A DNA stretch of 64,000 nucleotides from an uncultured Phycisphaerales bacterium (lineage in GTDB: Bacteria; Planctomycetota; Phycisphaerae; Tepidisphaerales; Tepidisphaeraceae), in contig CAVWVQ010000003.1 in the NCBI GenBank assembly GCA_963758525.1, positions 3,616,001 through 3,680,000 of the forward strand, written 5' to 3'. Positions 1 through 64,000 of the stretch are shown here, piece after piece. A model generated the notes under the pieces. It ran no database searches, was not told the DNA's origin, and saw only the letters and a list, made by a program, of their open reading frames with translations. Position numbers and translations under genes: made by a program. Position 1 is the stretch's first letter. Every line of letters starts with the position of its first letter.

Positions 1-597
1 CCGTCGCAGAAGGCCAGCGAAATCCTCGTCGGGCTCCCGGCTCAGAAGCAGATCGAGGTCGTCAAGCGCGTCGCGAATATGGAGCAGACGAACCCTGAAG
101 TGATCAAGGAAGTCGAGCGCGGCCTGGAACACCGGCTGTCGGACATCGTCAGCCAGACGTTCGAAAAGGCCGGCGGCGTGGATACCGTGGCGGAAATTCT
201 GAATCTTGCCGATCGCTCGACGGAAAAAGGAATCATGGAGGGGCTCGAAGCCGAGGATCCCGATCTCGTCGAGCAGATCCGCCGGCTCATGTTCGTCTTC
301 GAGGACATTCTGCTGGTCAACGACAAGGGGATTCAGTCGGTGCTGAAAGAGGTCGACAACGAGGAGCTGTCGCTGGCTCTGAAAACCGCAAGCCAGGACC
401 TCAAAGACAAGATCTTCAAAAACATGTCGGAACGCGCGGCGCAGCTGATCGCCGAGGACATGCAGTACATGGGTCCGGTGCGCGTCAGCGATGTGGAGGC
501 GGCACAGCAGAAAATCGTGGACGTTGTGCGGCGCCTGGAAGACGCGGGGGAAATCATCATCGCCGGCCGCGGCGGGGAGAAGGAAATGGTTGTGTGA
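1..597 (+). CDS. fliG: Flagellar motor switch protein FliG (5' end outside window)
   Basis: Frame open from base 1; FliG C-terminal motifs GGVDTVAEILN, MFVFEDI, NMSERAA, GPVRVSDVEAAQQKIV. Confidence 0.95.
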   Translation, partial: PSQKASEILVGLPAQKQIEVVKRVANMEQTNPEVIKEVERGLEHRLSDIVSQTFEKAGGVDTVAEILNLADRSTEKGIMEGLEAEDPDLVEQIRRLMFVFEDILLVNDKGIQSVLKEVDNEELSLALKTASQDLKDKIFKNMSERAAQLIAEDMQYMGPVRVSDVEAAQQKIVDVVRRLEDAGEIIIAGRGGEKEMVV

Positions 598-737
598 CCA
601 TGTGCCAAATGAACGTGCACGATTACGCGCACGTGCGACGAGTATGTTGCCCTTAGGGCAGCCGCTAAACGGTTTTTGGAAGCGCGTAATCGCGCAAGGT
701 CATATAGAAATATTTCCGAGTCTGCAGACGTGAACGC

Positions 738-1442
738 ATGGGTGTCATCAAAGCTGAAAACCTGCCGGCATCCGTGAGTCCTTTCTCCATGCGCGACGTG
801 GAGAATGAGGCGCGCGGCATCCTTGCGCGTGCCCGGAGACAGGCGGAGCAACTGCTGGCCGCGGCGCAAATCGAAAGCGAAAGGCTGAAGAAGGAGTCGC
901 ACGCGCTGGGACTGGCGGAGGGCCGGCGCGAAGGGAACGCGGCGGGGTTGGAGGCCGGCAGGGCAGCGGGGCGCAGCGAGGCACTGGCGGCGCAAAGCGA
1001 CTCACTGCGCCACGTCCTGGGTGCATTGACCGTTTCCGTCGCGGCGCTGGAGGCCCAGCGCACGGCGCTGGAGGCGGCGGCACTCGCTGATGTGGTGAAG
1101 CTCTCGGTGGCAATCGCGCGGCGAGTGACCAAACGTCAGGGGCTGATCGAGCCGGACGTTCTGGCGGCAAATCTTGCCGAGTTGATGAGCCTCGTCGCTC
1201 ATGCATCGGATATCCGTATCGCGATCCATCCCCGGCAAAACCAGGCACTCAAAGAGATTCTCCCGCAACTGCAGGTGCAGTGGCCGAACCTCAGGCACGT
1301 GGAAGTGATCGACGACCCGACAATCGCCCCCGGAGGCTGCAAGGTCTACACGCAACAGGGATTTGTCGATGCGGACCTGGATGCGCAGCTGACCCGCATC
1401 GTGGATGATTTATTGCCGCGCCCTGCCGGGACGACGACATGA
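738..1442 (+). CDS. fliH: Flagellar assembly protein FliH
   Basis: AxxxGxxxG repeats (ALGLAEGRREGNAAGLEAG) and C-terminal DPTIAPGGCKV; lies between fliG and fliI. Confidence 0.9.
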   Translation: MGVIKAENLPASVSPFSMRDVENEARGILARARRQAEQLLAAAQIESERLKKESHALGLAEGRREGNAAGLEAGRAAGRSEALAAQSDSLRHVLGALTVSVAALEAQRTALEAAALADVVKLSVAIARRVTKRQGLIEPDVLAANLAELMSLVAHASDIRIAIHPRQNQALKEILPQLQVQWPNLRHVEVIDDPTIAPGGCKVYTQQGFVDADLDAQLTRIVDDLLPRPAGTTT

Positions 1443-2812
1443 GCTCGCAGCTTCTGGCCCAACTCGACGCAGTGGAGAACGCAATGCCGTTTGGCGTCGT
1501 CGGGCAGGTGCAGGCCGTCAGCGGGATGACCATCGAGGCGGCGGACCTCACGCTGCCGCTGGGCAGTCTCTGCAAAATCAGCAGTTTTGGCGGGAAGACC
1601 TGCACGGCGGAAGTGATCGGATTCGCGCACAACCGCACGATCCTGATGCCGCTTGGCGCCACGGCCGGGGTATCGCGCGGGGATCGAATCGCCAATCAGT
1701 GCGCTTCGCCCCGGATCTGGTGCTCCGAGCAATTGCTGGGCCGCGTGATCAACGGGCTCGGCGAGCCGATCGATGGCAAAGGCCCGCTGCACTTTTGCGA
1801 ATCCCGGCGGATTGACGGTCGCGCGATTGCGCCGATGGACCGGGAACCCATCCGCCAGCCAATTTCGACCGGGGTCCGCGCCATCGACGGATTGCTTACC
1901 TGCGGGCTTGGGCAGCGCGTCGGCATCTTCTCGGGGCCGGGGGTTGGAAAGAGCACGCTGCTGGCGTCGATCGCGCGGCACACCAGCGCGGATATCAGCG
2001 TCGTCGTGCTGATCGGCGAACGCGGACGCGAGGTGCAGGAATTCATCGAGCATGGGCTGGGCCCGCAAGGGCTGCGGCGATGCGTGGTGATCGTGAGCAC
2101 CAGCGACGAGCCGCCGCTCTTGCGCGTGCGGGCCGCGAAGGTGGCCTGCACGGTGTCAGAGTATTTCCGCGACGCCGGCAAAAATGTGCTGCTGATGATG
2201 GATTCGCTGACGCGCTTGTGCCACGGGCAGCGTCAGATCGGTCTGGCGGCGCGCGAGCCGCCGGCGACGAAGGGGTTTCCGCCCAGCGTCTTTGCGCTGC
2301 TTCCCGAAATTCTCGAGCGGGCGGGCAAGACGCCGCGCGGATCGATCACGGGTTTTTACACGGTGCTGGTGGAGGGTGACGACTTTAACGAACCGATTCC
2401 TGACGCCGTGAAAGGGATCGCGGACGGTCACTTCTGGCTCAGCCGATCGCTGGCAAATCGCGGACATTTCCCGGCGCTGGACGTGCTGCAGAGCATCAGC
2501 CGGGTGCGCAGCGATGTGATCGACGGCGAGCAGACCAAGGCATGCCGAAGGGTGCTTGCGCTCACGGCGGTTTATGCCGACATCGAGGATCTGGTCAACA
2601 TCGGCGCCTACGTGCCCGGGGCAAGTCTGGAATATGACGTCGCGGTGCAGGCACGGCCCAAGATCATCGAGTTTCTCCGGCAGGAGGCGTTTGCCCCCAT
2701 GGAGTTCGACAAGTCGCGCCGGCAGGCAATCGAGCTGGCGAATTGGACCGAGGCGCTGGAAAAGACGCTTCGCATGCAAGCCGCCAAGGCGGCCTCGAAG
2801 GGAAAGGCCTGA
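1439..2812 (+). CDS. fliI: Flagellar export ATPase FliI
   Basis: Walker A GPGVGKST, LIGERGREV, Walker B LLMMDSLTR, GSITGFYTVLVEGDD. Confidence 0.95.
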   Translation: MSSQLLAQLDAVENAMPFGVVGQVQAVSGMTIEAADLTLPLGSLCKISSFGGKTCTAEVIGFAHNRTILMPLGATAGVSRGDRIANQCASPRIWCSEQLLGRVINGLGEPIDGKGPLHFCESRRIDGRAIAPMDREPIRQPISTGVRAIDGLLTCGLGQRVGIFSGPGVGKSTLLASIARHTSADISVVVLIGERGREVQEFIEHGLGPQGLRRCVVIVSTSDEPPLLRVRAAKVACTVSEYFRDAGKNVLLMMDSLTRLCHGQRQIGLAAREPPATKGFPPSVFALLPEILERAGKTPRGSITGFYTVLVEGDDFNEPIPDAVKGIADGHFWLSRSLANRGHFPALDVLQSISRVRSDVIDGEQTKACRRVLALTAVYADIEDLVNIGAYVPGASLEYDVAVQARPKIIEFLRQEAFAPMEFDKSRRQAIELANWTEALEKTLRMQAAKAASKGKA

Positions 2813-2847
2813 GCGAAAACAACCGACGTGCATCTTTGAGCGCTTTC

Positions 2848-2960
2848 CCCGTGGCACGGGCATCCTGCCCGTGTTAGCGACGCCGAAGTAAGACAAATGT
2901 GGTATCCGGGTTTTGTTCATCCCACGCACCTAACACGGGCAGGATGCCCGTGCCACAGGG
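2848..2960. repeat. REPIN-like inverted repeat, family B (CCCGTGGCACGGGC..GCCCGTGTTAG)
   Basis: cccgtggcacgggcatcctgcccgtgttag ... ctaacacgggcaggatgcccgtgccacaggg; same family recurs at about 25018-25568. Confidence 0.85.
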
Positions 2961-3014
2961 AAGCGGGATGCGGAGCAACGATCAAACGGCCGCGGTGCAA
3001 CACGCGAGAGATTG

Positions 3015-3485
3015 ATGGCGAGATTTTTGTTTCATCTTGACGGTCTTTTGCGGCATCGCAAAAGCCAGGAACGGGAGCGGCAGCGCGACGTGGCGGTGAT
3101 CGCGGCCGAGATGTCGGTGCTCCAGGCTGAGCTCGGATCGCTCAACGGGACGCTTCAACAAACGCTCGACGATCTGCGTAGCAATCACCTGGTGGGCAGG
3201 CTCGACTTACAGTTTCTTGCGGCGCACCGTCGCTACATTCTTTCCGTGCAGCGCAAAACCGGCTCGATCGCGCAGAAAATGGCGCTGGTGCAAAAGCAGA
3301 TCGACAACGCCCGCGCGCAGCTCATCGAGGCAGCACGTCAGCGGAAAATGCTGGAAAAGCTTCGGGAAAAGCATCATCAGGAGTGGGTGGCGCGGCAGAA
3401 TCACAGCGAGTTTCTCGAAGCCGACGACATCGGCACGCGACTTGCCTTGGCTGATCGTGCGAACGTCGGGGAGGATGCCCCGTGA
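3015..3485 (+). CDS. fliJ: Flagellar export chaperone FliJ
   Basis: MARFLFHLDGLLRHR start, coiled coil, KMLEKLREK..EADDIG end; directly after fliI. Confidence 0.85.
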   Translation: MARFLFHLDGLLRHRKSQERERQRDVAVIAAEMSVLQAELGSLNGTLQQTLDDLRSNHLVGRLDLQFLAAHRRYILSVQRKTGSIAQKMALVQKQIDNARAQLIEAARQRKMLEKLREKHHQEWVARQNHSEFLEADDIGTRLALADRANVGEDAP

Positions 3486-4168
3486 AGACCATCGGAACCG
3501 TGTTCCTCATGATTTTGGCCGTTAACTTCCTGGCACTGGCCGGAGGCGCGGGCTGGCTGTTTCAAAGCGGACACTTGAATAAGGATCGCGTGAAGGCGAT
3601 TCGAGAAGTCATGTTTCCGGCAGCGACGCAGCCAACGACGCAGCCGACCGACGCCGGTGTTCCTCCAGAGCCAACCGCGTCATCGCGACTGGAAGAACTG
3701 CTGGCGAAGCGCACCGGTGCGCGATCGGCCGCGGAGCAGACGGAATTTCTGCAGCACACTTTCGACGCGCAGATGAGTCAGCTCGATCAGCGTCAGCGGC
3801 AGTTGGAAGATTTGCAGCGGCTGGTCGCGGCTGGACAGGCGCAGGTGCGGGCCGACCGAGCCCAATTGGATGCCGACCGGCAGAAGCTGACCGACGATCA
3901 GCAGCAGTCGGCGCGTCTCGCGGACGATCAGGGATTCCAGGACAGCCTGAATCTCTACAACTCGATGCCGGCCAAGCAGGTGAAGGACATTTTCCTGTCG
4001 ATCGACGACAAGACGGTTGTGAACTATCTGCGTGCGATGACGCCGCGGACCGCGGCAAAGGTGCTGAAGGAGTTCAAGACGCCCGATGAAGCGGTTCGCG
4101 TTCAAAAGCTCATGGATCGCATGCGGGAATCCGCCCCCGCGACCAACCCGGTGAAGGAACAGCAGTAA
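3482..4168 (+). CDS. YlxF/MotE/FlbB-like flagellar protein (N-terminal TM, coiled coil, MgtE_N-like tail)
   Basis: N-terminal hydrophobic segment; LYNSMPAKQVKDIF..MTPRTAAKVL tail; position after fliJ. Confidence 0.65.
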   Translation: MKTIGTVFLMILAVNFLALAGGAGWLFQSGHLNKDRVKAIREVMFPAATQPTTQPTDAGVPPEPTASSRLEELLAKRTGARSAAEQTEFLQHTFDAQMSQLDQRQRQLEDLQRLVAAGQAQVRADRAQLDADRQKLTDDQQQSARLADDQGFQDSLNLYNSMPAKQVKDIFLSIDDKTVVNYLRAMTPRTAAKVLKEFKTPDEAVRVQKLMDRMRESAPATNPVKEQQ

Positions 4169-5614
4169 TGTCTCCCACGTCGCTGACATCGTCTTTCCCA
4201 GCACCTCCCGCGCCCGGCGCCGCCGAATGATGCGAACGCCGCCGGCACTGCCGATACCGCGAATCAACCCGGACGAAGCTTTCGTCAGGTGTTGGATGAC
4301 CAGTCCAACCGGACCGAAGCTCAGCCAGCGAATTCGAGCGACAGCGCGAGCAAGAGCGACACCGCGAAAAAGTCGGACGACTCAAAGGATGACAACTCGG
4401 GCGATACGCAAGCAACGAATAATGCTGCCGGAGGCGCGGACAGCGAGAACGGCGCGGTCAGCGCCAACCCTGCCGGCGACGCGGGAACCGCTGCTGCTCC
4501 AGACGCGGCCAAGGGGCCGGCGGCGAAGCGAGCTGGCAAGGCAGCGGTCGGCGGTGCAAAGACGACGCCATCGGGAGATGCCGCGGCATCGAACGAGAAT
4601 GCCGTGAACGCTTCGGTGGAGGTGGACCCATCGGCGGCTGCGGAGCAGGGCGTGACGCCAGTCGACGAAAAGCAGGGGGGCGACGGAAAATCGAAAGCGC
4701 AAAAGGCCGCGACCACAGCGAAGCCGACCGACGGGTCCGAATCGGCCGTTCTCACGGTGGCCGCGTGCAGCGCGGCCCCCGCGGCGTCTGCTCCAGAGAC
4801 TCCCGCGGAATTGACTGTTTCGCAGCAAGCCTCCAAGACCGGCGACGGGTCCCACCCGACTGACGCGATCACTGGGAAAGCGACGGCAAAGTCAACGCTC
4901 CGGGCGGAGGACTCCATTCAGCCTGGCAAGACCGACAAGCAAGCCGCCAAGCAGTCGGCGACCGTTGCCGCGGGCCCGGCCGATGCGTCATCTCCGTCGA
5001 CTGACGCAACGCCTGATGCGGTGGCCAGCGCCGATGCGGATGTCGCGCCCGTGGAGCATCCGGCTGCGAAGGGGGATCTCGCGACGTTTGCGCAGCAATT
5101 AACGGACGCCACCGCCCAGAAAACAAACGATGTGCAAAAGATCACGACGGCACAGCCCGCGGCGCCGCCCGCGCCCACCGTCGCGGATTTTGCGGCAGCG
5201 AATCACGCTCAGATCGTCAGCTCCGTGCATACCCAGTTGCTTCCCAACGGCGGATCGATGCAGATCCGTCTCGATCCGCCGGACCTCGGGGCCATGCAGA
5301 TTACCGTTCATATGCGGGACGGTGTCATGAGCGCGGAATTTCAGGCGTCGAACGACCAGACGGCAAAGTTGCTCAGCCACAGCCTCGGCGACCTCAAGAC
5401 GCAGCTCGAAACGCAGGGGGTGACCGTGGAAAAGCTGCACGTGACGGCTGCGCCGCGGGAATCGCGCGGCGGCAGCAACGGTTCCGATGCGCGAAAGCAT
5501 CGCGAGCAGGCGCCCAGCGACGACCAGCGGCGGGAACAGCAGCGCAAGGAAATGCTGCGTCGAATGTGGAGCAAGCTTGCCAAGGGAGACGCGCCGCTGG
5601 ACATGGTGGCGTAG
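4168..5614 (+). CDS. fliK: Flagellar hook-length control protein FliK (probable frameshift at about 4187-4228)
   Basis: Long Ala/Thr/Asp-rich region and C-terminal MQIRLDPPDLGAMQITV domain. The ATG at 4168 overlaps the upstream TAA but is out of frame with the 4289-5614 ORF. Confidence 0.85.
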
Positions 5615-5623
5615 AGTCGACCC

Positions 5624-5704
5624 CACGCCGAGTCTGAGGTACGCCGAAGGCTCGAATTCCCGCGCGGTCGATACGAGCCTTCGGATTACCTCAGACTCGG
5701 CGTG
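5624..5704. repeat. Long inverted repeat (about 30-bp arms)
   Basis: cacgccgagtctgaggta..ccgaaggctcg / cgagccttcgg..tacctcagactcggcgtg. Confidence 0.8.
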
Positions 5705-5851
5705 ATGGGAAATTTGGATTTCGAACCGGCTCTGAACCACTGGCTGCTGGCGCGGATTTGGCGCGTTGGATCGCGCAGAGTTCTGCTTCGACAGATTACC
5801 GCGTCAGATTATTCATCGGACAGCTGTCCCGCCGCCGAAAGGTAAAGCGAT

Positions 5852-6316
5852 ATGACGACGACATCCGTTCAACCAACCGGGCAGGTTTCGACCGATCAGT
5901 TGCAGGCACCCGCCTCGACGGGACTGTCGGCACTCACGCCCAGCGACTTTATCAATCTGATGGTCACCGAGCTGCAGAACCAGGATCCGACGCAGCCTGA
6001 ATCCAGCGATCAGTTGCTCTCTCAGATGAGTCAGATCGGGCAGCTTCAATCGTCGAATTCCCTGCAGTCGACTCTCTCTGGCCTGGCACAGCAGAATCAG
6101 ATCGGAGCCGCATCCTCGTTGATCGGCAAGAGTGTCCAGGGGCTCAGTTCCAGCAACAATCAGGTGAGCGGAATTGTCAGCTCGGTCAACGTCGCCAGCA
6201 GCGGCGTTACGCTGGAGCTGGACAACGGCAACAGTCTGTCGCTCGCGAACGTGACGAGCATCGCCCCGGCCTCCACAACAACGTCTGCGACTTCGACTTC
6301 GACGCCAGCTTCATGA
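5852..6316 (+). CDS. flgD: Flagellar hook capping protein FlgD
   Basis: DFINLMVTELQNQDPTQP motif and AASSLIGKSV. Confidence 0.92.
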   Translation: MTTTSVQPTGQVSTDQLQAPASTGLSALTPSDFINLMVTELQNQDPTQPESSDQLLSQMSQIGQLQSSNSLQSTLSGLAQQNQIGAASSLIGKSVQGLSSSNNQVSGIVSSVNVASSGVTLELDNGNSLSLANVTSIAPASTTTSATSTSTPAS

Positions 6317-6393
6317 GCATTGGATTTGAAAGCGTGGCTCCGCGCGGAGCATCAGTTTGATCAGGCGGCCCTCGCCGGCAATGGGTTTGCACT

Positions 6394-8109
6394 ATGTCTT
6401 TAACCAGCACGCTCTACACGGGACTCTCCGGGCTGAACGTCAATCAGACGCAGCTCAACGTCGTCGGCAATAACATCGCCAATGCCAACACCGTTGGTTT
6501 CAAGGCGAGCCGCGCCTTGTTCAAGTCGCAGTTTTACGTGACGACGGCGGCGGGAACCGCGCCCACGTCAGATGATGGCGGAAGCAACCCGAGCCAGTTG
6601 GGGTTGGGCGCGCAGGTATCCTCGATCGAAGAGGATTACAGCGCCGGGACAATCGAACCGACCGGGGTGAACACTGACATGGCTGTCGACGGCGACGGAT
6701 TTTTCGTGGTCAAGACCAGCGGCGGTCAGCAATATACGCGCGATGGGTCCTTTACGCTGAACTCCGCGGATCAATTGGTGAACACCAGCGGCGGTTTTGT
6801 GCAGGGGTTTGGAGTCGACGCCGAAAATAATATCATACCAGGCCAGCTCCAGAACGTCACGGTTCCGCTTGGCGCCACCACGACCGCCAAAGCGACCACG
6901 TCGGTCAAGCTCCAGGGAAATCTCAACGCCGCGGGCGACGTCGCCACCGGGCAAAGCATTTTAAACAGCCAGCCGATCACCACCGTCGGGGGCCTTGCGG
7001 TGCCGACGGGCACCACGCTGCTGACAAGCCTTGCATCGCAATCCGCACCCGGAACTGCTCTGATCGCCGTCGGCGACGTCTATACGCTGAAGGGGCAAAA
7101 AGACGGACGCGACCAGACGCCGCAGACCTTCACCGTGACCGCGACCAGCACCGTTAACGATCTGACCACGTTCTACAATCAGGGCCTGGGTATAGACACA
7201 ACGGTTGGCGGAACTCCGCCGCCCGGTGCAACCATCGAAACCAGCACGACCACGCCCACCGCCGCCAATCTGGTGATTACCGGCAACCTGGGAACCCAAA
7301 ACTCTCTCTCGCTGGCGGGATCGGACTTTATCAGCCAGGCGGGCAATACTCCGTTTACGTTCGTCGACGGGACCGACAACGCGGGCTTCACCAGCAATCC
7401 CAACGGCGAGAGCGTGCACACCACGTTCACCGCGTTTGACTCGCTGGGAAATCCCGTCAATGTCGACGTGACCGCCGTGCTTCAATCGAAAGCCGACACC
7501 GGCAACACCTGGCAATTTTATGCAACGTCCGGCGACAACAAGGGCGGCGCCGGCACGGTGCTCGGTGACGGCACGCTGACCTTCGACGGCAGCGGCGCGC
7601 TGAAGACGGTGACGGGCAACACGATCAACATCGATCGCACGGGGACGGGCGCTACCACGCCACTAACACTGACCATGGACTTCAGCGGAGTCTCGCAACT
7701 CGCCGGCACCAACTCCGATCTGGTCATGAGCCAGCAGGACGGCTCGGGAATCGGCTCGCTGCAAACCTTTTCCGTTGGCAACGATGGAACCATCGTCGGC
7801 TCCTATTCCAACGGGTTGACCAAGACGCTGGGGCAGGTCGCACTTGCGACATTCAAGAATAATGACGGTCTGATCGACAACGGAGGCAACACCTATTCGC
7901 AATCCGCCAACAGCGGAGTCGCGATTGTCTCCGCTCCCCAGGCGTTGGGCGCCGGGGCTGTTCGATCGGGCGCACTGGAATTGAGCAACGTCGATCTTTC
8001 CAAGGAGTTTACGAATCTGATCGTCGCGTCCACCGGCTATTCCGCCGCCAGCAAGGTCATCACCACCAGCGACCAACTGTTGACGGATCTGCTGAACACG
8101 ACGCGGTAG
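6394..8109 (+). CDS. flgE: Flagellar hook protein FlgE
   Basis: LSGL..GNNIANANTVGFK, YTRDGSF, LELSNVDLSKEFTNLI. Confidence 0.95.
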   Translation: MSLTSTLYTGLSGLNVNQTQLNVVGNNIANANTVGFKASRALFKSQFYVTTAAGTAPTSDDGGSNPSQLGLGAQVSSIEEDYSAGTIEPTGVNTDMAVDGDGFFVVKTSGGQQYTRDGSFTLNSADQLVNTSGGFVQGFGVDAENNIIPGQLQNVTVPLGATTTAKATTSVKLQGNLNAAGDVATGQSILNSQPITTVGGLAVPTGTTLLTSLASQSAPGTALIAVGDVYTLKGQKDGRDQTPQTFTVTATSTVNDLTTFYNQGLGIDTTVGGTPPPGATIETSTTTPTAANLVITGNLGTQNSLSLAGSDFISQAGNTPFTFVDGTDNAGFTSNPNGESVHTTFTAFDSLGNPVNVDVTAVLQSKADTGNTWQFYATSGDNKGGAGTVLGDGTLTFDGSGALKTVTGNTINIDRTGTGATTPLTLTMDFSGVSQLAGTNSDLVMSQQDGSGIGSLQTFSVGNDGTIVGSYSNGLTKTLGQVALATFKNNDGLIDNGGNTYSQSANSGVAIVSAPQALGAGAVRSGALELSNVDLSKEFTNLIVASTGYSAASKVITTSDQLLTDLLNTTR

Positions 8110-8185
8110 GCGATCGAACAATACAGCGGGTCGCGCCCAACACCGGCGCGGCCGATCGCACCGGGCGGAGCCCGGACGAATGATA

Positions 8186-8233
8186 GCCCCTCGCGGCAGG
8201 GTGTTTATTCTGCTGTCGCGGGGGGCATTTTTT
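8186..8233 (+). terminator. Possible intrinsic terminator after flgE
   Basis: Imperfect GC stem gcccctcgcggcag/ctgctgtcgcggggggc followed by attttt. Confidence 0.4.
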
Positions 8234-8354
8234 ATACGGGGTTGTCGCAGCGGACGATGCCCTTCGGAAACGATCTTGGCTGCTGCCCGCAGGGCAGCTT
8301 ACTGTTCGCCCCAGCGCCTCTTCGCGCGGGTTTCACTCAGACGGCGGAGCCGGC

Positions 8355-8549
8355 ATGATCCTTCTCACACGCCTCAACGGTCAGCAGTTTGTCATCAACG
8401 CGGAAAAAATCCGCTACATCGAGTCCACGCCAGATACCATCGTCTGCTGCGACACCGGCGACAAAGTGATGGTAAAGGAGACGTTGCAGGAGGTCACCCG
8501 AAGGGCAATCGATTACGCCAGGGTCATTCGGCGGCCGATCACGGACTGA
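8355..8549 (+). CDS. flbD: Flagellar FlbD (SwrD) family protein
   Basis: MILLTRLNGQQFVINAEKIRYIESTPDTIV; 64 aa; follows flgE. Confidence 0.9.
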   Translation: MILLTRLNGQQFVINAEKIRYIESTPDTIVCCDTGDKVMVKETLQEVTRRAIDYARVIRRPITD

Positions 8550-8577
8550 GCTGGAGGTTGGGGCTCAGAGCCTGGCG

Positions 8578-9201
8578 TCATGGAAGGGTATCGCGCACGG
8601 CGATCCCGCCCACTTCTTCACCACCAATTAGCACGGGAAGCAATTCGTCCTGGCCGAATGGTTCAATGGACGCGTATTCGGGCTGCTCGGCTGGTCCGCT
8701 GGGTCGCGTGCAGATTTCAACGCGGCCTGCGGTGACGTCCACAATCCAATAGACCGAAACCCCGGCACGCGCATAGATGCGGCGCTTGATGCCCCTGTCG
8801 CGGCTGAGGCTGGAATCGGCAATTTCCAGCACCATCGCAAGCTGCTCCGGCCCGGGATGGCGATCAATATAATCACGCGGCTGACCGTGAACCACGGATA
8901 CATCAGGCTCCGGCTCGCTGGTGTCAGTCGTCACCGGCTCCTGAGTCCTAACATACCATCCGGTCGGGACGACGGACCGGAGCGCGGCGGCGGCAAGTTC
9001 AGTTGCCACGCAATGGGGTGGGTTTTTCGACATTTTTGGCACCAGCCAGCCTTCAAGTAGTTCGACCCGATCATCTTTGGTCAGGATGCCCGACCGAATC
9101 ATTTCATGATATTGGCCGACGCTGAGGCGCAAGATCGGATCGGTGGGCACGGTTAAGTCGTGCCCTCGACTCTCCGAGGGAGGATGGATAGCAGTTGACA
9201 T
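8578..9201 (-). CDS. Uma2 family (DUF820) putative endonuclease
   Basis: RVELLEG, PPH, EPEPDVSVV, LEIADSSLSRDRGIKRRIYARAGVSVYWIVD. Confidence 0.9.
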   Translation of the reverse strand: MSTAIHPPSESRGHDLTVPTDPILRLSVGQYHEMIRSGILTKDDRVELLEGWLVPKMSKNPPHCVATELAAAALRSVVPTGWYVRTQEPVTTDTSEPEPDVSVVHGQPRDYIDRHPGPEQLAMVLEIADSSLSRDRGIKRRIYARAGVSVYWIVDVTAGRVEICTRPSGPAEQPEYASIEPFGQDELLPVLIGGEEVGGIAVRDTLP

Positions 9202-9415
9202 CTCATTCTCCTTAGAGGCCAGCTAGCTTGCCCTTAGTTATTCTATGCGGGAATACCTTCAACTCATACCGCGTGCCGAGCCTCTGTCCTTTAACATCCG
9301 CCCTTGCATTTTCCTGAACCCTGAACCCCCAGCCCGTCTTTGCCGATATCTCCAATAGCCCGTCCGCCCTGTCCGCGCAATATCGGACCTGTCGGCACGT
9401 ACCGGGCCGGGACAC

Positions 9416-10020
9416 ATGCCTGAAAAAACGGAAAAGAAGAACGAAGCCGCTGCCCCAGCGGAGAAGGGGAAGGAAGCCGCGCACACCGAGAAGAAGGGGG
9501 GCGGCGGATTTCTGACCACGGTGCCGGTCATGCTCGGGGGCGTGATGATGCTTGAGGCGGCGGTTCTCTTTGCCGGTTTCAAATTTCTGGGGGGGCGCCC
9601 AAGACAGTGGTGGGGGCGGAACTGGTCAATCCTGACAAGCCCGGCGAAGGGAAAGACGGCGTAAAGTCCGATTCGCCCACCGATGCAAACAAGGCTTGTG
9701 AACTTGAAGTGGTCGATTTTCGCTCGCCGAACAAGATCAGCGGCCGGGAATATCTCTATGACGTCAGCATCTACGTTGTGACAAAGTTCTCTCACCAGGA
9801 CAAGGTGAAGAGCATTATTGCTGACCGCGAGGCCTTGATTAAAGATCGGATACGCACCATCATAGCGCAGAGCGATCCGGAAAAACTGGGAGGCGGCTCC
9901 GAACCTGGGCTGGAGACGTTTCGTAGGCAAGTCAAGTACCAGCTCGATGAGATCGTCGGTGATGGGCTGATCGACGATGTCTTGGTTCCGAAGTGCATTC
10001 CCATGCGGGCTGACTTCTGA
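9416..10020 (+). CDS. fliL: Flagellar basal body protein FliL (frameshift in G7 run at 9589-9595)
   Basis: Lys-rich N-terminus plus TM in one frame and FliL-like C-terminal domain in another; one extra G restores LGGAPKTVVG. Confidence 0.75.
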
Positions 10021-10082
10021 GTCTGGCCCGCATGAAGCTCCGATCTGGAAGATCGGTTACGAATCGCCAAGGATGGTGAATC

Positions 10083-10610
10083 ATGCCAGAAGACCAGCCG
10101 GTCGATCCGGCGTCTCAATCCGCTCCGCAGGATATTACTCCCGTCGCTACCGCTGACGACATCGCGGCACAGTCCGCCGATTTCCCCGCCTCGATCGACA
10201 CGCTGGATGCCGCTTCAATCGAAGAGCTTCTCAAAGCCGCCAATTTTGAAGATCCCGCGGCAGTTCACGCGCAGGCCAGCGCCGATGATCGTCCGACGCC
10301 GGCAGGCGAAGAATTCAAGCTTCCCAATCTGACGCAGGTGCTTCAGGATGCGCAGGTTTCCAGCATCGAGCTGTTGCGCGATGTCGAGTTGAACGTGAAG
10401 ATCGAGCTTGGACGAGCGCGCATGCTCGTGGAAGACGTCCTGAAGTTGTGCGAGGGATCGGTGGTCGAATTGGACAAACTGGCGGGGGATCCGGTGGATG
10501 TATTCGTCAACGACCGTCTGGTCGCCCGCGGCGAAGTGCTGGTGCTGAACGACAACTTCTGCGTACGCGTCAACGAAATTATCGCCGGTGTGAAGGACGA
10601 AGGGCAGTGA
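10083..10610 (+). CDS. fliN: Flagellar motor switch protein FliN
   Basis: [43 protein letters not shown]. Confidence 0.95.
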
Positions 10611-11368
10611 TTTTCCCGCACCGCTCAATTCGATGTCGGACGCTGCCGCGATGCGTGCATGCAATTTTGCCGGTCGTGATCTGTTGCAGCTTTCTGCCAT
10701 TGATTGCACGCGCGGCTTCGGGAGAGCCGGCCGCCAACAGTCCGCTGGTTGCCGACCCACCGCCGCCCCCCTCCCCCCGTATCACCGACACCTTCGATAA
10801 GCAGCCGATCCGTCGGGAAGATGCACCGTCGCACGGTGACCGCCAAGCGAGCGCAGCCGACACGACATCGTCAGCCCTCGAACTGCCCCGGCTGCTGGCG
10901 GCAATGGCGTTGGTCGTCGGATTGATCTTCATGTTGCGCTGGTTCGGCCGGCGGTTTTTCGGCGCGACGCCGGTCGCGGGTGGAACGCGAGCCGTCCAGG
11001 TGCTCTCGCGATCCCTGGTCGCGCCGCGGCAGAGCGTGATGTTGATGCAGATCGGACGACGGCTTTTGGTAATCGCTGACAATGGTTCTCAGCTTGCGCC
11101 GCTCAGCGAGATTACCGATCCTGACGAAGTGGCGTCGCTTGTCGGCCAATTGCGCGGTGAAAAGCTGGATATTGCAGGGAGAACGTTTGGAGCGCTGTTC
11201 GGACGGCTGAAGAAGGATGAAGCCATCGATCCGCCGCCCGCTGACGGAGCGGTTTCCACCAGTGAGTCGGCGATGGCGGATCAGCCGGACGTGTCGAACG
11301 CCCGCGCGGAGTTGAGCGGTTTGATGGAACAGGTGCGTTTGGCCTCAAGCCAATTCAGCCGGACGTAG
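10607..11368 (+). CDS. fliO: Flagellar biosynthesis protein FliO/FliZ
   Basis: TM segment followed by [30 protein letters not shown] start overlaps fliN stop. Confidence 0.8.
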
Positions 11369-11404
11369 GACGCGTCCGCAGAGAAGTCGGCAGCAATTGG
11401 GCCG

Positions 11405-12268
11405 GTGTTGAGAAAGGATGCTCGCGTGAGCCCGCGGATGGTTTTTGTTGCGATGATGGGTCTCCTGGCCCTCATTCCGCTTCGTTCGGCGCGCGCCGAC
11501 GATAAATTTTCCGCGCCCACCGCCCCCTCTGTCGCTACCACTCCCAACAATGCTGCTTCCGATGCGCCTTCTCCGGGCACGAGTCCGCTGAACCCTCCGA
11601 TACAGCTTCCCGACCTGGGCAAGCGCGAAAATCTCTCCTCTGCAATGCAGATCATCATGCTGCTCACGGTGCTGTCGCTGGCGCCGGCCATTCTCATCAT
11701 GATGACCAGCTTTACGCGGATGATCATTGTCCTTTCGCTGCTGCGTCAGGCATTGGGCACCCAGCAGCTTCCGCCGAATCAAATTCTCATCGGCCTTTCG
11801 CTGTTCATGACGTTTCTGGTCATGCGTCCGACGTGGCAGCAGGTGAACAACGACGCGCTGCGGCCTTATATGAGCGGGAACATCGATCAGCAGACGGCGC
11901 TCTCCAACGCGCAGGTTCCCCTTCGCCAGTTCATGATCGGGCAAATCCGCAAAAGCGGAAATGACAAGGACGTTTTTCTCTTCGCCGATTTCGCTCACGA
12001 AAAGGTGACCAACTGGGGGGACGTGAGCACCCTGACGCTGATCCCGGCTTATATCCTCAGCGAACTGAAGACGGCTTTTCTTCTGGGTTTCAAGGTCTAT
12101 CTGCCGTTCTTAATTATCGACATGGTGATCTCGACCGTTTTGATCAGCATGGGAATGATGATGCTGCCGCCGGTCTTGATTTCCATGCCATTTAAGCTGC
12201 TGTTATTCGTTCTTGTCGACGGATGGCGCTTGATTACTGCGGGTCTGATGGGTAGCTTCATAGCCTGA
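11405..12268 (+). CDS. fliP: Flagellar export gate protein FliP
   Basis: [27 protein letters not shown] and [24 protein letters not shown]. Confidence 0.95.
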
Positions 12269-12389
12269 TCGAAATGCCGCTCGCGTTATCCGCATGGATG
12301 CGGCAATTGCGGGCGTGGGACAATCAACTCGCTCGCCGCGGCGCGAATCCTCATCGCTCCGAGGCAACACTCAAGGAAGGGTGTGCCGG

Positions 12390-12647
12390 ATGAATCTCGA
12401 TACTGCCACGCAAATCGTTCGCCAGACGCTGGTGCTCGCGATGGTCGTCTCCGCGCCGATGCTCATCATCGGCCTGGTGGTTGGCATCGTCATTTCTCTC
12501 CTGCAGGCCATCACTCAAATTCAGGAGCAGACGCTCACGTTCATCCCCAAGATCGTTTCGATGATCGCAGCGGCCATCGTGCTGATGCCCTGGATCGGGC
12601 ATCGCCTTCTTGAGTACACGACGATGATGTTTCAACTTTCGTACTGA
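12390..12647 (+). CDS. fliQ: Flagellar export gate protein FliQ
   Basis: QAITQIQEQTLTFIPK; ATG at 12390 after AAGGAAGG. Confidence 0.95.
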   Translation: MNLDTATQIVRQTLVLAMVVSAPMLIIGLVVGIVISLLQAITQIQEQTLTFIPKIVSMIAAAIVLMPWIGHRLLEYTTMMFQLSY

Positions 12648-12676
12648 ACCGACGGTCGTCTTCGGAACGTGGGCGC

Positions 12677-13440
12677 ATGCTTTCCGCAGCACTGAAATTC
12701 GTCCCGGTCTTCCTGCTGGTCTTCTTCCGCCTCGCGGGAATGGCTCTGTTTGCGCCCTGTTTGGCAGGCGCAGATTCCCAAGCGCGTCCGGCTCATGCTC
12801 ATTCTGGTAATCGCACTGGGAATGGTCGGAAGCGTCAAGCCGCCGCTGCGGCTCCCGGACAATACGTGGGACACCGCCATCGCCATTGCCGGGGAAATGT
12901 TCTTCGGCCTGGCGATGGGGATGATCATGAGCTTTATCTTCGTCGCCTGTCAGTGGGCCGGGGAAATCATCGGTCAGCAGATGGGATTCAATCTTGGGGA
13001 GATCGTTGACCCCGCATACGGCGCAAGCGTCCGTCGTTGGCGATCTCTACTTCATGCTGACGCTGGTGATCTTTCTGGCCGTTGGCGGGCATCGCTCGAT
13101 GTTGCAGGGCGTGCATGACAGCTTCGAGAAGCTGCCGCTTCTGTCGCTGGGCATCAACGAGTCGCTGCTGCATTTGCTGGCCGGCTTGCTCGAAGGGGCG
13201 ACGATCCTGGCCGTGCGAATGGCTGCCCCGATGCTCATCACCATGCTCGTCGTCGACTTGGTTTTAGGACTCATCGGGAAAACGGTCCCGCAGATGAACG
13301 TGATGGCGGCCGGGCTGAGCCTGCGATCGGGCGTCGGAATGCTCGTGATCATCGTCGGGCTTGCCCTCACGACCCGCGTGATGCGCGAATCAGTCGTGCA
13401 GTCGATGCAAACCGTGTGGGACGGCTGGACGACTCAATAG
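12677..13440 (+). CDS. fliR: Flagellar export gate protein FliR (split over three frames)
   Basis: FFRLAGMALFAP / AGEIIGQQMGF / KTVPQMNV segments lie in successive frames; shifts near 12760 and 13030. Confidence 0.85.
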
Positions 13441-13455
13441 AGAGCTGCAGAGAAC

Positions 13456-14544
13456 ATGGCAGAAGAATTCGGGGAAAAAACCGAAGCCCCCACGCCGCGG
13501 CGGCGCACCGAGGCCCGCGAGCAGGGAAACATTCCCCGCTCACAGGACCTGACGTCGGCGGTGCTGCTGCTCGCTTCGCTGCTCCTGCTGGGCGCGTGCG
13601 GGCCGCGGATGATGATGGCGCTGCGGGTGCTGGTGGGCGAGATGCTCGGGACCGCGTCAATGGCGGATTCTTCGCTCGAAGGCGCAACGCGCGGAACGCT
13701 TCGGGCGTTTATCCTCATATCCGAGGCGCTGGCCCCTTTTCTTGGAGGAATTGCGTTCGCGGCAATCGTCGCCAATGTCGGGCAGGTCGGATTTGTCTTC
13801 AGTGCCCAACGCCTCACGCCGAATCTCGCCGCCCTGAATCCATTCGGCGGCTTCGGCCGGATCTTCTCGGGAGGACGCGGATGGATGCGCCTTCTTCTCG
13901 ACACACTGAAAATATTCCTGCTCGGCGCGGTCGGCTATTCCGCCGTGCACGGGCGGTTGATCCAGATCATCAATTCCCAGCAACTCGAGTTCGTGCAGAT
14001 CTTCCTGCTGGGCGCGCAGGTGGTCTACTCCATCGGCTTGCGCATTGGCATCACGCTGCTGATCCTGGCCATCATCGACTATGCCTATCAGCGTTACCGC
14101 ATCGAGCACGAGCTGATGATGAGCAAGCAGGAGGTGAAGGAGGAGATGCGGCGGATGGAAGGGGATCCGAAGATCAAGATGCGCCGCCGTCAGCTTGGAA
14201 TGCAGGCCGCCGCCCAACGGCTCAAGAAGGACGTTCCAACGGCCGACGTGGTGGTGACCAATCCGACCGAATACGCAATCGCGCTGAAATACGACCCGGA
14301 GACGATGAACGCTCCCAAAGTCATCGCCAAGGGGCGCGATTTGATGGCGCAGCGCATCCGTGAGCTGGCGATCGAAAACGGCATTCCGATTTTGGAGCGC
14401 AAGCCGCTCGCCCGCGCGCTCTTCAAGCTCGTCGACGTCGGCCACGAGATTCCTGAGCAATTTTATTCAGCCGTCGCGGAAATCCTGGCGTATGTCTACG
14501 ACCTGGGCGGCAAGATCAAACTCAAACGAGCCATAACGACCTGA
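13456..14544 (+). CDS. flhB: Flagellar export protein FlhB
   Basis: EKTEAPTPRR, MSKQEVKEEMRRMEGDP, autocleavage motif TNPTE. Confidence 0.95.
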   Translation: MAEEFGEKTEAPTPRRRTEAREQGNIPRSQDLTSAVLLLASLLLLGACGPRMMMALRVLVGEMLGTASMADSSLEGATRGTLRAFILISEALAPFLGGIAFAAIVANVGQVGFVFSAQRLTPNLAALNPFGGFGRIFSGGRGWMRLLLDTLKIFLLGAVGYSAVHGRLIQIINSQQLEFVQIFLLGAQVVYSIGLRIGITLLILAIIDYAYQRYRIEHELMMSKQEVKEEMRRMEGDPKIKMRRRQLGMQAAAQRLKKDVPTADVVVTNPTEYAIALKYDPETMNAPKVIAKGRDLMAQRIRELAIENGIPILERKPLARALFKLVDVGHEIPEQFYSAVAEILAYVYDLGGKIKLKRAITT

Positions 14545-14560
14545 TCCTGGCGCAAGACCC

Positions 14561-16657
14561 ATGAGTACGCTGGCAGCCAATCCGATTTTCACCAAGCTTC
14601 ACGAGAACCGTGGGATGATCTTCCCCATGGGATTCATCAGCCTGCTGCTGGTGATTCTGATTCCGCTGCCGCAGTTCATGCTCGATCTTCTGCTGGTCAG
14701 CAACATTACGCTCTCGGTCATCGTGCTCGTCACCACGATTTACGTGCAAAGCCCGCTCGATTTCGCGATTTTCCCGTCGCTTCTCCTGTCGATCACGCTC
14801 TTCCGCCTCGTGCTCAACGTGGCGACGACCCGGCTGATTCTCACCGCCTCGGGCGATCCGCAGACGGCGCTCCACGCCGCCGGCGAAGTCGTTCTCACCT
14901 TCAGCCAGTTTGTCACCAAAGGGTCGCTGGCCGTGGGAATCATCATCTTCATCATCATTTTCATCATTCAGTTCGTCGTGATCACCAAGGGCGGCGGGCG
15001 CATCTCGGAAGTCGCCGCCAGGTTCACCCTCGATGCGATGCCCGGCAAGCAAATGGCAATCGACGCGGACTTGAACGCCGGCAATATTAACGAGGCCCAG
15101 GCCCGCGAGCGGCGCGAGTCCATTTCCCGCGAGGCGGATTTCTACGGTGCCATGGACGGTGCCAGCCGGTTTGTCCGCGGCGACGCCATCGCGGGGATCA
15201 TCATCACCTGCGTGAACGTGGTGGGCGGCCTCTACGTCGGCATGGTCGAGCACAACTGGGGGCTGATGGACTGTCTTCAGCTCTATACCAAGCTGACCAT
15301 CGGCGACGGCCTGGTCAGCCAGTTGCCGGCGTTCATCGTTTCGCTGGGGGCCGGCCTGATCGTCACCCGTTCGAGCACCAAGAAGAATCTCGGCGACGAG
15401 ATGCTCAATCAGCTCTTCTCCAAGCCCAAGGCGCTGATCGTCGCTGCCATGTTTCTCCTGCTGCTGGCGCTCACCGGCCTTCCCAAGGGGCCGCTTTTTG
15501 TGCTCGGCTCCTGCTGCAGCGGGCTGGCCTGGACGATTACCAAGAACGACAAACGCGTTGCGAAGGTCGCCGCGGCAAAAGAGCGGGAGAAAATCGGGAA
15601 GAAAGAGCCGGAAAAAGTCGAGAAGCTGCTCGATCTGGACGCGATGGAACTGGAAGTCGGCTACGGGCTGGTCCGGCTGGTGGATGCCGCCAAAGGCGGG
15701 GATCTGCTCGACCGCGTCAGCATGATCCGCCGGCAGATCGCGACGGATCTTGGCATCATCGTCCCGCCGGTCCGTATCCGCGACAACATGCAGATCGGCG
15801 CCAACGACTACGTCGTCAAGCTCCGCGGCCAGCCGATCGCGCGCGGCGTCGCGTATCCGGATCAGTTTCTCGCCATGGATAATGGCGCCGCCTCCGGCCC
15901 GATTCGCGGCGGGACGCTGACGACCGAGCCGGCGTTTGGTCTGCCGGCCTATTGGATTACCGAGTCAGAGCGAGCGCATGCGGAGTTGCTCAATTACACC
16001 GTCGTCGAAGCGACCGCGGTCCTGGCAACGCATCTCACCGAGGTCATCAAGGGGCACGCCCATGAGCTGCTGACCCGTCAGGAATTAAAGAACCTCGTCG
16101 ACAATCTCAAGACGCGCTTCCCGGCGCTGGTCGAAGAAGTGTTGCCGGCACAGGTGAAGCCCGGCGAGCTGCAGAAGGTGATGCAAAATTTGTTGCGCGA
16201 GCGCGTTCCCGTCCGCGACCTGGAGACGATCGTCGAAACGCTTGGCGACTACTCCTCGCGCACGAAGGACATCGAGGTCCTCAGCGAATATGTTCGCAAT
16301 GCGCTGGCCCGCACCATCTGCAAGCAATATGTCGACGAGCGCGATCGCCTTTGGTGTCTCACGCTCGATCCGACGCTGGAAGAATTAATCAACGGTCATC
16401 TGGAGCGTTCGGAGCGCGGCACGACCAACACGATGCCGCCGCAGACGGCGCAGCAGATCACCAAGCAGATATCGGCAAAGATGAACGAGCTGACACAGGC
16501 CGGGCGGAACGCGGTGCTGCTTTGCACCCCGCAGATTCGTCTTGCCGTGCGGCGAATGATCGAGACGGCGCTGCCGCAGGTGGCAGTGCTTGCTTACAAC
16601 GAGCTGGCATCCGACGTTTCTGTCGAGGCGATCGGACTCGTCGGTTTGAACGGATGA
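14561..16657 (+). CDS. flhA: Flagellar export protein FlhA
   Basis: RISEVAARFTLDAMPGKQMAIDADL and FYGAMDGASRFVRGDA. Confidence 0.97.
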   Translation: MSTLAANPIFTKLHENRGMIFPMGFISLLLVILIPLPQFMLDLLLVSNITLSVIVLVTTIYVQSPLDFAIFPSLLLSITLFRLVLNVATTRLILTASGDPQTALHAAGEVVLTFSQFVTKGSLAVGIIIFIIIFIIQFVVITKGGGRISEVAARFTLDAMPGKQMAIDADLNAGNINEAQARERRESISREADFYGAMDGASRFVRGDAIAGIIITCVNVVGGLYVGMVEHNWGLMDCLQLYTKLTIGDGLVSQLPAFIVSLGAGLIVTRSSTKKNLGDEMLNQLFSKPKALIVAAMFLLLLALTGLPKGPLFVLGSCCSGLAWTITKNDKRVAKVAAAKEREKIGKKEPEKVEKLLDLDAMELEVGYGLVRLVDAAKGGDLLDRVSMIRRQIATDLGIIVPPVRIRDNMQIGANDYVVKLRGQPIARGVAYPDQFLAMDNGAASGPIRGGTLTTEPAFGLPAYWITESERAHAELLNYTVVEATAVLATHLTEVIKGHAHELLTRQELKNLVDNLKTRFPALVEEVLPAQVKPGELQKVMQNLLRERVPVRDLETIVETLGDYSSRTKDIEVLSEYVRNALARTICKQYVDERDRLWCLTLDPTLEELINGHLERSERGTTNTMPPQTAQQITKQISAKMNELTQAGRNAVLLCTPQIRLAVRRMIETALPQVAVLAYNELASDVSVEAIGLVGLNG

Positions 16658-16691
16658 CCGAAAACGCGGACTAAACAACGCGCAGGGATTT

Positions 16692-17906
16692 ATGCAATTG
16701 CAGACCTTCAAGGCGGCAACGATGGGCGAAGCGCTGTCCCAGGTGAAAAGCGCGATGGGCTCCGAGGCAGTGATTCTGCATACGCGCACGCTGCAGACGC
16801 GGCGCTGGCTTGGGCTCCGGCGCCACGAGATGGTGGAGATCACTGCCGGGCGAGGACTGAATGTGGGCCCGCGTTCGCTCCGTCGTCCCTCGACGGAGAG
16901 CCGGGCGGCCCCCACCGGGCTCTACGCGCGTTCGGGCCGTTCCGATGTTCCGGCGCTGCGTCCCGCTGCCGGAGCCGCGTGTGCAACCGGGCTGCTCCAG
17001 ACGCCCGCCGGCGGCGCCGCGGCCATGCTCGCGATTACGCATGACATCAATGCGCTCAAGGCAATGGTCGGCGATCTCCTCAATGAAAACCGCCGGGCGG
17101 TCGCACCCCAGATCCCCGACGAGATGTTCCCTTATTTCACACAACTGCGCAATAACGAAGTCTGCGACGAGCTGGCTGGCGAGATCGTGAAAACGATCCA
17201 TCGCCAGGTCCGTCCCGAGCATTTGCAGCAGGCGGACTTCGTGAAGGACAAAATCGCCGAGCAGATTGAAAAAATGCTCCCGACATCGGGCGCCATCGTC
17301 CGACAGGCTAAGGGCCGGCCGCATGTTGTAGCGCTGATCGGGCCGACCGGCGTCGGGAAGACGACAACCGTCGCCAAGCTCGCCGCAAACCTCAAGCTTC
17401 GCGAGAAGCATCGCGTCGGCCTCATCACGCTGGATACCTACCGCATTGCCGCCGTCGATCAGCTCAAGCGCTATGCCGACATCATCGGTGCGCCCTTGCG
17501 CGTGGTTTCCGGGGTGGACGATCTTCGCGACGCCGAGCGGGCAATGTCCGATTGCGACTTCATCCTGATTGATACTGCGGGCCGCAGCCCGACAGACGCG
17601 CTCAAGCTCAGTGAGCTCAAAGGACTGCTCGCCGCGGCCGAGCCCGACGAGGTGCATCTGGTGCTGTCCACTGTCGCCAGCCCCGAGTGCCTGCACCTGG
17701 CAATCAATCGGTTCAACGACGTGCGCGTCGACCGGCTGATTTTTACCAAGCTCGATGAGGCTGCGCACATCGGCGTCGTGCTCAACGTGGTTCGCAAAGT
17801 AAATAAATCGCTCTCGTACGTCACCACCGGACAGGACGTTCCCGACGACATCGAAGTAGGCCGCGGCAGACTGCTGGCGCGGCGGATTCTGGACAACGTT
17901 CTCTGA
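16692..17906 (+). CDS. flhF: Flagellar SRP-type GTPase FlhF
   Basis: GPTGVGKTTT, DTYRIAAVDQL, DTAGRS, TKLDE, GQDVPDDI. Confidence 0.95.
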   Translation: MQLQTFKAATMGEALSQVKSAMGSEAVILHTRTLQTRRWLGLRRHEMVEITAGRGLNVGPRSLRRPSTESRAAPTGLYARSGRSDVPALRPAAGAACATGLLQTPAGGAAAMLAITHDINALKAMVGDLLNENRRAVAPQIPDEMFPYFTQLRNNEVCDELAGEIVKTIHRQVRPEHLQQADFVKDKIAEQIEKMLPTSGAIVRQAKGRPHVVALIGPTGVGKTTTVAKLAANLKLREKHRVGLITLDTYRIAAVDQLKRYADIIGAPLRVVSGVDDLRDAERAMSDCDFILIDTAGRSPTDALKLSELKGLLAAAEPDEVHLVLSTVASPECLHLAINRFNDVRVDRLIFTKLDEAAHIGVVLNVVRKVNKSLSYVTTGQDVPDDIEVGRGRLLARRILDNVL

Positions 17907-17933
17907 AGATGAAATTTGTGCAGAGGTACGCTT

Positions 17934-18788
17934 ATGACTGTTCTCATTGATCAGGCCACATCCTTGCGAACGCTGGTTCGCGAGCGACGCCGTGCAACTG
18001 TCGTCGCCATCACCAGCGGCAAAGGTGGCGTCGGCAAGAGCAATATCGCCGTGAATCTTGCCATTCAGCTTGCCGGCGCCGGAAAGAGCGTTGTGCTGCT
18101 CGACGCCGACCTCGGGCTTGCCAACGCCGACGTGCTCTGCAATATCGATCTTCCCTACAACCTGTCCCACGTGATTGCCCGCAAGCGAGAACTGTCTGAT
18201 GTGATGGTCAAAGCCCCAGGCGGCTTCGAGCTGATCGGCGGAGCTTCCGGCCTGGCACGCATGGCCGACCTCAGCGATCACGATCGCCAGCGGCTCATTT
18301 CCGCCCTGGCCGAGCTGGAGGAGCGGGCCGACATCATTCTGATCGACACCGGGGCGGGCATCAGCCCCAACGTGCTCTCGTTTACGCGTGCCGCGGATGA
18401 AGTGCTGGTGGTGACCACTCCCGAGCCGACCGCGATTACCGACGCCTACGCGGTCGTCAAGGTCATTACCCGCGAGCAGAGCCAGCGCAGAATCAGCCTG
18501 CTGGTGAATCAGGTGCGCAGCGCCGCCGAGGCAAGCGTCGTCCACGACCGGATTGCGAAAGTCGCCAGACAGTTTCTCGGCGTCAGCGTGCTCGATGCCG
18601 GATTTGTGATGGCAGACGATCAAGTGCCCGCCGCCGTCCGCAGACGCACGCCGTTCGTCATCGCCTCGCCGAAATCGCCCGCGAGCCAGTGCATCGCGCA
18701 GCTTGCCATCCGGCTTCAGCAAGGCGTTGCGATGAACGTCGCCAACGGCGGGTTCTTTAACCGCATGAGCAAGTGGTTCAGGCGGTGA
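17934..18788 (+). CDS. flhG: FlhG/FleN MinD-like ATPase
   Basis: DQA motif, SGKGGVGKS, DADLGLAN, TPEPTAITDAY. Confidence 0.9.
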   Translation: MTVLIDQATSLRTLVRERRRATVVAITSGKGGVGKSNIAVNLAIQLAGAGKSVVLLDADLGLANADVLCNIDLPYNLSHVIARKRELSDVMVKAPGGFELIGGASGLARMADLSDHDRQRLISALAELEERADIILIDTGAGISPNVLSFTRAADEVLVVTTPEPTAITDAYAVVKVITREQSQRRISLLVNQVRSAAEASVVHDRIAKVARQFLGVSVLDAGFVMADDQVPAAVRRRTPFVIASPKSPASQCIAQLAIRLQQGVAMNVANGGFFNRMSKWFRR

Positions 18789-18845
18789 AAATGCGAACAA
18801 ACCTTGACAGCGGAGATAACGTCCTCGGCGCGGCCCGGGCTCATG

Positions 18846-19030
18846 CCACGAAGGCACGAAGGCACGGAGGCACGAAGGCACGAAGGGAAGGAAGCAGAAT
18901 TTTTGTACGAAGATCCGGATTTCTCTCCACAAAAATCTTACTTCCTTCCCTTCGTGCCTCCGTGCCTTCGTGCCTTCGTGCCTTGGCTTCCACAAGGTGC
19001 CTTCGTGCCTTGGTCCTGCACCTCCGTGCC
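18846..19030. repeat. Inverted 8-mer tandem-repeat hairpin (GAAGGCAC)n...(GTGCCTTC)n
   Basis: About five GAAGGCAC-type units plus gggaaggaag, mirrored by cttccttccc and gtgccttc units. Confidence 0.9.
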
Positions 19031-19059
19031 AAATCATTCTTCACTTGCGAGGCATGTTG

Positions 19060-19296
19060 ATGCCTAAACGTCTAGCCGCCGCGATGGCTTTGCTCGCGTT
19101 TGCCGCGTGCCTGATTTCGGGCATGCGGGCGCAGAACACGTTCGACACGACGGTCGTACGTGCTCTGGAAGCGTTGATCGTCACGCTGGTCATCGGGCTG
19201 ATCGTCGGGGCGATGGCGCAAAAAATGCTGGATGAAAATGCCGATTCGGCAAAAAAGTCGGAAATTGCGGCGAAACCAACAAAAGAAGACCGATAA
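19060..19296 (+). CDS. Small two-TM membrane protein between flhG and fliA
   Basis: MPKRLAAAMALLAFAACLISG..ALIVTLVIGLIVGAMA; GAGG upstream; co-oriented with the operon. Confidence 0.7.
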   Translation: MPKRLAAAMALLAFAACLISGMRAQNTFDTTVVRALEALIVTLVIGLIVGAMAQKMLDENADSAKKSEIAAKPTKEDR

Positions 19297-19431
19297 CGGA
19301 CTGTGGGACAAAAAACATTTCAGCGTGGATCGCGCCGCGGCATTGTATTTCGCGAACTGGGCCGTAGAAATATCGTGAACGCGGGTCAACCCGCGCACGA
19401 ACCAAGAACCCCCAACGGATTGGGAGCCATC

Positions 19432-20220
19432 ATGGCAAAGACTGCCAAACGGGATATCAAGGAAGTCTGGATTGAGTATCGGAAATCCAAGACCGAAGCG
19501 TTGCGAAACATTCTGATGGAGAATTATCTCCATCTGGTGCGCTACAACGCCGAACGAATTCACGTCAAACTGCCTGACGAAGTCGAACTAGACGATCTCA
19601 TGTCGGCCGGAATCTTCGGCCTGATGGATGCGATCGCGGCGTTTGACCTGGATCGGGGCGTTAAGTTTGAAACCTATTGCGCCCCGCGTATTCGCGGCGC
19701 CATCCTCGACGAGTTGCGTTCGATGGACTGGGTGCCGCGGCTCGTCCGGTCCCGCGCTCACAAGCTCGACAACGCGAGCAAGCAGCTCGAAGTCGAATTG
19801 GGCCGCGCGCCCTCCAACGACGAGATTGCCAGGCGCCTGAAGGTTCCGATGGCCGAGTTCGAGAAGATGGCCAAGGACGCCAGCGCCGTCGGACTCGTCT
19901 CGCTGTCGCGCAAGTGGTTTGAAACCGACAGCAACAAGGACGTGCGCGAGATCGACGTGCTGGAAGACAAGCGCGGCGCGGATCCCGTTCGCGAGATCCA
20001 GCGCAAGGATCTCAAGGAGCTGATCACCAAGGGCCTCAGCCGCGCCGAACGGCTCATCATCATTCTCTACTATTTTGAAGAGATGACGATGAAGGAGATT
20101 GGCGCCACGCTCGATCTCTCCGAGTCGCGCGTCAGCCAGATGCACAGCTCGATTCTCGCCCGCCTCAAGGCCCAGATGGCCGACCGGCGCAAGGAATTCC
20201 AGCAGGCAACCGCCGTCTGA
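19432..20220 (+). CDS. fliA: RNA polymerase sigma-28 factor FliA/WhiG
   Basis: KFETYCAPRIRGAILDELRSMDWVPR and MTMKEIGATLDLSESRVSQMH. Confidence 0.95.
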   Translation: MAKTAKRDIKEVWIEYRKSKTEALRNILMENYLHLVRYNAERIHVKLPDEVELDDLMSAGIFGLMDAIAAFDLDRGVKFETYCAPRIRGAILDELRSMDWVPRLVRSRAHKLDNASKQLEVELGRAPSNDEIARRLKVPMAEFEKMAKDASAVGLVSLSRKWFETDSNKDVREIDVLEDKRGADPVREIQRKDLKELITKGLSRAERLIIILYYFEEMTMKEIGATLDLSESRVSQMHSSILARLKAQMADRRKEFQQATAV

Positions 20221-20391
20221 CGTACCACGGGTTTCCAACCCGTGCGAGCTGCATGGCAGTCGAACCAATCGGGTTCTTGGACTTTTGCGCCGCCTGCGCG
20301 GCATGGGAACCCGTGGGAGTTGCATGGCAGTCGAATCAAACGGGTCCTTGGACTCTTACGTCCCCTGCACGGGTTGGAAACCCGTGTTACG
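20221..20391. repeat. REPIN-like element, family C (GTACCACGGGTTTCCAACCCGTG), with an internal about 70-bp duplication
   Basis: Arms gtaccacgggtttccaacccgtg and cacgggttggaaacccgtgttac; gcatggcagtcgaa..ttggact occurs twice inside; same family at 46877-46937. Confidence 0.85.
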
Positions 20392-22282
20392 AAGATAATG
20401 CCTGGTGATACTCATTCATCAGCGCCCGGCGGCTGATCAGTCCCACGACCCTTCCGGGCTGTCCTTTTAAACAGACGGGAAGTCTTCCCACTTCAAATTT
20501 CGAGAACGTCTCCATCACACTCGCCAGGTCGTCGGTGATCTGCACGCAGGGGAGTTCCGCCCGGACGAGATCGCGCACCAGCAGCAGCGGTATGGCATCG
20601 CGCTGCAGCAGCGTTGTCTGAATATCCCCGGCGATCACCATTCCCGCATAGTCGCCATCCTTGTCGGTGACAACGAAATCGGTCGCCCCGGTCGAATCCT
20701 CCAGCTCGACGAGCCGCTCAAACGGGGATGAGATCGAAACCGCCGTTACTGGCTCCAACGGAACCTGCTCGACGATGAGCCGGCGCAAAATCGACAGGTC
20801 GCTTCCCGACCCGACGCGCACACCGCGCTGGCGAAGGGTGAGCGTGTAGACGGAGTCGGGAAAGATCAGCCGGGCCGTGCCTGTCGCGGCAATGGTCGCG
20901 AGCATCGCCGGGAGAATGATGTTGTGACGGTCGGTCACTTCGACCAGGATCAGAATTGACGCCAGAGGCGCATGGACGACCGCCGCCAGCACCGCACCCA
21001 TTCCGATCAGCGCATACAAGGATGGAGAAACGTCCGCGGCGATGTGAAGATGCTCGAGCAGCACGCCAACCAGTGCGCCAGCCGTTCCTCCCAAAAACAG
21101 GGAAGGCGCGATGACTCCGCCGCTGCCTCCGCTGGCGAGCGTCAGGCAGCTTCCGACGATCTTCGCCAGGCACAGAAACGTCAGCAGCAGGACCAGTTGC
21201 CAGAAGTGAGCCTGAAATGGCACGTAGAAATCCGGCACGAAGAGCTGCTGCACCGCCCCATATCCGTCGCCATAGAACGCCGGCATCGGATAGTGCCTGA
21301 AATCGATCGGCTTGGCGGAGCCCAGGAAGTACCAGCCGAAAACCATCACGTACACGACGCCGATGATTCCCAGCGCCGCGCCGCCGGCGGCGGGCCGCAG
21401 CGCCCGATGGATGGGCCGGCGATGGAAAAATGCGTCCATTCCGTACATCAGCCTGGTCAGCGCGACGCCCGTCAGGCCGCAGATCACGCCGAGCACCAGA
21501 AAGTTTGGAATGCTCCCCCAGCCCAGAAGAGAGATATCGTCCGCCAGCTTTGATGGCACCTGGAAAATGGCTGCATTGCTCAGCGGACTCAGATGGTGCA
21601 GATGCACGAGCAACGCGCGGGCCGTCACGTTGGAGATCACGCTCGCCAGCACGACCGGGGCGAACGCGCTGATTGAAAAATCGAGCAGGATGATTTCGAG
21701 CGTGAAGAGCACGCCGCCGATTGGCGCATCGAAGATCGCGCTGATGCCCGCCGCGCATCCGCAGCCGATCAGCACCGGAAACTGAGGCCGCGCCACCTGA
21801 AACAGCAGTCCAACGCCCGACGCGATTGCCGCTCCGATCTGGACGATCGGCCCTTCGGCGCCGGCAGATCCTCCGCTGCCGATCGTGATGGCGCTGGTCA
21901 GAATCTTTTCGATCGCGGAGCCGGGTTTGATGACGCCGTTATTCCGCATGACCGATTCCATCACGTCAACAACGCCATGTCCCTCCCGGCTCCTGGAGAT
22001 GTAGACGACGATCACGCCGACGAGCAGTCCGCCCAGCGCGGGAAACAGGATGAGCAGCGGAATCCCTCTGCCATACAGGAATTCGGGAGTGAAGTGGCGA
22101 TAGAGCAGATCGCGCAGCAGGTTGATTAATTCGTGGAAGCCGACCGCCGCTGCCCCAGTCACGATGCCCACAATCAGCGCCAGCGGCAGCAGAATTGAAT
22201 TTTCCCCCAGACCCAGGCGCACCATGGCACGCGTCATCAGCAGACGAAACCGAAGGCCAACCGCGGGAATCACTGCGGGCAT
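20387..22282 (-). CDS. ClC family chloride channel/transporter with CBS domains
   Basis: GSGGSAGAEGPIVQIG, GGSGGVIAPSLFLG, many TM segments, C-terminal CBS pair. Confidence 0.92.
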   Translation of the reverse strand: MPAVIPAVGLRFRLLMTRAMVRLGLGENSILLPLALIVGIVTGAAAVGFHELINLLRDLLYRHFTPEFLYGRGIPLLILFPALGGLLVGVIVVYISRSREGHGVVDVMESVMRNNGVIKPGSAIEKILTSAITIGSGGSAGAEGPIVQIGAAIASGVGLLFQVARPQFPVLIGCGCAAGISAIFDAPIGGVLFTLEIILLDFSISAFAPVVLASVISNVTARALLVHLHHLSPLSNAAIFQVPSKLADDISLLGWGSIPNFLVLGVICGLTGVALTRLMYGMDAFFHRRPIHRALRPAAGGAALGIIGVVYVMVFGWYFLGSAKPIDFRHYPMPAFYGDGYGAVQQLFVPDFYVPFQAHFWQLVLLLTFLCLAKIVGSCLTLASGGSGGVIAPSLFLGGTAGALVGVLLEHLHIAADVSPSLYALIGMGAVLAAVVHAPLASILILVEVTDRHNIILPAMLATIAATGTARLIFPDSVYTLTLRQRGVRVGSGSDLSILRRLIVEQVPLEPVTAVSISSPFERLVELEDSTGATDFVVTDKDGDYAGMVIAGDIQTTLLQRDAIPLLLVRDLVRAELPCVQITDDLASVMETFSKFEVGRLPVCLKGQPGRVVGLISRRALMNEYHQALSS

Positions 22283-22301
22283 GGCGGGAGGATAAGGGAA
22301 A

Positions 22302-22541
22302 GGGTTCAGGGTGTCAGGGTCTAGGAGGGTTCAGGGTTCAGGGTTCAGGGTTCAAGGTTCAGGGTTCAGGGTTCAGGGTTCAGGGTTCAGGGTTCAGGGT
22401 TCAGGGTTCAGGGTTCAGGGTTCAGGGTTCAAGGTTCAAGGTTCAAGGTTCAAGGTTCAAAGGACAGGGCATCCCGTCCTGAACCCTGAACCCTGACACC
22501 CTGAACCTGACACACCCTGAACCCTCCTGGACCCTGAACCC
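22302..22541. repeat. Heptamer tandem repeat (RGGTTCA)x19 with inverted (TGAACCC)n arm
   Basis: 19 contiguous units at 22327-22459; reverse-complement units at about 22479-22541. Confidence 0.95.
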
Positions 22542-22594
22542 TTCTGAAGCTCCTTCGGTTTGACTCCGCCGTACACCACGATTAGCGTGAACGC

Positions 22595-23713
22595 GTGCCC
22601 GCATCGGCAAAAAAAGTGATTGTTGCGATGAGCGGCGGAGTCGATAGCTCCGTCGCGGCGGCGTTGCTGCGCCAACAGGGGTACGACGTGATTGGCGTCT
22701 TCATGCGGCTCGGATCGCCCAAAGGCGTCGAGCAGGCTGAAACCTGTGACACCGGCACCGAGAAGTCGAACAAGCAGGGGTGCTGCTCCGTGCTCGACGC
22801 CGACGATGCGCGGCGCGTGGCTGCGGCGCTGGATATTCCTTTCTATGTTCTCAATTTCGAGGAGGATTTCGGCCGGGTCATCGATTATTTCGTCGACGAA
22901 TACAATCGCGGCCGCACGCCCAATCCCTGTGTGCGGTGCAACGACTGGCTGAAGTTCGGCAAGCTCTTTCAATACGCCCAGGCGGTTGGCGCGGATTTCG
23001 TCGCCAGCGGACATTATGCGCGCATCGGCTCCATCAACTGCCGACCCCGTCTGCTGCGCGGTCTCGATACGCGCAAGGACCAGAGTTATGTCCTGTTTGG
23101 GATGCGACGCGAGGCGATCGCGCACACGCTGCTGCCGATTGGGGAATTCGAAAAACATGACGTGCGCGCAATCGCTCGGGAAATGAATCTCCCCGTCTAC
23201 AACAAGCCGGATTCGCAGGAGATTTGTTTCGTTCCGAATCAGGATTACGCCGGACTGGTGCGCCGTCGGACGCCACAGCGCTTTCGCGAAGGACAGTTCG
23301 TGACCACCGCCGGCAAGGTCGTTGGCCAGCATGAGGGGCACCAGCAGTTCACCATCGGGCAGCGCAAGGGGCTGGGCGTGGCGCTCGGATATCCCGTATA
23401 CGTCGTGGATATCGATCCCGCCGCGAACCGGGTGACACTGGGAGGCTCTGAATCGCTGGTGCACCGATCGCTGGTGGCCGGGCAATTGAATTTGCACGAT
23501 GAGCGCCTGGGGGCCGGCGAGACGGTCTCCTGCACCGCGAAGATTCGCTATGGTCATCTGCCGCAGCCAGCGACGGCGACGCTGCGAGGCGCGGACGAGT
23601 TATTCGTCCGGTTCGAACAACCGCAAAGCGCCATCACGCCGGGGCAGGCCGTTGTGTTGTATGACGGCGATATGGTGCTCGGCGGCGGGTGGATCGATTC
23701 GAGCAGCGACTGA
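22595..23713 (+). CDS. mnmA: tRNA 2-thiouridylase MnmA
   Basis: AMSGGVDSSV, GRTPNPCVRCN, ASGHYAR, KDQSY, DSQEICF, TPGQAVVLY. Confidence 0.96.
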   Translation: MPASAKKVIVAMSGGVDSSVAAALLRQQGYDVIGVFMRLGSPKGVEQAETCDTGTEKSNKQGCCSVLDADDARRVAAALDIPFYVLNFEEDFGRVIDYFVDEYNRGRTPNPCVRCNDWLKFGKLFQYAQAVGADFVASGHYARIGSINCRPRLLRGLDTRKDQSYVLFGMRREAIAHTLLPIGEFEKHDVRAIAREMNLPVYNKPDSQEICFVPNQDYAGLVRRRTPQRFREGQFVTTAGKVVGQHEGHQQFTIGQRKGLGVALGYPVYVVDIDPAANRVTLGGSESLVHRSLVAGQLNLHDERLGAGETVSCTAKIRYGHLPQPATATLRGADELFVRFEQPQSAITPGQAVVLYDGDMVLGGGWIDSSSD

Positions 23714-23823
23714 CGCTTGCTGAATGAAGGTGCGCGAGCACGCGCCCAGGCCGGAACAACGCTCCCATCCGGGCGGCCGATGCGTGGTATTTGGAGGGCG
23801 CGAGACCGCGCAGGTTTTTCAGC

Positions 23824-24744
23824 ATGCTTCGTCGTAACGTCCTCATCTTTCATTCCGGCGCGCTGGGAGATTTCATCGTGACCTGGCCGCTGGCGTTGGC
23901 GCTGGCCCGACTCTTCCCGCAAAGCCGAATTTATTACGTCGCCGCGAGTCAGAAAGGCGCTTTGGCGGAGCGCGTTCTGCGACTGGAATCCGCCGACGCC
24001 GAATCGGGATGGCATGCGCTCTTTTCCCAGACGCCGGCGCTGCCCGAACCGGCGATGAAGCTTCTCACCAACGCGCACACCGTCCTGAGTTTCATTGCCG
24101 CGCCGCACGACCGTTGGACGGAAAATGTGCGATCGCTGGCTCCCGGCGCCAATCTGATCTGCGTCAACACGATCGTCCCGGCAAATTTCACCGGCCACGT
24201 CACCGACTGGCTCGTCGAGCAGTGGGGTGGCTGGGCCGCGGGACAGGCCGCCGCCAGCCAGATCCTCCAATCGCTCGCATCGCGCGCACTCCCGCTGGCG
24301 CGCACCGGACGGAACATCATCCTGATCCATCCAGGCGCAGGCTCGGAAGCCAAGTGCTGGCCTGCGGCTCATTTTCTGGCGCTGGCGCGTCGGCTCGCCG
24401 GGGACGGTCGCCGCGTCCGACTTCTGCTGGGTGAAGCCGAGATCGAACGCTGGCCGGCCGACCGCGTCGCGGAGTTTCAGGCTGTTTGCGACGTCGTGCG
24501 CCCCGCGAGCTACGTCGAGCTGTTGAACCACCTTGCCGACGCCGCAACTTTCGTGGGCAACGACAGCGGCCCCGGCCATCTCGCGGGCATCGTCGGCATT
24601 CGCGCCATTTCGCTCTTCGCCGGAACCGATCCCAACCGCTGGAAGCCCCTGGGACCGGATGTGCACGTACTTCCCGGCGTGCCGGATCAATTGTCAGTCG
24701 ATACCGTCTGTGAAGCCGTGCTCGCGACCCATCGAGGATCGTAA
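23824..24744 (+). CDS. Glycosyltransferase family 9 (heptosyltransferase-like)
   Basis: GALGDFI, IHPGAGSEAKCWP, FVGNDSGPGHLA. Confidence 0.9.
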   Translation: MLRRNVLIFHSGALGDFIVTWPLALALARLFPQSRIYYVAASQKGALAERVLRLESADAESGWHALFSQTPALPEPAMKLLTNAHTVLSFIAAPHDRWTENVRSLAPGANLICVNTIVPANFTGHVTDWLVEQWGGWAAGQAAASQILQSLASRALPLARTGRNIILIHPGAGSEAKCWPAAHFLALARRLAGDGRRVRLLLGEAEIERWPADRVAEFQAVCDVVRPASYVELLNHLADAATFVGNDSGPGHLAGIVGIRAISLFAGTDPNRWKPLGPDVHVLPGVPDQLSVDTVCEAVLATHRGS

Positions 24745-24892
24745 ACTGTGCGATCAATGCTCCTCAGCGGAAGCGTTTTCACAGCAAATCGCAGACAGCG
24801 CCGGTGTCCCTCGCACCCGTCAGACTTCCCCATCACAAATTCCCTGTGACAGGCTGCAACTTTAAATCGCGGCAATTGTGGATCGTGCGTTC

Positions 24893-25569
24893 GTAGGGCG
24901 GGATTCATCCCGCCGTTCCTCGGCCGGGCCGACAAATCGGCGGGATGAATCCCGCCCTACTCGGAGCTGATCGCCACTTTCGAGCGCCATACTCAGTGAC
25001 ATTCCTCGCGGCACTTTCCCGTGGCACGGGCGTCCCGCCCGTGTTAGCGACGTGGGAGTCAGAAGATCTTGGTTATCGATGGTTTCCGACTCGCAGCGCA
25101 GTTTGTAGGGCGGGATTCATCCCGCCGTTCCTCGGCTGGGCCGACAAATCGGCGGGATGAATCCCGCCCTACTCGGAGCTGATCGCCACTTCCGAGCGCC
25201 ACACTCAGTGACATTCCGCGCGGCACTTTCCCGTGGCACGGGCTTCCAGCGCGTCCCGCCCGTGTTAGCGACGCGGGAGTGAGAAGATCTTGGCATCGAT
25301 GGTTTCCGACGCTCAGCGCAGTTTGTAGTTTGTAGGGCGGGATTCATCCCGCCGTTCCTCGGCTGGGCCACCAATCGGCGGGATGAATCCCGCCCTACTC
25401 GGAGCTGATCGCCACTTCCGAGCGTCACACTCTGTGACATTCCGCGCGGCACTTTCCCGTGGCACGGGCGTCCCGCCCGTGTTAGCGACGCGGGAGTCAG
25501 AAGATCTTGGTATCGATGGTTTCTTACGCTCAGCGCAGCTAACACGGGCAAGATGCCCGTGCCACGGGG
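24893..25569. repeat. Three tandem mosaic REP units (GTAG REPIN plus family-B REP), periods 212 and 227 bp
   Basis: GTAGGGCGGGATTCATCCCGCC starts at 24893, 25105 and 25332, each with its inverted partner and near-identical linkers. Confidence 0.95.
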
Positions 25570-25673
25570 AAGACGAACTTCCGAGGTCGACTCGTGCGGA
25601 AAATGCGCCGCAACTGGATATAATTTCCCGCGGTGTCCATGCGATCATCGAACGTTGAAACGGCGCCGGAGCA

Positions 25674-27091
25674 ATGATGAGTTCGATCACCCGACGGGAA
25701 ATGTTACGGCGCGCGACGCTGGGATTCGGCAGCGTGGCGCTCATGGATTTGTTGTCGCCGTCGGCGCTGGCCGGCCCGCTCACCGCCAGGGCGCCCGACT
25801 TCGCTCCAAAAGCGCGACGCATCATCTACATCTTCCTCGACGGCGGCCTCTCCTCAATCGATTCTTACGACTACAAGCCGCTGCTGCAGCGCGACGACGG
25901 CAAGCCGCTCCCGGCGTCGATCGCCAGGCCGCGGTTCGCGTTCGCGCCGACGGGGCAGCTTCTGCGCAGCCCATTCGAGTGGAAGCGGTGGGGCAATCGC
26001 GGGATGTGGGCTTCGGACCTCTTCCCTCAGATCAACTCCCAGATCGACGACCTCTGCTTCGTGCATTCACTGCACCATGACAATGAAGATCATTTCACTG
26101 CGAAAAATATGATGGCCACTGGCTCCGGCCGCGAGCCTCGCCCGGCCATTGGATCGTGGGTTGCGTACGGCTTGGGGACGGAAAACGAGAATCTCCCCGC
26201 GTTTGTCGAGATCATGCCCGGAACGCCAAAGAGCACGCCGTCTGCCTTCCTGCCGGCAAGGTACGCGAGCACGCCGATCGGGCGGCCCGATGATCGCGCC
26301 CCCGATCGCGCTGGGAAAATCTTCCGCCCAGCGCATCGGCCTCCGCCCGCGCGGGAGATCGGCTCAACCTGGTTCGCATGATGGATCGCGACCGCGCGGC
26401 CCGTGCCGGGTTGGATCGCGCCCTTGAAGGGGAAATTCAGAACATGGAGCTGGCGTTTCGCATGCAGACCGAAGCGCCGCGGATCATGTCGATGGACGGA
26501 GAATCCCAGGCGACGCGCGCGCTCTACGGCATCGGTGAATCGATGACCGACGATTTCGGCCGCGCGTGTTTGATGGCCCGCAGATTTGCCGAGGGTGGCG
26601 TGCGATACATCACGCTGATGCACTCCACCCGCCAATTCGGAAACCTCTGGGATCAGCACAAAAACCTGTACGAGGGCCATCGAAGCAACGCCATGGCAGT
26701 TGATGTTCCGATCGCGGGCCTTCTTCGCGATCTCAAGAGCCGGGGATTGCTCGACGACACGCTGGTGATGTGCGGGAGCGAATTCGGCCGTACTCCCGTT
26801 TTCGAGTTTCAGGATGGCAACGAAGGCCGCCTGCGCAACGGCCGGGACCACAATCCGCACGGATTCACGATGTGGTTTGCCGGCGGCGGCACGCGGCCAG
26901 GATTGAATTACGGGGCTACCGACGACTACGGCTACTACGCTGCCGTCGACAAAGTGACGGTTCCCGATCTCCACGCGACGATTCTGCACGCCATGGGGCT
27001 GAACCACGAGAAGCTCACGTACCGTTACGGAGGCCGCGACTATCGGCTGACCGACGTGTCGGGGGAAGTGAAGCCGATCTTCCAGACGTGA
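25674..27091 (+). CDS. DUF1501 family protein (Tat-type signal; frameshifted at about 26300-26380)
   Basis: [40 protein letters not shown], then EFGRTP..GRDHNP..AGGG in another frame. Confidence 0.85.
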
Positions 27092-27131
27092 CTGCCGCGA
27101 GGGGCAAATTCAGCGGCACGCGTCGCACCTG

Positions 27132-28600
27132 TCATCGTGGAACGATGAGCTGGCACACATCGTACGCAGACAACTCAACGCGACGATCTGCAAGAGGTTC
27201 AGATTTGTCACCTGCTGCTGGGTGACTCACTCTGATGGAAGCGCCGGCGGCAAGTCCGTCGATTATCACAACGCGGGCCTGATCGGATCGATTCACGAGC
27301 CAGAGCGTCGTGGTTCCGATGTCGTTCATGGCAAACGCATCGACATCGCGATTCGGCATCACCGTCACATCGACCAACGGCTTGCCTGCCAATTCTTTGA
27401 ACAGCGCGATAATCCTGCTCGCTTGCGGCGTTGAATCCCGGAACGCGGCTTCGTCGATTTCCCCGAGCGACAGCGATTTGATTGCGCCAGCCGTCCAGGC
27501 AGCACCGAAGTCGAGCGGCCGGGCAATTGCCGGCCACGCGCCATCAGGCCAGATTGGACCGACCCGAAGCAGCGCCCGCGGAGCAAAGGTGCGCACGGTC
27601 CGCGCCTGGGCGATGATCGCCGAGAGATTCTCCATCGCCGTGTCGTTATCCGGCAGATGTGTGCCGGTCGTCCATTTCCAGGTGACGGCCGTTGCATCCT
27701 TGAAACGGTCGCGATGCCCGTTCAAAGCGAGAAAGCTCGCTGCCTCGCTGAAGCGGTCAGGTGAGCTGATCGCGCACAGACGCGCGCCGGGGATTGGGGA
27801 ACCGATTCGGACGTGCACGGCCTCGTCCGTCGGCGCGGTCGTCGCCGGCGGCGCCGATTCGACACGCAGCGTCAATGTCTGCGTGAGAGCCTGGCCCTTT
27901 TCAATCCTGGGATAGGCATACGGCATCGGATTGTACGCTTTGAACGAAGAGTCGCCGTAGTTGCGCTGATCTTCCATGTCGAAGGTCGACTCGGCGATGC
28001 CGCAGGAAACGTGAAGGGCGTCGATCGCGTACCGCAACGTGTGAAAGCGCAACGCGACCAGCGCCGGCGACACCAGTTCAGGAAACTGGCCTGGCGCGGC
28101 ATGGCCCTGCTCGTCGAGAGTTTCGAATTTCTGTCCCGCCAATGAGTCGCTGCCGTAGAGAACGCACAGTCCGATGCGGGCGGACGTGCCGTCCGCGGGA
28201 GCCGATCCGGTGACACGGAACTCGATTGTGCCATCCGCGGATCCCGTAACGTCTGCCGTCCAGTTGTACGAAATCGTCTTTCCCTGACACGACGCCGAAA
28301 GATGAATCGCAAAATGATCCTCTGCCGCCTCGACTCTCGCCGCACTAAAGCTAGGCATATCGGTGGCGGCAAACTTCGCCTCGCGGACGCCGAAGTAAAT
28401 TCGCCGGACGATCTCGCGGCCGCCCACGCGCAGGTAGCGCAGCTCTCCATCCTGATACTTGAGCGTAATGGGGCCGGCACGCAGCGTCATGGCAGCAGTG
28501 TCGATAGGCTTGGACGCGGGTTGGGTGCTATCAGCAGCAAGGGCACACACAGTCGATGCTAGGCACACGCATAGCGTGCTGAAAAACGTGGCCCACGCGT
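27132..28600 (-). CDS. Hypothetical, probably exported protein resembling the D-apionate lactonase (ApnL) family; start uncertain
   Basis: LRAGPITL..GELRYLRVGGREIVRRIY and FDMEDQRNYGDSSFKAY resemble ApnL-like motifs (from recall, not searched); signal-like FFSTLCVCLASTVCALA. Confidence 0.55.
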
Positions 28601-28644
28601 TCGCGCTCCGCGCGCGTGGAGGGCAGATTCTCGGGATGCGGTCT

Positions 28645-28748
28645 TCCCCCTCCCCTGGTACTCCGGGGGAGGGCTGGGGTGGGGGCCGAACTTGCGATCG
28701 GCGCGGTCTGCCCCCATCTCCATCCTCCCCCGGAGTACCAGGGGAGGA
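28645..28748. repeat. REPIN-like element, family D (CCCCTGGTACTCCGGGGGA)
   Basis: cctcccctggtactccggggga ... tcccccggagtaccaggggagg. Confidence 0.85.
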
Positions 28749-28887
28749 AAGAGGAACTGCATTCCCGAAAATCTCCTCACGCCTTGAATCTGAAACAATT
28801 CGACCTCCTGCTGGCGTGAGCATAACCGAGCCGTGTATAAACAGCGGAGCCAACGTTGCGAATTTGCGAGCGCTGGCCGGAGGTCGA

Positions 28888-31587
28888 ATGGGATCAGATG
28901 CGGAGCAGTTGCGACTCAGCCAGCCAGTCCAGTGGCGAAAATGGGGCCCGTATCTGAGCGAGCGGCAGTGGGGAACGGTGCGTGAGGATTACAGCCCCGA
29001 CGGCTCCGCCTGGAATTTTTTCCCGCATGATCATGCCCGCAGCCGCGTCTATCGCTGGGGAGAAGACGGCATCGGCGGATTCTGCGACGATTTGCAAAGA
29101 CTCTGCTTCTCCGTCGCGCTCTGGAACGGGAAAGATCCGATTCTTAAGGAGCGCATTTTCGGCCTGACCAACAGCGAAGGAAATCACGGCGAAGATCCCA
29201 AGGAGCTTTACTATTACCTGGATGCCACGCCGACCCATTCGTATCTCAAAATGCTCTACAAGTATCCGCAGGCAGAATTCCCCTACGCGCGAATCGTTGA
29301 CGAGAACCGCCGGGCCGGCCGACTCAAGCCGGAATTCGAACTGCTGGACACCGGAATTTTTGACCAGGATCGGTACTTTGATGTCTTCATCGAATACGCC
29401 AAGGCCGGGCCGGATGATATTCTGATCGTTATCACTGCCCACAACCGCGGCCCGGACGCCGCGCCGCTGCACCTGCTCCCGCAGATATGGTTCCGCAATA
29501 CCTGGAGCTGGGTCCCCGGCAGCAGCAAGCCTCTGCTGCTTGCCGACGACCGCGGCGCGATTGAAGCCAGGCACGAGACACTCGGCGCCTACTTTCTCTA
29601 TGCGGAGGATGTGTCCGAGCTGCTCTTTTGCGACAATGAAACCAACAACGCCCGCGTTTTTGGCGCTCCTCCTTCAGAGGGATATTGGAAGGACGGCTTC
29701 AACGACTTCATCATTCAAAAAGCGGTGACGGCCATCAACCCGCAAAGGGTGGGGACCAAGGCCGGGGCGCATTATCCGGCGGTCATTCCCGCCCAGCAGA
29801 GCCGGCAAATCCGTCTGCGTCTCACTTCGCAGTACAACAACAACCCTTTTGATCAATTCGATTCCACCTTCGCGCAGCGCCGCCATGAGGCCGACCAATT
29901 TTACGAATCGTTGCCCGCCGCGGCCAAAGCCCCCGAATCGCGCCATATTCAACGCCAGGCGTTTGCCGGAATGATCTGGAGCAAGCAGTTTTACTGTTAC
30001 GACGTTCCCAGGTGGTTGCACGGCGATCCCGCATTCCCGCCACCCCCCGAGCAGCGGCTGCACGGCCGCAATTCCGACTGGATGCATCTCAACAATGCCG
30101 ACGTCATTTCCATGCCCGACAAATGGGAATATCCATGGTATGCGTCGTGGGACCTGGCGTTTCATTGCGTGCCCCTGGCAATGATCGATTCCGAATTTGC
30201 CAAGCGGCAACTGCTGCTGTTGACCAGGGAATGGTACATGCATCCCAATGGCCAACTTCCCGCTTATGAATGGGCGTTTGGAGACGTGAATCCGCCGGTT
30301 CATGCCTGGTCGACTTGGCGCGTCTACCAGATCGATCGCGATCATCATAATGGCGGAAAGGGAGATCTTCTTTTCTTGAAACGGGTTTTTCACAAGCTGC
30401 TGCTCAACTTCACCTGGTGGGTCAATCGCAAAGACGTCCAGGGCCGAAACATCTTTCAAGGCGGGTTCCTCGGCCTGGACAACATCGGCGTCTTCGACCG
30501 CAGCGCGCGCCTGCCGACCGGTGGCTACATCAGCCAGTGCGACGGCACCGGCTGGATGGCGATGTATTGCCTTAATCTGATGCGCATCGCGCTGGAGCTC
30601 TCTGTTTTCGACAAGTCCTACCAGGACCTGGCGACGAAATTCTTCGAGCACTTCCTCTACATTGCTGCCGCGATGACTGCCATGGGTCAGGAGGGGATCG
30701 ACCTCTGGTCGCAGGAGGATGAGTTTTTTTACGACGTGCTTTGCCTGCCCGACGGGCACTGCATCCCGATGAAGGTCCGCTCCATGGTGGGGCTGATTCC
30801 ATTATTTGCCGTCGAGGTGCTCGATCCGGAACTGCTGAACGACGCGCCGGATTTCAAACGGCATCTCGAATGGTTTCTCAGCTATCGTCCGGACCTGGCA
30901 AGCCTGGTGTCGCGCTGGAAAGATGCCGGGCGCGGCGAGAGCCGGCTCCTCTCGCTCCTCCGCGGTCACCGCATGAAGGCGCTCTTGAAGCGCATGCTCG
31001 ATACGACGGAATTTCTTTCCGATTACGGCGTGCGTGCCCTGTCCCGCTGGCACCTGGACCATCCCTACGTATTCGGGGCCGAGGGAAAAGAATTTGTCGT
31101 CCAATACGAACCCGCGGAATCGACCACCGGGCTGTTCGGCGGTAATTCCAATTGGCGCGGGCCAATCTGGATGCCGACGAATTTTCTCATCATCGAATCG
31201 TTGCGACGGTTCCACTCCTATTACGGTGACGATTTTAAAATCGAATGTCCGACGGGGTCGGGAACATTTCTGACGATCTGTCAAATTGCCGACGAGCTGT
31301 CACACAGGCTGGCAAAGCTGTTTCTGCCCGGGCCCGATGGCAAGCGCCCGTCGATGGCCGTCAGCCCCAAGCAACAGAACGATCCGCACTTCCGCGATCA
31401 CATTCAGTTCTACGAATATTTTCATGGCGACAGCGGCCGCGGGGTTGGCGCGAATCACCAGACCGGCTGGACCGGTCTCATCGCGGCCCTGCTCGCGCCG
31501 ACCGACCTCAAAATGAACGCCTGCACGCTGTCGCTCGCGGAGCGCACCGTTCCGTCGCCGTCCCATCCAGTTCCGTCCAACGCGTGA
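28888..31587 (+). CDS. MGH1/GH63-like glycoside hydrolase (glucosidase)
   Basis: WGPYLSERQWGTVREDYS, SMPDKWEYPWYASWDLAFH, YEYFHGDSGRGVGANHQTGWT; GGAGG upstream. Confidence 0.88.
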   Translation: MGSDAEQLRLSQPVQWRKWGPYLSERQWGTVREDYSPDGSAWNFFPHDHARSRVYRWGEDGIGGFCDDLQRLCFSVALWNGKDPILKERIFGLTNSEGNHGEDPKELYYYLDATPTHSYLKMLYKYPQAEFPYARIVDENRRAGRLKPEFELLDTGIFDQDRYFDVFIEYAKAGPDDILIVITAHNRGPDAAPLHLLPQIWFRNTWSWVPGSSKPLLLADDRGAIEARHETLGAYFLYAEDVSELLFCDNETNNARVFGAPPSEGYWKDGFNDFIIQKAVTAINPQRVGTKAGAHYPAVIPAQQSRQIRLRLTSQYNNNPFDQFDSTFAQRRHEADQFYESLPAAAKAPESRHIQRQAFAGMIWSKQFYCYDVPRWLHGDPAFPPPPEQRLHGRNSDWMHLNNADVISMPDKWEYPWYASWDLAFHCVPLAMIDSEFAKRQLLLLTREWYMHPNGQLPAYEWAFGDVNPPVHAWSTWRVYQIDRDHHNGGKGDLLFLKRVFHKLLLNFTWWVNRKDVQGRNIFQGGFLGLDNIGVFDRSARLPTGGYISQCDGTGWMAMYCLNLMRIALELSVFDKSYQDLATKFFEHFLYIAAAMTAMGQEGIDLWSQEDEFFYDVLCLPDGHCIPMKVRSMVGLIPLFAVEVLDPELLNDAPDFKRHLEWFLSYRPDLASLVSRWKDAGRGESRLLSLLRGHRMKALLKRMLDTTEFLSDYGVRALSRWHLDHPYVFGAEGKEFVVQYEPAESTTGLFGGNSNWRGPIWMPTNFLIIESLRRFHSYYGDDFKIECPTGSGTFLTICQIADELSHRLAKLFLPGPDGKRPSMAVSPKQQNDPHFRDHIQFYEYFHGDSGRGVGANHQTGWTGLIAALLAPTDLKMNACTLSLAERTVPSPSHPVPSNA

Positions 31588-31618
31588 ATCGAACCGCACA
31601 ATACCCCAGGAGCTTCTC

Positions 31619-32478
31619 ATGCCCAACCAAACAGATACAACCGCATTGCCGGCCGTCGTGATGCCCGAAGTCAGCGTGAATCAGATCCTCAAGGGTCAAA
31701 AGGCGCTGGTCACCGGCGCGAACTCCGGCATCGGCAAGGCCGTGGCGATCGCGCTGGGACACGCGGGCGCGGATGTGGTCATTAACTATGTTCGCGGCGA
31801 CGACGAAGCCAACGCCGTCGCGGCCGAAGCTTCCAAGAATGGAACGAAGGCTTACGCACACAAAGCCGACGTCTCCAACGAGGATGACGTGCATGGGATG
31901 TTCGAAAAGATGAAAGCCGAGTTCGGCACCATCGACATTCTCGTTGCCAACGCCGGGCTGCAGATGGATTCGCCGATCGATCAGATGACCCTCAAGCAAT
32001 GGCAGACTGTCATCAATATCAACCTGACGGGCCAGTTCCTCTGCGCCGCGAGGCGGTGCGCGAGTTCAAGCGCCGAGGCGTGGTGAAGGAAGTCTCCTGC
32101 GCGGCGGGAAAAATCCTGCACATGAGCAGCGTGCATGAAGTGATTCCCTGGGGCGGCCACGTCAACTACGCCGCCAGCAAGGGCGGCATCATGCAGCTGA
32201 TGAAGAGCACCGCGCAAGAAGTTGCGCCGTTCCGTATTCGCGTCAACAGCATCGGGCCCGGCGCCATCCGCACCCCAATCAACACCTCCGCCTGGAACAC
32301 TCCGGAAGCGTATAAATCTTTGATGACGCTGATTCCCTACGGACGTATCGGCGAACCCGAAGACATCGGTCGCGTCGCCGCGTGGCTCGTCTCCGACCAG
32401 GCGGACTACATCACCGGGCAAACACTCTTCGTCGACGGCGGCATGACGCTCTACCCCGGCTTCGCGACGGGCGGATGA
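31619..32478 (+). CDS. SDR family glucose 1-dehydrogenase-like (frameshift at about 32045)
   Basis: TGANSGIG and NAG in the first frame; SSVHEVIPW, YAASKGG, TGQTLFVDGG in the second. Confidence 0.88.
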
Positions 32479-32540
32479 CTGGATCAACCGCAGAGATCAA
32501 CCATGATTCCAGGCGGCGGCCGCACAGTCTGTGACTCATT

Positions 32541-32650
32541 TTCCCCTCCCCTGGTACTCCGGGGGACGGTCAGGGTGGGGGCCTCTTCGGCAATCGGGAA
32601 TGGCACTGCCCCCGCCCCAGCCCGCCCCCGGAGTACCAGGGGAGGGGGGA
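32541..32650. repeat. REPIN-like element, family D
   Basis: cccctcccctggtactccggggg ... cccccggagtaccaggggagggg. Confidence 0.85.
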
Positions 32651-32660
32651 CGCCGCCTAA

Positions 32661-35626
32661 GTGTCGCATGCTGCATTACCACTTCCGGTGATCCAGGGAA
32701 CGGACGTCCAATCGCAGCGCGTTGCCGCGGACTTGTCGGCACTCTCTGTTGGCGAAGTGCGCTTCGACCGGCACAACCGCCGGCTGTATGCGACCGATGC
32801 ATCCCTCTATGAAGTCGAGCCGATTGGCGTGGTATTGCCGGGCAGCACGAGCAAGTGCGGCGCGTTCTCACCTATTGCAATGATCATCACATCGCGCTGC
32901 TGCCGCGGGTCGCCGGCACGAGCCTGGCGGGACAGTGTACGAACCGGGCGATCGTTCTCGACCTGTCCGCGTTTTGCCGCAAGCTGATCAGCGTCGACCT
33001 CGAGGCGCGCACGTGCGAAGTCGAGCCCGGTATGACGGTGGACGAATTGAATCGCGCGCTGGCTGCCAGGAAATCCGGCTTTTTCTTCGCCGCCGATCCC
33101 GCGACCAGCGCCCAGGCCTGCATCGGCGGGTGCATTGGAAACAACGCCGCCGGCGCCCGCTCCATTCGCTACGGGCGCACCAGCGAGAATCTCGCGGGGG
33201 TTGATGGGATTCTTCCCAGCGGCGACCGCTGCCGGCTCGCCCCGCTCGCGGGCCGGCAGAGCCCGATCGCATTACGCCTCGCGCAGGAGATCGCGGGAAT
33301 CGTCCGCTCCAACGCGGAAGAAATCCGCAACCGCTTTCCCCGTCTTGTCCGGCGCAACGCCGGCTATGGTCTCGATCTGATTCTTGCGCAACTCGACGTC
33401 GGCATCGCCGTCGAAGACGTCGATCTTTCCGGCCTGATCTGCGGCAGCGAGGGAACGCTCGCCGTCGTGGTCGGCGCGACGCTGCGCCTTCATCCCGTTC
33501 CCGCCGCGCGGGGACTGGCGATCGCCTCGTTTGATGACATCGACGCCGCGATTGCCGCCGTTTGTCCGATTCTTCGAACCGCTCCCAGCGCGGTCGAACT
33601 ACTCGATAAAGCCGTCCTGACCGCCGCTCGCGGCAACGAGCAATGCCGGCATTACGTCGATCTGCTTCCCCGCGTAGACGGTCGCGATCCGGCCGCCGCG
33701 CTCTATATCGAATATGAATCGCCCAATTCGTCGGCCGATCTCGACGGCGCATTCGAATCGCTTCGTCAGACGCTGCCCGGCATTGCCCTGAGCGTGTATC
33801 GGGATCCCGCTCCGATGGCACAGTTGTGGACCCTGCGTAAATCCAGCGAAGCGCTCCTCCACGCCCTCTCGGCCAAGCGCAAGCCGATTACCTTTGTCGA
33901 AGACAACGCCGTTCCCGTCGAAAATCTCTCGCGCTTTGTCCGCGAGTTCAGGAAGATCGTCGAATCCCATGGCACAGATGCCGCATACTACGCCCATGCA
34001 TCGGTCGGTGTGCTTCACGTTCGCCCCATGCTCGATCCGCACGATCCGAAAGACCTCAGGATCATGGAGAGCATCGCCGTCGAAGCGGCCGACCTGGCGC
34101 GCGAATGCGGCGGCGTCATGTCCGGCGAGCATGGGGACGGACGTGTTCGCGGACCGCTTCTCGAACGCTTCTACGGCCCGCAACTGATGCGCGCCTTCAC
34201 GCAAGTCAAGAAAGTCTTCGACCCCAACGGAATCCTCAACCCCGGCATGATCGTCGGCGCGGGACCCGTCGATTCGATTACGCAAAACCTCCGCACGCAA
34301 TCCGCCGGCAGCTTCGATCCCGACAGCGTGCCGACGTACTTCGATTACGCCGATCAGGAAGGGTTCCGCGGCGCGCTCGAGATGTGTAATGGCGCCGGTT
34401 TCTGCAGAAAGACCGCCGGTGGGACGATGTGCCCGTCTTATCGCGCCACGCTTGACGAGCGTCACTCGACTCGCGGCCGTGCAAACGCGCTGCGCGAACT
34501 GATCACCCGCTCCAGCCCATCACCCGATTGGAACGATCCCGACGTCATTGCGACGCTCGATCTATGCCTCAGCTGCAAGGCATGCAAAACCGAATGCCCC
34601 AGCAACGTGGATATGTCACGACTCAAGGCCGAATACACCGCCCAGCGCTATCGCGCCGGCAGCGCGCCCCTCTCGGCGAAGCTCTTCGGCCATATCCGCA
34701 CGCTCAATCGGTTGGGTTCGCTCGCCCCCGGCGTCGCGAACGCCGTTGCTCGCGCCCGATGGATGCGCGCGCTGACGAACCGCGTTCTGGGAATCGCACC
34801 GAAGCGCAGCGTGCCTCCTTTCGCCACATCGCTCTACAGGTGGCTTGCCCTTCGCGGACCACAGCCCGAGCGCGACCGAACCTGCGTCGCGCTATTCGCC
34901 GATTGCTTCACAACCTACAACGACACTCACGTCGGCCGTGCCGCGGTCAGCGTCCTCGAGTCGCTCGGATACCAGGTGACTCTCCCGCGCGTCGGCTGCT
35001 GCGGCCGCGCCATGCTCTCCACCGGCCTGCTCGACGACGCCTGCCACGCCATCACCGAAACATTCGACGCCCTGCGTCCGTCAATCGAAGATGAGCGCGT
35101 TCGTGCGATCGTCGTCTGCGAGCCATCCTGCCTCAGCGCGATCAAAGATGACTGGCTCCAGCTCAAGCTCGACGTGCCGATCGCACTGCGGCAAAAACTT
35201 GCCGCCAAGGCCATGCTGGTCGAAGAATTTGTCGAGCACTTCTGGGACACTCATCCCGTTTGCCCAGCGCCGAACCGAGACGCAGTCGCTCGCTGTCCGT
35301 CGGTCATTCTCCATGGGCATTGCCATCAGAAGGCCCTCTGGGGCGATCGCACCAGTTCCGACGCTCTCAAGCGTCTGCTCGGCGATCGCGTTCGCACCCT
35401 CGATTCCGGTTGCTGCGGCATGGCCGGCGCATTTGGATACACGGCCGATCATTACGATATCTCGATGAAAATCGGCGAGCTGTCGGTCTTCCCCCCGATT
35501 CGCCAAGCCGCTCCCGACGCGCTGATCGTCGCTCCCGGAACGTCGTGCCGCCATCAGATTCACGACGGTACCGGCCGCCGGGCGTTTCATCCCATCGAAG
35601 TCCTGGCGCGGTTCCTCATGCACTGA
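32661..35626 (+). CDS. FAD-binding, Fe-S-containing (GlcD/GlcF-type) oxidoreductase (frameshift at about 32850)
   Basis: YATDASLY, GTSLAGQ, GEHGDG, CNGAGFC, CLSCKACKTECP, CCG motifs, HGHCHQ. Confidence 0.9.
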
Positions 35627-35696
35627 ATGACCGCGCGCGATCACGCGCCACTTTACTTCTCTTGGTGCGGCGAATGCGGGTCCTGCTCTGCTCTGG

Positions 35697-35814
35697 TCCC
35701 TACTCCCGGTACACCGGGAGAAGGTTAGGATGAGGGTGATTTCGAGCACCAAATGCTCTCGAATTCCAGATCACCCTCCCCCCGACCCTCTCCCGAAGCA
35801 CCGGGAGAGGGAGC
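35697..35814. repeat. Degenerate family-D-like REPIN
   Basis: tccctactcccggtacaccgggag..gagggtgat / atcaccctc..ctctcccgaagcaccgggagaggga. Confidence 0.7.
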
Positions 35815-36012
35815 AATTTCGAAGCTATGGGTGAGGCGATCACGTAGCACAGCCGTATCCACGGAATTCTTTCCCGAAATGGGCATAAATGCCCATTTAC
35901 TTGTTGACTTGAGATTGTCGAATAGTTGTCGTGCGGTTGCTGGTTGTCGTGCGATATCTCGCGCCCGGGAACCGCCGTTGTGTTTTCTGCCAGGTGGAAA
36001 CGGAGTTCCTCC

Positions 36013-36546
36013 ATGTCGGCGACTTTGATCGATGCGCGGCGCTGCAGTATTCCATGGACGCCGCAGACATCGCAAAAGGGCTCCCCCAGGCTGCACGGAC
36101 GCATCCTGGTCGCCGACGACAGCGGCGACCGCCGGGAGCTCATCTTTAGCGTGCTCGGGTGCATGGGCCTCAATGTTGCACTGGTCGAAAACGGGCAAGC
36201 TGCGTTCCAGCGTGCACTGTCTGCCTGGGAAAGCGGGCGTCCGTTTGATCTGGTCCTCATGGACGCACAGATGCCGGAAATCGATGGATATGAAGCGACC
36301 GCGCTGCTTCGCTCCGTCGGGTATGGCGGGCGGATCGTGGCGATGGTCGCATGCACGTTTGAAGGCGCGCATGACAAGTGCGCCGCCGCCGGCTGCGATG
36401 GCTACGCCACCAAGCCGATCTCGTATCGCATGCTGCGAAACGCCGTGGAGCGGTACCTGCCTTCTGAAGAAGGCCCATCACGCACCTGTGACAGCTCGAT
36501 CGGTTTTGAGCAAAGCCTGCTCGTGCCGCGGCCCAACGTGAGTTGA
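36013..36546 (+). CDS. Single-domain response regulator (receiver)
   Basis: ILVADDS, FDLVLMDAQMPEIDG, GCDGYATKP. Confidence 0.85.
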   Translation: MSATLIDARRCSIPWTPQTSQKGSPRLHGRILVADDSGDRRELIFSVLGCMGLNVALVENGQAAFQRALSAWESGRPFDLVLMDAQMPEIDGYEATALLRSVGYGGRIVAMVACTFEGAHDKCAAAGCDGYATKPISYRMLRNAVERYLPSEEGPSRTCDSSIGFEQSLLVPRPNVS

Positions 36547-36567
36547 CACGAGCCCCCGCGGATTCGA

Positions 36568-36677
36568 GGGTTAGCCGCGACGCGGAGCGGAGCGAGTATT
36601 CGAACGAGAAACGGCGCATTTTCATCGCTCGCGCAATCCCCGCGAATACGCGCTCCGCTGCGCGTCGCGGCTAACCC
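36568..36677. repeat. Long inverted repeat between convergent genes
   Basis: gggttagccgcgacgcggagcggagcgagtattcg / cgaatacgcgctccgctgcgcgtcgcggctaaccc. Confidence 0.85.
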
Positions 36678-36719
36678 GGGGAAGCCGTTTCAGCATTCCC
36701 CCGGACCACAATAGGGGAC

Positions 36720-38287
36720 TCACAACCCATATTCCTTCCACCGCTTCGTCACAAGCTCCTTCGTCGTTGGATCCATCTCCAGTTCCTTCGGCCACGCGCG
36801 CACCTTTCCCTCCGCTGGCCATTTCACTGTCGCGTCGAAACCCATCTTGCTTCCAGCGCCAAGATCCGGGCTGGCGTGGTCGAGAATGTCGACCGGTCCG
36901 CGAACGATTTCGGTGTCGCGGGCCGGGTCACAGTTGCTGAACAGGTGAAAGAGCACGTCTTGTTCGTCGTGTACGTTGACCTGCTCGTCAACGACGACGA
37001 TGAATTTCGTGAACGACATCTGGCCGGCGCCCAGATCGCGTGCATCACGCGCCGGGCCTGATAGGGGTATTCCTTGCGGATCTTGATGAACGCGCAGTTG
37101 TGGAAGACGCCGGAGATCGGCAGACAATAGTCGACAATGTCGGGAACGATCATTCTCAGCAGCGGCAGGAAGACGCGCTCGGTGGCTTTGCCGAGAAAAT
37201 AGTCTTCCATGGGCGGCTTGCCGACGATGGTTGTCGGATAGATCGGATTCTTGCGGTGTGTGATCGCGGTGACGTGAAAAGCCGGGTAGCGATCGGCAAG
37301 CGAATAGAAGCCAGTGTGATCGCCGAAGGGCCCTTCCATCAGTGTTTCAGTGGGATCGACGTATCCCTCGATAACGATCTCCGCATTGGCGGGCACTTCA
37401 AGATCGATGGTTTTGCAACGCACGAGGGGAATGCCGCCGTCGTTGAGGAAGCCGGCGAAGAGAAGCTCTTCGATCCCCGGCGGCAGGGGGGCTGTGGCGG
37501 CGTAGGGCAGAACCGATTCTCCGCCCAGGGCGATGGCGAGCGGCATCTTCTCGCCGCGCGATTGATACATTCGGAAGTGCCGTGCCCCGTCGTGATGCAT
37601 GTGCCAGTGCATGGCGCACTTGCGGGGGCCGAAGAGTTGCACGCGATACATCCCGATGTTGCGGTCGCCGGTCACCGGGTTGCGCGTGTGAATTCCACCC
37701 AGGGTAATGTATCGCCCGGTGCCGCGCTCGGTGACTTTGGCGCAGGCTTCCTTGTCGAACACCTGGCCGCTGTCGAGATTGCCGTCCAGCGGCCAGCATT
37801 GAATGATCGGGAGCCTGGTCAGATCGGCATCGGCTCCCTCGTGAACGACCTGCTGGCAGATTCCAGAGCGAACGCTTTTAGGCGGGAAGCTGCCCAGCTT
37901 GATGAGGTCTGGGAGCTTCTTCATTTTTTCCAGCAGCGTCGTGGGCATCTCCGGCTTGACGAGCTGCTGCACACGATCTGCCAGCGCTTCGAGGTTGGCC
38001 GTTCCCAGCGCCTGGTTGACGCGCCAGTAGCTCCCGAACGTGTTGATGGCCACGGGGATGTCGGAGCCCTGCACGTTTTCAAAGAGCAGCGCGCGTCCGC
38101 CGAGCTTGCCCGGGGCGGTCCGATCGAGTTCGTTGTGGCCATGAGGCGCTGGCGATTTGCTGACGCGATCGGCAATTTCCGCGATTTCGAGAACCGGATT
38201 GACGCGCGCGCCGACGCGCTGAAGCTCGTTATTCTTTTCAAGCACGGAAAGGAAATCGGAAAGCGTTTCGGTGGCCATGGTGTGCAT
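36720..38287 (-). CDS. UbiD family decarboxylase (menaquinone-type; frameshift at about 37030)
   Basis: NIGMYRVQ, EIVIEG, EGPFGDHTGFY, GKPPMED; C-terminal TKFIVVVD..LDHA..GSKMGFDAT in a second frame. Confidence 0.9.
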
Positions 38288-38401
38288 GGATGGTACGGAC
38301 GGGATGGTCCATGCGGCAAATTTCGGTCGGACGATGATACGCTAAGGAAAGCGCGAACGGGAGATTTGGCAAGTACGACCGACCTCGATGCGCCGCGTGC
38401 C

Positions 38402-38552
38402 TTCATTTTTACTTTTGCAGTTTTCATTTAACATTTTTCATTCCGATCCCCTCCCTCCAGACCGAACCCTTGCAAACGGAGAATGACAAATGAAAAATGA
38501 AAAGTGAAAAAGGTAAAGTGATATGATTTCCTGAGCCCTGAACCCTGAACCC
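38402..38552. repeat. AT-rich degenerate heptamer inverted array (TTTTCAT..ATGAAAA) plus TGAACCC remnant
   Basis: ttcatttttacttttgcagttttcatttaacatttttcatt / aatgacaaatgaaaaatgaaaagtgaaaa; ctgagccctgaaccctgaaccc. Confidence 0.7.
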
Positions 38553-38704
38553 GTGTTGACGCGGCGTGCATCGATTGGCATAGTGTCGCGCGTGTAGTTC
38601 CGGCCATGGATGGCCGGGTGGGAATGCAGTTGTCGGCGAAGCAGATCAGCGTTGTATCCCCGCGATTTTTTCGGAACTCTTCCATCCTTCCCGCGTCAAA
38701 AACA

Positions 38705-39367
38705 ATGTCCAGCCTGAGCGGAGCACATCACGAGGCAGTGCCACGGACCGAAGCGCCGTCGCGCGGGGTTCGCCCCGATATTGCACTGCTCCGCAAGGCG
38801 CAGGCCGGAGATCGCGCTGCTTACGGGCAGTTGGTGCTGCTGTATCAGGACAGGCTGTTCAATGCGATGCTGCGAATGGTCGGCGACCGCGACGAGGCGA
38901 TGGATCTGACGCAGGAGGCGTTCACCCGCGGGCTTGCCAAGCTCGACAGTTTTCGCGGCGACTCGGCGCCGTATACGTGGCTGTTCCGCATCGCGGTCAA
39001 TCTGGCGATCAGCCAGTTGCGGAAAGTGCAGAAGCAGCGCGTGTTCTCACTGGACCGTCCGGGCCCTGGAGGCGCGACCCGGGAGCATGGCGAAGATCAG
39101 GCGCAGAGCCTGGTCGATCGTCTCGCGGGCGGCGGGCCGCTTCCTTCAGAGCGGGCCGAGCAGCGCGAGCGCGACGAGGCGATCCTCGCGGCGATGGGCC
39201 GGCTCGACGCGGAATATCGCGCGGTGCTGGTGATGCGGGATATCGAAAGTTTCGATTACCAGCAGATGGCCGATTTGCTGGGCCTTCCGCTGGGAACGCT
39301 CAAGAGCAGATTGTTTCGCGCCCGCCTCGCACTGCGGGATGAATTGCGGGCGTATCTGGGAGGCTAG
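38705..39367 (+). CDS. ECF sigma-70 factor
   Basis: DLTQEAF, FRGDSAPYTWLFRIAVN, YQQMADLLGLPLGTLKSRLFRAR. Confidence 0.93.
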   Translation: MSSLSGAHHEAVPRTEAPSRGVRPDIALLRKAQAGDRAAYGQLVLLYQDRLFNAMLRMVGDRDEAMDLTQEAFTRGLAKLDSFRGDSAPYTWLFRIAVNLAISQLRKVQKQRVFSLDRPGPGGATREHGEDQAQSLVDRLAGGGPLPSERAEQRERDEAILAAMGRLDAEYRAVLVMRDIESFDYQQMADLLGLPLGTLKSRLFRARLALRDELRAYLGG

Positions 39368-39448
39368 CTGAGGTCGGCGCAATCGCGTTTTCCCGCAAGG
39401 GACTTTACCCGCGCCCTGTGCAGCGATTGTTGTAAGAGTTGATGCGAC

Positions 39449-41101
39449 ATGTCCCAGAATCAGGAAATCATCGAAGCCCGGCTATGTGCTTACATCGACG
39501 ACGAGCTGGACGCGGCCGGTCGCGCCGAGCTTGAGAAGCACCTGGCTGCCAATCCGCAGCATCAGCGTTTGATCGAAGAGTTGCGTCGAACCAGCGCGCT
39601 GGTGCGGAATCTTCCCCACGAGTCGGCGCCGCCGGAATTGGCCGAAGCGTTTGGCGCGCAACTGGAGCGGTCGGTTCTGCTGGAGGGCGTGTCAGAGGAC
39701 GTCGCAGCCGCCGATTTGAAGGCTCCGCGCTGGCCGCAGCTCGTGGCCATGGCCGCGATCACGCTATTGACGGTCGGACTTGCGGTTGTCGTCTATTTTG
39801 CGCTTCCAGGAACGGGTGGCCGTCCTCAGATCGTCCAGACGGTGCCTCATGCCATGACATCTGGAATAAGTCCGCCTGACGACGATCGGCTTGCCGACGC
39901 CAGAACGCGCGACTTCGACAAGACGCCAAACGCAGATCCGGAAAAGCTCAGCATCAAGAAGGACGACAACGCCGCGGCGGCAACGCCAGACGCTGCGGCG
40001 GCCGCCGGTTCCCCGTTGGCGTTCGCAGGGAAAGCGGCTGCCCCGGATCGACTGAAGGCGCGCGGCGCGGCGACTGAGCCAACCGAAATTCCCGCCGCGC
40101 CCGCTTCGAGTGCTGACGGGTCAGAGCGTCAAACAGCCGCTGCATCCGGGGCCTTGCCGGGCAATTCGACGCCAATCGTTTTGGTGATGCACGCCGACGA
40201 TCCGGCCCAGGCGCGCCGGTCGCTGGTGGTCTATCTCGTGCAGCAGAACATCGCATGGGAGCCCGCGCAGCCTGAGGCCGCCAGCGTTGCGCTGGCACGG
40301 CGCGGCGCGGACGACGCGGCGCGTGACGTTGCTGGAGCGATTGAGCCGCAACCAGCTGCGCCGACAACCGAGCCCGCGCCGAAGCAGTTGCAATCGGAAG
40401 AAAAGCGAGATCAGCTCCCGGCCCACGCCGCCGCAGCGACGGCGGCGCCGACCACCGCGCCGTCGGGCGAGGTCGTCAAGGATGCGCTTGAGCAGGCGAA
40501 GAGCGCCGCCCCCGAAGCCGCGCCGGCATCGCAGCCGCTCTTGGATGAGGCCAAGCTGACAGGGGCGTTGCGGCGCGATGTGTCAGTTGACGGGGGCGAG
40601 AGCGCGGCTTCTGCCAAGCCGGACTTCGCGATCAGCTGCAGGCTGACGGCGGCGCAGGCCGAGGAGTTGCGCGCGAACCTCGCGCAGCCGGGCACGTCGA
40701 TTGACGCGCTGCCGCCTGACGCGAAGCAGAGGGCGATCGCGGACGGGAATGCTCCTCGCGCGGCTCTTCCTGAGCCAGCAGCAGTTACTGCTCCGCCAAC
40801 CACGACCCCGTCTGATGCTGATCTGGCGCGACCGATTCCATCTGCCGCACCGGATTCCAATCGGACCGCAAGTTCAGGTGGGCCTTCGACCCAGCCGAAT
40901 GCAGCCTTGGGCGCGGGTCACATTGAGCCGACGACCCAGCCATGGGCCGGCGAAGATGCAACACTTGATCTGATGATCGTCGTTCGCCCCGCAGATCACC
41001 CGGCGACGAATCCTTCCATTCCGGTGGCTGCCGGGGCTTCCGCCACGCAACCTGCAGTGCCGGATGTGCCTCCCGCCGCGCCGGCTACGCAACCGCAGTG
41101 A
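39449..41101 (+). CDS. Anti-sigma factor (zf-HC2-like N-terminus, TM, long Pro/Ala/Thr-rich region)
   Basis: RLCAYIDDELD..LEKHLA; TM segment; directly after the ECF sigma gene. Confidence 0.8.
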   Translation: MSQNQEIIEARLCAYIDDELDAAGRAELEKHLAANPQHQRLIEELRRTSALVRNLPHESAPPELAEAFGAQLERSVLLEGVSEDVAAADLKAPRWPQLVAMAAITLLTVGLAVVVYFALPGTGGRPQIVQTVPHAMTSGISPPDDDRLADARTRDFDKTPNADPEKLSIKKDDNAAAATPDAAAAAGSPLAFAGKAAAPDRLKARGAATEPTEIPAAPASSADGSERQTAAASGALPGNSTPIVLVMHADDPAQARRSLVVYLVQQNIAWEPAQPEAASVALARRGADDAARDVAGAIEPQPAAPTTEPAPKQLQSEEKRDQLPAHAAAATAAPTTAPSGEVVKDALEQAKSAAPEAAPASQPLLDEAKLTGALRRDVSVDGGESAASAKPDFAISCRLTAAQAEELRANLAQPGTSIDALPPDAKQRAIADGNAPRAALPEPAAVTAPPTTTPSDADLARPIPSAAPDSNRTASSGGPSTQPNAALGAGHIEPTTQPWAGEDATLDLMIVVRPADHPATNPSIPVAAGASATQPAVPDVPPAAPATQPQ

Positions 41102-41241
41102 TAATCCGGGGAGGGACCGACGGAGAATCCGTCGGCTTTCAATTGCGCCCATCAGCGGATCGGGGGTCCCCTAACCTTTTCATTCGCCTTGCATCTAATT
41201 ATTCGACGGGCGAAACGCACAACGAAAGGTGTGGAAGACCC

Positions 41242-41334
41242 ATGCGAAACTCAAGGACATCCGGCAGCATGATCGGCACGATCACGATATTCGGCTATCT
41301 GACGGTGTGCGGGATCGTTTACTTTCTGCGATGA
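41242..41334 (+). CDS. Candidate 30-aa single-TM microprotein
   Basis: MRNSRTSGSMIGTITIFGYLTVCGIVYFLR; purine-rich GAAAGG/GGAAG upstream. Confidence 0.35.
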   Translation: MRNSRTSGSMIGTITIFGYLTVCGIVYFLR

Positions 41335-41397
41335 AACAACCGACGCCGGCCGGGCGGGTTCGCCCTGGTCGGCGTTTACGAATCCTTCCCTCCCTGT

Positions 41398-41433
41398 GCC
41401 CCGAACGTCTTCCCCGCGTTCGGGGCTTTTTAA
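41398..41433 (+). terminator. Possible intrinsic terminator between convergent genes
   Basis: gccccgaacg..cgttcggggc followed by tttttt. Confidence 0.6.
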
Positions 41434-41440
41434 TGCGCGT

Positions 41441-42019
41441 TCAACTGAGGCGCAGCGTCTGAAGCAGACGCCAGTCGTACAGCGCGATGTATCCGCCGAA
41501 GGCGACGGCTAATGCGTTGGAAAGTTGGAACCCGCCGATGTCGTATGCCTTGACGATCGCAAAGACATTGAGCAGAACGCTAAGCACCGTGAGCACCAGG
41601 GTAAACCAGACCAGCGCGGCAAAGCGCGGCCGCAGCAGCACCAGCGCATCGAGGATCATGACGACGCCAAAGAAGGTCATGCCCATCTGAGGGAAGAAGA
41701 AAACCGATTGCTCGTAGCGGATCGAACCATTCGCATCGGTGATAGTGTAGAGCGAATAAAAGCTCTCGGGGTCGCCGTGCGCTTTGGCCATCAGGTATTG
41801 GCGAAACTGGGGAAACGTGAAAAGCACGATGATGCCGATGACAAGGCTCAGCCACGCCTCGGCGGGGACAAATCCGCCCGGCAGCGGCGACGCGTAATGC
41901 GGCACATCGCTGTGCGGCGGTGTGGCAAGCTCCTGCTGCGTTGGGTGATGCGGCACGTGCGGATGCCCTCCAGACGCCTGCTGCACCGGGGGATTCTGCG
42001 GCAACTTTGACTCATCCAT
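41441..42019 (-). CDS. Hypothetical multi-pass membrane protein
   Basis: Four hydrophobic segments; GAGGAA upstream. Confidence 0.7.
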   Translation of the reverse strand: MDESKLPQNPPVQQASGGHPHVPHHPTQQELATPPHSDVPHYASPLPGGFVPAEAWLSLVIGIIVLFTFPQFRQYLMAKAHGDPESFYSLYTITDANGSIRYEQSVFFFPQMGMTFFGVVMILDALVLLRPRFAALVWFTLVLTVLSVLLNVFAIVKAYDIGGFQLSNALAVAFGGYIALYDWRLLQTLRLS

Positions 42020-42091
42020 CTCGTTCCTCCGTTCCCTGACGACTCGGCCGGCCGCTTGACCAACCTCCGACTGGGAACAAAATGATAACAG

Positions 42092-43168
<1,077 letters not shown>

Positions 43169-43194
43169 GATCGAACGCGGGTGATTGGTGATTG

Positions 43195-43272
43195 GAACGT
43201 GACGAAGCGGGAAGCGTGGAAACGTGAAGACGTGAAGACGTGAAAACGTGAAAACGTGAAACGTGACGACGT
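43195..43272. repeat. 8-mer tandem repeat (GAARACGT)n
   Basis: ggaaacgt gaagacgt gaagacgt gaaaacgt gaaaacgt gaaacgt downstream of pheS. Confidence 0.85.
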
Positions 43273-43510
43273 TATGTGAAGCGCCAAGCTCGAGCGTCGC
43301 GGGTTCGCCGGTAGGGCACAGCGTTGCTTGCCCTTCGCGGGAAGAAGGAAAAATCTGACACCTCGCCCGCCGATCGGACGCGGAAATCACTATGCTCCAT
43401 AAGTCCATGTTAAATAGATTGTTATGTCGAGTGCCCTTTTGTCGCGATCGAGTCACCAATCACCCCGCGCCCCGCGAGCATTCGTAATGTATACTGCTGA
43501 AGCGAATGCA

Positions 43511-43527
43511 TTGAAACTGAGTCTCAA
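43511..43527. promoter_or_regulatory. Candidate Fur-family/iron-responsive operator upstream of feoA
   Basis: Near-perfect 8-1-8 palindrome TTGAAACT-G-AGTCTCAA about 80 bp before feoA. Confidence 0.5.
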
Positions 43528-43605
43528 CGCCGATAAGATTCGCAGATACAGAATAGTATGATGCCGACGGATCGGCAATGAAGGGCGAAACCAGGAGTCC
43601 TGGCC

Positions 43606-43884
43606 ATGCAGAAAAGTTGCGAATTTGCCGCGTGTAATCATTGCCAGACGCCGGAAACCTGCGCCCTGAACAAGCTCGGCATCGGGTGTCAGGGAACGGT
43701 GTTCGCCGTTGGAGGCGATTCGGAAATCCGCCGCCGGCTCCTGGAGATGGGGTTCTGCAACGGGGCCAACGTTCAGGTTATTCGCCGGGCGCCGCTGGGA
43801 GATCCAATTGAATTCCGCCTCCGCGGCTACCATCTGTCCCTTCGCGCCGATCAGGCGATGCACGTGAAGATTGTCCCGGCATAA
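43606..43884 (+). CDS. feoA: Ferrous iron transport protein A
   Basis: RRRLLEMGF..RRAPLGDPIEFRLRGYHLSLR. Confidence 0.93.
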   Translation: MQKSCEFAACNHCQTPETCALNKLGIGCQGTVFAVGGDSEIRRRLLEMGFCNGANVQVIRRAPLGDPIEFRLRGYHLSLRADQAMHVKIVPA

Positions 43885-43899
43885 GTTCGTTTCCCTCTC

Positions 43900-46161
43900 A
43901 TGCCATCCTGCTGCGAAACTGGGAACCAGAAACCGTCAAGCGCGGCAGCATTTACCGTTGCGCTTGCCGGCAATCCGAACAGCGGCAAGACCACCATCTT
44001 TAACGCCCTGACCGGGCTGCGCCAGAAAGTCGCCAACTATCCCGGCGTGACCGTCGAAAAGAAGACCGGCCGGTGCAAGCTTGCCGACGGCGCGCGGATC
44101 GACATTGTCGATCTGCCGGGAACCTACAGTCTGATCAGCCGATCACCCGACGAACAGGTCGCCAATCAGGTCTTGCGCGGGCTGCGCGCCGACGTACCGG
44201 CGCCGAATGTGGTGATCGTGGTGGTCGATGCGAGCAATCTGCAGCGCAATCTTTATCTTGTCAGCCAGTTGATCGAACTGGGCCGGCCCCTCGTCGTCGC
44301 CCTGAACATGATGGACATTGCCGAGCGCCGCGGGTTGCAGGTTTCGCCCGAAAAGCTTCAGCAGGAGCTGGGCGTGCCGGTGGTGCCGGTCGTCGGCTAC
44401 AAGAAGAAGGGGATCGACTCGCTCAAGAACGCCATTGCCAAAGCGGTCGTGGCGCCGCTTCCCGATTGGCCGGTGCCCGCGGCAATGCGGGAGGAAATCA
44501 CCCTCGTCGGCGGGGCGCTGGCAATTCTCGACAATGCCGAATACGTCACGCCGGCCGATCGTCTGCCTCCCGATCACTACCGCAATTGTGCCGAACGGCT
44601 GTTGATCGGTGATCGCGCCGAGGACATGAGCATCCTGGCCGGTCGCGAGCCGGTGGCGGCGCTGCTTTCCGCCGCAACCGATCGTCTGAAAGTGCTGGGC
44701 ATCGATCCGATGCAGTCGGATGTCGAAGCCCACTATCGCTGGATCGAAGGCGTTGCACACCGCGTTGTGACATCCGGGGACCCTCAAGCATCAACCGACA
44801 AAACGCTCCACTACGCAACGCCGCAGGATCGGACCCTCACGGAAAAAATTGACGCGATTCTGATTCACCGCGTCTGGGGGCTTCTTGTCTTCGCGCTGGT
44901 GATGACCGCGCTGTTTGTCTCAATCTTCTGGCTCGCGACCCCGCTGATGAACGGCATTCAGTCAGCCGTCAATTGGCTCGCCGACAAAGTCACCGCGCCC
45001 ATCGGCGCCGGCCCGCTGCACGACCTGATCAAAGACGGCATCTTCGGTGGGGTCGGCACCGTCATCGTCTTTGTCCCCCAAATCGCGCTGCTCTTCTTCT
45101 TCCTGGCGATCCTCGAAGATTCCGGCTACCTCGCCCGGGCCGCGTTCCTCATGGACCGCCTGCTCGCAAAAGTCGGACTGCACGGCAAAAGTTTCATCCC
45201 GCTGCTGAGCAGCTTCGCCTGCGCCATTCCCGGCATCATGGCCGCCCGCACCATCGAGAGCCGCAAGGATCGGCTGGCGACGATTTTCGTCGCGCCGTTC
45301 ATGAGCTGCAGCGCCAGGCTCCCCGTCTACACGCTCCTCATCGGCACGGTATTCGCGAGCTTCGGGCCGTTTCGTCAGGCCGGCGTGATGCTGGCGTGTT
45401 ATGCGCTTGGCATTCTCGCCGCGGTCGCAACGGCGTACGTTTTTCGTCGTTCGTTGCTCAAGGGCGGAACGACTAGCTTCATCCTCGAACTGCCAAGCTA
45501 CAAGGTGCCGCAAGCGATGGAGGTTGCCCGGCAGGTGTGGAAGAATTCGGCGCAGTTTCTCACCAAAGCGGGCACGACGATTCTGGCGATCAGCATTTTG
45601 CTGTGGGCAGTAGGCTACTATCCGAGGCTGCCAGCACAGCGGGCCGAGGCAGTTCGGCAGGCAGTGATCTCGCCCAGAGGTGAAGGCGCTGACTCCAATA
45701 TCGACGAAGTTGCAACCGACGCCGTCGCCGCCGCGCAGTCTGAATACAGCATCGCCGGCCGGCTCGGCCATGCGATGGAGCCGCTGATCAAACCGCTCGG
45801 CTTTGATTGGAAGATGGGCGTCGGCCTCGTCAGCGCCTTCGCGGCTCGCGAAACTTTCGTCAGTTCGATGGGCATCACCTACGCCGCCGGCGACACCGAA
45901 GACGGCAAAACCGCCGATCTCTCCGCCGCCATGCAGAGGGATCATTACGCCAACGGCAAACCGGTCTGGACCCCGCTGGTTGCCGTCAGTCTGCTCGCCT
46001 GGTTTGTGCTGGCGATGCAGTGCATGAGCACGATCGCGATCGTCCGCCGCGAAACCAATGGCTGGAAATGGCCGATCTTCATGCTGGTCTACATGAACGC
46101 GCTGGCGTATGTCGTGAGCCTTGGGATTTACCAGCTCGGCTCGTTGATTTTTCGAGCCTGA
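43900..46161 (+). CDS. feoB: Ferrous iron transport protein B
   Basis: GNPNSGKTT, NYPGVTVE, DLPGTYSL, LEDSGYLARAA, MSCSARLP. Confidence 0.96.
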   Translation: MPSCCETGNQKPSSAAAFTVALAGNPNSGKTTIFNALTGLRQKVANYPGVTVEKKTGRCKLADGARIDIVDLPGTYSLISRSPDEQVANQVLRGLRADVPAPNVVIVVVDASNLQRNLYLVSQLIELGRPLVVALNMMDIAERRGLQVSPEKLQQELGVPVVPVVGYKKKGIDSLKNAIAKAVVAPLPDWPVPAAMREEITLVGGALAILDNAEYVTPADRLPPDHYRNCAERLLIGDRAEDMSILAGREPVAALLSAATDRLKVLGIDPMQSDVEAHYRWIEGVAHRVVTSGDPQASTDKTLHYATPQDRTLTEKIDAILIHRVWGLLVFALVMTALFVSIFWLATPLMNGIQSAVNWLADKVTAPIGAGPLHDLIKDGIFGGVGTVIVFVPQIALLFFFLAILEDSGYLARAAFLMDRLLAKVGLHGKSFIPLLSSFACAIPGIMAARTIESRKDRLATIFVAPFMSCSARLPVYTLLIGTVFASFGPFRQAGVMLACYALGILAAVATAYVFRRSLLKGGTTSFILELPSYKVPQAMEVARQVWKNSAQFLTKAGTTILAISILLWAVGYYPRLPAQRAEAVRQAVISPRGEGADSNIDEVATDAVAAAQSEYSIAGRLGHAMEPLIKPLGFDWKMGVGLVSAFAARETFVSSMGITYAAGDTEDGKTADLSAAMQRDHYANGKPVWTPLVAVSLLAWFVLAMQCMSTIAIVRRETNGWKWPIFMLVYMNALAYVVSLGIYQLGSLIFRA

Positions 46162-46183
46162 CGTCGTTTTCGGCGGTATTATC

Positions 46184-46253
46184 TGTAGGGCGGGATTCAT
46201 CCCGCCGTGGTTTCTGAATAGGTAGAGATGCGGCGGGATGAATCCCGCCCTAC
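46184..46253. repeat. GTAG-family REPIN (family A)
   Basis: tgtagggcgggattcatcccgccg ... cggcgggatgaatcccgccctaca. Confidence 0.9.
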
Positions 46254-46275
46254 AGACCGTTGACGTGGATTTGGT

Positions 46276-46875
46276 ATGACGCTGATACTCAACAACCCGG
46301 ACAAGCCGCATCTGAAGCGATGGACGAAGCGGGAGTATTTCGAGGCGGTCGACCGGGGTGCGTTTCACCAGCAGCGAATTTTCCTTTATCGAGGGGAGCT
46401 GATCGAAATGCCGCCAATGGGGGCGCTTCACGCATTTGGAATCGCAAATCTGACGGAGTGGCTGTCGCGAACCTTTGCTCCTGAGTACCGCATCAGAATT
46501 CAATTACCGTTTGAGACACCGGGAGAATCCGTCCCCGAGCCGGATGGCGCTATCGTGACGCGTGAGCAGATGCGCCGCCGTCCGCATCCTGACAAGGCGC
46601 TGTTCCTCATCGAAGTTGCCGACAGCTCGCTGGAACTCGAGAGAGAACAAGCCCTTGAGTACGCAGCCGCCCGGGTTCCGGAATATTGGATTGTGAACAT
46701 GCGGGATCGGAGCGTGGAGGTTTACCGCGAGCCGGTCGATGATGCGACGGCGGCGCTGGGAGCTCGTTACGCTTCACACCAGTTCTTTGCAGACGGCCAA
46801 GTGATTTCGCCGCTGCAAAAACCCGAAGCAATTGTCACCGTCGCATCGTTGGTTGCGGTCGATGAACCGGCTTGA
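46276..46875 (+). CDS. Uma2 family putative endonuclease
   Basis: GELIEMPPMGALH, VPEPDGAIV, IEVADSSL, YAAARVPEYWIVN. Confidence 0.9.
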   Translation: MTLILNNPDKPHLKRWTKREYFEAVDRGAFHQQRIFLYRGELIEMPPMGALHAFGIANLTEWLSRTFAPEYRIRIQLPFETPGESVPEPDGAIVTREQMRRRPHPDKALFLIEVADSSLELEREQALEYAAARVPEYWIVNMRDRSVEVYREPVDDATAALGARYASHQFFADGQVISPLQKPEAIVTVASLVAVDEPA

Positions 46876-46876
46876 A

Positions 46877-46937
46877 GTACCACGGGTTTCCAACCCGTGT
46901 CTTGAATTGGGAAACACGGGTTGGAAACCCGTGATAC
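46877..46937. repeat. REPIN-like element, family C
   Basis: gtaccacgggtttccaacccgtgt ... acacgggttggaaacccgtgatac. Confidence 0.9.
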
Positions 46938-46939
46938 GA

Positions 46940-47149
46940 ATGCCGCCGCTCCTGCAACATCTTCTGGTACTTCTGCTCGTCGGCTTGAGTGCCGTATTCG
47001 TCCTTCGCCAGGGCTTTCTTTCGCTGCGTGGCCGCAAGAGCAAGCTCGGTTCCTGCGGAAGCTGCGGCGGCTGCGCCACGCCTTCGACGGTTCCAAAGAA
47101 AGTTCCGCTCCAATTCTTGCCGGTGGAAGCGCTGTTGAAAAAGAAATAA
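46940..47149 (+). CDS. FeoB-associated Cys-rich membrane protein
   Basis: N-terminal TM followed by SCGSCGGC; near feoB. Confidence 0.75.
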   Translation: MPPLLQHLLVLLLVGLSAVFVLRQGFLSLRGRKSKLGSCGSCGGCATPSTVPKKVPLQFLPVEALLKKK

Positions 47150-47396
47150 GGATCGCGCAGATTGTAAATCGCGAATCTCAATCGCGCAGGCGGAGCTCCC
47201 AAGTCAAGTTGGATCAGACTCGCCGAACCGTGCCCGCCCTGGCTTGCCCTTCGCGGAGCGCCACCACGTCCCGATTACCTGAGCTGGTAGAAGTCACATC
47301 GCCGCGCCCGGTCTTACTCCCACACTCCCTTCGCGTTTGCCCTCCCGAGCCAACCTCGAACCATCTCCGCTGCATCCCTCTTCGCCGCTCTTCTCT

Positions 47397-49499
47397 TCAT
47401 CTCCTGATCTCATAAACCACCGCGGTGTCGTCGCTGTATCGCGGCACGAAATGAGCCGGATCGGTAGCGGCAAAACGCAGTTCCACCGGATTCTCGACCA
47501 TCTCGTGACGAAACACGACGAGGTATTGAGCCTGCATCGCGGCAAGATTGTCCAGCCAGGTTTGCCGGTCGGGGTCTTCGGTCATGATGCGGGTCATCGT
47601 CTGCACAATCAGATCGCCCGGCACGTCGTCCCCCATGCGGGGGAAATGCAGGAATGAATGCAGGCCCCGGCGAGTGGGAGCATAGGCGACGTCGCGCGCG
47701 TAATTGAAGCCATACAGCGGGTAGTCGAACTGCGTATTGGCAAAGGCGATATTCGCGTCGGCGGGAACCTGCGTTTCATCGCGAACAAAGCCCCACACCG
47801 ACGCGCCGTCATATCCCATCGACCACAACTCGGCGGCGGCGGCGCGATAGTTTTTCAGGTAGCCCAGCCAGAACAGGTAGATCATGGTTGCGCCCAGCAA
47901 CAATGCGCAAAGGAACGCCGGCAAAACAAGGCGCGGCCGATAGTGCAGCAGAAACAGCAGCCCCAGGCCCGTCGCGCTGATAAGGGCGGCGGTGCCCGCC
48001 AGGACCACGATCTCCTGCAGGAGGGCGTGATTGAAACTGGTGGCGATGGAGATTCCCGCCAGCAGCAATCCGGCGGCGAGGCGCGCCGCTGCGCCGGGGA
48101 GCCAGCGCGTGATCGCAAGAGTCGCGCTGTCGAACCACAGGGCGATCAGCGGAAACAGATATCGGACTTCATGATGCGGCGAAGCGAGAAAGAAGAGCAG
48201 CAATACCGCCATCGATCCGGGCAGCGCGGCGCGGCGCATTGGATTGACCAGGACCGAGCGGCCGGCGGCGGCGCAGGCTGCGATCCATGCCAGCGCAAGC
48301 GGCGCGAGCAGGACGGCTGGCAGGCTGTGATACGTTGTGGCGAGCATGCGCCATGCGCCGCCGGCGCTGCGGAGTTGTTGATCGCGCTCGGTTCCGAACA
48401 GGCCGGTGAACAGGCGCATCCCGAACAGTTTGACATCGGCTGGAAAGAGCGGATCGCCCGTTAGCAGAAGATTGCGGAGGTACCACGGCCCTGCCAGCGC
48501 CAGGGCGGTCAGGGACGCGATGATGAAGTCCCGCCGCTTCCATCCGGCTCGGAAGGGGGCGTCGATCAGGAACAGGAACAGCGGGCAGACCAGCAGCACC
48601 GTGTATTTGCTGGCCAGCATCAAGCCGACCGCGATTCCCACCCGCCACGGGCCCAGGCGATCCCGCAGACTCCTGCGATCAAATGCGGCAACAGCGGTGA
48701 GAAACAGTGCAGTGACGATCAGATCGTCCTTGGCGATCAACGCCTCGCTGAAGAGCGGCCGGGAAAGAACCGCCGCGCACGCGACCAGCGCAGCCACCGC
48801 CTGCGTTCGCGGGAGACGCTCAACCGTCCCCTCAGTCTGTTGATCGAGCATTCGAGATTCGCCCAGATTCTGCCCCTCGCGCGCCGTCGTTCCCGAAAAG
48901 CCCCTGTACACCAGGACAAAGATCCAGAGCAACGCCGGCGCCTGTGCGAATCGAGCCAGCATGTCGTTGCGCAGAGGCTCCATCAACCAGAAGAACCAGG
49001 TGGCGGGGGCCTGCGGCGCATAGCTGTTGGCAGGGTTCCAGTACCAGGTTGGGAAGATGGCCATCGTGTGCCGGCGCATCCAGAACACCGGGGTGGAGAG
49101 CTGATACACCAGGGCATCGGTTGCCATGGGAGGAAGCCAGCGCTGCTCCCAGAGATATGCCAGCAGATATCCCCCCGTGAACAGTGCCGCCGCCAGCGCG
49201 ATCCAATGATCGGCCGTCCATCGCGCCGCAATCAGCCGAGGATTCCCGCGGCGCAAGGTGAGAAGACCTCCGCACAGTGCCATTGCCGTAATGGACATGG
49301 TCGCAAGATTCAGACAATGCAGAATCGCCGGACCGGCGACGGCGAGATAAATAATCAGCGCGAAGAGGAGAATCGCGTCACAGATCGCCTGACCGGGCGA
49401 TCCGTCACAAACGCTCCGCGCGAATCGATACGCAGAAGCGAAAACGAAGGCGCTGAGCAGCAGGCAAAGCAGGAGTCGCGCTTCTTCGGGGAAGGGCAT
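47397..49499 (-). CDS. Polytopic membrane protein, GT-C/ArnT-like glycosyltransferase candidate
   Basis: More than 12 TM segments, DALVYQL, KDDL, SKYT, PWYLRNLLLTGDPLFP. Confidence 0.65.
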   Translation of the reverse strand: MPFPEEARLLLCLLLSAFVFASAYRFARSVCDGSPGQAICDAILLFALIIYLAVAGPAILHCLNLATMSITAMALCGGLLTLRRGNPRLIAARWTADHWIALAAALFTGGYLLAYLWEQRWLPPMATDALVYQLSTPVFWMRRHTMAIFPTWYWNPANSYAPQAPATWFFWLMEPLRNDMLARFAQAPALLWIFVLVYRGFSGTTAREGQNLGESRMLDQQTEGTVERLPRTQAVAALVACAAVLSRPLFSEALIAKDDLIVTALFLTAVAAFDRRSLRDRLGPWRVGIAVGLMLASKYTVLLVCPLFLFLIDAPFRAGWKRRDFIIASLTALALAGPWYLRNLLLTGDPLFPADVKLFGMRLFTGLFGTERDQQLRSAGGAWRMLATTYHSLPAVLLAPLALAWIAACAAAGRSVLVNPMRRAALPGSMAVLLLFFLASPHHEVRYLFPLIALWFDSATLAITRWLPGAAARLAAGLLLAGISIATSFNHALLQEIVVLAGTAALISATGLGLLFLLHYRPRLVLPAFLCALLLGATMIYLFWLGYLKNYRAAAAELWSMGYDGASVWGFVRDETQVPADANIAFANTQFDYPLYGFNYARDVAYAPTRRGLHSFLHFPRMGDDVPGDLIVQTMTRIMTEDPDRQTWLDNLAAMQAQYLVVFRHEMVENPVELRFAATDPAHFVPRYSDDTAVVYEIRR

Positions 49500-49799
49500 A
49501 TGGAGACGGTCCGAGCGGCCTGGAGACGCGCAATTTCGATCGGCACTTTCCGAACGCGTAACGTTGTACCGCAAAGGGTTTAGCAACGCGCGGTTGAGCC
49601 CGGGCAAAGTCGTTCGCGAAGCGGATGGGCGCTTCCGCGCTGGGCTGCGGCGCGCAGCGCGTGCAAATCCTGCCCGTCCGATAGGCCGCGCCGGGGCAAC
49701 TCGGACGTGTGAATTAACTAATAATGGCGAGATTATGCTTGCCTGAGGCCGAACCGATTTCCACAATAGATGCCGTTCACCCCACCCACGGAGGTCGTG

Positions 49800-50258
49800 A
49801 TGAGATTTCAAGCGTTTCTTGATGAAGCCGGAGTGCCGTATCGGCTTTCGCATCACGCGACGGCCTACACCGCCCAGGATCTTGCCGCCATGGAGCATGT
49901 GCCGGGCAGGAGAGTGATCAAAGCGGTTGTCGTGTGCGCAGACGGAGAATTTGTTTTGTGCGCGCTCCCCGCATCGTTTCGGATTGATCTGAAGGAGCTG
50001 CGCGATCAATTGCAGGCGCACGATGTGCGTCTGGTCGACGAATCGAAGCTGGCTGATTTATTCCCTGATTGCGAGCTGGGCGCGGAGCCGCCGGTGGGAA
50101 ATCTCTACGGCCTGACGACGCTGATGGACGAATCCCTGATCGCTGACGATCGAGTCACCTTCGCCGCCGGCTCGCACGATGCCGCCGTAACGATGCGGCT
50201 CTCCGACTATCGCCGGCTCGCACAGCCCGAAGTTGCGCATTTCGGAAGACATTTGTAA
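49800..50258 (+). CDS. YbaK/EbsC/ProX family aminoacyl-tRNA deacylase-like protein
   Basis: HATAYTAQ, KAVVV, FPDCELGAEPPVG, AGSH; GGAGG upstream. Confidence 0.85.
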   Translation: MRFQAFLDEAGVPYRLSHHATAYTAQDLAAMEHVPGRRVIKAVVVCADGEFVLCALPASFRIDLKELRDQLQAHDVRLVDESKLADLFPDCELGAEPPVGNLYGLTTLMDESLIADDRVTFAAGSHDAAVTMRLSDYRRLAQPEVAHFGRHL

Positions 50259-50405
50259 GCCGCGACATCGGCCGAAGCGATCGCAGCAGGGATCTTTCGC
50301 GCCAATCCCGGCTCTTCCTCTTGCGGCTTGCCGCGCTGGAAATCCGCAGTTCTCTTTGACTCGTCTGGGTAGCCGCGCCGCGAAGCGCGTCCGGTGAACG
50401 CATCC

Positions 50406-51275
50406 TTACAGTGGTGCCGCTCGCGCCAACTCAATCTCCACCACCTCCGACGGGCAGAAGAGGCGCAGGCCGAGCCTGGAGAATCCCATCCCGCGGTTGG
50501 CGACCAGCCACGTGTTCCCCACGCGATGAATTCCCTTTGCCAGCCGGCGCGGAAGCGACGTGTGTTTTAAAACGGGGATCATCCCCGGCAGGCAGATCTG
50601 CCCGCCATGGGTATGGCCCGCCAGAAACAAATCCGGCTCGGCTTTAGGGGTTCGGTAGAGGTAGTCGGAGTAGTGAGAAAGAATGACACGCGGGACGCCC
50701 GGAGTCTTTGGAGGCAGGGCGTCGATGAAAGGCTGATCAGGCCCGATATTTCTCCCCAGCCGGGGAAGTCCGATCAACTCGATCTGCCCTCTATCCACCT
50801 CCAGCAGGAGACGCTGACGATCGATCAGCTTGATGTTGTGCCCGTCGATTTGCGGCCCGACCGCTCCGTCGTGGTTGCCCAGCACCCCAAAACAGCCGTC
50901 GCGGTAGGTGAAACCGCGCAGTAGCCGGCGGACATGCTCGAGGCTCGGCGTGTAATCGTGTTTGTTCTCAACATAGTCCCCGCCGACCAGAAGCAGCCCA
51001 GGCGGGTTCTTGGCGATGCGCTCGTGCAGTTGTTCATAGACCCGCGACCATTTGCCGCGGAAGTGAAAGTCGCTCACGTGAAGGATCCGGTATCCGACCA
51101 AGCCCTCCGCCAAACCGGTAATCGGGAGCGTGACTCGATGCCATTCAAAGCCGAATGGCTGGTTGAATTGAATCCAAGGGCCGCTGCCTGGCGCGGAGAT
51201 AGGGGGGAGCTCGCCAAGCGAAGCACTGTCCGATAAAGGCGCGGGGTGGTCAGTGGAGTTGCGAACATCAACCAT
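50406..51275 (-). CDS. Metallophosphoesterase (YkuE-like)
   Basis: SDFH, GGDY, LGNHD, LSH, AGHTHGGQI. Confidence 0.88.
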   Translation of the reverse strand: MVDVRNSTDHPAPLSDSASLGELPPISAPGSGPWIQFNQPFGFEWHRVTLPITGLAEGLVGYRILHVSDFHFRGKWSRVYEQLHERIAKNPPGLLLVGGDYVENKHDYTPSLEHVRRLLRGFTYRDGCFGVLGNHDGAVGPQIDGHNIKLIDRQRLLLEVDRGQIELIGLPRLGRNIGPDQPFIDALPPKTPGVPRVILSHYSDYLYRTPKAEPDLFLAGHTHGGQICLPGMIPVLKHTSLPRRLAKGIHRVGNTWLVANRGMGFSRLGLRLFCPSEVVEIELARAAPL

Positions 51276-51511
51276 TGTTGCAGCGCCCGGCGGCCGTCGT
51301 ATAATAACGAGTGCGTTGTTCCTAGCTAGCGACCCGGCGCGAGTTGTAGCGTTCTTAATGAAGGCGCACGGGCGTGCGGATTTGCGGAAGTGATCGTGCC
51401 CTCCGGTCAGCACCCACAAGCAGTGTCGTGAATCGCGTATTCGCTTGAGGGCATTTAGGAACGGCGTGTTTGTGGCCGCAGCAATTGCCCGCCACCAAGG
51501 CCTTTTCACCA

Positions 51512-51955
51512 ATGAATCTTCCCAAGCGTGATCGAACGCTGGTCTTCGGGTTGTACATCAACGCCGCGGTGATGTCGGCGATCCTGGTGGTTCTGCTGGG
51601 TCGCGGCAACAGCACCAGCATGCTTCCCGCGGCTTTTGCCGCCGGTCCCACGCAGCCTATCGCGGGCGGTGGCTCAATTTACCTCATGCCCGGACAACTT
51701 TCCGTGAATTCATGGGGTTGTTACATCATGGATATCGATGCCCAAACGCTGTGCGCCTACCAGTTTTATCCCGGTGAAAAACAGTTACGGCTGGTGGCTG
51801 CCCGGAATTTTCACTGGGATCGCAAGCTGGGCAATTACAATACGACCCCGCCCTGGCCCGACGTGAAAGCGCTGACGGAGAAGGAGCAGCAGGGAATCCG
51901 GGCGAACGAAGACAAGCCCCCGCAAGGCTCGCCGGAAGCGCCCAAGGATCAGTGA
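51512..51955 (+). CDS. Hypothetical protein with an N-terminal TM
   Basis: TM segment followed by YIMDIDAQTLCAY..LVAARNFHWD. Confidence 0.65.
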   Translation: MNLPKRDRTLVFGLYINAAVMSAILVVLLGRGNSTSMLPAAFAAGPTQPIAGGGSIYLMPGQLSVNSWGCYIMDIDAQTLCAYQFYPGEKQLRLVAARNFHWDRKLGNYNTTPPWPDVKALTEKEQQGIRANEDKPPQGSPEAPKDQ

Positions 51956-52024
51956 GGGAGCAATACACGCTCGAACTCGATCAGCGACAGTGCGAACGCC
52001 CGACATTCTTCAGGAGAGACACCC

Positions 52025-53002
52025 ATGATGGCCAAAATGTTCTACACGCTGGAAGAAGCCCAGACGGCCCTCAGCCGCAGCGAAGAAGAGATCAAACAGT
52101 TCGCCCGCGAAGGACGGCTGCGCGAGTTCCGTGACGGGCCGCGCCTGATGTTCAAGGCCGACCAGGTGGAGCAACTCAAGAGCGAACTCGAGGGCGGCGC
52201 TGCGGACCACGTCGATCTGGGAACCTCTGACTCGGGCGGACTGATCGGGCTGGTCGACTCCGGCGGGGGACCCAGCGGAACCGGCATCACGATGACCGAA
52301 GACGACACCGGTCAGTCATCGTCCGCCGGCGGCATGCGAATGAAGGACGACACGGCACTTGCCGCCGATCTGGGTCTTTCCGGCTCCATGGGAGGAGTGC
52401 CCTCTCCCGGCCGGCCGGCGTCCAGCGGCACGGGCCTTAGCGGCACGGCTACCGGGCGTCAGTCGGGCATCAATGTTTTTGGAGCGGAAGATGTGGAACG
52501 CGTCGATCCATCGGCGCAAACCGCCATCACCGGCGCCGTCCGCGAGCAGGTGAACCTCGAAGGCGTCGGCTCCGGCTCCGGGCTGCTCGACTTGACCCGC
52601 GAGAGCGATGACACCAGTCTCGGCGCGGTGCTCGATGAAATCGCGCCGTCGGCCCGGCTCAGCCCTTCGGATGTGAGCGATGTCGGCAGCGGCAGCGGAA
52701 CCGGACTCGAAAACGCCATGGCGACCTCTCCCTCGCGGGGCGGCGGGGCGGCGGGAGTCGGTCCGGTCTACATCCAGGCCATGGATCCCACGGCTGCCGC
52801 CTTCGGCGCCGCGGCGCTGTGCGCGGCGCTCACCATGCTGTTTGGGGCCTATGTCCTGATTTCCGCGATGGTCGGCACCTACCCACAGGCGACCCAGTGG
52901 TTTGCCACGCGGAATCCGTTGATCCCCGCCGCGATCGGCGCCGGAGCTTCGCTGGTCTTCTTCATCTTCGGCCTGCTGATCGGCAAGACGCTCGCCAAGT
53001 GA
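52025..53002 (+). CDS. N-terminal HTH (excisionase/MerR-like), disordered linker, two C-terminal TM segments
   Basis: FYTLEEAQTAL..GRLREFRDGPRLMFKADQVE; Gly/Ser/Asp-rich middle; AGGAG upstream. Confidence 0.75.
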   Translation: MMAKMFYTLEEAQTALSRSEEEIKQFAREGRLREFRDGPRLMFKADQVEQLKSELEGGAADHVDLGTSDSGGLIGLVDSGGGPSGTGITMTEDDTGQSSSAGGMRMKDDTALAADLGLSGSMGGVPSPGRPASSGTGLSGTATGRQSGINVFGAEDVERVDPSAQTAITGAVREQVNLEGVGSGSGLLDLTRESDDTSLGAVLDEIAPSARLSPSDVSDVGSGSGTGLENAMATSPSRGGGAAGVGPVYIQAMDPTAAAFGAAALCAALTMLFGAYVLISAMVGTYPQATQWFATRNPLIPAAIGAGASLVFFIFGLLIGKTLAK

Positions 53003-53223
53003 GGAGACGCTCGAATTTGCGGGCGGAGACATTGTGGTGCGGGCTTCCAGCCTGCAATTGCACGCCCGGAAAATTTCGCGTACGGCCCAGGCAATAATTG
53101 ATGATTTTCTTGCGCCGGGCTCTTGCATTTTTGCGGGCAACGTCCGATATTGTGGTGCCGCGCCGGGCTGGGCTGCTGTTCCGACGCGACTGAATTTTAC
53201 ATCTCAATTGCATGGAGGCTCTT

Positions 53224-54117
53224 ATGGCACGGATGTTCCAGTGGGTTGGCATTTCCTTCATCGGCGTCGCCTCTCTCGGCTGCGTCTCCCAGGAAAAATA
53301 CAACGCTCTTAAGCTCGACCGAGACCAATACGCAGAACGACTCGGCACCGCCGAACGCGATGCCCTTTCCGCTTCTGCCGAAGCCGACGCTTACAAGCGC
53401 CAGCTTGAATTGATCGCGCACGGCAGCACCGATCAGCAGGGGCTGATCACCAATCTCACAACGCAGGTCTCCGATCTGCAACGCGAGAATGATGAACTGA
53501 ATCGCAAGTACGCCGATGCGATGAATCGTCCGGTTGGGATGGCCGCTCTTCCGGCTCCGCTCAATGACGCGCTGACCCAGTTTGCTCAACAGAACCCCGA
53601 TCTGGTCGACTTCGATAGCGCTCGCGGCGTTGTGAAGTTCAAGAGCGACGTCACCTTCGCCACGGGAAGCGCCGAAGTCACGCCAAAGGCGCAGGCCGTA
53701 ATCACGCGCTTTGCGCAGATTCTCAATTCCGCCGCCGCGGCGAACTACGAATTGATGGTCGTCGGGCACACCGACAATCAGCACGTAGTCAATGCCCGCA
53801 CCATTGCTCAGGGACACAAGGACAACTGGTATCTGTCGGCACACCGCGCGATTTCCGTCAGCGAGTCGCTGCAGCGTGAGCGGGTGAGCCCGACCCGGCT
53901 TGAAGTCGCCGGGTGCGCCGATGAGCGTCCGATTGCCAGTAACTCAACCGATGGCGGCCGCTCGCAGAACCGACGAGTTGAGGTGCTGATCCTCCCGACG
54001 ACCGTTCATGCTCCGACGGTCGCCGCCACCGACGTTGTCGCTCCCAGGCACGTCAGCCAGGCGAAGCTGAACAAAGACTCGGCGGAGGTCGACGTGCGGC
54101 CGCACCTGAACAAGTAG
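53224..54117 (+). CDS. OmpA/MotB-like peptidoglycan-binding lipoprotein
   Basis: Lipobox SLGC, coiled coil, FATGSA, VGHTDN, NWYLSAHRA, NRRVEV. Confidence 0.85.
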   Translation: MARMFQWVGISFIGVASLGCVSQEKYNALKLDRDQYAERLGTAERDALSASAEADAYKRQLELIAHGSTDQQGLITNLTTQVSDLQRENDELNRKYADAMNRPVGMAALPAPLNDALTQFAQQNPDLVDFDSARGVVKFKSDVTFATGSAEVTPKAQAVITRFAQILNSAAAANYELMVVGHTDNQHVVNARTIAQGHKDNWYLSAHRAISVSESLQRERVSPTRLEVAGCADERPIASNSTDGGRSQNRRVEVLILPTTVHAPTVAATDVVAPRHVSQAKLNKDSAEVDVRPHLNK

Positions 54118-54143
54118 GCTGCACACCTGCCATGACGAGCCTC

Positions 54144-54177
54144 AACGCCCCGGCGGCATTCGCCGGGGCGTTTTTGT
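54144..54177 (+). terminator. Intrinsic terminator
   Basis: aacgccccggcg / cgccggggcgtt followed by tttgtt. Confidence 0.85.
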
Positions 54178-54393
54178 TGTTGTGCAATCCAGTGGCGCGA
54201 TAGAATTCAAAAGAGTTTGAGAAGCGTTAAACGCTTGAATTACAGTGGTTTGATCGCGCGGCTTTGCGGATTGCACACAATTTCTTCGCCGGCCCCTTGC
54301 ATCCGGAAAATCAGGCGATACAGTTCGCAACCCGCGTGCGGGAGCGTCCGACAAAGACGGCTGCGAAAAACTGGAAAGTTGAAGTCACAGCCC

Positions 54394-54421
54394 TTGACGC
54401 GACGAAGAAAAGGCGTATGAT
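54394..54421 (+). promoter_or_regulatory. Sigma-70 promoter of the 23S-5S operon
   Basis: TTGACG (54394-54399), 16-nt spacer, TATGAT (54416-54421). Confidence 0.7.
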
Positions 54422-54663
54422 CTAAACCTCCACTTGACGGAGTGGAAACGTAAGCAGAATACGAGGAATACGAGGCCACCTTCACGAGGCGAATAAGTTT
54501 GGCGAATCATTCAAGCGATCACCTGCCCGAGTAACGCCAGTCCCTGTCTGAAGGGTTGCTGGCGACGTGCCGGCGACGTTCCCTGAAAATTTGCGAAGCG
54601 CAGTCGAATCCGAATCAGTCCGCCGCCGCTCTGTCGGCTGACTGACCCGTGTTCGACGGGAAT

Positions 54664-54703
54664 TTTTGTCGGTCTGTTGTGACGACAAAAGGCTCTTTGA
54701 AAA
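54664..54703 (+). promoter_or_regulatory. rrn antitermination boxB-like hairpin plus boxA
   Basis: ttttgtcg..cgacaaaa hairpin followed by GCTCTTTGAAAA. Confidence 0.7.
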
Positions 54704-55038
54704 GTGAATATGAGGTTCAAGGTTTATTTGCAAAATAAACCTCCGCGATGCCTGCCCAAATTTCTGTTAGTCGTACTGTTGGTCTTTTCGTCTGGGTTGG
54801 AGCATTCGGAAGTCTATTCGAGACTTCCGATCCTCTGGGTTTCAGATTTGAGATTTCAAATTTGAGACCTCAGAGATCTGGCTCCAATCGGGCAGGTATC
54901 GTCGAGCACCTTTTTGGCGAATGTTGATCCGTTATCGCTCAGGCAATGTCCTTTGTGAATTGCACCGTGCCCGCGCCCCGGGCATCCTGATGGGAGTTAG
55001 TTCCTCCCTGTCGGGACTCAACGGTGATCGATAAATGT

Positions 55039-58329
<3,291 letters not shown>

Positions 58330-58542
58330 CTTTTATCGATCATCGTTCGCAGACCGGTTTCGTTATCTGAGATTTGAGATTTCAAATTTGAGATGCGAAG
58401 CCGGAACCAAACTGCGTGCTCGGCGATCGCGGAGTGGTCGGCAAAGTGTGATCGGTTTGCAATCGATCACATCGTTTCCGACCATTGAACCTCATAATCA
58501 CGAAATTCAGCCCACCGGGCTCTAACCGGCCCGGTGGGTTTT

Positions 58543-58651
58543 CGTTGGTGGCTATATTGGTGGGGTCACACCCGTTCCCATTCCGAACACGGTCGTTAAG
58601 CCTGCCAAGCCGATGATACTGCTTCAGCGGGAAAGTAGGTCACTGCCAGCG
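58543..58651 (+). rRNA. rrf: 5S rRNA (about 109 nt)
   Basis: cacccgttcccattccgaacacggtcgttaag and gaaagtaggtcactgccag; paired termini. Confidence 0.97.
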
Positions 58652-58654
58652 TTA

Positions 58655-58695
58655 AAAAGGCCCCCGGTCCCAAAAGGATCGGGGGTTCTTTTTTG
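58655..58695 (+). terminator. rrn intrinsic terminator
   Basis: cccccggtcc/ggatcggggg followed by ttctttttt. Confidence 0.85.
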
Positions 58696-58926
58696 CGCGG
58701 ACCGCTCCACCCCGATCTGCTCGTTCATGAGCAAACGCAGAGGGATGTCCAGACGGACGGGTTAACCCACGTTACGAACTGCGTAACTTGGGTTTGATTA
58801 TTCAAACGTCGATTCGGAAGGAACAGCGCTTCGCCGAATGCTATTGCCGTCGCTTGCGTCGTCGCGGATGCCGCGAGCGGAGCATGGCGCGTCGTGCGGA
58901 GCGAATGCTCGCCGATCCTGTCCGCG

Positions 58927-59827
58927 TCAACGTCCGCCTGGCTGTGAAGTTGGCGGCGGGATTCCCGCCAGATCGATCGCATTCAAGACCCGCGGATCCC
59001 CCGGAGCGATCTGGTTCAGGGCCCGCACCACAGCTTCCCGAATCGTCCCCGATGCCGATAGCAACTTCAGCAGTGCCGGCACCGCCGTCGCCGCATCCGG
59101 GCCAATCCGCCCCAGGGCCTCGATCGCCGCCACGCGAGCACTGTCTTGCGGTCGCTGCGCCACCGACGTTAGCGCGCCCACCGCTCCCCGCGCCGCGGGA
59201 CCCGCATCCCCAAGCAGTGTGGCCGCGTGCTTGCGAATTTCCGGGTCGGGAAACTGCAATGCCAGGATCAAATCTGCTTGGGGCGTGCGGGGGGTAACCG
59301 CCGGCCGATGACTGGCAAGAAAATCCGGATCGATCGCCTCCACCACGGAGTTGATGAAGGTTTCCTTGAGCGCGTACCCGCCGGCAAATTTGCGAAAATG
59401 CAGCGCCCAGACGACGGGCGCCGCCGATCGTGCCGGCGGCCCGATCTTCTCCAGGGACTCACAGCATCGCAGTGCGGTTCCCGCGTCTGTGGTCGTCTCA
59501 ATTTCGTGAATCGCCCATCGCAGGACAAGCGCCCTGCGAACCGCGGGAACCGCGAGCGTCCCGAAAATTCCCAGCACCGCGCACAGCGCGATGGGCAGCT
59601 TGTACGACCGCACGCGCGCGATCGGCGGTGCCAGCAGCACCGCGCCCTCCGGATCATCGATCACCAGCAGTCTCGTCGAGCCATGCGCCTCCCAGGGCGC
59701 CAGGCTCGGATCAGCGGGGATGACATTCACAAACCCGCAGGCGCACTGCGCAGCGAACGCGCAACGTCTCGCCGGCCTGCACGGCCGGCAGCGGAGTTCC
59801 GCATTTGCGACAACCGAATCGCTGCAT
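58927..59827 (-). CDS. HEAT-repeat membrane protein with a probable N-terminal zinc ribbon (frameshift at about 59760)
   Basis: HEAT-like ALGRIGPDAATAVPALL repeats and a TM segment; MQRFGCRKCG and QCACG lie in adjacent frames. Confidence 0.7.
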
Positions 59828-59852
59828 GCCTTTTAAGTGTAGCGGGCGCGGC

Positions 59853-61004
59853 TCAACGCGGAAGAGAAAGCGCATGCCGGGCCGCGATTGCCGTGGCGGC
59901 GGCTTCGGTGGGATGATCCGCAAGCGCCGTCAGATGCCCCATTTTTCTCCGCGGCCGGGGTTCGAGCTTGCCATACAGATGCAGCTTCACTTCCGACGCT
60001 GCAAGAGCGGCCGTCCACCTCGGCTCGCCGGATTCCCACAGATCGCCCAGAAGATTCGCCATCGCCGCCGGCCGAAGCTGCCTCGTGCTGCCCAATGGCA
60101 GTCCGCACACCGTCCGCAGTTGCTGCTCGAACTGGCTGGTGACGTGCGCGTCGATCGTCAGATGCCCGGAATTGTGCGGCCTTGGCGCCAGCTCGTTGAC
60201 CAGCAACCCTCCGAACTTCGTCAGGAAAAACTCGACGCACAGGACGCCGACGACATCGAGTTTCTCCAGGATTCCGCGCGCCAACTCCGCCGCCTCATCG
60301 GCGGTCTTATCTGGAACATCCGCGGGGCAGACGGACAGATCGAGGATATGGTCCCGGTGTGAATTGTGTATCACGCCCCAGTGCGAGAATTCGCCGTCCG
60401 CTCCACGGGCGGCAACGACCGAGACTTCCCGATCAAAATCGACGAACGCTTCATAGACGCGTTCGATGCTCGGATCGACCCGCATCGCGGCGCTGATCTC
60501 CGCCGTGGTATGTACGGTTGCCTGCCCCTTGCCGTCGTACCCGAAAGCGGCCGTCTTCAGAACGCCGGGAAGTCCCAGCAATTCCGCCGCTGCCAGTGCT
60601 TCCTCGAGCGATCGCACTACGCGAAAGGGCGTAACTGGAAAACCGTGATCGGCCAGAAATGTTTTTTCGCGCGCTCGATGCTGCGTGACATGCAGCACCG
60701 ATCCATTCGGGCGCACGCTGGTGTGGTGCGCTACGACATTCGCTGTCGCGGCCGGCACATTTTCAAACTCGAACGTGACCACATCCACGCCGCGGGCAAA
60801 CTCCGCGACGGAGTCAAGATCGTCGTACGCGCACGTGAATTCTTTGTCGGCAACCTGCCCCGTAGGCGTGTCGCTGTCGGGAGAGAGCGTGTGGACGCGA
60901 TACCCCATCTGCCGCGCCGCAATGGCAAACATGCGCCCGAGCTGCCCGCTGCCGAGCACTCCGACAGTGGAACCGGGAAGGATGATGGAGTTTGTTTCAG
61001 CCAA
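59853..61004 (-). CDS. purK: N5-carboxyaminoimidazole ribonucleotide synthase
   Basis: GVLGSGQLGRM, TFEFEN, GYDGKGQ, NELAPRPHNSGH, RKMGH. Confidence 0.96.
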   Translation of the reverse strand: MAETNSIILPGSTVGVLGSGQLGRMFAIAARQMGYRVHTLSPDSDTPTGQVADKEFTCAYDDLDSVAEFARGVDVVTFEFENVPAATANVVAHHTSVRPNGSVLHVTQHRAREKTFLADHGFPVTPFRVVRSLEEALAAAELLGLPGVLKTAAFGYDGKGQATVHTTAEISAAMRVDPSIERVYEAFVDFDREVSVVAARGADGEFSHWGVIHNSHRDHILDLSVCPADVPDKTADEAAELARGILEKLDVVGVLCVEFFLTKFGGLLVNELAPRPHNSGHLTIDAHVTSQFEQQLRTVCGLPLGSTRQLRPAAMANLLGDLWESGEPRWTAALAASEVKLHLYGKLEPRPRRKMGHLTALADHPTEAAATAIAARHALSLPR

Positions 61005-61023
61005 CGAATGGCACCGCAGTAGC

Positions 61024-61536
61024 TCAAGACTTCACGGGACCGGGGGGAAGACTCTGCTCGAGCACGCCTTGCGTCTGCGTCGCGCGAAATATCCTGAGTG
61101 TTTCACGAAGCTGCGGCCGGGAATTGGCAAGAATCGCAACGGCCAGCAATGCCGCGTTGGTCGCGCCGGCTTTTCCAATGGCCAGCGTTCCAACCGGCAC
61201 ACCCGCCGGCATCTGCACGATCGACAGCAGCGAGTCCATCCCGCTCAACGACTGGCTTTGCACGGGAACTCCCAGCACGGGAACGATCGTGTACGCTGAG
61301 GCCATGCCCGGCAGATGCGCCGCGCCTCCCGCCCCCGCGATGATCACTTCAATCCCGCGCTCTTCGGCGCTGCCGGCAAACTCCGCGAGCCATTGCGGAG
61401 TTCGGTGCGCCGAAACGACCTGACACACGCGCGGGACCGCGAAGCGTTCGAGCATTGCGTCCGCATGGGACATCGTCTCCCAATCCGATGCGCTCCCCAT
61501 GATGATCGCCACCAACGGCTTTGGTTCGTCCGTCAT
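61024..61536 (-). CDS. purE: N5-CAIR mutase
   Basis: [36 protein letters not shown]. Confidence 0.97.
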
Positions 61537-61543
61537 ACTGCAT

Positions 61544-61610
61544 GCAGGGCGGGATTCATCCCGCCGGTCCCTCGAAGATCAAACTCGCGGCGGGATGAAT
61601 CCCGCCCTGC
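61544..61610. repeat. Family-A REPIN variant (GCAG ends)
   Basis: gcagggcgggattcatcccgcc ... gcgggatgaatcccgccctgc. Confidence 0.9.
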
Positions 61611-61701
61611 GGGAGATCGATCGCGCCCGATTCCTCACGGACGGCCGGTTGCAAAGCGTCCGCTTTCCCCACCGGCGCTGCGATCCTACCATAACTCCGC
61701 A

Positions 61702-62871
61702 ATGCCGGAAGTCGCCGCACTCCTCGACCAACACACGCACTTCGATCCGGACGCGGACTTCGAGGCCTTTCTCGCGTCCATTCCCCGCAAATGGGCCGTC
61801 TATCTTTTCGCCGACGAGTCCGGCCGGCCCGTTCAACTGCTGTCTGTGAAGAATTTGCGTTACAGCCTGAAGCGCCGCCTCGGTGGCGGCGAGACCATCG
61901 GTCTCAGCAAGCGCGTCAACTACCGACAGCTGGTCCGCATCATCCGCTGGCGACGCGTCGACAGCACATTCGAAGCCGATTGGCTCTATTACGAAGCCGC
62001 CCGCATCGTGTTTCCCCAGACCTACCGCGGAATGGTCGGCTTTCGCCCGGCCTGGTTTGTTCACGTCAATCCCGAAACCAGTTTTCCCCGATACATCAAG
62101 ACGACTGACCTCACTCGTTCTGGAGTTCTCGCCGGGCCGGTCGCGGACAAGCACGCCGCGGCTCGACTGATCGCGTTGCTTGAAGATGCCTTCGATCTCT
62201 GCCGCTACTACCAGATCCTGGTCGAGGCGCCGAACGGCAAAGCCTGCGCTTACAAGGAAATGGGCAAGTGTCCCGCGCCCTGCGACGGTTCGATCTCGAT
62301 GCAGCAGTATCACCGCATGATTCAACGCAGCGTCGATGCGCTCCTCGATCCTGCGCCGGCGGTTCGCGAACAGGAACAGCGCATGCGCACGGCCGCCACG
62401 GACCTGCGCTTCGAGTTGGCCGCGAAGATCAAGTCGTACGCCGATCAGCTTTCGCAGCTCGGCAAAGGCGCGTTTCGTCACGTGCGCCGCTTGCGCGATT
62501 TTCAGTTCCTCTCCGTGCAGGCAGGGCCGCGCGTCGGGACCGCAAAGGTGTTCCTGATCTCCGCCGGCCAGATCGAAGAAATCCTCGGCTTGACCACTGC
62601 CCAGCTCCCACGCCCGGCGCAGATTCTCGCCTGCGCGCTGGAGACGCTGACCCGACGCCACTCCGAAACCGTCGACGTCGAAGGAGCCGAGCGCATCGGC
62701 ATCGTCGCCCATCATCTGTTCTCCACGAAGCAGAACACCGGCGTCCTGCTCGCGCTGGCGTCGATCGACGAAAAAGCGATCGCCCGCGCCTGCCGTGAAG
62801 TGCAGCAGCGGGAAGAGATCCCGGAAGTAGAAGAAGAAGGCGTCGTCCGCGAGCTGCAATCAATGGGGTAG
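61702..62871 (+). CDS. UvrC/Cho-like protein (degenerate GIY-YIG, Cys cluster, UVR domain)
   Basis: AVYLFADESG..KNLR, CRY..CAYKEMGKCPAPC, MRTAATDLRFELAAKIK. Confidence 0.7.
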   Translation: MPEVAALLDQHTHFDPDADFEAFLASIPRKWAVYLFADESGRPVQLLSVKNLRYSLKRRLGGGETIGLSKRVNYRQLVRIIRWRRVDSTFEADWLYYEAARIVFPQTYRGMVGFRPAWFVHVNPETSFPRYIKTTDLTRSGVLAGPVADKHAAARLIALLEDAFDLCRYYQILVEAPNGKACAYKEMGKCPAPCDGSISMQQYHRMIQRSVDALLDPAPAVREQEQRMRTAATDLRFELAAKIKSYADQLSQLGKGAFRHVRRLRDFQFLSVQAGPRVGTAKVFLISAGQIEEILGLTTAQLPRPAQILACALETLTRRHSETVDVEGAERIGIVAHHLFSTKQNTGVLLALASIDEKAIARACREVQQREEIPEVEEEGVVRELQSMG

Positions 62872-62880
62872 AAGAGAAGA

Positions 62881-63167
62881 AAGGCACGAAGGGAAGAAGG
62901 GACGAAGGGGCGAAGGGACGAAGGGACGAAGGGACGAAGGGACGAAGGGACGAAGGGACGAAGGGACGAAGGGACGAAGGGACGAAGGGACGAAGGGACG
63001 AAGGCGCGAAGGCACGGAGGCACGAAGGGAGGACGGAGAGGCGCGGAACACGGCGGCCACGAAGGCACGCAGTGTGGGACAAGAGGTAACGGTCGCCAAA
63101 CAAACCTGCCGCGTCAGCGTCCTCCCCTTCGTGCCTCCGTGCCTCCGTGCCTCCGTGCCTTCGCGCC
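62881..63167. repeat. 8-mer tandem array (AAGGGACG/AAGGCACG, about 19 units) with inverted arm
   Basis: 11 perfect AAGGGACG units at 62913-63000 within 62881-63032; inverted cttcgtgcctccgtgcc units at 63125-63167. Confidence 0.95.
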
Positions 63168-63286
63168 TCTCCCCGGTGCCTCTCCCCGGTGCCTCTCCCC
63201 CGTGACTTTCCCATCACCACCCGCTCACGTCCCCGACTCACAACAGCCGATAGAACCTGTGGCAGGGGAAGTAAAGGGCGTCGGTT

Positions 63287-63613
63287 ATGTCTGCGCCAGG
63301 ACAGCATTGTCCGTTTCTCAATCGTTCGGACGACCGTTGCTCGGATCACTTCAGCATCGGGCGGCTCGGACAGGCTTTCGACCACTGTTTCGGGTCGTAC
63401 AATGCCTGCCCGGTCTACCTGGAGCTGCTGGTCGAGCGACGATTGCGCCGGCTGTCGGGTTCCATTCACCGGGCGGATGTGGACGATACTTCAATGAGCT
63501 CGCCGGATGCACCACGACTCATCCAGGTTACGATCTCCCACCGACACGCGCTGCCCGCTGCCCGAACTGCGGCGGTTCCTGCTGCACCTCGCCTCCGAGC
63601 GCGGGCTGGCTGA
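63287..63613 (+). CDS. Small Cys/His-rich hypothetical protein
   Basis: HCPFLNRSDDRCSDHF..HCFGSYNACPVY; AAGGG upstream; 3' end overlaps xerD. Confidence 0.45.
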   Translation: MSAPGQHCPFLNRSDDRCSDHFSIGRLGQAFDHCFGSYNACPVYLELLVERRLRRLSGSIHRADVDDTSMSSPDAPRLIQVTISHRHALPAARTAAVPAAPRLRARAG

Positions 63614-64000
63614 AAATTCGCTGCACGCCTACCGCCGCGATCTGGAAGATACGGAAGATTTTCTCAACGCCGCCGGCAAGTCCCTCCCAACCGCGTCGGC
63701 GACCGATCTGCGGCTCTATCTCCAGGACCAGACACGCCAGGGCCAGTCGACGCGCACCGTCGCGCGGCGTCTGGCAGCGCTGCGCCTCTTCCTGCGATTT
63801 CTCGTCACCGAAGGGCACGACACGCTCGCGATCCTGCAGGAACTGGAGCGTCCCAAACCCGAGAGCGCGCTGCCCAAAATTCTCAGCCGCGCGCAGGTGA
63901 ATCAACTGATCGCCACGCCGGATCCCGAGTCGCCTCTGTATCTGCGCGACGTGGCAATTCTCGAACTGCTGTACGCAAGCGGACTGCGAGCCACGGAGTT
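63507..64000 (+). CDS. xerD: Tyrosine recombinase XerD/XerC (runs off the window; start uncertain)
   Basis: Translated by hand, not in the ORF track: FLLHLASERGLAENSLHAYRRDL..TVARRLAALRLFLRFL..LPKILS..RDVAILELLYASGLRATE. Confidence 0.88.
   Translation, partial: MHHDSSRLRSPTDTRCPLPELRRFLLHLASERGLAENSLHAYRRDLEDTEDFLNAAGKSLPTASATDLRLYLQDQTRQGQSTRTVARRLAALRLFLRFLVTEGHDTLAILQELERPKPESALPKILSRAQVNQLIATPDPESPLYLRDVAILELLYASGLRATE

Follow-up and report, generated by a model that had tools for sequence, protein, structure and literature searches.

Dispersed hairpins with tandem-unit arms in a bacterial genome and their candidate partner genes

Cyanobacterial STRR and long SSRs are 7-nt tandem arrays dispersed between genes, with a lineage-specific placement; to our knowledge, neither a cognate gene nor inverted pairing has been described for them. 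REPIN-RAYT systems, REPtrons and TIRtrons comprise a single gene flanked by cognate hairpins, with several gene-repeat pairs per genome (PMC3116915; 10.1101/2021.07.10.451892; PMC3733652). Gene-less REPIN doublets are dispersed; leftover singlets, clusters in which the element repeats in tandem together with its flanking DNA, and nesting are also seen (PMC3116915). Ssn is encoded by a small single-domain gene whose flanking hairpin repeats (NTS/SRM) are dispersed genome-wide and co-occur with the gene (PMC11893778).

In ORF-bearing intervening sequences (IVSs) of 23S rRNA, an S23p (PF05635) gene lies within a terminal stem, and heptamer repeats occur 5′ of the ORF (PMC4990558). The TAACTGA repeats of Beggiatoaceae are 7-nt tandem arrays dispersed between genes, again with lineage-specific placement (PMC4679880). 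Finally, the accessory protein Avd of diversity-generating retroelements (DGRs) is a four-helix bundle that forms a pentamer (PMC10053308). The DNA described here resembles each of these cited systems in the respects given, and is best read, by analogy, as a system of gene plus hairpins like REPIN-RAYT and Ssn, though its proteins are unrelated to theirs.

Hairpins in the window and across the genome

The window, i.e., the whole 64-kb stretch that was analyzed, contains 5 inverted 7–8-mer array pairs within 300 nt, compared with 0 in each of 20 shuffles. An earlier note had proposed a design of (unit)n, spacer, (reverse-complement unit)m that recurs with unrelated units; these pairs bear it out, and every array it listed was found in place when the window was re-read. 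Ten window stretches, each compared with 200 shuffles, gave folding z-scores of -3.0 to -16.2. In the following list, plain coordinates are positions in the window, and features without a strand are unstranded; coordinates beginning with G000:C3, used further below, refer to the window's own genome.

18846–18985: gene-less GAAGGCAC hairpin following fleN, arms 18847–18886 and 18949–18984 (5 + 4.5 units), z -16.2
22301–22546: gene-less GGGTTCA hairpin between divergent clc and mnmA, arms 22301–22459 and 22478–22546
9313–9328: solitary GGGTTCA right-arm remnant, 2.3 units
38530–38552: solitary GGGTTCA right-arm remnant adjoining the AATGAAA hairpin
38402–38522: TTCATTT/AATGAAA hairpin with reversed arm order, arms 38402–38442 and 38482–38521, z -4.8
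42575–42676, plus strand: AAAGGGAC/GAAGGGAC hairpin within pheS (42092–43168), arms 42576–42612 and 42633–42663
43180–43266: unpaired left arm from the composite GGTGATT-GGAACGTGA-CGTGAAA family, 3′ of pheS
54840–54867: ATTTGAG hairpin 5′ of the 23S gene
56959–57359, plus strand: group I intron in 23S rRNA (host context) with two ATTTGAG insertions
57040–57105, plus strand: ATTTGAG array within one of this intron's peripheral loops
57287–57321, plus strand: ATTTGAG hairpin close to the 3′ end of this intron
58368–58394: ATTTGAG hairpin in the 23S-5S spacer
62881–63169: hybrid GAAGGGAC/GAAGGCAC hairpin, arms 62881–63030 and 63126–63169

Single arms can be greatly expanded, as in the left arm of the GGGTTCA hairpin at 22301 (22 units) and the GAAGGGAC arm at 62881 (19 units). 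At 18846, further, degenerate right-arm units reach ~19030. The GAARACGT array at 43195 had been described as having only one arm. This holds at that locus, but the composite GGTGATT-GGAACGTGA-CGTGAAA family is paired at other loci.

The genome as a whole contains 245 inverted 7–8-nt array pairs within 300 nt, compared with 0, 1 and 0 in three shuffles, and ~370 loci fall into 11 unit families. These families are multi-locus, with 17–124 clusters each. Dispersed, hairpin-forming inverted doublets, singlets and tandem clusters are all present, including tandem arrays of element plus flank like those of REPINs. Arm order is fixed within a family: the purine arm comes first in 37/37 GGGTTCA pairs and 31/31 GAAGGCAC pairs, and the pyrimidine arm in 8/8 pairs of the AATGAAA family, the opposite order. 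Copy number varies between arms, as the note had also stated, from 2 to 48 units, and spacers vary from locus to locus, while inner modules are common to dozens of loci. Median array length is 4.4–5.9 units in families of the four-helix-bundle type and 3.1–3.7 units in GxxExxY families, named for the proteins considered below.

Genes between the arms and the match of unit to protein

Small enclosed ORFs of two suggested kinds, predicted nuclease and helical bundle, were indeed found. Outside the window, the genome has 8 matches to PF05635 (four-helix bundle, Avd-like) and 4 to PF13366 (GxxExxY). A GxxExxY gene lies, for example, at G000:C3:275451. Ten of these 12 genes either show upstream/downstream complementarity beyond the 99th percentile obtained with random windows or adjoin a complete hairpin, and each of the ten has a different unit. 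In relatives, cross-paired flanks exceed the 95th percentile at 65/78 four-helix-bundle and 63/72 GxxExxY loci. No bracketing tandem arms were found at DUF559 or Y1_Tnp genes of the genome. Three loci bear directly on families of the window:

G000:C3:3097241-3097558: four-helix-bundle gene, cognate of GGGTTCA
G000:C3:4377228-4377545: four-helix-bundle gene inside dnaE2, of the type cognate to GAAGGGAC/GAAGGCAC (8-mer clade)
G000:C3:86416: four-helix-bundle match bracketed by GGTGATT-GGAACGTGA-CGTGAAA arms

The arm-flanked genes match TIGR02436 and TIGR04256. The four-helix-bundle protein is similar to Xcc0516 (PDB 2GSC; E 8.8e-23), with Q, R, S, N, E and E conserved at 94–99% of 77 sequences; PF05635 is not known to have a catalytic site or motif. 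In GxxExxY proteins, D, E, K, Q and Y are conserved at 97–100% of 74 sequences. A structural model (pLDDT 96) matches PD-(D/E)XK nucleases with a best Z of 7.8, although a Foldseek search with it gave zero matches at E <= 0.001. The predicted PD-(D/E)XK fold follows from many concordant weak matches together with the motif.

The unit follows the protein clade. The clades that match units are those of GGGTTCA (100/100), the 8-mer (100/99), ATTTGAG (100/100) and TAGAGCAG (98/97). Across phyla, GGGTTCA-like words lie on both sides at 48/63 loci of the matching clade, as opposed to 1/74 other PF05635 loci and 0/74 GxxExxY loci. Such agreement is also expected if gene and arms simply co-descend. 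Unit and protein are not one-to-one, since the 8-mer unit flanks four-helix-bundle and GxxExxY genes alike.

Gene and arrays co-occur as well, which accords with the association predicted by the earlier note. With a 15-nt counting pattern (a 24-nt version was too genome-specific), GGGTTCA arrays were found in 4/4 high-quality genomes with an intact cognate gene and 0/38 without, and in 5/5 and 5/56, respectively, when all genomes are counted. G022, where the cognate gene is truncated, has a single match, and five incomplete genomes (72–88%) without the gene have 9–235. Arrays of the 8-mer family occur in 8/9 genomes with the gene versus 8/33 without. Co-occurrence was not significant in gene-array cross controls; the genomes are not independent, and the p-values are therefore overstated.

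Some families lack a found partner. For example, ATTTGAG arrays occur in 15/61 genomes and the clade gene in only 5; it was not found in G075 (98% complete), G019, G058 or G062, all high-quality genomes with arrays, and twenty ATTTGAG loci in relatives had neither a PF05635 nor a GxxExxY gene nearby. Within the window's own 91%-complete genome, no cognate gene was found for TTGCAAA (45 clusters), ATTTGAG (39) or AATGAAA (17).

Sites, movement and competing explanations

At orthologous sites, relatives have either no element, as the note had anticipated, or one from a different family. The GAAGGCAC hairpin following fleN is missing in 9/9 relatives, two of which have other units there. GGGTTCA is missing from the clc-mnmA gap in 5/5 syntenic relatives, and G019 has a GAAATCC/GAATGAC hairpin in it. 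The pheS element at 42575 is an in-frame insertion in a variable loop. Tandem arrays are absent from this loop in 24/28 relatives parsed, while GGGTTCA occupies it in G001, a GGAGACGC-type unit in G002, nested units in G021 and one-armed arrays in G015. The 23S group I intron is found in G071, G055 and G012 without the ATTTGAG arrays of the window, and is reused by different families; the unit of a G071 cassette at helix 45 of 23S rRNA recurs gene-less in the G071 intron. The GGGTTCA cassette itself lies at 4 different sites among 6 genomes. In dnaE2, the cassette gene is nested in a second frame, and a DnaE2 span of 190–300 residues is read through the cassette.

Target duplications had also been proposed as a sign of movement. 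None was seen in GGGTTCA, for which 16 clean end pairs from 14 distinct loci gave a mean of 0.7 nt versus 1.2 nt in cross controls. A search for exact empty paralogous sites within the genome yielded one diverged pair and otherwise element copies, and element ends therefore cannot be fixed to the base. Two soil DNA runs contained 9% and 6% of the words, as short fragmentary contigs only, with no joint across an element.

Cassette genes are co-oriented with both neighbors at 54/58 PF05635 and 58/60 GxxExxY resolved loci, compared with 382/784 small genes. This suits a route through RNA, whereby RNase III would cut the cassette from transcripts at its stem, an Avd-like bundle would bind it, and a host reverse transcriptase (RT) would copy it for reinsertion. 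The G071 cassette in rRNA fits such a route, as do the excision of a Coxiella IVS by RNase III (PMC4990558) and the resemblance of PF05635 to Avd, an RT partner (PMC10053308). It is nonetheless unlikely. Promoterless cassettes requiring host transcription would also be co-oriented, and PF00078 occurs in only 25/61 genomes, versus 59 for PF05635 and 53 for PF13366. Gene-less copies use divergent and convergent gaps about in proportion to their frequency, and single arms in co-directional gaps have no strand bias (42 versus 38). Reading frames stay open across the insertions in pheS and dnaE2, which argues against removal from mRNA.

Rather less probable is that generic transposases, of the RAYT/IS200-like HUH or the DDE kind, move arms and cassettes, with the enclosed genes as passengers and deletion producing the gene-less copies. 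The genome has 23 Y1_Tnp matches, some arrays have no found gene, and the G078 cassette does ride an element of ~660 nt whose ends are IS-like and which shows 8-nt target duplications in 9/12 distinct copies. However, none of the 23 Y1_Tnp (PF01797) matches has a tandem-family locus within 500 nt, the clean GGGTTCA ends lack duplications, and a generic enzyme leaves the GGGTTCA co-occurrence unexplained. A regulatory network, in which recombination and selection accumulate control sites for a small protein that binds its repeat, whether in RNA or in DNA, is improbable. It would also fit gene-site co-occurrence, and a repeat-binding protein has been proposed as the mobile part for TAACTGA in Beggiatoaceae (PMC4679880). 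Yet the sites are not conserved within one genus, are swapped between unrelated units, occupy intron loops as well as in-frame positions of pheS and dnaE2, and show no gap-type preference. Slippage and fold-back duplication making terminator-like hairpins locus by locus would account for variable arm copy numbers and spacers, but is hardly credible given the same unit, fixed arm order and common inner modules at dozens of loci, and is contradicted by the unit-clade match across phyla and the GGGTTCA co-occurrence.

The hairpins are gene-less members of dispersed families, most with a cognate PF05635/PF13366 gene, and on balance are probably copied in trans to new sites by the cognate protein, which would recognize the arms. 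The repeats are likely selfish DNA whose copying is helped by the protein of the enclosed gene. The earlier suggestion of non-autonomous elements served by a trans-acting enzyme is supported, with PF05635 and PF13366 as putative agents that may catalyze movement; the three outcomes that the note had named as refuting it (single-locus families, no empty orthologous sites, no gene-family association) are each contradicted by the data above. The cognate protein would bind an arm as a single-stranded hairpin. GxxExxY may nick it with its predicted PD-(D/E)XK site. In the other type, an Avd-like pentamer of the four-helix bundle would act as recognizer, and either the bundle itself or a host enzyme would cut. 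Host repair would then paste a copy without duplication, sometimes with flanking DNA, and slippage could subsequently lengthen single arms. Selection would retain those insertions that fall between genes, in RNA loops or, with the frame kept, in protein loops.

A more tentative proposal is a minimal mobile DNA in which the Avd-like pentamer, whose fold is not that of any known enzyme, reads about five tandem units, one per subunit, and drives hairpin copying by new chemistry, with a changeable protein-to-repeat code. The proposal draws on the unit medians and the conserved Q, R, S, N, E and E given above. If true, ORF-bearing rRNA IVSs, second-frame dnaE2 genes and the excess of 7–8-nt repeats in bacteria would have a common source.

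The families matter in several respects. Two very widespread proteins annotated without function (TIGR02436, TIGR04256) gain concrete, family-specific candidate substrates, and unexplained bacterial 7–8-base repeats would be connected to two uncharacterized protein families. If copying in trans is true, it offers one origin both for ORF-bearing rRNA IVSs and for the heptamer and octamer repeats found dispersed in genomes. The elements reshape essential genes (the PheS loop, DnaE2) with frames intact. A family of proteins of 110–130 residues with a clade-dependent target word would, in addition, supply programmable binders or nickases, as Ssn did.

Comparison with described systems

A literature search, with most subscription papers and bioRxiv supplements outside its range, found no paper linking PF05635/GxxExxY genes to inverted tandem arms. 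The TAACTGA report, in the text available, describes neither a cognate gene nor inverted pairing, and "four helix" and "GxxExxY" have 0 matches in it (PMC4679880). A classical MITE of a DDE IS does not fit GGGTTCA, which lacks target duplications at its clean end pairs; the carrier element of G078 is the exception. Nor is this a DGR or other RT element: the cassette arms enclose neither an RT nor a template or variable repeat, and RT is far sparser than PF05635 (25 versus 59 of 61 genomes).

The IVS trait of a PF05635 ORF in a terminal stem is found in the gene-bearing cassettes, though not in the gene-less copies of the window. In contrast to the rRNA-only element seen by the literature (PMC4990558), most cassettes here lie within protein genes or in the gaps separating them, and their gene-less relatives number in the hundreds. 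The window copies are intergenic, in pheS, or in rrn spacers or the intron, rather than in an rRNA helix, and 0/8 PF05635 genes of the genome lie within its single rrn.

Ssn may serve, by analogy, as a model for the single-strand recognition proposed here. Unlike Ssn, a GIY-YIG protein with demonstrated activity (PMC11893778), the flanked genes match TIGR02436 and TIGR04256, and their putative agents are a helical bundle and a protein with a predicted PD-(D/E)XK fold; the words "tandem" and "four helix" are absent from the main text of the Ssn paper. The differences from REPIN-RAYT are of a similar kind. No HUH gene lies near the arrays (0/23 PF01797 matches), the genes being PF05635/PF13366; the arms are tandem 7–10-nt units; and the cassettes, whose place in the genome differs from genus to genus, also enter rRNA and coding frames.

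Dispersed hairpins in the window and genome

All of the arrays listed in the earlier note were found again in the window, and they fold far more strongly than shuffled sequence (z −3.0 to −16.2). The window spans contig C3:3616001-3680000 of G000, a 6.47-Mb, 91%-complete assembly. It has five inverted pairs of 7–8-mer arrays within 300 nt, where each of 20 shuffles had none; genome-wide there are 245, against 0, 1, and 0 in three shuffles. The claimed dispersal of tandem-repeat hairpin families also holds, with eleven pattern-defined unit families at 371 merged loci, 35 of which carry more than one family. Arm order is fixed for each family: the purine-rich arm comes first in 37/37 GGGTTCA and 31/31 GAAGGCAC pairs, and the order is opposite in 8/8 AATGAAA pairs. 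Copies of the GCGAAGAC element share 40–230 nt of flank at 97–98% identity as tandem and distant repeats (contig C3:574315-575607, 4092539-4093823, and 3463993-3465021), and flanking DNA was therefore carried along.

Other hairpins lie nearby. A non-tandem CCTCCCC...GGGGAGG family (window 28649-28747, 32543-32647, and 35703-35807; 100–174 binned matches genome-wide) adjoins DUF559 genes at C3:1103306 and 1210856, a possible third gene–repeat pair. Further REP-like families (window 24889-25572, 2845-2962, 36568-36677, 5624-5704, and 20237-20386; 5–188 binned matches each) include one with a 212-nt unit in three repeats; the family at 5624 adjoins a Y1_Tnp match at C3:361057.

Small genes between inverted arms

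The earlier note had proposed a search for small ORFs enclosed by each family, and two gene families do sit between inverted arms: PF05635 (four-helix bundle) and PF13366 (GxxExxY). G000 has eight PF05635 matches, seven above cut-off, and four PF13366 matches. The flanking arms are of AGGAGCC, GAAGGGAC, GGGTTCA, TAGTGAA, GAATGAC, and GGTGATT-GGAACGTGA units for the bundle genes, and of CGCGAAGA, GAACGCAGAT, CACGAAT, and CACAAAAA units for the GxxExxY genes. One PF05635 gene has a full TAGAGCAG hairpin upstream in place of flanking arms, one GxxExxY gene has its right flank interrupted by a foreign element, and at the weakest PF05635 match the gene is broken and the arms are poor.

Flanks were compared at 152 loci (12 own, 140 from relatives), hand-picked from ~250 PF05635 and 160 PF13366 matches, with two dropped for short flanks. 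Median upstream-versus-downstream complementarity was 52 (PF05635) and 56 (PF13366), against 22–23 for cross-paired flanks; 65/78 and 63/72 loci, respectively, exceeded the cross-paired 95th percentile, and 50/78 and 38/72 the 99th. Both neighbours are co-oriented at 54/58 PF05635 and 58/60 GxxExxY resolved loci, as judged by a strand caller trained on G000. Unrelated cargo is also enclosed, namely a membrane-like ORF of 117 aa flanked by GAATGAC arms (C3:3184747-3185277) and ~800 nt within nested arms in the relative G075 (L280).

A tree built from 77 PF05635 proteins (103 columns) leaves many forks open, and its bootstrap is not fully settled; in it, starred clades have one unit type each: GGGTTCA (4 rows), the GAAGG[CG]AC/GAAGCGAC 8–9-mer (5), ATTTGAG (5), TAGAGCAG (5), and TTGTC/TCCGTTG (9). 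The 8-mer is used by some GxxExxY genes as well, and several members of its bundle clade have GAAGCGAC instead. The GGGTTCA clade was traced to 78 loci in Planctomycetota, Verrucomicrobiota, Desulfobacterota, and others, reduced to 63 by collapsing 12 copies of one genome and dropping four short loci. At least two GTTCAG-like words occur on both sides of 48/63 of these, versus 1/74 other PF05635 and 0/74 GxxExxY loci. Arms that move together with their gene would be expected to give such flanks, which alone are no proof of recognition.

An 8-mer-clade cassette is located inside dnaE2. All nine full spans, which share ancestry, are stop-free and a multiple of three in length, which suggests that the inserts are likely read through in translation rather than spliced. 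The bundle gene lies in the +1 frame of dnaE2 in all eight spans where it was located; taken over all PF05635 genes, that frame is open in 13/66. In G000 the imuA-imuB-dnaE2 operon (C3:4371995-4379468, outside the window) is crowded with elements, roughly ten from four families, and one of them places a bundle gene in a second frame of dnaE2, which also seems frameshifted further down in this assembly.

Gain, loss, and co-occurrence across genomes

Empty orthologous sites, which the earlier note suggested looking for, were found in relatives. Among the 28 relatives whose pheS loop was parsed, 24 have no array in it (one locus of the 30 was left unparsed); three genomes of one genus hold three different unit families there, all in frame, and G015 and G021 hold additional arrays. 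GAAGGCAC is missing from the fleN gap in 9/9 relatives and GGGTTCA from the clc-mnmA gap in 5/5, with other units present in three cases. An unannotated small membrane-like gene in the fleN-fliA interval (window 19072-19300) is kept in 9/9 relatives examined. The GGGTTCA cassette occupies four sites among six genomes, and the 16 clean end pairs of this family showed no target duplication.

The 23S group I intron (window 56959-57359, without an ORF) is shared with the relatives G071, G055, and G012, whose peripheral loops hold CTAGGWG-type, TTAGTTG-type, or no arrays in place of ATTTGAG. In G071 a cassette also occupies the 23S gene, and its CTAGGTG arm reappears gene-less in the intron:

L052:162-598 (G071), four-helix-bundle (PF05635) IVS with CTAGGTG arms, 23S helix 45

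In G012 the shared intron is closely preceded by another that contains an ORF (L054), and G009 and G015 have PF05635 matches within ~3 kb of 23S hits.

The proposed co-occurrence of gene and array stood for GGGTTCA among the more complete genomes, and ATTTGAG counts against it. Completeness is at least 90% in 42 genomes; four of these have an intact GGGTTCA-clade gene and 16–63 unit-pattern matches each, versus 0–2 in the remaining 38; a truncated gene in G022 accompanies one match. Arrays of the 8-mer family occur in 8/9 genomes with the gene versus 8/33 without; cross controls were not significant. In the wider set of 61, five genomes (72–88% complete) have 9–235 GGGTTCA matches, yet no clade gene was found. 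ATTTGAG arrays occur in at least 15/61, with the clade gene found in five; it was not found in G075 (98% complete), where the arrays are many. In G000 no gene was found for ATTTGAG, TTGCAAA, or AATGAAA arrays. Such cases count against a cognate-gene model; possible reasons are that the gene was lost once the arrays had spread, that it falls in an assembly gap, or that the partner is promiscuous. The unpublished G004 contributes one negative row, and both its pheS loop and its clc-mnmA gap count among the empty ones.

Mechanism and known systems

GxxExxY proteins (TIGR04256) keep D-ExK and QxxxY, the latter of which we take to be a RecB-type motif, at 97–100%, and their model gives weak yet consistent matches to Cas4, lambda exonuclease, Hjc, and restriction enzymes; motifs and model likeness together make a nuclease likely. 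The bundle protein matches TIGR02436 and PDB 2GSC, with six near-invariant polar residues and no known active site; 2GSC is a pentamer (PMC4990558) akin to Avd (PMC10053308). The favoured reading, considered rather probable, is that the cognate protein would drive copying of its hairpins in single-stranded form, and that host repair would take part.

An RNA route is unlikely; reverse transcriptase was found in 25/61 genomes. Four near-identical matches to it (466-aa frames) in G000, at C1:202459, C1:207753, C2:269151, and C3:3034309, are likely a multi-copy group II intron. Movement by generic transposases, with cassettes as passengers, is quite improbable as a general account: HUH transposases with arms were 0/23 in the genome. 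It has a precedent in G078, where identical bundle cassettes (L377-L393) have multiplied within a 660-nt element that has IS-like ends and, in 9/12 copies, target duplications of 8 nt; no parent transposase with the same ends was found. Such hitch-hiking can happen and is not the rule. That the hairpins are regulatory sites is very doubtful; loci fall in co-directional (220), convergent (75), and divergent (63) gaps, inside reading frames (12), and at a contig end (1), a distribution that, by a purpose-made rough gene finder, is close to the supply of gaps. Slippage alone is scarcely credible beside paired arms dispersed over so many loci.

The gene–arm hairpin system is real. REPIN–RAYT (PMC3116915, PMC3733652, 10.1101/2021.07.10.451892) and Ssn–SRM (PMC11893778) work similarly, but the test for the defining protein of each failed here. 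ORF-bearing rRNA IVSs (PMC4990558) are a special case within the present system. A literature search found no paper linking these genes to the arms. To these known systems G000 adds some ten families side by side, a match of clade to unit, a gene/array table that is near-clean in the case of one family, explicit counter-examples, and different families at the same pheS and intron sites.
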